Origin: Raillietiella orientalis
Taxonomy: Eukaryota
Assembly (NCBI GenBank): GCA_036172245.1
Contig: JAYWIR010000047.1
Span: 1,302,001 to 1,337,680 of the forward strand
Reading direction: 5' to 3'
DNA length: 35,680 nt
The notes under the pieces were generated by a model, which did no database searches, was not told the DNA's origin, and saw nothing but the letters and a program-made list of their open reading frames with translations. Numbering within the stretch: position 1 is the stretch's first letter; each line of letters begins with the position of its first letter. Positions 1 to 35,680 of this stretch are shown here, piece by piece. Made by a program: the position numbers and the translations under genes.

Positions 1-1654
1 TTTTCTCTAAAAATTTTTGCAACCCTGAAGCTCCTAACTACTTGATCGACTAATTTCATTTTCTCTCATGTAAGTTGAAACATGCATTATTTTCATCCTT
101 CAATACGTTCATCATCTAAATCATAAATATGTTTTTATGAAATCTTTTTCCACAGCAACTTAACCTTTGAATAGAATGCGGCAAAACTTCATTTTTATTT
201 TTTCGGTAATACCAAGTTTTTCATTCTATGTAAACTCCTGTTGAAGAGTGCAATGAATATGGATAAATTTACAGTTATTTTCTAAATATATATCCTGTAT
301 TTTTACTTTACGGATCAATTGTTAAATAGTTTTATGTAGTAGAAACTACATAAAATAACGTATGCAATGTGCAGAAAAGTCATATTCCCCTAAGTAGAAA
401 CATCAAATACAAACAACTGTTAGAAGGTTTTTGTTAACTAATAGGACTAATAAACTGATCATTAGATTCGGCGGGAATGTTTAAATAACATCCACAAATT
501 TTTTGATCTGAAATGAGATTTCTATCCATATAACAGAATACATTATTGTAAATTCTTTTTTAAAAAGCAAATGCAAATTAGTATAAATTCAAAATAACTC
601 AATACACATTCTTTCTGTGGAATTGCATAAAACTCAAACGAATCGACAATAGCTGTAAATCCCTAAAATATGTGTGAATGCAAGATATTTTTGCTTCCAA
701 AAGATTATTTTAAGGCAGCGATTCCAATGCGAGGAAATTAGCCCGAGAATATCTCCCCGAAACAAATCTTGGACATGACTTGCTAAAACCAAAATATTTA
801 GTCTGGAATAAAAGCAAAACAGTGGAATGGAAAATCACAAGTTCCACTGTTATATCAATATTATTTAATACTTTATTCTTTCTGTTATATAAAGTATGAA
901 TGAAGCCATATCTGAATGAATCCCTTATATTTATAATAAAATTGTACATTTAGTGTGCTTTCTCGAATTGTTCCATGCTTCTCTGCAGAGTATTTGTGAG
1001 AATTTTTTAAATTCAGTTACCATCTTTTGCAAACTAACAGTTCTCAGTTATTAGAACTTTCGTTATCTTGCGTACCCTCTTAGGATACTCTTTCGATATA
1101 ATTACAAAAGACAGCAGCTTTTGAAAGTTCACATATTTGCACTCAATTTGAGCTGAACATGAAAGTCTTCAGACTCTGAACAATCATCATTTTTAACAGT
1201 AAGGTATAGAAATAAAAGTTCCAGATTTCTATAAATTAGGCAACAATGTTTTGTTCAACAGTTATATTGATGTACTAATGATATGGAAATTATGCAACAT
1301 TTTTCAAGCGTTGTTTAATCGCAGAGGGAAAAAAAGATGATTGGAAGAGAGCGATTTGCTTACAGAAATCAAAGAATCCTTCAATTTGCAAGGTTAACAC
1401 CAAAGTTTCTAAAATCAACATTGAAACTGATTATTCCACAGAGTGAATATTCAAATCGTTAAGAGCAAATAAAACTGAATTTTTAATTATGCATATGGCT
1501 AATTGGAGTGAACTCGAATTTCATGGTTCCTCATAAAAAACTGAATAGGATTAGGAAATACTTGGATTTTATTATCTAAAAAGGTATTCCTCCTATGAAC
1601 AAGAATGTTTGTATTAAGGAGCTTCAGAACGGAAACAATGTCTACTGCTTTCTA

Positions 1655-1705
1655 ATTCTCGAGAATATTGTGAATAACATCGTTATTCACAATATTCTCG
1701 AGAAT
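1655..1705. repeat. Perfect 24-bp inverted repeat with 3-nt loop
   Basis: attctcgagaatattgtgaataac (1655-1678), loop atc, then gttattcacaatattctcgagaat (1682-1705), its exact reverse complement. A partial third copy ttcacaatattctc follows at about 1708-1721. Confidence 0.95.
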
Positions 1706-1944
1706 CTTTCACAATATTCTCAAAAAAAGAATCTCTAAAATTGATATGCCAAAGAGCTGAGAACTTCCAGAAATATTCCGAGAAGAGGTGTATGGATCTA
1801 TTACGACCAGAATCAGCGTAATATGATACTTACACATATTTTGCACTTCTGCATCTTTTCTATCAATAAGACTTATTATAGAAATCAGCCTTATTTATTA
1901 GGACAGACGCTTATGTGAAGGGAGCTCTGTGTTTCTAATCCCCC

Positions 1945-2690
1945 CTTTGGCAAGTTGCCCCAGAAGAAAGCCAAATGCTTTTCTGGTGTGCCGAAAGTGC
2001 AGCAGTAACGAAAGCAGTCCTTCGCTGCCCGTGCAGCTCCGAAAGAGAAGGTGCGCAGGACCACATTAAGGCGTACACCAGAGTTTGGAACATAGTGAAT
2101 AGCATAGCATTCCGAACTCTGCCTGCAATCCGATCTTTTTGATACTCAGGATGCCCAAGCCAGCATCCTGGCGCGGCGCCCCCAAGTCTTTCAATCGGAT
2201 CCAAGACCTTGCAGAGCCCCACAAGGCTTTGAGTAGAAGGCGCTGCGCTTGAATCTTGACCGAATGAGCGGAAAACCAAAAACAGGGGGAGGAGGGGGGA
2301 GGCAACAAAGCTGATCCAGATGGAGACTCGTTCCAGCAAGACTTGCCACACAGGAACGGGTCAAGAGTACACTGTGCCTTTCAAAGGCAGTCCGACCTTG
2401 CTTCTGCAACGTAAAAGTTGCCTAACGGCACGCCAAGGTATTTGAAGTACTTTCCCGTGAAGATCTCCGTGGGATCCAGTCGGACTGTGCCTACCCATGT
2501 CGCTCCCACCGCGACGACCGTCGACTTCGACCTGTTCACGCTCACGCCCGCTCCACGGCGGATCAGCTCGAAGAAGTCCTCGAGCTAGACCGCCGGGTTG
2601 GACATGGGCAATAGGAGAAGCACGTTGTCCGCATAGGCTGCCACGGCGGGGTATCTGGACAGGAGCTCGGCAGGCTGGCCAGCATCAGTC
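1945..2690 (-). mobile_element. Degenerate L1/Tx1-like ORF2 fragment (RT catalytic region to thumb/GGLG region)
   Basis: Minus-strand translation across frameshifts: PAVAAYADNVLLLLPMSNPAV*LEDFFELIRRGAGVSVNRSKSTVVAVGATWVG...KYFKYLGVPLGNFY...LLERVSIW...ALWGSARSWIRLKDLGAPRQDAGLGILSI...KLWCTP*. Colinear with the copy at 12690-14597 (YADD, KYLGVPL, LYAPRRDGGLGLL, KLWSTSW). Confidence 0.9.
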
Positions 2691-3224
2691 TGTAACACAC
2701 GGAGACTTATGCCCTATATCCCAAATACAAACAGCAGTCCTCCCCCATCACAGTGTAGGTCCGCCAGCAGATGACATCCATTTAGATGGCTCTTCCACGT
2801 TTCCAATAGCAGAAGCTATTCAGGTGCTAACGTCCCTCTAAGTGCTATTTTTATCACTAACCCTCTCTCAATGTTGCTCCCTCAACAGCTGTGTATTCAA
2901 AGGCAGTTGAAACCTCTGTAAAATTGGACTTTACAAACATGTTGTAAAACTAAGCCTTATATAAGGTACAAATGTAAAAGGAATGTCGTAATAAACAAAC
3001 AAAATTCAGCACCAACTCGAAGAAGATGCTGATGAGCAGAAGGTTTAAACTGTCTCTCTGCCTTATTCCACGCTGCATTGCCATCCATGAACGTGAAGTT
3101 GCTGAAACAAAATGCTCACAATTTCCTGGTGTCAGCAGAAGCGCAAGTAGACCTGCAGGTTTGCCGGAAGACCAAGACTTTGCAAGTGCTCCAGAAGGAG
3201 TTCCTGGATGACGCAGTCGAACGT

Positions 3225-3720
3225 TTGGCCATTGGAATCCCCTGAGGCAATTCTAGGGACGCTTTAAAAGCCCTCTTCGTTGCTGACGCCCTTCGGCGTG
3301 CGGCCTCGTTAGCAGCCCTGTGCTGCCTTCGCCGGATCGTCGCCGCCTGGAGCAAGGCTAAGGGAGGACCACGCGACCAGGATGCCATCCATCCAGCCTC
3401 CCAATTCTTGAGGAAAGCGTCGCAATGGCCCCACCTGGATCCTGGAATACAGAAAGAGCTTGCCGGCATCCTGCGAAGGATGCAGCGGCCCCAGCAGCAA
3501 CAGTGATCCCTTCCCGTACCCTCCCACCTTTTCTTTTCTTTTTGTTTAGTTTTTTGTTTATCCCCCTTCCTTCTGCTGCGTGGTGGACCGTACCGGTCTG
3601 CGAACCGGTGACCCGGCAGGCTCTGTGTTTCTTCGTGCGTGGCTGGAGCACTGGTCCAGCCACAGCACGTCTTTGTTAAAGTTTGTTTTTGAAATAAACG
3701 CCCCGGCGAAACCCGGCTGA
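3225..3720 (+). mobile_element. 3' terminal fragment of L1/Tx1-like element (ORF2 C-terminus + 3' UTR)
   Basis: LAIGIP*GNSRDALKALFVADALRRAASLAALCCLRRIVAAWSKAK...QFLRKASQWPHL...KELAGILRRMQ aligns with the ORF2 end at about 14095-14377 (ALGIPDGGNPRGVYSLLFVRDALSPAAALAALCCIRGIVAAWSDAK...). Both copies continue tga-tcccttccc, a T-rich tract, AATAAA (3693-3698 here) and a ccgg hairpin. Confidence 0.9.
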
Positions 3721-3721
3721 A

Positions 3722-4660
3722 AATCGAAAGTTTTGTGCAGGTCGACTACGACTGCCAAGGTTTTCGGCGTTTCTTCTTGAGGCTTGTCCCTACGCCTGTG
3801 GTCGATAGCAGATATCGCTGCTTCTCGACCATCCAGCGCTACTGCAGTTGGAGCCATATCTGCGCGAAAAGGAGATTCGCATCCATGGACCGCCCGGGAA
3901 CAGCGTAGGTCTGCTCCGGACTTATCACAGACTCCGCGATCTTTTTACTCCCGCGACCCAAAGCTTCGACTACAGCTTGACGTTCGAATTCACTAATGTG
4001 ATGGAGCAGATTGTGAACAGTTGTTGAGGAACGCAACTCTTCGCCTTTAGGCAGGAGACGTACCTTCGCTGAGCGAAACAGGGGGGAACATCGCCCGTGT
4101 CTCGCATCTGCGACGAGAGTCACTGAGCCAAGGGGTTGGGCATCGTTGAGTGGTCCTGGAAGAACTCCGCGGGCGGGCCATCCTCGCCTGGCACCTTCCG
4201 CCTCTTGAGCCCCGCGATGGGGGAAGAGATTTACTGGGCTCGTGAAGGGCTCGTCGAGACGTCCGCATTCCTCCTCGTCAATAGCAGGAGCATCCCTCGG
4301 GAGAAGCAGTTCGGAGAGACTGTGTTCAGTGGGTGCCTCTGCGTACAACGAAAAGTAGTAGCGCCTGAGTGCTCATATGTCGGCCGAGACCGAGCATTCC
4401 TGGCCCGCGTCGTCCAGCAAACAAGACTGCCAGACCTGGCGCTCGACCCTTGCCTTCTAGTCTACCAGTCGTCGAACGTCCGCGTGCCTGGAGAAAGTTC
4501 GGGACAGCAGAAAAACTCTGCTGTTGGCCACTCCCTCTCCAAAGTCACGTGGAAGTAGGTGCGAGGGAACCGGCAGCACAACTCGTGAACCGATCTTTTC
4601 GGTACGTCCTAGTCCACGAGCTCCCCAGCGACGAAGTCTCGGAGGTGCTGGTGAAGATGC
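3722..4660 (-). mobile_element. Degenerate 5'-truncated L1/Tx1-like ORF2 fragment (linker to first RT motifs)
   Basis: Across frameshifts: LVD*DVPKRSVHELCC (vs VADWDRLKHRIHLFC in the intact ORF2), GLKRRKVPGEDGPPAEFFQDH, FRSAKVRLLPKGEEL, VISPEQTYAVPGRSMDAN (vs LISPVQTCAVPGRHMSDN), TLAVVVDLHKTFD (vs VLVFTDMEKAFD). Confidence 0.88.
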
Positions 4661-4662
4661 TC

Positions 4663-5850
4663 CGAGTCTCATAACGAATTCCAGACCGGGAGATAATTAT
4701 TGAGAATGAGATTAAGTCTGAGGTTCTTGTCGGAAAAAGTGGAGTCTCCAATTGCTTTCAGGGAGCAGTAGATGGAATATTTCTACTGGTGCTGGTCGAA
4801 ATTCTTTTGATCGAGCGGAACTTTCCATAGACTGAAATCTGAAGTTAGCTCCAGGAGGTTGAGTCCTAACAACTCGTTTCCTTTCGACCCTACGAACAAG
4901 GTAGTGATATCAGTTTTGTATAACCCCTTCTCTATAATTTCAGAAAGGCAATCCATTTAACGATGGACTCCGTTCCCAGTCTTGACGACCGGCCGAACCA
5001 TCCTGAGTTCAGATTTTTCTAATACGACCATCTCTTCGAAAGTAGGTTCCACTAACTGACCTTTTATCTCTTCATCTGAGAAGAGGGCAGCAACTACGCC
5101 CTTCATAGCAGATGGGCGCTTATCGTTTCCCTCCACCTCCACCAGAGTCTTTCCTCCCGTTCCAGCCTGAGTGACGCTCACCTGCGTTGCCTCAGTGACG
5201 AGTGCGACAGTTCTCCATGGCGTGGACACTCCCGCAACATGTACGTGTGCTGCTGCTCGCAATATCCAGCCTTCTTCCTCGGCTTTCCGCTACCACTAAC
5301 ATGCGAGAAGTCGGCTGACTCAAAAACGTAGCGTGCTACAAACGCACCTGCAGACCACCAAATCCGTGCCTCCTTCCCTGGGCGCGCGTACAAACCGTGA
5401 AACTCGTCGTTATTGTGTAGACCCCTTGCTTAGTTAGCACCTCCGATCCCGCACCAGAGACCATCTCCCCCACTAAACGACCCTCTTTCTCCCTCGTGGC
5501 AGCCTCAGTTCGTGCCACAGTTTCTCGGGAAACTCCGCATCCATCGCTGCATGCACTCTACCTGCATGAGCACTGCGCTTGGCTCTCCAAATATGGTCGT
5601 AGGTTCCTCTACCTTTCTTTCCAAGTGACCTACTCGGTCCAGCACCTCATGGTAGGTGACCGATGTTGGCACGCGCTTGGAAATCTGCAGCCTAACAGTG
5701 CTGCTTCTTTGCAGATAAATCCACTCTTGAAAGGTCTCGCACTGCAGAGCACGGCTCCCACCGAAGAGAAATGCTTTCAGGGATGGCATGCAGGGATCGC
5801 AAGCGCAGCGGTCCCTGGCCTGAGCAACAGCATGATGAGGCATCTTTGTG
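4663..5850 (-). pseudogene. Endogenous viral element: disrupted RdRp fragment of a toti-like dsRNA virus (Ghabrivirales-like)
   Basis: One minus-strand frame (5262 to about 4663) reads AGTGGKTLVEVEG...AMKGVVAALFSDEEIKGQL...EEMVVLEKSELRMVRPVVKTGNGVHR*MDCLSEIIEKGLYKTDITTLFVGSKGNE...WKVPLDQKNFDQHQ*KYSIYCSLKAIG...VWNSL*DS. It has motif F (KSE..RPVV) and motif A (PLDQxxFD, 4786-4827) of giardiavirus-like/arthropod toti-like RdRps, recognised from memory. It stops before motifs B/C. The upstream boundary is approximate. Confidence 0.82.
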
Positions 5851-8800
5851 CGCACAGCAAGGGCAGCTTCCTCTTCGCGTGCACCTTGGAAACAAGCAAA
5901 TTCCCTGATCACGGAATGAACGGCATGTTGCAAAAACCGGGATTCAGAAAGAGAATGTGCTGCCTTCTCCCCGTGCGGTCACGCGGATTCGAAGGGACGC
6001 CCGACGACTCGCCAGCTGGGCATCCCCGAACAGGGACGCGGACGCATGCCAACGGCGTCCAAGAAAGGACAAAGCCATCTCTGGCTTTATCCGACGATGC
6101 TGTGGGCAAAGAAACTTGCCGCACACGAAGATGCCAAGAGCCACGCTCTGAAGCGAGTTGAAATTAATGGAGCTTTGGGCACGCCCTTCGAAGGTCGCTG
6201 CGGTTTGCAAAACCTCAGCAAGCTAAACTCTTCCAGCGGGTCAACCCGTGCTACTCGGAAGAAGAGCAAAAGACCTCCAGACGAAGGTCGATTGGTACGG
6301 TAAGGCGCGCAGCGAGCGTTTCCACGTTCTCCCTGCAGAGTCAGCCAACCTTGTTCAGCGTGAGTACCATGGCTTCAAGAAGACACGCCAAAGTCACCGA
6401 TGCAGTTGGAACGCAACCCTTTCTTGTCAAGGAAAAGCAGCCAGCAGAGTTGCTTTCTCCGTATGCATCGAGTGGTAGGAGGGACGCATTCCAAGACAGT
6501 GAGTGAAGCTTCAACGAGGTTGCCTGTAGCAACCACACGTGTGAGCAGCCTCTGCGAAGAAAACGAAAAAAAGTTATTTGGAAGAGCAGTGCTGGATCAA
6601 ATCAAAACGGAAGCCAGGAGGCGAGTCAAACGCGAGAGACTTCTTCCTGGTTACCGAATGGCTGTTGCTGCCCTTCCGCAAATTGCGTGCTGCAGATACC
6701 ACGTGGAGCATGATAACTCCTTCACTTAGCGAAACCGTGGACAGACTCGAATCCCTGGAAGAATCCGTTTATTACCACACTGTCATGGAACACACCATGC
6801 TCTTCAAAGAGCCAAACTTCGAACACGTACCGAGCAAGCATTCGTTATCCGATTTTGGAATGTGTGAGAACATGAACAGCGGAGCTGTCATCTATTCCTT
6901 TCAGTATTGTGGAAAATTCCTGAGGCCATGGTTATGCGCGACTCGAATTCATTAATATAAGACTATGTTTATTTCCAAGGTCCCGGTTAAGGTGTTGTTT
7001 CTTCACTGTCGTGAAAAGACACCTTCGTGGTGAGAAAAGCAATGTTTTTCCTCATGAAGTCTACTTGAACGGTCTTTCCCTCTAAAATTTTTGTGCACAG
7101 TTGCATTTGAGTAGTTTCCTGAGCGACGAATATGAGGTAGAAATGTTGCCCATCTAGAGGAACGAAAGACACATGAAGCATTTCCAAAGAGAACATCAGA
7201 CAAGAGAAGGAGTTGTCCACGCAACTGAGAGGGTCGAATGCCCACATTGAGCCAATCGGGTAAACACACAGGAACCACGCGTTTCAAGACACCGAGCGGA
7301 TGCTGCAGGGATCAGGGATCACCACGCCTAACGAATCCCCTGCCCGGAAAGTCTGCACTCGCGGGACGTCTCCACACGCACGCGCGCTGCGAAAGTAATG
7401 CGCATGCGTGCGCGATGACATCGGGTGCTAAGCAGAAGCGAGGAGTGGAAGGCAGGTGCGGACACCCACGGGGCGCATACTAACATGCCAGCCACACGAT
7501 GCATTTTCGTGACTCTCCATGAAACCCCACATCTGCAATGCCAACGGGTCGCATCGAGGTGAAAAAAGCTTTCCAGGATTGTCGCGCCATCGGGAAGGAT
7601 GGGTTGCAAGCAACGTCCACCTACGCCCGGGGGCACTCACTGCTGCACTTCCCCTCCTCGTTCTTCCGCACCGCAACACGCACTGAATCTGATGGGGGAC
7701 GAGTGGCAGCAACTCTCAGAGAGTCAAGAGAAGTCCCTACAGATTCAGCGCTGCTCTCTGCGGAAAGTCGGTGTGCTTCTGAGGAGCGCTCGAACGCTGC
7801 TGGTCAGCCCGAACTTCACGACGGCGTCGACATCTGTCTGCACTCCGAAATCAAGGGAACTCAGCGTGAGCCTTCCGCCATTCTCTCTGCAATTCTCGTC
7901 GTGGCGCCGGTCTCATCAGACAGGTGCGTCTTCTTACCCATTCAAGTTCACCATCATTCTCAAATAGGAAAGTTGTTGCTGGCGGCTCACCGCTGTCGTG
8001 TAGTCCAATGTGATAGGTAAACTGCCAGAGTACGGGGCCGTCTTTGGGAAAGGGTTGTTGCGTGGAGGCACATAAGATGCAACAAGCGCATTGGGACTCT
8101 TGTAGGCAGCAATGCGGATCGGCTACCTCGATCTGTCACGACTTGAAATGAATTTACCTTGCGACGGTGGTCATGCGCGGGTTGTCCTTTTTTCGGGGAC
8201 TCGACTCGGCTCCTTCCATCACGCTTCCCTCTTGGAGTCGGAAACTATTCGGTGCAGGGGATGCAGCCGAACTCTTGCACCCATCAGAGAGCGCACCGAA
8301 GCGCCTCGTCTCTTTCGGCTTTGCGAGATCACCCTGGTTCCCGTGCTCGACCTAGAAGCGACGATTGGCAGTCTCCAGGTTCGGAGGACCAATAGCATCG
8401 AGGAAGCAAAGGAGGAAGCACGCAACTCGGTCACGAAGGGGCTGCAGCACTTCATGCTGCCAAATCGTGCAGGGCCTTTCCAACGGGATGGAAATGCAGA
8501 GCATCACCGATCGACGTCGTCGTTGGCAACTCTGCAGTTAGACCCATTTCCCGTGAAATAGGCTTCCGCAGCTGTTGGCGCTCAACACGCAGAGAGCAAT
8601 CACCTGGAGAATGTTATTTCCGACGAAGGACTGATACTCTTTCCCGAAGACCGTCGTGCTGTCCGTTTTTCCGTAGACAAAGCTGGAGGAGTTCCCGACG
8701 TTGAATGTTTTGAGATCTTCTGCAATGGGAAGACAAACTTGGAAAGGGCAGTCGCACGCACCAGGGTCCCTTACTGCAAAACGGAGTTGGACAGCGGTGG

Positions 8801-8959
8801 CTCAGCACCACCACACTCGAGTACAATCCAGCATCCAGGGCAAGGGACAAGGGTCGTGGCATATTTCCCAGAGAGGCTTCCAGCAGGTAGAAGCCCTGCA
8901 TTCTGGGAGTGTGAGAAAGGCGGAAGGGCTGCACTCACCCTCTCGTAACGAAGAGGGAA

Positions 8960-9650
8960 GGTTTCTTCGACAAGAGTAAGTTTAGCCGCCCTAGAGAAGC
9001 AAGTCATTTCCGGGTCACTCCTAATAAGCAAGCAAGCTCCCAGTATCCTCACCAGGAAACTGCTAGCAAAGCGGAGAAGAACGAGGCAGATGTCCACATG
9101 TGGAAGCCGATGGAAAGGTTCGGATGCCGACTCCACACACTGCAGCGCTGGCAAAGAGAACAGGCGGTCCCTTCCTGCCTGTGGACTTCCTGGAGGCGTT
9201 TCGTGAGCGTTTATATGGAGGAGAGGTCGCATCCTCACGATGATCTTTCTGGATTTTCGCAGGTGTTCAGGCAGTTTTGGTAGTGAATGTCACCTCACCT
9301 CTATTCCTGATATCGGTGAGAGTCGTCTTTGTCGACGAAATGATGGATCACCAGGCAGAAACTTTTTCTCTCTCCGCAAGCAGCAATCACTCATGGAAAG
9401 GATCACACATGAGGGTCCTGGCACTTGTTTTTGCTCCTGGCAGCAGCTTCGCTTTCCTCTTGCTCGTTTGTGTGGGACTCCCTCTGAAAGCAGGGGATGG
9501 ATCGCGGAACGCAGCGTCCGCATTCTCTCACTTCCGGGAACCGGGCAAGGCAAGGAAGGGGGGTATGTCGCAGCGAGATGTCGCTCGTGGGGTGGCACGG
9601 GCAGTGGGAAGCGCCTCGAACCTGCAGCCAGCTGAAGGGACACTCCTTAA
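8960..9650 (+). mobile_element. Highly decayed APE-endonuclease relic of a LINE ORF2
   Basis: Fragments across frameshifts in APE order: SLAALEKQ...KQAPSIL/QET, RWKGS, GRILTMIFLDF/GVQAVLVVNVTSP (vs GRVIGVRLSWSSNVHLFLVNVYGP in the intact ORF2). No clean GDFN or SDH motif remains. Confidence 0.4.
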
Positions 9651-10849
9651 GGAATCGCGCGCTCGGAGGAGCTCGCCATTCTTTGGCTAGCTGGGATGAG
9701 ATGGGGCTATGGGGAAGGCTATCTCGGGGAAGCAGTTCTCACGTGCGGAAGAGAAGGAGCAGTCCATCCAGCAGCTGCCCTGCGTAATGCTGACGATAGA
9801 GGGCATGTGGAAGCAACAACCCCTTTCATGTTCCGCGCCAAGGACACCTCTGGACTCCCGTCAATCCACGCGCTAGCGGGTTACGAGCCGGGTGCCTCAT
9901 GCACTGCAGCGTCTTCAGTTTCTTCTTCTCCACGGTGACGAAGCGTCCGCTGGCGAATTGCAAACGGAAATTACCCCTTGATCTCGATAGCATGGTCGCG
10001 GGCATCTCAGCGCGGGAGTAAGGTCGCCTGAAGCAGCCGCTCTTCCTCGAGGTCCCCGGAAGCACGTCCCGAGCGGTTGCCTCGAGGAACCGGACGCGCT
10101 ATCACGCGCATTTTTCGTCCGCTCCCCGTGCGGGGTCCAGCATCCTTTGCCTACCCTCTGGCAGCAGTTTCGTGCTTGTTCGGAAGAAGGATCCCCCTGC
10201 AGGCAGGACGTGGTACCACAGCGACTTCTGGTCTTTCCCCCGGATGCAGACCAGTGCATCCCGTGGAGAAAGCTCGAGCAGGGCTCAGGCGGCTGCAGGA
10301 GCCGTGCATGTGTTCGTACTTTGAGAGTCGCTCACTACCTTTCTGGCGTTTTCGAGTCTTCGCGGCTCAGAGGCGGGGACTCGCCTCGTTTGCGCTTCTG
10401 GCTGTGGTGCTGCGAATCGTGCGGACCTGCTCTCTGACGCTCTGCGCTCAGAAGGACCTTTTTCTTCCCATTCTTATGTGCGTTGGTGCGTGGAGTGTGC
10501 TTGTGATTTCCTGGAGTGGATTCCAAGAGGATAGGTCGTGGACAACCAGGGAAGAGAAGCGGGGACTCGTTCTGCCCTCTCTACGGAGCTTGCGGACGAC
10601 ACGTCCTGCTTAGAATTGCTCTCTCAGAATGAGAGGCTGCAGATCCACGTAGCTGCTCCGGATCTTCCGTAGTGAGCCGAGTCAGGAAGCCGGACCTGCA
10701 AGTGAGAGGTGTGCACCCATTCGTGCATGGGAAGTTATTCAAGACTCATGCGGTTCTCATGGCGCGATCCCGCGAAAGCCCCTCGTGACTAAGAGCTTGT
10801 AAAGCTGGAGGTGTTCTGTGTGGGTCAGATGGTTGAGCTGACCTGCAAA

Positions 10850-11310
10850 GATGGTCTCTCTCAATGCATGCTGGAAACCACATCAATTGGTCACCGTCAA
10901 TGGACGCTATCCCGTATCGGTTACAACCGTTTCCTGGTCATCCAGATCGCAAGCATTTCGGTTGAAGTAACCAAGGACAAGGTTCTTCGCGCTCTGTCAG
11001 AATTCTCCACGGTTCGCGCAATGTGGGCGAAGTCCAGTGCTTCCTTTGCCTACGAGGGATCGCCAAGAGAAATGGCGGCCTACCAAGTCGCCGTCTGTGA
11101 CGAGAGTGGGCCGCTCACGGTCCATAGGTGGGAGGAGAGTGCATCGACCTGTGACCAACGCTGTGGCTCTCAGGTGAGCTTGAAGTGTGTGTGCGAGGCG
11201 GAAAGACGAAGCACCCCAGAAGAAGGCATCTTGAAACCACATGCTTCGGGTGCGGAGAAATGGGCGTATCCAGGTGGTTTGTGTCAGAGGAAACAAGAGC
11301 TCTCCCTCCT
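10850..11310 (+). mobile_element. Decayed LINE ORF1 (RRM-like segment + degenerate zinc knuckles)
   Basis: FLVIQIASISVEVTKDKVLRALSEFSTV (Tx1-type ORF1 RRM pattern), then TCDQRCGSQ, CVRGGKTKHPRRRH and TCFGCGEMG/RIQVVC, i.e. three damaged CCHC knuckles across frameshifts. Confidence 0.65.
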
Positions 11311-12134
11311 CCTCAGAGCGGAGGGATAGGAGAGCGAGTGCAAGAAACGTCAGGGTCAATCGAGGGCCCACAAGCGTAAATGGAGTATTCTTGAAGCCAC
11401 TGACACCCTTACAGTTTCCCTCGGAACATGGTGCAGGTGCAAGAGAGGGCAGCAGCATTGGGGACGGGGGCTGGCAAACCAGAGAATGCACGCAATGGTT
11501 CTTCTTCGCCTACGACTCTCCATTAGCCATCCTCTGGGTGAGGAGCTGCAGGAACCGAAGGAGTTGAGTAGTCTGGATTCCACACTTCTTGCCACAGCGT
11601 TGTCTGCCCTCGGGACACGCGACGACAATTGCTTACCGGCGGGGTGGTAGCTGACCTGCGCGATCTCTTGAGAGACCAAACTCCTTGGTGACTGGAAGAG
11701 GCGCGAGTTGACGAATGCCGTCACTCCACGTAATGAGGCAATGGGACTACGTCGGTCGTGTCCACTGTCGAGTATTCTCCCCATCGAACTGGTAGTCCTC
11801 TCACCCAATGCTGGAACGGCTTTTCCACTGAAATGGAAACGCGACGTGCTACTGTCTCGGCGCTGGAGGTTCTAGTTCAATGAGCGCTGGAACCTCGTCT
11901 CCGGTAGAGCTGCATCCTCGGACTACGCCATCGGGGGGAAGGGGCGGAGTCAATCCCGACCCTACAGAAGATCCCCTGTCCTCTGGCTGAAACCCTCACC
12001 TCCACCACAAGGCATCACCTTTCTGACTTTCCGAGACTCCGTATGCGCCAGCTGACGTCAATGGGTCATCTTGCCCGCGGCGCCTTCCTTGCCTCATCCA
12101 CCAAACCAGCGACCTGTTACGAACTGCCAAGTGA

Positions 12135-12690
12135 CCCCCGGGGGTTACCCGGTTCAAGCATTTCCTGTTTATTCTTTCAAAACTTCACACTAAAATTCTA
12201 TTGACTGGAAAAGTCCAGAATAGACCTAGGTCTCGGGGCAGCATCCTGAATGAGGGATGCACGGTCAGGATGTGATGGCCGCGATGCGGAACCGTCGCCT
12301 CAAGGTGGCAGACTGCGGGCTGCCACCTTGAGGAATCAGCATTTCTTGTCGACAAAAGTAGCAGATCCTCATAATGCTACCATCCTATGCAGATGACTCC
12401 CTCGTCGCAGATGTGCGAAGACAGCATACGAGGAACCGGTGACCAGCAGCCCTGCATCCCCGCGTCGAATGTACGGTGCCTCCATTTCGATGTGGCTTCG
12501 CGGGCTTTCGTGTCGCTCTTGGAGCTCAGGGAGCTCTCGCTACGCTCAGCGCTTCTCGTCTTGCATACGAGAATCTCCAGAAGAGACCTCTGGCATCCAA
12601 CAGGAGTCTCCTTGAAGGCTTTAGGGAGAACGTTCACGTGAGCACCCCTCGGAGGAAAAAATGCCCAAAGGTCCAGCGTCCCTTTGGGCA
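12135..12690 (-). mobile_element. Putative 3' end of another LINE family copy (structured 3' UTR)
   Basis: On the minus strand: an ORF ending ...GVICIGW*, three hairpins, gttttg, AATAAA (12173-12168), then a ccggg..cccgg hairpin. Same terminal layout as 3693-3716 and 14572-14595. Protein similarity is not convincing on its own. Confidence 0.4.
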
Positions 12691-14597
12691 CCTACTTTGA
12701 GTTGGTGCTGAGAGCGTACAGGGCGACTTTGGCCCCCTTGCCGAGCTCGTGCCCCGGCACGCCCGCCGTAGCAGCGTACGCCGACGATCTTCTGCTGATG
12801 TTACCCATGTCCACCCCGGCAGCCGCAGTCGAGGAATTCTTCGATCTGCTAAGCCGCGGGACGGGACTGCGGGTAAACAAGGCAAAGTCGTCTGTGGTGG
12901 AGGTTGGTGCGACGTGGGTTGGACGGCCTGACTGGATCCGCTCGGGGATCCCCGCGTCCAGGTACCTGAAGTACCTTGGTGTGCCGTTGGGAGACTTCTG
13001 CCCGTCAGAAGCTGGTCAGGTCGTCTCCAAAAAGTAGAGTCGGCGATCGGCCTGTTCCTGGAGGGCAAGTTCCTCTTGCCGGAACGGGCCGCGGTATGGG
13101 ACGCGTTCGCGGCTCCCATCCTTCGCCCCCAGCTTTTTGTATGCCCCGTTCCCCCCCAGTTGAAGAAGAGGACCAAGGACCTACTCTGCATCGCCCTCTG
13201 GGGCAAGGGGAGGCCTAGAGTGCCTCTGAAGGACTTATACGCTCCGCGTCGGGACGGCGGTCTTGGCCTCCTGACTCTGGAGCGCTTGGAAATCCAGGTG
13301 CGATGGCGCACGATGGCCATCGCAGCGAAGTTGTGGAGCACCTCTTGGTGCGTTCCGGCCCGCCTTCTTGCCAGCCGTGTCTCCAGGACGCAAGGACTAG
13401 CGTCTTATCTTCTGTGCTCCGGTCGGAAGATACGAAGATGCGGCCTGCTCCTTGGACGCATGTCCACCTTGGCTAAGGAGAACGGCTGGATGGTTTGTAG
13501 CCCCGCCAACTCCTCCGCATGGCTGGAGGAGACTTCTGGCACGTGGGCGAAGATAAATGAAAGAAACCACGAGACGTGGAACTGCCTGTGAGTCGGCTTC
13601 TACGCCCGCCGCACTCTTCGTGAAATTCTTCAATTTCCAGCGAGTTGCACGTGGACGGAAGGGACACCCCTTGCTACGGCGATGCCCTTCCTCCAAAGGG
13701 CGCTTCAGAACAGCCGGAAGCTGAGGTGGCAAGTCTGCTGCCGTATCGCAGGCAGAGAGAAGATGATGAGCGGCTGGACCATGGGAGAGCTGACAGACGC
13801 TACGACCCCTAGTGTCCAGCCGCGTGGATTAAGAAGATGGGGCGAGCTGCTCGGCATCCGGTCGGATGACCTGAAGTGGTCCCCGGTTCTAATTGGATCC
13901 AGGATTCTTCTGCTGAAGTGTCAAGAGTCGGCACTTCTGTGGCTGCATTGGGGTCTACCCTGCAACGCGCGCCGCTTCCACTGGACGCGGGGAAGAGTAA
14001 ATCCTGCGTGTGCCAGGTGTGGGGAGTGGGAGTCCTTCCCCCACCTCCTAGTTGACTGCCCTGCCCTCCGGATTCTTTGGGATCGTCTTGGAACGGCCCT
14101 CGGGATACCGGATGGTGGCAACCCCAGAGGCGTTTACAGTCTTCTCTTCGTGCGGGACGCCCTCAGTCCAGCCGCAGCCCTGGCAGCACTTTGCTGCATT
14201 CGTGGTATCGTGGCGGCCTGGAGTGATGCCAAAGATGAAGATTGCAACGTGACGGACGTCATCCAGTATGCTGTTCGCTTCCTGCAGAGAGCTACAGGAT
14301 GGCCCCAACTGGGAAGAATGAAGAAGGACCTCGAGGGCATCCTGCAAAGGATGGTCCCTCCCCGAAGTGGAACGTGATCCCTTCCCGGCCCTCCAAACTC
14401 CTTTTGTTTTTTGTTTTTCTGAATTTTATTTTATTTTATTTTTCTCCCCATCCCCTTCCACTACCGAGGAGAGCCACACCGGGCTGCGTCCCGGCGTCCC
14501 GGCAGGTCCGGTATTGCGTGACCGTTAGTGGGGCCTTGTACCACGTTCTGTAATGACCGAGAAAGTTTTTTAATAAAGGTCCCGGAGTACCCGGGTG
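12690..14597 (+). mobile_element. 5'-truncated L1/Tx1-like retrotransposon: RT core to zf-RVT, 3' UTR
   Basis: AAYADDLLL, LRVNKAKS, KYLGVPLG, a frameshift near 13010, LYAPRRDGGLGLLTL, an in-frame TGA at 13589-13591, and the zinc finger CARCGEWESFPHLLVDC. Stop at 14377, T-rich UTR, AATAAA at 14572-14577, hairpin cccgg-agtac-ccggg at 14581-14595. Confidence 0.95.
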
Positions 14598-14599
14598 GT

Positions 14600-14842
14600 A
14601 TCCCCCTCCCTTGGACAACCTGAGTATGGAGGACATTCCTCGAGTGGACTCGGCCCGCGGGTGGCAGATGGAGGCGATGGACGCCATCACGACAACAACG
14701 AGAGAAAGGCGCCGGCGTGAGCGGAAATGCCGCATGCAGCCCGCGTGGCATCGGCGGAAGTGCCACATGCAGCTCACGCGGGTGCGGCGTCCGTAGCAAC
14801 GCGCCCGGCGTGGCAGCGGCGGCACCATCTTACGCCCAACTA
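14600..14842 (+). mobile_element. Relic of Ala-rich ORF1 N-terminus
   Basis: MEDI...MEAMD, AEMPHAARVASAEVPHAAHAGAAS and APGVAAAAPSYAQ resemble MEEHME...GVHAAHTG...AAAAKPPFSYAA of ORF1 at 31631-32010. Low-complexity match. Confidence 0.5.
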
Positions 14843-14844
14843 CG

Positions 14845-15281
14845 CAGCGGCGGCAAAATTAGGCAGTGCGCCCGGTGCAATCCTTTATGCAGTGCCCGAC
14901 TTGACCGCACTCGAAGCATTTCGCTTCCGGTCAAGCGCCTACGCGGTACCCAAACTCCTTGCAGCCCGCGCAGAAGACGGGCTGCAGGCGATAGCGCACT
15001 GTACATCCTGGGAATATTCGTCGATCCTGACGATGCCCGGGATCCGCACATCCACGGAGAGCTTAATCCTCACCATGACCTCTCGCGAGAACAGTTCGTC
15101 CACGTAGTTGCCGAAGGACACCTCCTTCACCTCCTCTGTACCGGCAGAAGTGGTCCCACACGTCTTCCTGCGCGGTGTTGCAGTGTACGCCACGCAGGTA
15201 CACGGTGTTCGGAGGGTGGAGGGGATTGGGAGATCACCGTTCTTTGACAACGTTAGGCGATTTTCTTTGGAGTTGGTTTTG
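14845..15281 (-). mobile_element. Frameshifted ORF1 relic (RRM + CCHC knuckles) related to the intact ORF1
   Basis: NTVYLRGVHCNTAQEDVWDHFCRY / EVKEVSFGNYVDELFSREVMVRIKLSVDVRIPGIVRIDEYSQDV / VRYRLQPVFCAGCKEFGYRVGA*PEAKCFECGQVGHCIKDC vs intact TTVFLSGIGILTEREAIWDFLSQYGEVLEI...DIFSGELIAKIKLKDGAQIPGNVHIDESSQDVSVRYRQQPIFCTGCKNFGHRLGACPRSRCFRCGKLGHQVRNC. Confidence 0.92.
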
Positions 15282-15447
15282 CAGGAGTCTGCGCGAACGC
15301 AGCCTCCCAACCTAAAAATTATGCTTCCGAGTAACCCGCATTTGGGATTATCGCGGAGGTCAGCCCCGCCGGCGTGCAATGGCCAGGCCTCGCTCCGGAG
15401 GAATTGCCATCGTGAACACAATTTAGACCTCGAAGCCAGGTAAGTAT
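15282..15447 (-). ncRNA. U1: U1 spliceosomal snRNA, full length (gene or retrocopy)
   Basis: Minus strand: ATACTTACCTGG 5' end; SL1 AATTGT-GTTCACGATG-GCAATT; SL2 loop ATTGCAC (U1A site); SL3; Sm site ATAATTTTTAG; SL4 GGGAGGCTGCG-TTCG-CGCAGACTCCT. About 166 nt, Drosophila-like CCTCCGGAG. Confidence 0.95.
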
Positions 15448-16619
15448 GAAACTTCTATTGCACCCATTTCCCCTCCCCGTTCCGCATATCCACCTGCCCC
15501 GTATTGCCTCTTTACAAGACTTTCGCTTCCCTTGCTCTTGACCTTCTCCTTGCTTTGCCTCCGTCTCCTACGCTTCCCCATTCCCTTCCTCCTTTGCAGT
15601 ATCTGCTCTTCCGCTTTTCCTCCTGGATTTCATCTTCCGTTTTCGTTTTCCCTTTTGCTTAGCACTTTGCCTCGTCACCCCTCTCTCTCCCTCTGTTTTT
15701 CCATCTGCGCACTACTCGTCGCTGCATCCAGCGCCCCAGCCTCTTGCGATGGGGCACATGTCGCAACGAACGGTGCGCGCGCACGCGCAGAGAGTGCGCC
15801 TGTCTGCGCCGCACGCGCGACCCAGTCGTCGCAGGCAGACGTTGCGCGTCTCCCGAGACGGCCGTATGCATTCCGGCGGCTCACCCCACTTGAATGCTAT
15901 GGCCTTTGACTCTTTGTGCTGTTTCGCAAGCCCGTTTGCTTTACGTGAATGCCGTGTGCGTGTTCCACGAAGGAAAATTCCTTTCAAAGTTTCCTAACAA
16001 CGCTCCAGCATTCCGTCCTCACCATTCCACGCGGATGCAGCTGTTGAGCATAGTGAGATCTGCAAAACCCGTTGTCAGAATCCCCTTTATATTTTTCAAC
16101 GTATTCGTTATTGCTGTAAAGTGTGCTGCTGGGTAGTCAACCTGTCAAGCAAAGGCACTTTAGTGCGAGTGAGCTGTGCAGCCAGTCCAAAATGTCCAAA
16201 GTCTTCAAACGTGGTAACAATTCTTGTCAAATGCACCCATACTATTGCGTCTTTCACGTTTTGGGAGCACACGTCTGATGTGATGGGTCGATCCAATCGT
16301 GCAATGTGACCTTACGGTAAGATCTGTTGATCTGCGTGGACTTTCCGTAAGAAAACTATGGGAAGCCACGCGTTTCTCCGTGTTTCCACTTTGGGCACCT
16401 CAGGGATGCACATTTCCAGGCAAGTGAGTGGCCCTTATGGAAAACAAACGGTTCCACCGCTTCCTCTTCTTGTTGCACAAAATGTGTAGGAAAACGTGCA
16501 ACTTGGAACCATGTGCATTCATTTTGGACCCATGTCATGACTGGTACTGTATCCTTTCTCAACTACAACGAAACCTTCCTGTGCTTCAGGGAACCGGGAA
16601 GTAGGAAGAAGTCACCTGA

Positions 16620-16925
16620 ATTCTAAAGAAGTTTTCCCTTTTGATGTAAACAAAATATTCATTAAACTATTTCTTTTTATAAAAAGTAAATTTTAGACTT
16701 ATTTTTTTTTGAATTAAAAATATTCTAAGGATTAATTCTATTATATTAAAAGTATTATATTTTATAGTAATAACAATAAATAATTATTATATAAAACATT
16801 TGGGGTTAGGTATAAATCAAAGAATATTTTTTTTACTTTAAGAATTTAATTATTATATTACATGCCAGGTATAAAATAAATATTTTATTATAATGAATAA
16901 TTAATGTATTAGAAAATTTTTCCTT
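16620..16925. repeat. Extremely AT-rich low-complexity island between GC-rich blocks
   Basis: Almost only A/T runs, with an abrupt switch to GC-rich sequence at about 16930. Confidence 0.8.
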
Positions 16926-19900
16926 CTGGAACCCTTCGCGGAATCGCGGTGGCGTGCCGCCTGTCCTGCTCGCAAGCGAACCCCGTGCTCGCAGCTTTTG
17001 GTTCCCGCTCGTTGCCCTTCCCTCTCCCCCTCTCATCCCAGTCCGCTGCCCAGCCTGGTCCACCACCACCACCCGTCCTCCGACACTTCGCTCCCGTGAA
17101 CCTGCATTCCCGTAGGCGCCTTTCCCATTTCGTCGCCGTCGCCCGTCGGTTCGGAGCGTCCTCTCCGCCTAATGGCGAACCTCAGCTAAACACGCAAACG
17201 TCGGGGATGCACCATCAGACCGCTGCCTGGATCCAGGATCCCTCGCAACAGCACCCAACCGATCACGACTTGGATACGCTGCACCCGCCACCTTCACCGG
17301 CGGCGGAGCCGCCATCCCGTCCGTCGCTCGAGGTCACTCGTGCCGCCGGCGACGGACGGACGCACCCGTGCATCCACGCCATTTTGCACAGCAACCCCAC
17401 GACCAGCATATTCAGGGCATTGAGCCACTGCGGGAGACCCCGCGCAGCGGCGCCAGCCGTGACACAGACGCCACTCTCCTTCCAGGATCGTCTTCCCTAG
17501 CTCCTCCGCACCTCCTCCAGGAAAGCAGCCCGCCTTGCGAGTGGCGCACCTAACCCCATCCGCTTACCACCCGCGGCCGCAACCCGCCTCGTCCTTCGCC
17601 CTCGCGCGCCTTGTAGCACTCCGGTTGCATTCCCTTTTCGCGTCTTTCCCTTTTGCGTGGTGTTAGTGCGCAGCATTTATCGCTTGCTGCTCCCAATGAC
17701 ATTTCCAAAGTCCCCTTTTCCAGAGTTCGTTTCTCGAATCTTACGGTTTCCTTGTGCATTTCCATTTGCGTTTTCGCATTTCCTTCGCTCTTTGTGTGGA
17801 ATTCGTTTGGTTTTCCTGCCGATGATTTGGTTTCTTTCCTTGCCATCTGGTGCCTCTTCTTCAAATTATCTGTTTGGAGTTCTGCGTGTTCGCTTGTTAT
17901 CGTTCCCTTGCTTCTGTAAAGCTCTCTCCCCTTCGTTCGTTGCAACTATTTGTCGTCATTCTTGTTGCATTTGCGCTTTTTCGCGAGCTTTTCCAGTGCT
18001 CCTTGAACTGTTGACCCGGTTTGTTCCCGTTCCTGCTAGATGCTGGTGCCTGCTGCACTTTATGCGTGTTTTCCTGTAATTGTTTCCCATTGGATTGCGC
18101 GTGCAGAATGTTTCAATTTGCCTTCCTGCCTGCTACGTTCCTGTCTTCCTTGCAATGGTCCTTGATACGGTTGCCCTGTCTTCCTCCTTCCCATCTCGGG
18201 TTGCAGTGCTTTTTTGTTTCCCTCATCAATTGCCTTCGAACGCCATTGAATTGTATGCGCGGTTTTGCTGGTCGCGAAACGTACCGAGGTCGGGATATGC
18301 GTTCCGTAGATGCTCCGTCTTGCGGGAAGAACTCCTCCTTGCTTGTGCGCATCCCGAAATCGTCGACTGGTGTTCGCTCGTTCCGTCTTTGATGCAGGTC
18401 TTCCGTGTGCTACCTGCTCTTCCGGTTTCTTCCGCCGGAGTTCGTCGGTCCGAGCTGAGTTGCGCGCGTCGTCGTGGTGGATGCGCCGTTTCCGTCGTGA
18501 ATGGCGCGAAGGTGATCCGCCTCTGCTCGCTCCGTCGATCCCGCATCTTCGCTTGCGGCCTTCCCGATGATGTTTTTCTTCCGGAGCGCTTTCCTCCTCC
18601 CCTGGTGTTGGCATCGTCCGAGCCCGCTCCGGGTGGTCCCGCAACCCTCCCCTCCTCCCAGATGACCCCTACCTCCTCCGGCATCGCCATCTCTGGGGAT
18701 CGGGGAACTGCTCTACGGCTCGGGGAAGCTTCCGCGCAGCCACCGGACCATCGCTACAGGCAACCAACCACCCACGGCTCGCTCGCCCCCGAGCGGGCGG
18801 GTCGCCGTGGTTCCGGCTCGCTTCCAACGCAGCTTCGGTTGGTTGCCTGGTTCCCCCGTGCCGCACGGGATGCTGTCGGAGGTCCTCGGGTCCGGGGGGA
18901 CTGCTGAGGACCTCCGTCGGGTGCGGCAGGACTCCACTTTCGGGTTTCTCCCTCCTCCCCCATCCCCGAGGCGAAGTGGCATCCGCTCCCGGAGGATCTT
19001 CGCGACGACGATCCGCATCCCACGGGCCCACGAGGGCTCCTCCTACGGGATGGACTGCGGCTGCGAGAAGCGCGCGCGCAACGAGAGAACGCACCCGGGA
19101 TGCGGGAATGGGTGGAGGCGGCGGGGTGCGCGTCCGCGGCCTTAGGGTCCCCCCTCAAAGGGGACGCCCCCGTGGGGAGGAGGGGGGCGGAACCGCGCGG
19201 GCGGGAGGCGAAAAGTTGGGGCGCGATGGGACGAGGGGAGTTCGCCAGTGGACCCGCGTGACTTCGGAAGTCGGACGTCGACCGCGTTGGCGTCGCGGAT
19301 TCGGATCTGCGCCGCCTCCATCGCGTCGGAATGGTCGGCGCCGAGAGCGGGTGGCGCGTCGTGGGCTTCGTGCCCCCTCCTCCCACCCACGGGGAGCCCC
19401 TCGGGGCTTTCAGAGCAGCGACGGGTTCGGATTGCCCCCGTCGGCCTGCAGGCTAACCGCAAGTGCAGCCTCCTGGAATCCCCCCAGGACCCACTCCGGG
19501 TTCTCGGGGTTCCCCCTGCAGTCGTGCAAATCGAGCTGCCAAACCGTGGCGATCGCTGAAACGAGTGCGACGCCAACAGCGGCGTCAGGACCGCCGCCGG
19601 CTTCGACGTCGAGGGCACCGGACGCGTCGCTCATCCCACCACCTCGACCTCGCGTATTCCGAGTTCTCGCGCACATCCTCGGCACCGTCGCTGCCTCGTT
19701 GCCCGAGGAAACGGGAGGACACCTGCGGGAACGCCCTCCCGTCGCGCCTGCGGACGGGAGGGTGAGCCTGTCGGGAGTCCCGGCTCCTTTGGAAACCGAT
19801 CCCTTCTCGCCGATAGAAATGCGCGAGGCGAGGGACGCTTCTGTCCGCGAGGCCGACCCGCAGTGGGAGCCTTCTAGGGCAGCGCGGTGTTCTCCGGACC

Positions 19901-21639
19901 GGGCTTTCCCGCGACTCGGCCTGGCGCGGGTGTGCCCCCCTCTATGGTTGCCCGAGGAAGAGCTCCCGCCCGTGAGATTTTCTCTCTGGTCGGTCTGCCG
20001 AAACCGTTCGGATTTCCATTTCCTTACATAGACGTCGCTGGCGCCTGTGCGAGCTCCTTGCCGTTCGCACACTCCCGCCACGCGTCTCCGGGTGGAAACC
20101 CATTCGAACGCCGTGGGCCTATTCTGTATCCGTGGTTCTCACTGGGCGGGGAGGGTGCAGCTTCCTCCCGCACGAAGGGCATGACCGCTGCGGAGGGCTG
20201 GGCATCCGCAGCTGTTTGAGGACGCTAGCACGGAAGGCTGCAAGGAAGCAGCCGCGGGGGGGGGGGGAAGGGGGGCAAAGTAAAGGTGGGTGTGCGACCG
20301 GTTGCTGGGATCGTCGGAACGCAAGCTTCGCTTCTCGGCCGGCCGCGGTTCCCGCGCATTCGCCGTCCCGACTCGACTGCTTGCGACTCCGGGGCAGGCG
20401 GACGGCGGGAATGCGTGTCGCCCGGCCACGCAAAGTGGAGTCTCCGCCCAGAGGTGGTGGCGTCCTCCTGCAGCACGAGAGGCGTGGCGTGGCGTCGCGT
20501 GCTTCTCCCTGCCATGACAGGCGCGCACGGGGCTGGGACGAGTGCTGTGCTCACGCTCCTCGTGCCGCAAAGCGCTTCGGGCAACGCGCGCTGACCCCCG
20601 TGGGTCATCCACGCCCGCCACGCTGCTTGCGCCCCCGTAGGAGCGGCGAAGGCAGCAGCAGGAATGGAGTCCCGTCGAGAACGGCTGCTGGACCTGACCG
20701 TGGTGCCACAGCTACAGGGCGGGCTATGACTCGGGGAGGGGAGGACGCTACCACCACCGGGGGCCTCGCCTGCCGCGTGGCCCCTGCCCGCCTCCCTTCT
20801 TCCTTTCGCCCGTGGAGACACAGCGCCCGGCCACGCGGTACAACGGCTCCGCCCAACCTCTTTCCCCGCTCCTCAGGCACGCCCTCGAGAGCTGGGTCTG
20901 GCGAGACGGGCGTTGAGTCCACCCAACCCAGTCTGGAGCACTCTTCCCCTTTTCCCGCGCGGTGCCGGAGGAGGAACGGCTGTGCGCGTTTCCGTGGCGA
21001 GGATGGGCCTTCCGGCTTGCACGCGCAGCTGCGGTCCCGGCGCCACCCCGAGTCGAGTGCGAGCTGCGGGGCCTCTCTTGCCGGCAGCGGCCGCCCAGCC
21101 CACGAACGTGCGTGCGCCCACGGATCGGGTGGCTTTACGGCTTCCATCCGCCCCCCAACTCCAACCTCCCCTCGCGCAGCCAACAAAGTGCGCGCGCGGG
21201 CTGTGCCCTCTTCAGATGCGGGGGCACTGCAAGAAGCGGGAGTTGGCACGAGGAGTCACCGAGCGCGGCCGGTCCGACGCGCGCAGGATGCGCGCCCCGT
21301 AGTGGTGATGCAGACGCCGTGACGGCAACGGCGCGGATGGCGGACGATCGATCTCCGTTCTCCCCTTTCCTGATACGACACATCGATGCAGGTTCGAGTT
21401 GGGATGCAGGTTCTAATATTTCTTAGGACAAAATCACAGGTTTCATCATTTACGATCTCCGATGTTTCACTTGAAGTCAGTTTTTCCATCAATGTCTTTT
21501 TCTAGATCGCCTCGATCATCTTTGTGAAGCACAGATAACACATATGCTACCACAGTAATAAATGCGATTGCCGACATAATATGATTACCAAGAAAGCACT
21601 GTAAATCCATTAGCAGCTATAATTGAATGTCAACGTACG

Positions 21640-21719
21640 CCTATGACCTGGCTTCGAGGTGAATTATGAGCACGAATCCGGAAAGTATTTTTGGGAAGCA
21701 GCACGTGTAGTGCTTTGCT
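21640..21719 (+). pseudogene. U1: Internally deleted U1 snRNA relic
   Basis: acctggcttcgaggt (21646-21660) is identical over 15 nt to the U1 copy at 15447. Then aattatgagcacgaa (SL1 stem and loop), a jump at cgga to a Sm-like atttttg (21687-21693), and a terminal hairpin agcagcac-gtgta-gtgctttgct. SL2/SL3 are absent. Confidence 0.7.
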
Positions 21720-21834
21720 AGCAATTGCTGTCTACATATTCTACGTGTTCTACATATTCTACGTCCGGTTTTCGCTTTTGTGTTTCATCGAAAGCGTCAA
21801 CGCTACGCATCGACTACCCGGACGAACGGCTATC

Positions 21835-22230
21835 CACGTCCACGCCCATGGATTTGGACAAAGCAGGCCCCTCTGAAGAAAGAACCATGGTGGGGTCAAG
21901 GGATGATCAGGCGCAATCGCTGTCCTACACGACCGAGCGACGTATACGCAGTGCGCAGCTGCCTCCAGCGATTTTCCGGGAGTGCTCCCCGCACGAAAAC
22001 GAAGCCTCATCAAATCCTCGGAATACGAGGTTTTAGACGACGAAGACGGACCCATCCTCACCATGGTGCCGGAGGTTAAACCGTGAGTTCTCAAAACAGG
22101 TCCCCTTAAACTTGCCGACACCGACGATTTTCACGCGGCAGTCGTATGACAAATCGGAAAGAGATGTCTCTTTCCAGGCATTCGAGAGGCCTCCATTTTC
22201 TTGTGGAGAAGGGATTCTCACTCTACGTCT
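21835..22230 (+). mobile_element. Decayed ORF1 N-terminal relic
   Basis: STPMD (ATG 21848) vs STPME (ATG 31631). PILTMVPEVKP*VLKTGPLKL (22051-22113) aligns without gaps to PMVKLSPASKPITFKTGLVRF (32087-32149; 7/21 identical). FLVEKGFSL (22197-22223) vs ALIEKGINI. Confidence 0.65.
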
Positions 22231-25200
22231 AATCCGCTCAATCCTCCTAGGCGGAAATGACCGCCCTCCTCTGCAAGACCCAACGGACAAAAAATCGAAC
22301 ACGAACCACCCGCTGCAGCCTCTCGAAAATGCGCCTCCTTCCTGCTTTGCGCCCTTCGGCGTGTTCTTCGCACTCGGGATCCGGTGTGCCTGAAAATCCC
22401 GAAGGTTCTCCAAAAGAAATACACAGGCTCATTACCAACATGAATGCACGAGTTCATAAAGGAATCAACGGATCGAACCACATCAATTACGATGAACTGT
22501 AAATACACATGCCTATTACGTACATTCATATGCATTGTGAAAGATTAAAGGTACGGGTAAAAGCTACACATCGCCAAGATGCTAAAAAAATTGACACACG
22601 CGGCTATCAAAAAAGCTAATGTGCACATTCATTTAGGAATGAACACACGATTACATAATGATTAGTTTGCATTGATAGACACGGCGAAGATTAGCCGAAA
22701 AGGGAAGCGTGCACGCTTGCTGTGCTTGCAACGTGCGTAAACGTGCACGGGGATTCATACTGTGGGATTCCGAAAAATGGTGACCACCAAACAGCGTGGG
22801 AGACGTTGAAATGGAAAAGCGAACAAACGACCACGAGAAAAGAGGCGGGAAGCGTGCGTTGCCATCGTTTGCGACACGCGGTGAGCGGAAGTTCCTCGGG
22901 AAGTGACGACACCCGTTGTCGGGACTTTCATTGGTCGCGCATGAACAGCCACGTGTTCGGCCTGCGGCTATTTCCACACTCGTTTGGAGCACAGCTCGTT
23001 CTTTCGTGCAGGAACGCATCCACGTATTCCCGTTTCCTTGTTTTTTCTCATCTCATCTCAACATGTATACCCGAAAATAGCGATAGTAACGCATGTTTCA
23101 TGAATGTGAAATGAATCAATCAAACATGGCATCGTAAGCTGGAGTGTCCACCCATCTTCTTTCAAAGTGGCCTCAAAGCGGTTGCCCGAGCGAGTCCACT
23201 AAGCGTCCCAGATTGCGAGATTTGCATGGAAACGCTAACGAGTTGCTGAAAAGCAGCGACACGTCGTCAACCAAGTGTGTTGGCCGAAGAGCAGTCAACT
23301 CGCTCGTGGGGTGCTCACCTTCCGGGGTTTGCACTCGAACGGTGCAAAGTTTTCTGGAGAACCTTGAACGAGGCACTCGACGTGAAAGATGGGTTTCGAA
23401 GCCGTCTCGCCATGGCGCAGGAAAGCTTTTTCCCCTGCTGCCATCAGCGAACCAAGACCAAGGTTCGCGACGGACCAAGTTCTCTCCGCGCACCGTCCGA
23501 CGAACCGCTGCACCTTCGATCCTCGGTCTTGTACCGCCTGCAATCCGTCCAACTTGTCACTTTCGTGCGGATCGGAATGCTTCGGCCATCCCCCCCCCCC
23601 GCTGCAAGATGGTCATCTCCGCGTGCAACACGGGAAGCGCTGTTTCGTTTCTTCTTTCACCCGTCGCCGCGCAAAACCTGGCGGGCCAGCGGAAAGGCTC
23701 CGAACGGAAAAAGGCGGAAACGGCGAAATGTCTTCGGCGTGTTCGCTGTACACGAGGAGACAGGTTGCTTTCCTGGAACCATAGCAACACGCCATCCTCC
23801 TTTTCTCATATACGGAATTGCGCACACGCCCGAGCGCTCGAGTTCATCAAATCGGATGGTCGATGGAGATGCCTTGGGGATGCGGAAGTTGGAAGACGGC
23901 CATCAACCGCAATCTTGCAGCGCTCGTTCGCATCGATGGAGGTGCGTCGTTCGTACCAGCTCTTCGGGTTTCCTCCTGCTCGTGACCCGAAGTGTGGACT
24001 TGCTAGCACGAATGCGGATAGCGCCACCTGGTGAAACACGCGGTCACTTGTCCCGCGGTGCAACAGCTTCCTGTTTCCCATCTCGGGAAACGACTGATGC
24101 GCACGGGCGGCGATCTCGGAGAAACCGGCGGCCTCCGCGCCCTCTCTGCCGAAGGAAATGTCGTGGCGAGCGGCGTTGGCTCAAGACGGTGCCGACACGC
24201 TCCTGCCGCATCGAACCTCCTCCTCCCGAAAGAGAGATGCTGCGGGGTGGGAACGCTGCTGCTGCTTCGTCGCTCGGCGACCCTTCTGAAAGGGCAGCCA
24301 ATCACGAGCGCTGCGCACTCGTCCGCGCGGATTTCGTTGGGAAGTCGCTTTCAGCAGGTCAGAGATCCTCGCCTGTCAGCTGCCGCTCTGTCGCGCGTCG
24401 GATAAGAGCGCAACCGGAGATTGCACTTTTACCGGAAACGCTTGCATCCTTTGCGGCCTCTTGGACGTGCACGGCTGCGTGGTTATCCCCACGCTCTCGA
24501 TATCCAGGTAAGGGCAGGGCGCACGTTTTCGATTCGCTCGCATCTCCCTCATCGGCCGCCGTCTTTCAGGTTTTCTTCGTTTGCGGCTGCCTGCTTGCCG
24601 GGCTGCGCCGCGGCGCAAGTGAGGCCCAAGAAGCGCCATTCTTACTCCACCGGTCGGTGGAGTAGGAAGATGGGCACAAGGATCCCACGTGACTCTTTTA
24701 GGCCACGGTGCCACGCAGAGGGCAGCGACATGGATTGGACGCGACCGACACGGTGGAGAGCCTTTCGGGCGTTGCCCCTTGGGCCGGGAGGCGGAGACCC
24801 TTTGGGCGTCTCCTCTAGCAGCCGCGACACCGGGAGCGCCGACGTGGCTCGCGTGGAACACGACAGCGTGCCTTTGGGCGTGCCAGCATTGCACTTGCCG
24901 CGGGAACGCACGTATGCAACGGCGTGTTCCACGTGCTCTTGGACCGGCATGCAATGTCGCGAGGGACGGGGTGGAGGGGGGAGAGACACGGCTGCGCCAC
25001 CAGCACGCGAAGCTGACGTTTTCTCCTTACTCCCGGAGACCTTCTTCCGGCTGGCTGACCACGCACCCGAAGTTCGGGAGGACGCTGCCACCCTCTGTCC
25101 CTTGTCTCGAACCTCTGTCGGACAACGCTGCAGATGCCGAACTGCCCTCTTCCGAGGCCGAGCAGGCATTGCAGCAGCAGGGGGCGGTGGGAACCTTCTT

Positions 25201-26699
25201 TGGGTGGACCGCTGAATTTGCGGAAAGGCAAATCGCAAGATCAAAAGCACTCGGCCGTGCATGCGTTCCCCGCCGGTGTCAATCGACATGCAGAGAACCG
25301 CGGAATATGCATCCGAAGCAAGCGAAGGCTTTGCAGAGGTCAGTCCCCTCTCATCCATCAGAGAAGCCGCATGTGCATCGCTGAAGAGGGAGAAAGGGGC
25401 CTTCCAAAACACGCAATGCGCGCGTCCTCCCCTTGGTCCGGTCCAATGGATGCTGGACAGATTCAATATGTTGGATACAATATCCCGATGCGTAGTCCAC
25501 CAGTGGAGTCACGGACGGCCGACAAGAAGTCTTCAGCCCAGTTGCCTGCGGTCCGTTCACGAGATCAATGCATGCGCAGCCGGGTGTTTATCGAATACTA
25601 TTCATCATACCCAACTTTGGTATTCCTCTATTCCTTTAAAACGTGCTGATAATACATATAAATAGAAATAGACATCAACGCACAGAACGAACTTGTGCAG
25701 CTGTTTTTTTTTTTTTTTTTAATACTTTACACAAGCCAAGTCCCATGCTAGTTACTTTCGTTTCCAATGAACACAAACCTCATTCCCCTTTCACTGAGCA
25801 GCCAGCTTTGCTCAACCTAACTGGTCAACATGGCATCGAATTTCTTTCACCGCAGATGGAAGTGCCAGCATCAGTATTGAAACACTTTCTGGACAAGCGG
25901 GATGCTCAAGCAATCGAGTTTGCAATTTCTCTACTGCTGAAGGTCCACGAAACAGGTGTCAGGAGCCTGTGAGGTTTACAAAATTTGCCAGTGCATCCAC
26001 CTCCTACCACTTGCCCCACAGCAGATTCCCCACACCTCCTGTCATTTGCCTACATCTGAGAGAAATGCACACATCCCCAATGAATCCCACGCCGATTCGC
26101 ATCGGATGTGCAGCAGGTGCAACCAGAGAAACACAGGGACAAAGATGGGATTGTTTTTTTTCATGCGAGATGCATTATGCAAGTATGTTCCTCAGGAATG
26201 CACTGCCACAGCGACTTCATTTTCAATTCAATGTTGAAAGGAACATCTTCGAAATTCAGCCAGCTGGTCTGCAAATTCAGCACCTCAGTTCACGGCAACA
26301 GAAGTAAGTGGTGAATAGCACCATACATAAAGAGGTGTTAAGCATTGGTGCATTGCAGTCCACTGCGTCATCCAGAAAGCAGCAAGAATGTTCTGTGCAC
26401 AGCTTGCAAGTGCACCAACACAGGAACTGCACCCAAACGATTCAGCAGATGCTGCGTTCGTGTCGTTCGACATTGGATGAACAATAGCAGCAGCACTTTC
26501 TTTGATGATGAACCATTCCGCATTCAATAATGAGTGCATGGTACAGGACGAATCCTCCACCAAAACGTCTTGATTCCCCCCCCCCCCCAAAAAAAAAAAC
26601 CAAAAAAAAAAAAAATTAATTCCGCTGCCATTTTCTAGATTCGAGTTGTCGGCGATCTGGCGGGGGGGGGAGGGGGGAAGCGGAGGGGCGTGGACGCGG

Positions 26700-27440
26700 C
26701 CGCGACGAAGCGGAGCGAGCGCTTCCGAGATGCCGCGGCGAACCTCCTCCCATCCGACCGGGGGGCAGCTGTTCCTTTCCCGTGGCTTCGTGCCTTCACC
26801 GAAGAGCGCCCTATTGTCCGTTTGGCTGCGGAGCCCCGGCCTGGTGTTCTGGCCGATCCCTGAAGACGAGCTGTGCTGAGCGGTCCTGCCTGTCCGCGAG
26901 ACCCGTTTCTCCACCAGCTGGACGATGTGATCCCGGCTCCTTTTTGGCTGCTGCTTCCCACGTCCTGCAGCCATTTCCTTCTTCGCGGAATCCCCCTTTT
27001 GAGGATCCCTGATTGAAACTCGTAGCCTGGGGGCTCAACAAGGCCGCCGTCATCACAGGGGGGGACTTTGAGGAAGACTTGTTTTTTTCGTTCCTCCTTT
27101 CGAGAGGGGAGCAGAACGGGAGAGGGAAGGAAAGAGCTTACGAAGCTCCTTAACGCCGTCCTCGCAGCCGGAAGGTGGCTGGGTGCCAACCGTTCAAGTG
27201 ATAGGCGGTACCCCGGGAAGGGACCGCCTCATGAGCCCAGGAAGGCCGCCAGAGGAAGGAGTCCGTTCTTCCTGCTCCCGGGAGGGAACCCCGAAGGAAT
27301 CCTCCTTTTCCCTCTTATCCGCGGAGGGATCCCCCGGAAGGGTGTGATCCGTTTTAATCCTCCCAAGGGAACACGCAAGCGAAACTGTCCTCGTTACACC
27401 TCCACCGAAGAGACCCTCGAAGGGAGCAGCGCGCTTCTTA
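26700..27440 (-). mobile_element. Possible highly decayed LINE endonuclease relic
   Basis: Scattered fragments in APE order: FEGL, LGRIKTD, PGSRKNG, TWEAAAKKEP/DHIVQLVE (vs VWRTASHKPIDHVLHSAE), DRSAQLVF, GWEEVRRGI. Weak. Confidence 0.3.
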
Positions 27441-27701
27441 TCGACTCTCCGGAGAGGGCAACCCTCGAAAACAGGATCCCCCGGCTGAATCGCCATTTTC
27501 GCAGCGGGTGGGGAACCCCGGAGGGCTGCCTGATTCCCGGAAGGCCCCCGGGAGAGTCCACTACACCGATTCCTGAGGGCAGTCAACAGGGGCATCCGGA
27601 GGTTAGCGGCTTCCACCGGTACCGTCGCCTCCGAAGTTTCAGACCAATCAGCGTTATCCTGCAGGGGAGGACTCGGAACGCACGACGCATCGATTCTCGT
27701 T

Positions 27702-27764
27702 TCCCGGGCGGGATTCGAACCCGCGACGCTAAGAGGAGTGAGCCGCACGGCCGCCCACGCGGGA
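27702..27764 (-). pseudogene. tRNA-like remnant / SINE head with B box
   Basis: Minus strand has a T arm GCGGG-TTCGAAT-CCCGC and an acceptor-like TCCCGCG/CCCGGGA pairing (6/7). The D and anticodon arms are too short or unrecognisable, so it is not a functional tRNA. Confidence 0.4.
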
Positions 27765-28828
27765 GATGGTGCGTCGCGGGAATCGCGTAGGGGATCCGGG
27801 ACCATTCTCGCAGGTTCCTGGGAAGGATCTCGAAGGTCCGGCGCTGCCAAGGTCCGGCTGGTGAGCGGAGCATCTGGTCACCGAACTCTGCAGCGCTTCC
27901 TGCAGGCTGCAGCTGCACAGCCGAAGCCTCCGTGCCGTCATGGGGAGGCTTGCAAGCCACGCGCATCTACTTCGGGACGTGTCGGTCCTTCATTCGAGCC
28001 CGCCAGGTCGCCACCCCCGATGAAGCTCCAGGACTGCGAAGATCCGGTGCGAATCAACTGGCCGCTGCGGAAATGCAGGCGACCCACCGGCCGACAAAGC
28101 GAAAGGGTGCGACTGCGTCGCTACGGAGCAGAATTACGAGCTCACTCCGCCTACGCCGCGGCTCCACGAGAAGCGCAACTTGAATGTCGCAACCACATTA
28201 ACGATGAAAGAAGAAAATGATGTTAATCCACCACAATGGCATAATGTACCAACGTCAAGATGGAAACAGCATGCGGAATCGTAATTGAGACCAATCACAA
28301 CATCCAGAATCGAAAAGTTTCTTTCGAACCACGAAAAAGGCGTAACATTTGGCGGCCGACGATTCGAAAACCGTTCGAATTCCCGTTCGGCTGGATCAAA
28401 TAATTTCAGCCTCTGGCGGGGTTCCACCGAATGCAACAGGAGATCTGGGGAGGAAACCTCTGAATTGGCAACCCTGCTCTACCGATTGTCGAACCTCCCC
28501 CGTCTCCAAGGGTAACAGAACAAACTCGAGGAAACAATAAAAGAAAAGAAAATGGAAAGCATTCGATCGATGTCGTAAGGCGAGCGACACACCCTATCGC
28601 GGATGCACTACACCACCCGAAAAACGGTCGCTTTCCTTCCCGGAAGAACAGGCTGGATCGCCGTTGCCCAGAACTGGCCGCCCTGCAACCCGCAATGCTC
28701 TCTCCCACACGTCGTCTTGGAGAAGAAGCGCCAGCAAGAGGGTGAGAACAGGATCGAGGTGCTGCTTGAGACCGCGACCTCCTGAAACGACGGTAGGTGG
28801 ATCATCAACACGGAAACAACAACAAAAT

Positions 28829-28849
28829 ACACACACACACACACACACA
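28829..28849 (+). repeat. (AC)10 microsatellite
   Basis: Perfect AC run. Confidence 0.95.
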
Positions 28850-30781
28850 AGACAATTTCTTCTTTCGGGTAGGATCACGAAGAAGAAGCTTGCGTTGGAA
28901 CCGACGATCGGGATGCAACCCCGTGAGGCGCACAAGGAACGACGAAACGAGCGATGTCATTCCCCGGAGCTATGAACGGTCGCAGGGGGCGGCGAAAAGC
29001 CTGCGAGGCACGGGGCGCACTTTCCTGCTGCGTACAATGAACAGGAGGGTTCGGGGGACGCAAGCGACTCGGAAGGCAAACATTTCGGCAGGAGCAGGAA
29101 GGCTGCCCGAGCCTGCGACGTGCAGGCGCGAGTGAGGACGCACAAAACCAAAAAGAGAAGGAGCAGCGCTCAAACGAATCGGAGTTTGGTAAAGGCGCGC
29201 TTACGCACGCGAGCGCGCCGACGCTGCTGCTCAGTGCACAGCCCGCGAGTACGCTGAAGTGATCAGCAGAAGCGCGAGATGGCACTCAGCAAGCAGACGG
29301 GCGCCACGGGAACACGCCGCCGCCGAACATTCAACGGGTCCGCAATCAAGGAGCAATAGACAAAAACAGCCGCATCCCAGCTGAAGAGCAGTTGGATGCG
29401 TACGCGTTCGCCGAATGCGATGGTCCATACAGCAGACGAGACCACTCCTGGTCGACAGACACAGCATCGTCGTGAAAAAGCAGAAAGGCGGAAGAGCGAA
29501 AATCCACAGAACGTCACAAAACGAACCGCAGAAGGAAGGAACGAACCACACAACCGAACACACCACCACTACACGAATCGCGAATCGCACACCCTACGAA
29601 TCTTGAGGCTCGGGAAGACAAAAACTCGAAGGAATACCATGAAGGCAACTGATTGGAATGCCAGAACCCCAAAAAAAAGGCTCCTCGCAGGATGCGGAAG
29701 GTCTCCCCACCTTGATCCGGGCAACAAATCGACGGACACGAACCAATGCAGGGACAACCTTTTTTACGAGATGCACCGGAAAACTCTACGAAGCCATCCC
29801 GCGCCCGAAAAGTGCCAGATGAACAGCACGGACAAGAAAGAGATCGCACAAGCAGGACAGAGCGGCACTGGTCAGCAAGTGGTTGCAAAAGAAAAAGTCT
29901 TTGGGATGCAGAAATTTTCCGGAACAGGTAACAGATTCTTGGCGATCACTCTTCGACACCGGGGGCAAGTTGCAAGCCCGAGTAGGAGACAACCGAACGG
30001 AAGCAGGAAATGCTAACGAAAGCGGTGAAAAAACACCTTTCGATGGAAAGAACACACGGGATCCGCCGAACCGCAGCATTCGCCACTGAAAAATGAAGGA
30101 ATCATAACGAAGCGAGAAATTGCAGAACAAACTCGAACAGCAAGAATTCAGCCTCTTACGCGGGTCGCACCATTCATTCTTCAGCAGAGCACCCGCGGGC
30201 ACGTAATTGAGACTTGCGAAAACGAGCGCACACGCCAAACACACAGCGAACGGATGCATTCTCAACATAGATGGAAAAAAGAAGATGAAGAAGAAAAGAT
30301 GCGTCCCCAAAAAGTGCGAACATGTCAAAAAGAACCATACAGCAGAAATACAATGCGAAATTGCAGAGCGAGAACTTTGACAGATACGAAAAGAAGTGGC
30401 ACCTCACACGTTGCACAGCAACATGAACAACCGATTCGTACAGCCGATGGACATGTGTTCGATGGGGCAAACTGCAAAAGGAAATAGAAAAGGTGTAATC
30501 GGAAGAAACGCGCAGGATCAGCAGCAACCGCCGCTCCAAAACCTGCCAAAGACTCCTCACATTAAGATAAAACAAAAAGTACTTCAACACATTGGCAGAA
30601 AAGACTTAAATGAAAAAATTTTCCAGTACTACCCACATATAACACACATAAGTACGAGCACATAACGTCAAAGGATGGAGAAATATCATTCTCTACACCG
30701 TGTTTACAATCTTTCTTCCCACAGTAAATACAGAAGAGGTAACGTCGCTTCCTTTCACCCAACCTGCCCTTATGCGTAGTT

Positions 30782-31260
30782 AAAAAAAAAAAAAAAAAAA
30801 CAAGTACTCCTCTTACAGCAATTCGTTACCTTGGGCGAAAAATCACGAAGAGCATCCAAAGAAAATTCAAAAAACGGCCAAATTCAAAACACGAAACTAG
30901 CAGCATCTAGTGGAAGAAAATCAAACCACGAAATAAAAAAAATTTCAAAATAAACGAAGAAAAAAAACACATCACACGAAAAATAGACGAAACACACAAA
31001 AAAGAACAAAGAAAAAAAAAAAATCACTACACACAACAAAAATGGTAAAATAATAGAAAAAAAAATAGTTCAAGAATCAAAACAAAGAGGGAAGCATGAA
31101 GCAAATTCACAAAACCGCGAAAAATAACAAACTAACACAAAGTCAAAAACAAACTCAAATAACAAGAAAGACAAAAAAAACCAAAACAAAAAGCAAAATA
31201 AAAAAACCACTAAACAATACTCTCAAAAACACCAATTCAACAAAACCTACCACAAATAAA
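30782..31260 (+). repeat. A19 tract followed by A/C-rich low-complexity sequence
   Basis: A run at 30782-30800, then strongly A-skewed sequence up to about 65 nt before U4. Confidence 0.85.
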
Positions 31261-31324
31261 ACGCATACGTAACTACGCACAAATACTGCCCGCGGAATCC
31301 GGACCATCAAAAACTTTAATCGCC

Positions 31325-31463
31325 AGCCTTGCGCACGGGCAGTACGTAGGCGAGGAAGGCGACTGAGCCGCGATTATTGCTAGTTGAAAACTTTACCCAA
31401 TACCCCGCCAAGGCAGTGCGTAAAACCACTGCCGCGGCAATTTTTGTGTGCCCTCACAGGGCA
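31325..31463 (+). ncRNA. U4: U4 spliceosomal snRNA, full length (gene or captured copy)
   Basis: AGCCTTGCGCACGGGC (U6 stem II strand); kink-turn stem-loop GGC-GAG-GA-AG-GCGA-CT-GA-GCC; conserved GCGATTATTGCTAGTTGAAAACTTTACCCAATACCCCGCC; 3' stem-loop ggcagtg/cactgcc; Sm site AATTTTTG (31439-31446); terminal hairpin tgccct-cac-agggca. 139 nt. Confidence 0.93.
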
Positions 31464-31630
31464 AGTGCCTGCCGAAGAGTAGTGTGGAAGTGACTGTGCC
31501 ACCGAGGGAAATACCCGACAGCAGCAGCAGCGCCGAAGGACCCGAGGTGGAAGTCCTCCAAACAAGAAGTGCGGCAGCAACGGCAGCCGCAAGGAGGCAC
31601 ATCCAAGGAGTGGAGCAGCCGTCGACCCCC

Positions 31631-33400
31631 ATGGAAGAACACATGGAGGTAATATGCGGCAGTGGCGAGGAGGCAGCGGCGACGCCGAGGGTCGCGCCCG
31701 CGGCAGGCTTTGCTGCGCCGGCGGCGGCGATGCCGAGGGTCGTGCCCGCGGCGACGGCGATGGAGGTCGTGCCCGCGGCGGCGACGTCGAGGATCGCGCC
31801 CGCGGCGGGGAAGGTCGTGCCGGCGGCGGCGATGCCGAAGGTCCCGCCTACGGCGACATCGACGACGGCGACGACGAGGGTTGCGCCCGCGGTGGCGGCG
31901 GCGTCCCAGGCGGGAGCCGCGGGCGTCCACGCGGCGCACACAGGGCAAGGTGCGACGCCATCTTGCTCGGCGGCGGCGGCGAAACCGCCGTTTTCGTATG
32001 CGGCGGTGACGGCGGGGCAGGCCTCTGCCCTGCCAAACAGGAAATTCGGGAAGCCTGCGAGTGAGAACATCACTCGAACCAAAGAACCCATGGTGAAGTT
32101 GAGTCCAGCGTCCAAACCCATCACCTTTAAAACCGGGCTGGTCCGGTTTAATAACATAAGGCAGGTGTATTGTGCGCTGTATAGGACAAATGTCGACTTT
32201 GATCGATTGCAGGCGATAATCCCGAACTCAGCGGGATTCATCCTGTATACTGACTGCGAAGAGCTGCGGGAGGCCCTTATCGAAAAGGGCATCAACATTC
32301 AGGGGAAGATGGTGCAAGGCATTGGCGAAATGCCTTACACGACAGTCTTCCTAAGTGGAATTGGCATCCTCACCGAGAGAGAAGCGATATGGGACTTCCT
32401 GTCCCAATACGGAGAAGTTCTGGAAATAAAGACCCAGAACATCTCCGGAGACATCTTCTCGGGCGAGTTGATCGCCAAAATTAAATTGAAGGACGGGGCG
32501 CAGATCCCAGGCAATGTCCATATCGACGAATCGTCGCAAGACGTTTCCGTCAGATATAGGCAGCAGCCGATCTTTTGCACCGGCTGCAAAAATTTCGGGC
32601 ACCGCTTGGGCGCCTGCCCAAGGTCGCGTTGCTTCCGCTGTGGGAAGTTGGGCCATCAGGTCCGAAACTGCAGCATGCCCGAGCTTTGCTCCTTTTGCAA
32701 GCAACCAGGGCATGCGAAATGGAGTTGTCCGGAGTATGCAAACTACCGGACGATTAGAGGAGAGTCCCCGGTGAGGGAAAGGGTGCTAGCTGAGGTAATC
32801 AAACCTCAGCTAGCAAAGCAGAGGAAAACAAGAGAGGCCGCTCCGGTTTCGGCAGACGGCTTCGTGGAGGTGGGGAAGAAGGGGAAAAGTAAGATGCTCG
32901 CAAGGGAGCAACAGATTCCTCAAACCCCGGTAGTTGAAGCGGCGGTAGGCGAGAGTATGGAGGTGGCGGAGGAAACGGAGAAGGAGGAGAAGACGCCAGA
33001 ACCAGTCCCGGAGACGCAGGAGGCCCTGCAACTTTCCGAGGAGGTGGTCAAACTGGCAGAGGAGGTTCGCCAGGGCCAACCGGAGGCGGAACAGGCAAAA
33101 ATCCTGAACCGCATCTGCGAGGTCCAAGACGACGTAAACCGCATGGTTGTAGAACCAGAGCGGGAAAAGCTGGAGGACCAGCTGGGCGACCTGAAGGCGG
33201 CATTCTGTGCGACGGTCTCGCTGGAGACCCTTCCGCGCAAGGTGGTCGCCAAGGCGGAACGCTCTGTGGACGAACAGGAGTCCACTGATCACACCGGCAC
33301 CGAGAGTGATGCCGGCAGTGAAAAACCCACTTCTTCAGCAGGGAAACTGAATAAGTCTCCCCAGCAGAAGAAGCTAAGGAAGGCAAGAAAGGTGAAGTAG
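31631..33400 (+). CDS. ORF1 nucleic-acid-binding protein (Ala/Pro repeats, RRM-like domain, three CCHC knuckles, acidic/basic tail)
   Basis: CTGCKNFGHRLGAC, CFRCGKLGHQVRNC, CSFCKQPGHAKWSC. First ATG is at 31631. The frame is open from at least 31448, but that GTG lies inside U4. Confidence 0.93.
   Translation: MEEHMEVICGSGEEAAATPRVAPAAGFAAPAAAMPRVVPAATAMEVVPAAATSRIAPAAGKVVPAAAMPKVPPTATSTTATTRVAPAVAAASQAGAAGVHAAHTGQGATPSCSAAAAKPPFSYAAVTAGQASALPNRKFGKPASENITRTKEPMVKLSPASKPITFKTGLVRFNNIRQVYCALYRTNVDFDRLQAIIPNSAGFILYTDCEELREALIEKGINIQGKMVQGIGEMPYTTVFLSGIGILTEREAIWDFLSQYGEVLEIKTQNISGDIFSGELIAKIKLKDGAQIPGNVHIDESSQDVSVRYRQQPIFCTGCKNFGHRLGACPRSRCFRCGKLGHQVRNCSMPELCSFCKQPGHAKWSCPEYANYRTIRGESPVRERVLAEVIKPQLAKQRKTREAAPVSADGFVEVGKKGKSKMLAREQQIPQTPVVEAAVGESMEVAEETEKEEKTPEPVPETQEALQLSEEVVKLAEEVRQGQPEAEQAKILNRICEVQDDVNRMVVEPEREKLEDQLGDLKAAFCATVSLETLPRKVVAKAERSVDEQESTDHTGTESDAGSEKPTSSAGKLNKSPQQKKLRKARKVK
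31675..31895 (+). repeat. Degenerate ~27-bp coding minisatellite (AAxPRVxPA) in ORF1
   Basis: About seven units of gcga(c/t)gccgagggtcg(c/t)gcccgcggc and variants. Confidence 0.85.
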
Positions 33401-33416
33401 GACTCCCCCCCCTTTC

Positions 33417-35680
33417 ATGGCCTCGTCGCTGTCCAGTGCCAGGAGGATTAACATCGCCTCCTGGAATGTGAATGGACTGACGGACCAGGGAAAGAGAAAG
33501 ATCATCATGCGGACCATCGCAAAATTTAAGGTGGTGTGCCTACAAGAAATCCACCGTCTCGGGCAACAGAACGCCCTGGAGATGGAACGCCGATTCGACG
33601 GACAACTGTTCGCCAGCGAGGGACAGAAGAAGACCATGGGGGTGGCGATCCTCATCAAGAACGAGCTCGCCCACACCATTTTGGAAACCTTCTGTCAGGT
33701 ACCTGGCAGAGTAATCGGCGTGCGACTGTCCTGGTCCAGTAACGTTCACCTCTTCCTGGTGAACGTCTACGGACCGCACAAGATCAAGCATCGGTGCGCG
33801 GAGAAGCTGCAAGAAGAACTCCGCAAACGAGTGGCACCGAAGGACATAGTTATCGTCGCTGGGGATTTCAACATCCTGGATGAAATTAAATATTCTCAGG
33901 ATGCAAGAGGAAGAGCGGCGTATCGGCGGCTGTCCGACGAGTTCGGACTTGTGTGGCGAACAGCTAGCCACAAGCCGATCGATCACGTCCTCCACAGTGC
34001 GGAGATAGACAACCGCATCCAGGGTTTTCGTGACATCCCACACCTGTTGTCCGATCACCCAGTGGTACGGTTTACACTCCGCACTGAGAATCCTCGTAAA
34101 GAAAAGGCCACCAGGGCGGCGCTCATCTGCATGCCCGCCTGGTTCGAAACGCTTCCCGGTCACCAGGAAGTCATCGAGGCGATCCTGCAAGATACTACCA
34201 TCCGCAGGGTCGCCGACTGGGACCGATTGAAGCACAGAATCCATCTGTTCTGCAATATGCAGTACTTCTGTAAGCGCATGAGGCAGGAAGCGTACCGGGA
34301 GCTGAACATCCAAGATCGCTCCCTCTCGAAGTACTTCGATCAGTACGAGAGTCGGTACGTCTTCCAGAACACGAAAAGGGAGGTCGGCGTGCTGGAAAAG
34401 AGGAATCTGGCCACAGATATCTTCTGCATCCAGTGCGACGGCCAAGAGCGGCACACGTCGGAGGATATCGCGGAATCCTTTCACAGGCATTACGCGAGAC
34501 ACTTCCGACGACAAGATCTCTGCCGCTCGAGTCAGCAAGCCTTCCTGGGTTACCTCGAGAAGAGGACGGACGACCTCCAAAGAAGTAGACTGGAGGAGGA
34601 GTTCTCCGAAGAGGAAGTGAAGACTGCGTTTGGGCAGCTTCGCAAGGATGTGGCAGCAGGCCCTGATAGTGTACCCATCTCGCACTATCAGCGGTACCTG
34701 CACGCCTACCTGCGTTTGTTCCACCAGTTGACACTCTGCATCCGAGAAGAAGGACGACTTCCGGGATCCTTCTACGAGAGTAGGATGAGATTGCTGCCAA
34801 AAGGAGGCGATCTCACGCAGATCGCTCAATGGAGGCCGATCTCGATCCTAAACTCAGATGCCAAGTGGTTGGCGAAGATCTGGTCCAACCGCTTAGGCAG
34901 GGTCATGTCGAGGCTGATCTCTCCGGTCCAGACGTGTGCAGTCCCAGGACGACACATGTCTGACAATGGTAAGTGTGCCCAGGCCACCGTCGGTCTCAGC
35001 CGATACGTCGGCGAGAACCTGGTGCTGGTGTTCACCGACATGGAGAAGGCCTTCGACTCCATCGACCACGGGATGCTGCTGAAGGTTCTGGAGAAGCTTG
35101 GGCTTCCGAAACACTTCAGCAACTTCGTGAGGGCGGTACTCCAAAACCAGTACTGCCGTATCAAAATCAACGGCCAAGAGACGGCAGCAATTAGGATGGA
35201 ACGAGGAGTCCGGCAGGGCGACTCGCTAAGTCCAATGCTGTTCGTCATATACATGGAGGCGCTGTCTTCTTACATCGAGAGAAGCGGTCGTCTATCAGGG
35301 ATCTCCATTGATGGTCAGCACCTGACCCATCTGGCATACGCAGATGATCTCCTCTTCTTCATCAAGGGAGAGAGGAATCAACGAGCGTTCCTGGATGTGG
35401 TCGACCTCATGGAACGGGGACTGGGCTTGAAAATCAATGCCCAAAAGAGCCAGCTTTTGCCCGTCGGAATCCTGAACCTCTCCACTCTAACGGGGAGTGG
35501 ATTCCGTACGGTGGACACGGCCAAGTACCTGGGAGTCTACATCGGCGACGACTCTGCGTCGAAACTGCTGTGGACGGAAATCCTGGGGAAAACGGCCAAC
35601 GAAGCAGCGAATTACACTCGAGTGGACTTTAACATGAAGCGAAGAGCCAACCTGTGGAACGGAGTACTTCTACCAAAGAT
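33417..35680 (+). CDS. ORF2: APE endonuclease + reverse transcriptase (3'-incomplete)
   Basis: Hand translation shows no stop over 754 codons: IASWNVNGL, VCLQEIH, NVYGP, AGDFN (33858-33872), IDH, LSDH, WRPISILNSDAK, TDMEKAFDSI, RGVRQGDSLSPMLF, LAYADD (YADD 35337-35348), KYLGV. Confidence 0.97.
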   Translation, partial: MASSLSSARRINIASWNVNGLTDQGKRKIIMRTIAKFKVVCLQEIHRLGQQNALEMERRFDGQLFASEGQKKTMGVAILIKNELAHTILETFCQVPGRVIGVRLSWSSNVHLFLVNVYGPHKIKHRCAEKLQEELRKRVAPKDIVIVAGDFNILDEIKYSQDARGRAAYRRLSDEFGLVWRTASHKPIDHVLHSAEIDNRIQGFRDIPHLLSDHPVVRFTLRTENPRKEKATRAALICMPAWFETLPGHQEVIEAILQDTTIRRVADWDRLKHRIHLFCNMQYFCKRMRQEAYRELNIQDRSLSKYFDQYESRYVFQNTKREVGVLEKRNLATDIFCIQCDGQERHTSEDIAESFHRHYARHFRRQDLCRSSQQAFLGYLEKRTDDLQRSRLEEEFSEEEVKTAFGQLRKDVAAGPDSVPISHYQRYLHAYLRLFHQLTLCIREEGRLPGSFYESRMRLLPKGGDLTQIAQWRPISILNSDAKWLAKIWSNRLGRVMSRLISPVQTCAVPGRHMSDNGKCAQATVGLSRYVGENLVLVFTDMEKAFDSIDHGMLLKVLEKLGLPKHFSNFVRAVLQNQYCRIKINGQETAAIRMERGVRQGDSLSPMLFVIYMEALSSYIERSGRLSGISIDGQHLTHLAYADDLLFFIKGERNQRAFLDVVDLMERGLGLKINAQKSQLLPVGILNLSTLTGSGFRTVDTAKYLGVYIGDDSASKLLWTEILGKTANEAANYTRVDFNMKRRANLWNGVLLPK

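Follow-up and report, generated by a model that had tools for sequence, protein, structure and literature searches.

A fragment of a toti-like viral RdRp gene lies upstream of, and in the same sense as, a 5′-truncated L1/Tx1-like LINE in a 35,680-nt stretch of contig JAYWIR010000047.1 from Raillietiella orientalis, which is referred to throughout as the window. Both parts may have arrived in one event, joined by a template switch, as we infer from their arrangement at a locus that, being single, is insufficient as proof. The entry of RNA viruses that encode no RT into animal genomes is only partly understood, with LINE-1 implicated in mammals and the evidence in insects pointing to LTR elements. 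If the reading proposed here is true, LINEs would have given rise to a viral fossil in an invertebrate, a setting in which LTR elements are the usual associates of such fossils.

Table 1. Features of the virus–LINE locus, in window coordinates
Feature	Position	Strand	Basis
Toti-like RdRp fragment (endogenous viral element)	4663..5172	-	Protein search; profile positions 201-365 of 786
Junction segment, 113 nt	4550..4662	-	Between last viral residue (4663) and first LINE residue (4549); G+C 0.58
LINE copy 1: ORF2 endonuclease-RT linker into RT, up to ...VVVDLHKTFDF	3720..4549	-	tblastn with P0003 and P0093
Nested 5′-truncated 3′ fragment of the same LINE family as copy 1, inside copy 1	3228..3719	+	Alignment to copy 2; 3′ terminus; target-site duplication
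LINE copy 1: RT continuation, P0003 residues 231-305	3004..3227	-	tblastn with P0003
A+T-rich 293-nt insert within LINE copy 1	2711..3003		Gap in P0003 matches; composition
LINE copy 1: C-terminal portion of the RT (P0003 residues 302-533, YADN box region included)	2018..2710	-	tblastn with P0003

Viral RdRp Fragment

The translation of 5289-4672 on the minus strand, with X placed at its two in-frame stops, was searched against 1.84 billion representative proteins and retrieves 87 proteins at E ≤ 1e-3, 57 of them at E ≤ 1e-10 and five at E ≤ 1e-30. The best match, P0004, is 49% identical (E 7.0e-52). Many of these relatives are ~780-800 aa long, and the fragment aligns to their residues ~205-355. 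A profile of 786 positions, built from 26 full-length relatives of 740-860 aa and run on the six window frames, matches in a single place, with its positions 201-365 at 5172-4663 (162.9 bits, iE 2.6e-51); the five other rows of that search all carry negative scores. The best E value and the profile iE together rule out a reading in which the piece is not viral at all, and the significance of the match, which the preliminary description had singled out beforehand as a point on which its proposal could fall, is upheld. Judged by these similarities, the segment is a genuine toti-like viral RdRp fragment and is endogenous.

The label toti-like is given because of the Pfam family and the contig sizes of the relatives, and does not derive from any named virus. 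RdRP_4 (PF02123) is present in 13 of the 15 relatives scanned (out of 87), just downstream of the matched part; one of the remaining two has a single sub-threshold RdRP_1 match and the other has no Pfam domain. Three of the ten top relatives that were checked are annotated host proteins in a moth genome and are probably endogenous copies themselves, and four of the other seven are encoded on contigs whose length, about 5.0-7.2 kb, fits toti-like dsRNA viruses. Pfam detects no domain in the window's own viral and LINE pieces, whether single or read through with X. Its silence on the viral piece is explained by its model, which covers the relatives only downstream of the part retained here. A PDB sequence search with the read-through gives a chance match only (E 0.45). 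The fragment sits in host DNA, with three LINE copies as well as U1 and U4 snRNA genes on the same contig.

When the six frames are tiled in pieces of 100 aa, eight of 2832 tiles match the RdRp profile, all of them inside its positions 200-366, and the top unrelated tile has an iE of 0.94. With all 87 relatives as tblastn queries, nothing is found beyond 4600-5232 under E 0.007. An alignment of P0059 at 13949-14110 (E 0.007) is taken as chance given 87 queries, as is one of P0004 at 6115-5642 (E 0.53). Thus, by six-frame profile, tiles, and tblastn, no further RdRp sequence is found elsewhere in the 35.7 kb. By profile and tiles, the N-terminal RdRp part is not found in other frames above 5172, and positions 1-1935, the 1.9 kb below LINE copy 1, carry no RdRp similarity.

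The retained part contains a K-S-E...R-P-V stretch and a D-x4-D motif within PLDQKNFDQHQ (D-Q-K-N-F-D). In the relatives, the SGWRWT and GDD motifs lie about 60 and 100 residues beyond this part, and by profile and tiles neither has a counterpart anywhere in the window. The letters A, B, and C used below are what we take to be the usual labels of the catalytic palm motifs of RdRps. In-frame stops occur at 4957-4959 (TAA), 4783-4785 (TAG), and 4669-4671 (TGA), the last of which falls on a conserved W column of the profile, amounting to three stops in 170 codons, with zero frameshifts over about 510 nt. The piece is a short, internal, and dead fragment with both ends sharp, and not a polymerase.

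LINE Copy 1 and Its Family

From 4549/4420 to 2018, the minus strand is, as read from its protein matches, a decayed L1/Tx1-like ORF2 on the same strand as the RdRp fragment. The open frame 4372-3842 (-) has one relative among longer proteins, P0003 (619 aa, RVT_1), with E 7.2e-21 and 41% identity. In tblastn, P0003 residues 1-214 match 4420-3767 (E 2.2e-29), residues 231-278 and 279-305 match 3227-3084 and 3084-3004 with a shared E of 5.0e-15, and residues 302-533 match 2710-2018 (E 3.7e-42), all on the minus strand; RVT_1 occupies residues 125-396 of this protein. P0003 is itself N-terminally cut and therefore gives no measure of the upstream reach of copy 1. P0093 has its endonuclease up to residue 133 and its RT from residue 420, and its residues 248-473 match 4549-3872 (-) with E 2.9e-6. 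Because this match starts at residue 248, inside the endonuclease-RT linker, copy 1 is 5′-truncated. The matches from 4420 to 3767 and from 2710 to 2018, together with the reach of P0093 to 4549, bear out the co-directional, 5′-truncated LINE ORF2 of the preliminary description. Above 4549 on the minus strand, searches with 85 RT proteins and with an ORF2 profile built from 48 long RT proteins, the latter being of low sensitivity, find no endonuclease or other LINE match.

The P0003 search yields 85 proteins at E ≤ 1e-10, P0003 included, and all others are at most 32% identical. Many of them have an Exo_endo_phos + RVT_1 + zf-RVT layout, which we take to be that of the L1/Tx1-like clade. The named relatives, none of them above about 30% identity, come from ticks and a spider as well as from fish, a frog, and plants. 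A metagenome scan with P0003 gives seven loci, each distant or short, and no closer relatives that reach further 5′. Copy 1 has accumulated seven stops in 567 codons, at least four frame changes, and two insertions, with at least two local frameshifts around 4260-4080.

The 3′ terminus of the family is visible in copy 2, a plus-strand element from 12582 to about 14597 with a weak zf-RVT match, and in the 492-nt fragment nested in copy 1, which aligns to copy 2 with 78% mean column identity. Both end in AATAAA-N3-CCCGG-N4-CCCGG without poly(A), and the only two matches to this motif in the window are plus-strand ones, at 3693-3715 and 14572-14594. The nested fragment interrupts the RT motif of copy 1 (…VVVDLHKTFD / QTFDCVIQELLL…) and is flanked by a target-site duplication of 13-14 nt (3215-3227 / 3722-3735, with two mismatches and one indel). 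Since it is 5′-truncated and carries a duplication, the LINE family has inserted here by ordinary target-primed reverse transcription. Elsewhere in the window, the same LINE enzyme family is found immediately behind a U4 snRNA copy of full length.

For copy 1, no match to the terminal motif exists on the minus strand of the window. Its homology stops at 2018, which corresponds to P0003 residue 533 of 619, without the C-terminal zinc-binding domain, and relative to copy 2 and the nested fragment about 1.2 kb is missing up to the family 3′ terminus. Near 1935, the G+C content drops from 0.53 to 0.33, and the remaining 1.9 kb is A+T-rich and matches nothing. The far end of copy 1 is beyond the window or deleted. 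A comparison of 5150-5500 with 1600-2060 for a target-site duplication gives a longest shared word of 8 nt, which is reached in 143 of 200 shuffles; the true end of copy 1 is missing from the window. Compared with the rest of the window, the 2711-3003 insert, 1-1935, and 5176-7500 show self-similarity in the form of a 51-nt palindrome only.

Across 5421-35678, 170 open frames of at least 85 aa contain LINE domains only and no LTR-retrotransposon domain by Pfam: 81 of them give two weak matches, both within LINE copy 2, and the other 89 give domains of LINE copy 3 only. The upstream flank, 5173-12000, has no Pfam domain match. In the ESM Atlas, the frame 5421-6158 (+) has a weak 0.87 lead to tyrosine-recombinase-like clusters, and the frame 5508-5978 (-) has no match. 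A word-based homology search with 5421-6158 (+), made among longer proteins only, finds none.

Virus–LINE Junction

The minus-strand frame 5289-4231 reads ...LPVWNSL(TGA)DS EHLHQHLRDFVAGELVD(TAG)DVPKRSVHELCC..., and the peptide strings quoted from it in the preliminary description are present exactly. The RdRp profile alignment stops at ...VWNSLXDS, in agreement with the viral end at about 4663 given there. By maximum likelihood, the G+C content changes at 4665 (2-lnL support 4630-4699), from 0.43 on the viral side to 0.58 on the other side. The junction segment that follows may be LINE linker, a reading favoured by its composition.

Alignments of this segment point in two directions. The junction frame …RDFVAGELVD(stop)DVPKRSVHELCCRFPRTYF… aligns gap-free to the P0093 linker (…KDFYWGE…PTSYF…) with a score of 43, which is the top of 3546 test windows against a background of 40-41 and is matched by three of 2000 shuffles. 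Against the linker of P0095, another protein laid out like P0093, the frame scores 26, a value equalled in 327 of 2000 shuffles. A competing alignment in the LINE's own frame from 4549 (RDFGEGVANSRVFLLSRT…) scores 44, with a background of up to 45 and no shuffle out of 2000 reaching it; its spacing to the RT is correct, and above 4549 that frame shows nothing. Thus, the earlier claim that the viral frame continues without a spacer into sequence homologous to the LINE ORF2 linker is not established: the P0093 score is marginal, P0095 fails, and the rival frame scores the same. At the DNA level, comparison of 4672-4550 with 4552-4400 reveals no duplication of the linker motif, its score being reached in 387 of 500 shuffles. 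A linker-only profile of 14 L1/Tx1-like proteins misses even the linker of the intact copy 3 and is uninformative for 4550-4662. When the copy 3 ORF2 serves as the linker comparator, the RT alone aligns.

Origin of the Virus–LINE Arrangement

One-step co-integration, by template switch or by RNA joining, is the best single reading of the locus, held at somewhat less than even confidence. More tentatively, a non-LTR retrotransposon of the L1/Tx1 kind possibly switched templates mid-copy and wrote the plus strand of a toti-like virus into the germ line as a virus–LINE fusion. Such an event would begin with an L1/Tx1-like LINE starting target-primed reverse transcription on its own RNA. Its enzyme would leave that RNA within the endonuclease-RT linker of ORF2 and go on to copy the RNA of a toti-like dsRNA virus, namely its plus (coding) strand, reached through a template switch or prior RNA joining. 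Some 510 nt of mid-gene RdRp sequence would be copied before synthesis stopped, yielding a product that reads, from 5′ to 3′, RdRp positions 201-365 followed by LINE ORF2 from the linker onward. Later decay would have added stops, frameshifts, and two nested insertions, with the last ~1.2 kb of the LINE lost or displaced.

Several observations argue for one event. A single cause accounts for both sharp viral ends, and the viral coding sense and the LINE sense are on the same strand, as a plus-strand RNA template requires. No LINE sequence precedes the viral piece, which speaks against a virus that landed in a complete LINE, and the 35.7 kb hold no other RdRp sequence. Composition switches at 4665, where the viral homology ends, to the G+C level of the LINE. 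The stop densities of the two parts (3/170 versus 7/567 codons) are consistent with their being equally old. Activity of the LINE family here by target-primed insertion is attested by the nested copy with its duplication, and for mammalian L1, chimeras that carry another RNA on the 5′ side have been documented, according to the accessible part of 10.1101/2025.02.02.635956. The geometry from which the preliminary description argued that a LINE RT had captured viral plus-strand RNA, namely a sense RdRp 5′ of a truncated LINE, holds; the switch itself is plausible and not demonstrated. Against one event, the defining marks of such a chimera are lacking, as no target-site duplication is found and the minus strand carries no LINE 3′ terminus. 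The 113 nt between the viral end and the first LINE residue also count against it, as does the position of the junction, which is internal to the viral RNA (profile ~366 of 786) and not at an RNA 3′ end. The chance that 510 nt escape frameshift and insertion at the rate of the LINE is roughly 0.2, which hints weakly at unequal ages.

The region is also insertion-dense, with two insertions inside the 2.5 kb of copy 1, so that nesting is common here, and a same-sense orientation arises by chance in half of the cases. Both points suit a history of two events, in which a longer toti-like fossil was already present and a 5′-truncated LINE inserted between RdRp motifs A and B, taking the same orientation by a 1-in-2 chance. 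The frequency of nested insertion at this locus (the nested LINE fragment with its duplication and the 293-nt insert) is in line with such a history, and the rest of the fossil would be located beyond the true 3′ end of the LINE, outside the window or deleted. The absence of motifs B and C from the window is not counted against it because the LINE 3′ end is not in the window. The preliminary description had named these motifs, if present beyond the other end of the LINE, as evidence for insertion into an existing viral element; none occurs in the 35.7 kb, as its proposal expected, a result whose coverage ends short of the region beyond the LINE 3′ end. However, the fossil must then predate a heavily decayed LINE, yet the viral part is the less damaged (itself weak evidence), the sharpness of the upstream viral end (5172) requires a cause of its own, and positions 1-1935 below the LINE lack RdRp similarity. 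On balance, two events are rather unlikely.

A history of unrelated arrivals, in which the LINE enzyme was uninvolved, is judged unlikely to a slightly greater degree. Viral cDNA, either produced by a different reverse transcriptase or taken up where DNA had broken, would have integrated beside an old LINE remnant, or else a deletion or rearrangement would have joined two separate fossils. The locus is indeed rearranged, with the last ~1.2 kb of the LINE lost at an abrupt composition break near 1935, and the 113-nt junction segment and the upstream flank 5173-12000 match nothing. Mosquito viral fossils, moreover, are tied to LTR elements and not to LINEs in the accessible part of 10.1101/127498; no LTR-retrotransposon domain, however, is present among the 170 open frames of the window scanned with Pfam. 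Unrelated arrivals also fail to explain why the viral end coincides with the composition switch and with LINE-like G+C, and no 5′ part of a LINE lies upstream of the virus. One-step co-integration, the preferred reading, accounts for the two sharp viral ends and the shared sense together.

Comparison with Known Systems

Bornavirus-like elements in mammals are attributed to LINE-1-mediated integration of non-retroviral RNA virus sequence. In mammalian LINE-1 virus integrations, viral mRNA is the sole template, used in trans, and the insertion bears poly(A) and a target-site duplication, with no virus–LINE fusion. LINE-1 reverse transcriptase has likewise been held responsible for RNA-virus integration in mammals in the SARS-CoV-2 claims, as stated in the accessible portions of PMC8166107 and PMC8554740. 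In insects, the reverse transcriptase of a host LTR element switches between its own and viral RNA to give chimeric DNA that can be fixed, and Aedes viral fossils are tied to LTR elements, both according to the portion of 10.1101/127498 at hand. The partner in the insect chimeras described there is a Ty3/gypsy or Pao-Bel LTR element, whereas the neighbour here is a non-LTR element and the window contains no LTR-element domain.

Twelve endogenous elements of toti-like viral origin are described in four tick genomes (PMC10675110, accessible part). As in those tick elements, which belong to the toti-like fossils reported from arthropods, a fragment of a toti-like virus gene has been fixed in host DNA. 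What the tick elements match is 'hypothetical protein 2' of a single toti-like virus, and that part of the source mentions no junction with a transposon.

Among the open-access papers retrieved, none describes a non-retroviral virus that has fused naturally with a LINE, which is not proof of absence in print. A certified one-step virus–LINE fusion would show a third route of entry, template-switch capture by a non-LTR enzyme, and would also supply a sequence signature searchable genome-wide. The present locus gives the geometry and not the certificate, and its value is that of a lead for a whole-genome survey.

The closest likeness is to the mammalian L1 chimeras, in which a foreign sense copy also stands at the 5′ side of a 5′-truncated LINE. 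A further paper on these chimeras reportedly likewise describes foreign RNA joined 5′ of the LINE. The bipartite U6/L1, U3/L1, tRNA/L1, and mRNA/L1 forms are proposed to arise either when templates are switched in the course of target-primed reverse transcription or from RNAs ligated earlier (10.1101/2025.02.02.635956, accessible part). In the same portion of that source, the partners are host RNAs and no virus is mentioned, whereas the partner here is viral. What certifies the mammalian chimeras there is the presence of target-site duplications together with a poly(A) tail and the endonuclease motif, none of which is visible at this locus. Full-length U6 chimeras are joined at the U6 3′ end, with truncated partners reported too in the text available, whereas the junction here is inside the viral RNA. 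Unlike mammalian L1, the LINE here belongs to an L1/Tx1-like family without a poly(A) tail. If real, the virus–LINE fusion would be a variant of a known process and not a new kind of system.

Insertions in LINE copy 1 and surroundings of the viral piece

LINE copy 1, the decayed, 5′-truncated L1/Tx1-like ORF2 adjoining the viral piece (a toti-like RdRp fragment), has itself received insertions (see table). The nested fragment is flanked by a 13-14-nt target-site duplication and defines the 3′ terminus of the LINE family as AATAAA...CCCGG...CCCGG, without a poly(A). The A+T-rich insert shows no similarity to the rest of the window. Below LINE copy 1, an A+T-rich block contains a 51-nt near-perfect palindrome (1655-1705; 94% self-complementary).

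The open frame beside the viral piece has no match in Pfam or in a word-based search. Because its nearest Atlas clusters (score 0.87, to be read as a lead only) bear NDC10_II, DUF3435, or Phage_integrase, there is a hint that the frame comes from a tyrosine-recombinase transposon.

Among the protein matches to the read-through translation of the viral piece, P0004 and P0008 are annotated as moth “host” proteins, and both are RdRp-derived. In P0004 (1180 aa), the RdRp sequence is repeated head-to-tail, and P0008 joins a THAP domain to an RdRp part; both appear to be endogenous copies of unusual architecture.

Features of the window discussed in this section
Feature	Position	Strand	Remarks
293-nt A+T-rich insert	2711-3003		within RT of LINE copy 1
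Nested 3′ fragment, same LINE family, 492 nt	3215-3735 (including duplication)		opposite orientation to LINE copy 1
246-codon open frame	5421-6158	+	just upstream of viral piece, other strand
LINE copy 2	12582-14597	+	
U1 snRNA copy	15282-15447	-	full-length, 122.2 bits
U4 snRNA copy and LINE copy 3	31325-35678	+	Rfam match, open frames

snRNA copies and neighboring LINEs

LINE copy 2, a member of the same family as LINE copy 1, is followed approximately 0.7 kb past its 3′ terminus by the U1 snRNA copy, and the two are on opposite strands. No LINE was found downstream of the U1 copy on its own strand.

Further along, the plus strand of 18571-24662 has a very high G+C content (up to 0.70) and open frames of 486, 448, and 471 codons, none of which has a Pfam match. 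The region leading up to the U4 copy (28000-31300) has a strong A-over-T skew, with a plus-strand AT skew of 0.31-0.45.

The U4 snRNA copy is full-length (88.1 bits; positions 1-138 of the 138 in the Rfam model) and is directly followed by LINE copy 3 on the same strand. This LINE looks complete: the open frame of ORF1 spans 31424-33397 and includes a CCHC knuckle, and ORF2, encoding the endonuclease and RT, is open for 761 codons and reaches the end of the window. The N-terminal part of ORF1 contains imperfect 27/48-nt tandem repeats (31671-31910) that are GCG/GCC-rich and, in frame, alanine-rich. The arrangement of U4 and LINE copy 3 could represent a 5′ chimera, the use of the snRNA promoter by read-through, or a site-specific insertion, the last being a property of some Tx1-clade elements.

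Follow-up and report, generated by a model that had tools for sequence, protein, structure and literature searches.

Two complete spliceosomal snRNAs of the Sm class, U4 and U1, are fused to two divergent LINE relatives within a single window of 35,680 nt (the whole stretch of DNA that was analysed). Each snRNA lies 5′ of its own LINE part and in sense with it, and the two LINE parts start at different points (Table 1). With a probability of about 0.5, both units are independent RNA-level snRNA/LINE chimeric retrocopies produced by a template switch that ended reverse transcription. They are most likely a fresh example of the known snRNA/LINE chimera phenomenon and not a new system.

Table 1. 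Features of the U4- and U1-headed units and their surroundings (positions counted from the first letter of the window).
Feature	Position	Strand	Details
Older LINE relic, opposite in orientation to the U1 copy	10793..14375	+	ORF1 relic 10793-11376, RT 12642-13037, zf-RVT region, ORF2 stop 14375
Decayed, 5′-truncated ORF1 relic	14874..15215	-	Matches intact ORF1 over residues 304-417
Spacer from U1 3′ end to detectable ORF1 homology	15216..15281	-	66 nt; ORF1 frame continues, one stop
Complete U1 snRNA head	15282..15447	-	RF00003, 122.2 bits, model 1-166/166
Flank 5′ of U1	15448..15720	-	Purine-rich and T-poor in U1 orientation
Short U1-like fragment	21645..21676	+	15 nt identical to U1 positions 7-21; about 32 nt when extended
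Flank directly 5′ of U4	30783..31324	+	A-rich, T-poor; 21-nt poly(A) at start
Complete U4 snRNA head	31325..31467	+	RF00015 match 31325-31461, then terminal stem-loop and 4 nt to 31467
Leader from U4 to first ORF1 ATG	31468..31630	+	163 nt, T-poor; presumed LINE 5′ UTR
ORF1	31631..33400	+	Ala/Pro-rich N-terminal repeats, conserved core, three CCHC zinc knuckles (32576-32728), acidic tail
ORF2 (APE endonuclease and reverse transcriptase)	33396..35680	+	761 aa seen, open to window end

A U4 head at 31325-31463, directly 5′ of an ORF1-bearing copy, had been proposed in a sequence-only reading of this DNA, and the Rfam search bears it out: the match to RF00015 reaches 88.1 bits against a gathering score of 46 and spans the model entirely (1-138/138). 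An Sm-type site and a 3′ hairpin are visible in the sequence and fold, and the terminal stem-loop with the following 4 nt carries the snRNA a little further than proposed, to the very position at which a second form of the junction, described below, departs from the window sequence. U4 adjoins the LINE directly, and the LINE is apparently intact as far as the window reaches. Since the reading frame of ORF1 (stop-to-stop 31424-33400) is open backward into U4, ORF1 may be slightly 5′-truncated.

ORF1 has an internal repeat at 31673-31895, and its three knuckles, found by Pfam zf-CCHC and a knuckle scan, follow the pattern CX2CX4HX4C. A full HMMER scan assigned its core 1413 library relatives at E<=1e-3, which come without names or context, and a word-index search with ORF1 returned 0 matches, probably being swamped by low-complexity words. 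In ORF2, Pfam recognizes Exo_endo_phos (PF03372, E 1.6e-15) and RVT_1 (PF00078, E 6e-33); among solved structures, human LINE-1 ORF2p comes closest (E 2.5e-50), with R2 at E 3e-26. Database relatives share only 22-31% identity with ORF2, and an atlas search gave nothing beyond generic APE-RT clusters. Judged by sequence, an N-terminal APE-type endonuclease followed by the reverse transcriptase, together with L1-type closest relatives, place the U4-headed element in the L1 superfamily. No named Tx1 reference sequence was among the returned database relatives; the CCHC-type ORF1 is compatible with Tx1, yet it is not known to be specific to this clade. The lineage is termed L1/Tx1-like here.

The U1 head, likewise proposed beforehand at 15447-15282, is complete on the minus strand and exceeds the RF00003 gathering score of 69.5; an ORF1 relative begins 66 nt onward. 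By the look of this U1, the host genome may be of invertebrate type and not that of a mammal. In tblastn, the ORF1 relic (15215-14874) is 32.5% identical to the intact ORF1 over 123 columns (E 2.9e-17), and it was recovered by phmmer (E 3e-8 and 2e-6) and by an ORF1-core profile (E 2e-4 and 3e-3). It retains one intact knuckle (14918-14877), has two in-frame stops, and is broken by frame shifts into three frame pieces. From the frame as we read it, the spacer probably continues the decayed ORF1. An opposite-strand LINE relic interrupts the U1 copy at about 14600-14870, and the older LINE relic, near which no snRNA was detected, meets the copy tail to tail. From 1930 on, the window is a dense heap of decayed LINE pieces on both strands.

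The sequence-only reading had counted three related ORF1-bearing copies, each lying 3′ of a co-oriented snRNA; the U4 and U1 units stand, and the third, said to be headed by a U1 relic at 21640-21719, does not. No Rfam match was obtained there even at E<=10, and at this threshold the whole window holds no further snRNA relics. A single exact 15-mer (21646-21660) was found by blastn-short with E 0.004; its extension is a 32-column local alignment with 26 identical columns and one 2-nt gap, and in a lenient Smith-Waterman comparison 20 of 40 shuffles of U1 scored as high. The fold of the fragment is no better than that of shuffles (z -0.01), and a search for a flanking direct repeat found none. 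On its 3′ side, in 21720-28000, ORF1/ORF2 homology was limited to noise of E>1 in tblastn (E<=10), phmmer, and profile searches (ORF2 profile from 14 sequences, ORF1-core profile from 150 representatives), and Pfam found no domain in this interval among 70 stop-to-stop ORFs. With neither an Rfam match nor LINE sequence after it, the fragment was rejected as a third snRNA/LINE chimera. The third unit excluded, related LINEs that carry ORF1 do have an Sm-class snRNA at the 5′ end in the U4 and U1 cases. To treat these as independent events, as had been proposed, is fair: the LINE parts share 32% amino-acid identity and give no blastn match, so they are too divergent to derive from one duplicated unit.

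The junctions are alike on the snRNA side and different on the LINE side. U1 stops at the last column of the model and U4 stops 4 nt past its terminal hairpin; on the LINE side, the U1 copy enters mid-ORF1 at about residue 285-304, and the join of the U4 copy lies 163 nt ahead of the start codon of ORF1. A join made at the RNA level would account for its position at or near the mature snRNA 3′ end, because a DNA target would have to match the RNA end in two unrelated genes. Of the three models offered by the earlier reading (insertion at the 3′ ends of snRNA genes, template jumping onto snRNAs, and heads inherited as part of the element), it is template jumping that this anatomy fits best, the other two keeping lower probabilities. 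We infer a template switch followed by insertion, with neither snRNA being a working gene. The reverse transcriptase of an L1/Tx1-like LINE, engaged in target-primed reverse transcription, would arrive at the 5′ end of its template, which in the U4 case may have been LINE RNA of full or almost full length and in the U1 case an RNA broken or left in mid-ORF1. The enzyme would then jump to an abundant snRNA of the Sm class, landing on its 3′ end, and copy it up to the capped 5′ end, and the fused cDNA would integrate in A- or purine-rich DNA, the type of site nicked by an L1-type endonuclease. The flank preceding U4 is presumed to be either the insertion target or the tail of an older retroposon, and the final 16 nt before U4 (31309-31324) open with a run of A, as expected of an L1-type duplication.

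Other observations count against the template switch or weaken it. Searches of the window, which closes at 35680 before the U4 copy has reached its 3′ end and in which the U1 copy is interrupted as described, found no target-site duplication enclosing snRNA and LINE; k-mer searches around the U1 chimera and the opposite-strand LINE yielded only chance-level 9- to 11-mers. With about four LINE pieces recognisable in 35 kb, two chimeras are far more than the rate for human L1 would give, and for such a density rare accidents are no better an explanation than a habit of the lineage, targeting, or a head that is inherited.

The precedents, by analogy, lend support to template switching, and in view of them the earlier label of a candidate new system appears overstated. 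L1 chimeras with U6 and, less commonly, with U1, U2, U4, and U5 have been published (Buzdin 2002; Garcia-Perez 2007, as described in papers citing them), and a preprint of 2025 describes a catalogue of 253 chimeras. A full-length snRNA co-oriented with the LINE is given as the hallmark of the U6/L1 chimera, and 5′ truncation is described as frequent among the chimeras that LINE-1 forms with repetitive RNAs such as U6. The units reported here share with the mammalian chimeras a full snRNA on the 5′ side and in sense, a LINE of the L1 superfamily, a variable LINE start, and a join at the snRNA 3′ end. Unlike the mammalian cases, they have an ORF1 of the CCHC type, in one of them the LINE appears complete and its ORFs are open, where those described are often 5′-truncated, and two cases occur in 35 kb, with target-site duplication and poly(A) tail not seen within the window. 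For Tx1, U1 or U2 sequence is reported to have been added repeatedly to the 5′ side of SINEU, whose mobilisation by Tx1-Mar LINEs was inferred in the same work (Kojima 2015, PMC4494074). The recurrent 5′ addition of Sm-class snRNAs, with differing heads and joins and occasional microhomology at the junction, is common to SINEU and to our units; however, SINEU heads are described as partial, inherited within families, and placed on short non-autonomous elements, whereas U1 and U4 are complete here and sit on an autonomous LINE. In end-to-end template jumping (Bibillo and Eickbush 2004, as cited elsewhere) and L1 5′ transduction, the latter known from chimeras of near-full length, non-LINE sequence is similarly added 5′ of a full-length element in one insertion, but the donors described are flanking transcripts or mRNA exons and not Sm-class snRNAs. 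Our literature search returned no report of a U1- or U4-headed autonomous LINE outside mammals.

Instead of being joined to snRNAs at the RNA level, the LINEs might have inserted directly 3′ of true U1 and U4 genes, to be transcribed from their promoters, the read-through RNA perhaps being retrotransposed with the snRNA attached, as in 5′ transduction. We consider this unlikely, even though both snRNAs are structurally sound, with full Rfam scores and an intact Sm site and loops, and U1 is far better preserved than the neighbouring ORF1 relic, as expected under selection on U1. Moreover, U1, the U1-like fragment, and U4 all fall into a span of 16 kb and could mark a true snRNA gene cluster. 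LINEs targeting snRNA genes do exist: Keno (Tx1 clade) and Utopia, both in U2, are named in PMC4640811 together with Dada-U1 and Dada-U6 as the only snRNA-gene-targeting transposons as of 2015. Keno and Utopia resemble our units in being LINEs physically tied to spliceosomal snRNA genes, but they are described as occupying a single conserved site within U2, with U2 sequence to either side, whereas here the snRNA is whole and upstream only. Furthermore, that type has one target gene per lineage; here, two different genes, U4 and U1, are involved, on ORF1 relatives that are 32% identical. With both snRNAs entire on the 5′ side, the units were rejected as insertions of the Keno/Utopia type. Nor is there an obvious DNA-level reason why insertions in two unrelated genes should both fall at the 3′ end of the mature RNA.

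The DNA upstream of the snRNAs likewise counts for an RNA-level join and against genuine genes. When the 150 nt upstream of U1, U4, and the U1-like fragment were compared, the best local scores were met by 141, 240, and 27 of 300 shuffles, and the sole shared 7-mer lies at unrelated distances. Because this similarity is at shuffle level, a common proximal promoter element or shared gene flank upstream of U1 and U4 may be absent. Both flanks are T-poor and A- or purine-rich, as is the LINE sense strand, and so resemble retroposon or low-complexity sequence rather than host DNA; the DNA at 1-1930, by contrast, is unskewed and AT-rich.

Inheritance of the head is quite unlikely: after one founding fusion, an active LINE subfamily would have kept U4 as its 5′ end and passed it on with each copy, in an autonomous counterpart of SINEU. 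The U4 copy, with ORF1 and ORF2 open, is a potential source element. A search of sequencing runs found one, X1 (share 0.46), that contains the sequence, with no RNA run among those listed. One Logan contig of X1 tracks 31438-31791 with 1 difference and a word depth of 7.55, against 7.8 for the next ORF1 contig, and all six X1 records shown among the longest pieces fall inside the LINE; however, contig depth is not copy number, X1 may be the same source as the window DNA, and the contig has <31 letters on the U4 side, so the junction is not bridged by the rule of the tool. Another X1 contig, which counts in favour of template switching, links the last 30 nt of U4 (to 31467) with 31952, the join sitting on an 11-nt identity (31455-31465 vs 31939-31949); thus, a second U4-to-LINE join, at microhomology, exists in this run. 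It could be a deletion derivative of a U4-headed family, or a simple deletion between the 11-nt repeats in the U4-headed copy, not an independent jump. In the contigs of X1-X3, many bins of a 20-kb stretch including U1 are without cover, and no conclusion is drawn from them. At 12 related loci (8 metagenome, 4 IMG/VR), of which only about two (L004, L010) have enough 5′ sequence, snRNA searches gave 0 matches, a slight point against the chimera reading. Inheritance cannot explain both units, because the relic behind U1 is part of another, divergent LINE whose head and join both differ, and the head would bring no promoter, since the promoters of Pol II snRNA genes are described as external (PMC4494074).

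It is doubtful, too, that an L1/Tx1-like lineage habitually bears Sm-class snRNA heads, U1 and U4 being captured often and at least U4 being inherited by a coding-competent multi-copy subfamily. If so, the lineage would be the autonomous-LINE counterpart of SINEU, and the head, rather than serving as a promoter, might give the LINE RNA an Sm site and a 5′ end of snRNA type, useful perhaps for stability, nuclear re-import, or escape from surveillance. The underlying trait might be a reverse transcriptase that is unusually prone to jumping, or else a true preference for snRNAs. If the units are ordinary template-switch chimeras, they extend to a divergent LINE with a CCHC ORF1, in a different type of genome, a phenomenon known chiefly from mammals and, on the Tx1 side, from SINEU of crocodilians. 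They would also show that a complete snRNA can become attached to a LINE with both reading frames still open, and the head on such a copy can in principle be passed on, which offers a route to new retrotransposon 5′ ends and new SINE-like families.

Finally, a coincidental stacking of ordinary LINE insertions and snRNA pseudogenes in this repeat graveyard, for which the crowding of decayed LINE pieces on both strands might speak, is highly improbable, since both full-length snRNAs are co-oriented with and lie 0-66 nt from an ORF1-homologous start, a pair expected by rough estimate at about 1e-5. By our own estimate, one snRNA would fall, co-oriented, <=70 nt upstream of any of the 3 ORF1-homologous segments of the window with a chance of about 0.003, and the adjacency of both confirmed units is very unlikely to be due to chance.

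At the Rfam gathering thresholds, exactly two RNAs are found in the 35,680-base window, a complete U1 and a complete U4 snRNA, and both keep an Sm-type site and the terminal hairpins, as seen in the Rfam alignments and in the U4 fold. A permissive Rfam rerun (E ≤ 10) over the whole window yielded no further snRNA. The sequence-only reading had interpreted this region as carrying three LINE copies, each headed by an snRNA; this view is supported in part, namely for the U4-headed copy and the U1-headed relic, where Rfam confirms the head and ORF1 homology the LINE part, and it fails for the third unit, a U1-like scrap.

Features of the snRNA-headed units and of the neighbouring LINE sequences
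Feature	Position	Strand	Basis or detail
Decayed ORF2 relic	2069-4372	-	profile positions 413-875
Weak matches (three) to one RT stretch	10392-10523, 11687-11824, 12774-12995	+	ORF2 residues about 650-718
Older LINE relic	10793-14600	+	ORF1 relic 10793-11376, RT 12642-13037, zf-RVT region, ORF2 stop 14375
Complete U1 snRNA	15447-15282	-	Rfam 122.2 bits, model 1-166/166
Complete U4 snRNA	31325-31461	+	Rfam 88.1 bits, model 1-138/138
ORF1 frame, open stop-to-stop	31424-33400	+	first ATG 31631
T-poor leader, 163 nt	31468 to first ATG at 31631	+	sequence
ORF2	33396 to window end, still open after 761 residues	+	Pfam domains

In the U4-headed copy, the terminal hairpin of U4 closes at 31463, judging from the sequence and its fold, and four more bases reach 31467. 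ORF1 of this LINE bears Ala/Pro-rich internal repeats and three CX2CX4HX4C knuckles, and its conserved core has 1413 relatives at E ≤ 1e-3 in a representative library. The ORF2 product carries an endonuclease domain of the APE type (E 1.6e-15) and a reverse transcriptase domain (E 6e-33). Among solved structures, human LINE-1 ORF2p matches it best (E 2.5e-50, with R2 at E 3e-26), and the nearest database proteins share only 22-31% identity with it. Because both ORFs are open, the APE and RT domains are present and LINE-1 ORF2p is the best match, the element is classed as an L1-superfamily LINE that is young and coding-competent, its ORF1 being of the CCHC type. The database matches returned for this LINE included no named Tx1 reference.

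The LINE part of the U1-headed relic is decayed. ORF1 residues 304-417 align to 15215-14874, starting 66 bases past the last U1 base (32.5% identity, E 2.9e-17), and the match, also recovered by phmmer and by an ORF1-core profile, is split into three frame pieces with two in-frame stops. By our reading of the frame, the 66-nt spacer continues in the frame of ORF1, and therefore the LINE part probably begins directly at the end of U1 or close to it, in the middle of ORF1. At about 14600-14870, the relic meets an older plus-strand LINE tail to tail; the latter has a T-rich 3′ UTR with AATAAA at 14573, and no snRNA was detected near it by Rfam. Since there is no nucleotide similarity between the LINE parts of the two headed units, they are taken to represent different families of one ORF1 type and not mutual duplicates.

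The two units are best explained as template-switch chimeras of an snRNA and a LINE (probability about 0.5), the join being made, in this proposal, at the RNA level. Such a join is suggested because both snRNAs are complete from the first base onwards and lie in sense with the LINE, because U1 and U4 end at or within 4 nt of the mature end, and because the snRNA differs between the copies, as does the LINE side of the join, which lies in the leader of the U4 copy and in mid-ORF1 in the U1 copy. No target-site duplication was found, the 3′ ends of both copies being missing. Targeted insertion at the 3′ ends of snRNA genes, or read-through, is less likely, as it is difficult to conceive of a DNA-level target that matches the mature RNA 3′ end in two unrelated genes. 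Of roughly four recognisable LINE pieces, two are headed, which is a high share, the rate of human L1 chimeras being much lower, and for this reason a habit of the lineage, targeting or inheritance of the head stays plausible. An inherited U4 head, possibly after a founding switch, is rated slightly lower than targeting; the chance that none of the explanations considered applies is small, and mere coincidence is very improbable.

In the published U6/L1 chimeras, a full-length U6 stands at the 5′ end, in the same orientation as the LINE portion, which is usually 5′-truncated. SINEU elements, inferred to be mobilised by Tx1-Mar LINEs, show a recurrent 5′ addition of U1 or U2 sequence, with short homology at some joins, and these additions are ascribed to template switching (Kojima 2015, PMC4494074). 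The transposons listed as targeting snRNA genes are only Keno and Utopia (inside U2), Dada-U1 and Dada-U6 (Kojima and Jurka 2015, PMC4640811). On the published features compared, the U4 and U1 units work like the snRNA/LINE-1 chimeras and the 5′ additions of SINEU, and unlike the gene-targeting transposons of the Keno/Utopia type, two of whose defining features they lack. New features of the present case are its host lineage, a LINE with ORF1 of the CCHC type, and the attachment of a complete U4 to a LINE whose two frames are still open; for the last, no report was found in the literature, a preprint's supplementary chimera catalogue aside.

A public sequencing run, coded X1, contains 46% of the sampled words from 30700-35680. 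One of its Logan contigs, 354 nt long, tracks 31438-31791 with one difference, only 24-30 of its letters lying in U4, which is below the rule for bridging the junction. In a second contig, the 3′-terminal 30 letters of U4, up to 31467, are joined to 31952 in ORF1, and exactly at this join the U4 end (31455-31465) and ORF1 (31939-31949) share an 11-nt identity. It could be a second fusion guided by microhomology or a deletion in a U4-headed copy; whichever its origin, U4-to-LINE joins occur beyond the one sequence of the assembly. Several diverged versions of the LINE body occur in X1 (e.g., contigs with 73 differences in 566 letters, 27 in 875), contig depth not being equal to copy number, so that no copy count was taken. 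No snRNA was seen in 12 related loci from metagenomes and IMG/VR, of which only about two include the 5′ region.

In the third unit, the exact match to U1 is limited to 15 nt, positions 7-21 of U1 at 21646-21660 (E 0.004 by blastn-short), and extends to a 32-column alignment with 26 identities and one 2-nt gap; an equal lenient alignment score was reached with 20 of 40 shuffled U1 sequences. Its fold is unremarkable, and no flanking repeat was found around it. The scrap is probably a real piece of U1, and it heads no detectable LINE: the proposed third copy is abandoned, since Rfam is silent on it at E ≤ 10 and no ORF1 or ORF2 likeness lies 3′ of it by tblastn, phmmer, the ORF2 profile or the ORF1-core profile. 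No Pfam domain occurs downstream either. A short tandem repeat with a 9-nt period (21731-21764) lies just 3′ of the fragment.

Within 150 nt upstream of U1, U4 and the scrap, nothing common was found beyond the shuffle level, which is weak evidence against tandem gene copies and against a proximal promoter element common to them. The flank upstream of both U1 and U4 is T-poor: 540 nt 5′ of U4 are A-rich and start with a 21-nt poly(A) (30783-30803), and 270 nt 5′ of U1 are purine-rich. In composition, both resemble the LINE sense strand and the sites preferred by L1-type endonucleases, and they differ from the AT-rich DNA at 1-1930, which shows no skew. The same poly(A) ends a T-poor 2.6-kb plus-strand stretch (28200-30803) with a (CA)n run at about 28829-28850, which looks like an older retroposed sequence co-oriented with the U4-headed LINE; searches of it gave no homology to proteins.

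Unskewed AT-rich DNA (GC about 0.29-0.33) occupies 1-1930 and 16620-16920, in sharp contrast to the rest of the window, a GC-rich repeat pile (0.5-0.7); the 300-bp block at 16620-16920 resembles a strip of host DNA left between insertions nested in one another. The minus-strand ORF2 relic appears 3′-truncated because its end coincides with the boundary with AT-rich DNA, and the three weak RT matches point to a recurrence of partial RT pieces on the plus strand. In the region 18500-21350 (GC 0.61-0.70), each strand has long open frames, those of the plus strand measuring 486 and 448 aa; neither a Pfam match nor homology to LINEs was found there. Finally, a near-perfect inverted repeat at 1653-1707, within the AT-rich part, gives sub-threshold Rfam matches on both strands to plastid 3′UTR hairpins and miRNA precursors (best score 38.8 bits, gathering 51.5) and is probably a mere palindrome.

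What the first reader, a model, noticed from the sequence alone, without database searches (positions are those of the whole stretch)
31325..31640. Full-length U4 snRNA fused with no spacer to an intact LINE
Seen: the U4 terminal hairpin ends at 31463 and LINE-like sequence in the open ORF1 frame continues at once, with the first ATG 168 nt later. Upstream is only A/C low-complexity DNA, and I found no convincing promoter motif shared with the U1 upstream region. Known: snRNA-LINE chimeras usually involve U6 and dead, truncated L1. Inference: a U4-headed transcript could give a coding-competent element a 5' end with Sm and kink-turn protein sites.
Basis: partly seen in the sequence, partly recalled or inferred. 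Interest (0 to 1): 0.85.

Follow-up and report, generated by a model that had tools for sequence, protein, structure and literature searches.

The report
U4 snRNA copy heading a LINE
A complete copy of the U4 spliceosomal RNA sits directly in front of a coding-competent L1-like jumping gene, most likely because the element's reverse transcriptase hopped onto a U4 RNA at the end of copying, a known kind of accident that seems to recur in this genome.

Summary
Rfam calls a full-length U4 at 31325-31461 (88.1 bits). It runs without spacer into sequence continuous with an L1-like element: ORF1 with a CCHC knuckle, then ORF2 with APE endonuclease and RT, open to the window end.

Two details need correcting. 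The open frame just after U4 is compositional: 3 of 6 frames of 31468-31951 have no stop. Conserved ORF1 starts near M223 (nt 32090): 149 of 150 listed homologues match only from residue 231 on.

The window's only other snRNA, U1 (15447-15282, minus), is also followed within 66 nt by ORF1-like sequence, 5'-truncated and with stops. The U4 3' hairpin 16-mer recurs 14/16 at 31934-31949. One read-contig joins U4's 3' end to 31952 (weak).

Best reading (0.55): template-switch retro-chimeras, as for U6/L1, fungal MGL chimeras and snRNA-headed SINEU. Here the partners are Sm-class snRNAs and the LINE is near full-length.

Not shown: target-site duplication (3' end outside the window), sibling 5' ends, any transcript. 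A functional or heritable U4 head is possible but unsupported. New member of a known kind; moderate interest.

The parts
30900..31260 (+). A-rich, T-poor low-complexity DNA upstream of U4 (62% A, 18% C)
31309..31324 (+). 16 nt directly upstream of U4, beginning with an A run after TC; candidate left target-site duplication. Inference only, because the right copy would lie outside the window
   Evidence: sequence; no second copy in the window
31325..31467 (+). Full-length U4 snRNA copy. The Rfam match ends at 31461. The U4-derived part is taken to 31467 because one read-contig shares U4 sequence up to 31467 and then diverges
   Evidence: 88.1 bits; joint 31467 to 31952 (weak)
31450..31465 (+). 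R1: 16-mer of the U4 3' terminal hairpin
31468..31933 (+). Segment S: GC-rich (71%), T-poor. Holds a 24-48 nt tandem array at 31672-31848. No homologue, no Rfam family. Either the element's variable 5' UTR or a third, unidentified partner
31934..31949 (+). R2: 14 of 16 match to the U4 3' hairpin 16-mer, 484 nt downstream of R1
   Evidence: family D5; 2 matches in window, 0.05 expected, 0 of 100 shuffles reach 2
31952..32089 (+). Proximal 5' UTR before the conserved ORF1 start. 31952 is where the second junction form resumes
32090..33400 (+). ORF1 conserved core, from M223 to the TAG stop at 33398-33400, with CCHC zinc knuckles
33417..35678 (+). ORF2 from its first ATG: APE endonuclease and reverse transcriptase, open to the end of the window (incomplete)
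15282..15447 (-). Full-length U1 snRNA copy
   Evidence: 122.2 bits, model 1-166 of 166
14874..15215 (-). ORF1-like sequence starting 66 nt after the U1 3' end. Matches ORF1 residues 304-417 at 32% identity with two in-frame stops; 5'-truncated and decayed
   Evidence: E 2.6e-17

Best explanation
This is a retro-chimera. While an L1-like (L1/Tx1-type) LINE RNA was being reverse-transcribed at a nicked, A-rich target, the reverse transcriptase reached or neared the 5' end of its template. It then switched onto the 3' end of a U4 snRNA and copied that RNA to its 5' end. The inserted DNA therefore reads U4-LINE. On this reading the U4 is a processed copy, not a resident gene, and brings no promoter. 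The same accident produced the older, truncated U1-LINE chimera at 15447-14874 (minus strand). Shown: the anatomy of both junctions, the L1-like coding capacity, and the repeat of the U4 3' end inside the 5' region. Inferred: the template switch itself, the target site, and the order of events.
For: (1) Both snRNAs that Rfam finds in the window (2 of 2) are full-length and in sense orientation. Each is followed by ORF1-family sequence at its RNA 3' end. U4 runs on without a gap. U1 ends at the last model position (the conserved terminal CCUG), and ORF1 homology starts 66 nt later, at ORF1 residue 304. A constant snRNA 3' end with variable LINE break points is the signature of template switching onto an RNA. 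(2) The two LINE parts are different families (32% identity in ORF1) and the two snRNAs differ, so a sequence-specific endonuclease site is an unlikely common cause. (3) The upstream regions share no promoter motif. Both are purine/A-rich low complexity on the element's strand. U4 is preceded by TC then an A-run-led 16-mer, compatible with an L1-type nick (consensus TT/AAAA as given in PMC11838501, section 4 read). (4) ORF2 is closest to human LINE-1 ORF2p (E 2.5e-50, against 3.3e-26 for R2). L1 and Tx1 enzymes are the ones documented to make such chimeras: PMC11838501 section 4 (U1-U6 and 5S), PMC4494074 sections 17-18 (recurrent U1/U2 addition, Tx1-Mar), PMC2104539 section 9 (MGL parts up to 5461 nt). 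(5) The surrounding DNA is a nest of decayed LINE fragments.
Against: No target-site duplication could be checked: the 3' end of the U4 element lies beyond the window, and the U1 element is cut short. No sibling 5' ends could be aligned because no genome is held. In human, U1 and U4 chimeras are 'extremely rare' (PMC4476161, passages), so two in 35 kb needs a different enzyme or cell biology. The U4 and U1 copies are undecayed (88 and 122 bits), as real genes would be. The 16-mer of the U4 3' end recurs 484 nt downstream, which a single simple jump does not explain. Weak small matches (GCGGAA at -33/-38, and a GCA(A)TACG-like word near -58, read by eye) leave a shared promoter not fully excluded.
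Confidence: 0.55

Rival explanations
1. Resident snRNA genes with LINEs inserted right at their 3' ends, by target preference as in snRNA-gene-targeting non-LTR elements. The LINE could then be expressed by read-through from the snRNA promoter.
For: Both snRNA copies are intact. The U4-side break point appears fixed at 31467 in two junction forms (weak). Tx1-clade and NeSL-type elements that target snRNA genes are described (PMC4640811 and PMC3706591, abstracts in the search listing; family names recalled). Variable 5' truncation of the LINE fits this too.
Against: Known snRNA-targeting elements insert inside the gene and split it; here both snRNAs are complete. Two different LINE families would each need to cut exactly at the mature 3' end of a different snRNA. 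No shared upstream promoter block. The loci lie in TE debris and low-complexity DNA.
Confidence: 0.17
2. A heritable U4-headed LINE lineage. A U4-LINE chimera stayed retrotransposition-competent, so the U4 head, or a remnant of it, is now part of the family's 5' end and is renewed by further additions.
For: The 14/16 copy of the U4 3' hairpin lies at 31934-31949, immediately before the point (31952) where one read-contig joins U4 to the LINE. ORFs are intact. There is precedent in recurrent snRNA head addition and propagation in SINEU (PMC4494074, sections 17-18).
Against: No sibling copy with a U4 head and different flanks was seen. The second junction rests on one contig with only 30 letters on the U4 side. 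An exact 11-mer of U4 alone is at chance level in this window: 4 such matches outside the U4 copy itself, including the one at 31939-31949. A Sm-class head carries no internal promoter (PMC4494074, section 18).
Confidence: 0.12
3. RNA-RNA ligation of U4 to LINE RNA before reverse transcription, the alternative route proposed for U6/L1.
For: It gives the same DNA structure. It is named as an alternative in PMC11838501, section 4.
Against: That the proposed route depends on the special 3' end of U6 is recalled, not read here. U4 and U1 are Sm-class pol II transcripts. Nothing in the sequence distinguishes ligation from template switching.
Confidence: 0.05
4. Assembly artefact joining a U4 gene to a LINE.
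For: U4 is multi-copy, so contigs break inside it.
Against: A 354-nt read-contig with 1 mismatch runs from 31438 to 31791 across the join. It has 30 letters on the U4 side, one short of the tool's own bridging rule, and the run may be the assembly's own sample. The U1 case shows the same architecture independently.
Confidence: 0.03

Closest known systems
snRNA/LINE-1 chimeric retrocopies of mammals (U6/L1 type; U1-U6 and 5S reported)
   Same: Full-length snRNA in sense orientation directly 5' of LINE sequence. An L1-like APE+RT enzyme. A junction at the snRNA's RNA 3' end.
   Different: The partner here is a Sm-class pol II snRNA (U4, and U1 nearby), which in human is extremely rare (PMC4476161, passages). 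The LINE part is near full-length with open ORF1 and ORF2 rather than a short 3' fragment. TSD and poly(A) tail were not seen because they lie outside the window.
SINEU retroposons with U1/U2-derived heads, mobilised by Tx1-Mar LINEs (Kojima 2015, PMC4494074)
   Same: Sm-class snRNA sequence added, repeatedly, to the 5' end of a retroposon by template switching. The same unsolved question arises of how a head without an internal promoter is transcribed.
   Different: SINEU are short, non-coding and proven multi-copy families. Here the body is an autonomous LINE, the head is U4, and propagation of the head is not shown.
Magnaporthe MGL-LINE bipartite and tripartite chimeras (Gogvadze et al. 2007, PMC2104539)
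   Same: The LINE part can be nearly full-length (up to 5461 nt). Break points recur. Double template jumps give three-part elements, a possible model for U4 + segment S + LINE.
   Different: The 5' partners there are WEIRD RNA and Mg-SINE, not snRNAs. No micro-homology was found at those junctions, whereas here a 14/16 repeat of the U4 end marks the second junction.
snRNA-gene-targeting non-LTR retrotransposons (Utopia, PMC4640811; Keno of the Tx1 clade, name recalled)
   Same: Non-LTR elements physically associated with snRNA genes.
   Different: Those insert at a fixed site inside U2 genes and split them. Here U4 and U1 are complete and the LINE starts at their RNA 3' ends.

Membership tests
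U4 spliceosomal snRNA (RF00015) | Covariance-model match over the whole model above the gathering score | tested here: met
   88.1 bits against 46, model 1-138 of 138, E 1.5e-18
Functional U4 gene locus | Upstream promoter element shared with other Sm-class snRNA genes of the genome; 3' box downstream | tested here: not met
   No similarity between the 200 nt upstream of U4 and of U1. LINE sequence takes the place of any 3' box. Only one comparison gene was available, and it may itself be a retro-copy.
Template-switch snRNA/LINE chimera | Full-length snRNA, sense, directly 5' of LINE sequence | tested here: met
   The U1 case has at most 66 nt before recognisable ORF1 homology.
Template-switch snRNA/LINE chimera | Target-site duplication and endonuclease motif enclosing snRNA plus LINE; LINE 3' end with tail | not testable with these tools
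   The element runs off the window at 35680 and no genome is held. No second copy of either upstream flank exists in the window.
L1-superfamily (L1/Tx1-like) non-LTR retrotransposon | N-terminal APE endonuclease plus RT in ORF2, closest to L1 ORF2p | tested here: met
   Pfam Exo_endo_phos 1.6e-15 and RVT_1 6.3e-33. PDB best hit is human LINE-1 ORF2p at 2.5e-50, against R2 at 3.3e-26. No tree was built, so the clade within the superfamily is not resolved.
L1-superfamily (L1/Tx1-like) non-LTR retrotransposon | ORF1 with CCHC knuckles (RRM-plus-knuckle type) | tested here: inconclusive
   CCHC met (21.4 bits against cut-off 20.8; knuckle matches only). An RRM was not tested. ORF1 relatives are CCHC/ZCCHC3-like proteins of animals.
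snRNA-gene-targeting non-LTR elements (Utopia/Keno type) | Insertion at a fixed site inside the snRNA gene, splitting it | tested here: not met
   Both snRNAs match their Rfam models end to end.
Heritable snRNA-headed retroposon family (SINEU-like) | Several copies with different flanks sharing the same head-body junction | tested here: inconclusive
   Only one further junction form was seen, on one read-contig with a 30-letter side. No protein or locus of the same organism was found in the databases.

The most novel reading that the evidence does not exclude
In this genome an L1/Tx1-like LINE lineage repeatedly acquires Sm-class snRNA heads, and at least one U4-headed ancestor went on to retrotranspose. 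The decayed copy of the U4 3' hairpin at 31934-31949, sitting just before the element's proximal 5' UTR, would be what is left of that earlier head, with a fresh full U4 added on top. A U4 head would then be a tolerated, perhaps useful, 5' module of an autonomous LINE (binding of Sm and kink-turn proteins, cap hypermethylation, nuclear re-import).
Probability: 0.12. Interest if true: 0.7.

Novelty: new member of a known kind. Interest (0 to 1): 0.38.

Why it matters
Chimeras between small nuclear RNAs and LINEs record what the reverse transcriptase meets at the end of copying. They are also the proposed birth route of snRNA-headed retroposons. Here the partners are U4 and U1 rather than U6, and one LINE partner still has both reading frames open. 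If such copies can move again, this would be a caught-in-the-act intermediate between an accident and a new composite element. If not, it is one more processed pseudogene. It still shows that in this organism Sm-class snRNAs are within reach of the LINE enzyme, unlike in human.

Tried and rejected
Whole-genome search for siblings: no genome is held for this window.

Earlier scan notes: nothing on this genome or on this sequence. The word search gave only unrelated findings in other genomes.

Protein databases:
- ORF2, 'longer' lengths: 9 proteins at E <= 0.001 among 3080 candidates, best 29% identity.
- ORF1, 'near' lengths: none among 8000 scored candidates, probably swamped by Ala-rich words.
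- phmmer of ORF1 against 1.84 billion representatives: 972 hits at E <= 0.001, none at 1e-30 or below, best 34% identity. No protein of the same organism is in reach.
- Metagenome scan with ORF2: 8 loci at 23-33% identity, all distant, useless for 5' ends.

Sequencing runs: 3 listed, all DNA contigs, and no RNA holder listed, so expression could not be examined. When laid, runs X2 and X3 covered only low-complexity bins. X1 gave short contigs. Summed contig depth is about 7.5-9.4 over 31500-31699 and about 15-21 over 32000-32299. That would fit two copies sharing the LINE body, but the tool warns that such depth is not a copy number, so I do not rely on it.

TSD search for the U1 and U4 upstream flanks inside the window: only the flanks themselves were found.

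Known RNA families:
- Segment S: only sub-threshold chance hits.
- tRNA heads: none.
- Other snRNAs, or HDV-like or other ribozymes at the LINE 5' end: none at E <= 1.

Pfam scan of 140 of the 187 stop-to-stop ORFs of at least 90 aa (those starting up to 26574): one weak RVT_1 hit only. The remaining 47 were not scanned, apart from ORF1 and ORF2.

Twin priming as the origin of the convergent U1-LINE / LINE-B arrangement: rejected, because the orientation is tail-to-interior, not head-to-head.

Reading segment S as ORF1 coding sequence: rejected as unsupported.

Full report
**What is there**

Rfam finds exactly two families above their gathering scores in the 35,680-base window. One is a U4 snRNA at 31325-31461 on the plus strand (88.1 bits, gathering 46, model positions 1-138 of 138). 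The other is a U1 snRNA at 15447-15282 on the minus strand (122.2 bits, model 1-166 of 166). A permissive rerun added only two weak hairpin hits near 1656-1706. No tRNA is present.

From inside the U4 hairpin a frame stays open from 31424 to 33400. It is followed after a TAG at 33398-33400 and a 16-nt spacer by a second frame. That frame starts at ATG 33417 and is still open at the window's last base.

- The first frame has a CCHC zinc knuckle.
- The second has an APE-type endonuclease (Exo_endo_phos, E 1.6e-15) and a reverse transcriptase (RVT_1, E 6.3e-33).
- Among solved structures ORF2 is closest to human LINE-1 ORF2p (E 2.5e-50), well ahead of R2 proteins (3.3e-26).
- The nearest database proteins are distant (23-34% identity). 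They are L1-like ORF2s of plants, fungi and oomycetes, and CCHC/ZCCHC3-like ORF1 relatives of animals.

So the element is an L1-superfamily non-LTR retrotransposon. It is coding-competent as far as the window shows. Its clade within that superfamily was not resolved by a tree.

The first in-frame ATG is at 31631, 168 nt after 31463, as stated. The DNA at 30900-31260 is 62% A and 18% C. The 200 nt upstream of U4 and of U1 share nothing: best local alignment score 15 against a mean of 17.4 for shuffles, and one common 6-mer at a similar offset, which is about what chance gives.

Two points need correction.

First, the open frame directly behind U4 is not evidence of coding. In 31468-31951 three of the six frames have no stop and the six frames hold four stops in all. 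The region is 71% G+C with 10% T, and its GC by codon position (0.70/0.66/0.78) lacks the pattern of the ORF1 core (0.58/0.40/0.67).

Second, a phmmer search of ORF1 against 1.84 billion representative proteins gave 972 hits at E <= 0.001. In 149 of the 150 listed, the matched stretch begins at query residue 231 or later (the other begins at 159). Several hits start there with their own residues 4-10. The conserved ORF1 therefore most likely starts at M223 (nt 32090). The 622 nt between U4 and that ATG are untranslated or of other origin.

**The second case in the same window**

tblastn with ORF1 finds a match on the minus strand at 15215-14874: residues 304-417, 32% identity, E 2.6e-17, two in-frame stops. 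It begins 66 nt after the last base of the U1 copy and runs in the same direction.

So both snRNAs of the window (2 of 2) are complete and in sense orientation, and both are followed at their RNA 3' end by LINE ORF1 sequence. One is followed by a near full-length element. The other is followed by a different, decayed family, truncated in the middle of ORF1.

The surroundings are TE debris:
- an RT fragment and C-terminal region on the plus strand at 12642-14590;
- a degenerate RT on the minus strand at 4230-2417;
- a short plus-strand LINE 3' fragment at about 3273-3725.

**A repeat of the U4 end inside the element**

The 16-mer of the U4 terminal hairpin (31450-31465) recurs with 14 of 16 identities at 31934-31949, 484 nt downstream on the same strand. 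With up to two mismatches the pattern has two matches in the window, against 0.05 expected, and 0 of 100 shuffles reach two.

The caveat is that the exact core is only 11 nt. BLAST found four exact 11-mers of U4 scattered in the window outside the U4 copy itself, including this one. The weight therefore lies in the position and the flanking matches, not in the 11-mer.

When contigs of three public DNA runs were laid on 30700-33699, one contig of run X1 joined 31467 directly to 31952, skipping exactly these 484 nt. Another contig (354 nt, one mismatch) ran from 31438 to 31791, as in the window. X1 may also be the sample the window was assembled from, so this is weak and not independent.

Taken at face value, the organism holds two forms that share U4 up to 31467 and then differ. 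One continues with segment S (31468-31933). The other continues with the proximal 5' UTR at 31952. Segment S has a 24-48 nt tandem array. It has no Rfam family, and the ORF1 search found no protein relative for its translation (one of the 150 listed hits reaches back to residue 159).

**Mechanism**

The most economical reading is the known one for snRNA/LINE chimeras. During target-primed reverse transcription the enzyme leaves the LINE RNA and continues on the 3' end of a nearby small RNA. It copies that RNA to its 5' end, and the composite is integrated.

This explains several features:
- a complete snRNA;
- sense orientation;
- a junction at the RNA's 3' end in two different snRNAs;
- different break points in two different LINE families;
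- the lack of a common upstream promoter;
- the low-complexity A-rich flanks that an L1-type endonuclease prefers.

The literature read here supports each element. L1 chimeras are reported with U1-U6 and 5S, arising by template switching or RNA ligation (PMC11838501, sections 4 and 22). In human, however, U1 and U4 do so 'extremely rarely' (PMC4476161, passages). Fungal MGL chimeras carry 230-5461 nt of the LINE, have recurrent break points and include double jumps (PMC2104539, abstract and section 9). U1/U2 sequences are added repeatedly to the 5' end of Tx1-mobilised SINEU (PMC4494074, abstract and sections 17-18).

The internal repeat could mean one of three things:
- (a) an older U4 addition whose last 16-18 nt survive, with S and a fresh U4 added later;
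- (b) a homology-guided jump that made the second form;
- (c) a deletion allele between two short repeats.

I cannot separate these.

**Rivals**

LINEs inserted next to resident snRNA genes (0.17) would also give a fixed snRNA-side junction and variable LINE truncation. But it needs two families to cut precisely at the mature ends of two different snRNAs. It also conflicts with the missing promoter similarity, and known snRNA-targeting elements split their target.

A heritable U4-headed lineage (0.12) is the interesting case. It is hinted at only by the internal repeat and the second junction form.

RNA ligation (0.05) and misassembly (0.03) are minor.

**What is not shown**

- No target-site duplication: the 3' end is outside the window.
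- No alignment of sibling 5' ends: no genome is held, and no same-species sequences appear in the protein or metagenome collections.
- No transcript evidence.
- Supplementary tables of the cited papers were not opened.

**Verdict**

The interpretation as a chimera is right. The proposed function of the U4 head is untested.

This is a new member of a known kind. It is unusual for its partners (U4 and U1), for the intact LINE, and for signs of recurrence within one locus. Interest is moderate (0.38).

Noticed in passing
window 21640-21720 (+): A 15-nt exact match to U1 positions 7-21 (E 0.004). By eye it is followed by a U1-stem-loop-I-like stretch, an Sm-site-like AUUUUUGG and a hairpin. It could be a short U1-derived relic or a mini-U1-like RNA. 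Rfam gives no U1 call even on the small region.
   Followed up: partly
window 12642-14590 (+) and 3273-3725 (+): Two copies of the 3' part of another LINE family ('LINE-B'), about 65-78% alike. Both end in AATAAA followed by a short CCCGG...CCGGG inverted repeat, with no poly(A) tail. Both abut minus-strand LINE fragments.
   Followed up: partly
window 2417-4372 (-): Degenerate reverse-transcriptase remnants in several frames (ORF2 residues 408-718 equivalent), interrupted by the short plus-strand LINE-B 3' fragment.
   Followed up: no
window 28200-31260 (+): About 3 kb of strongly strand-asymmetric, T-poor DNA (15% T; AT skew 0.31-0.45). It includes a (CA)n run near 28830 and a 19-nt A run at 30782-30800. 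Possibly old retro-copies and their tails.
   Followed up: no
window 15448-15740 (-): The DNA upstream of U1 is A/G-rich low complexity (37% A, 41% G on the U1 strand). It mirrors the A/C-rich tract upstream of U4.
   Followed up: no
window 18571-21322 (+): A very GC-rich block (0.68-0.70) with long open frames (486 and 448 aa) that match no Pfam family.
   Followed up: no
window 1656-1706 (-): A hairpin with sub-threshold Rfam matches to two unrelated families (38.1 and 37.1 bits, both below gathering), in the AT-rich first 2 kb of the window.
   Followed up: no
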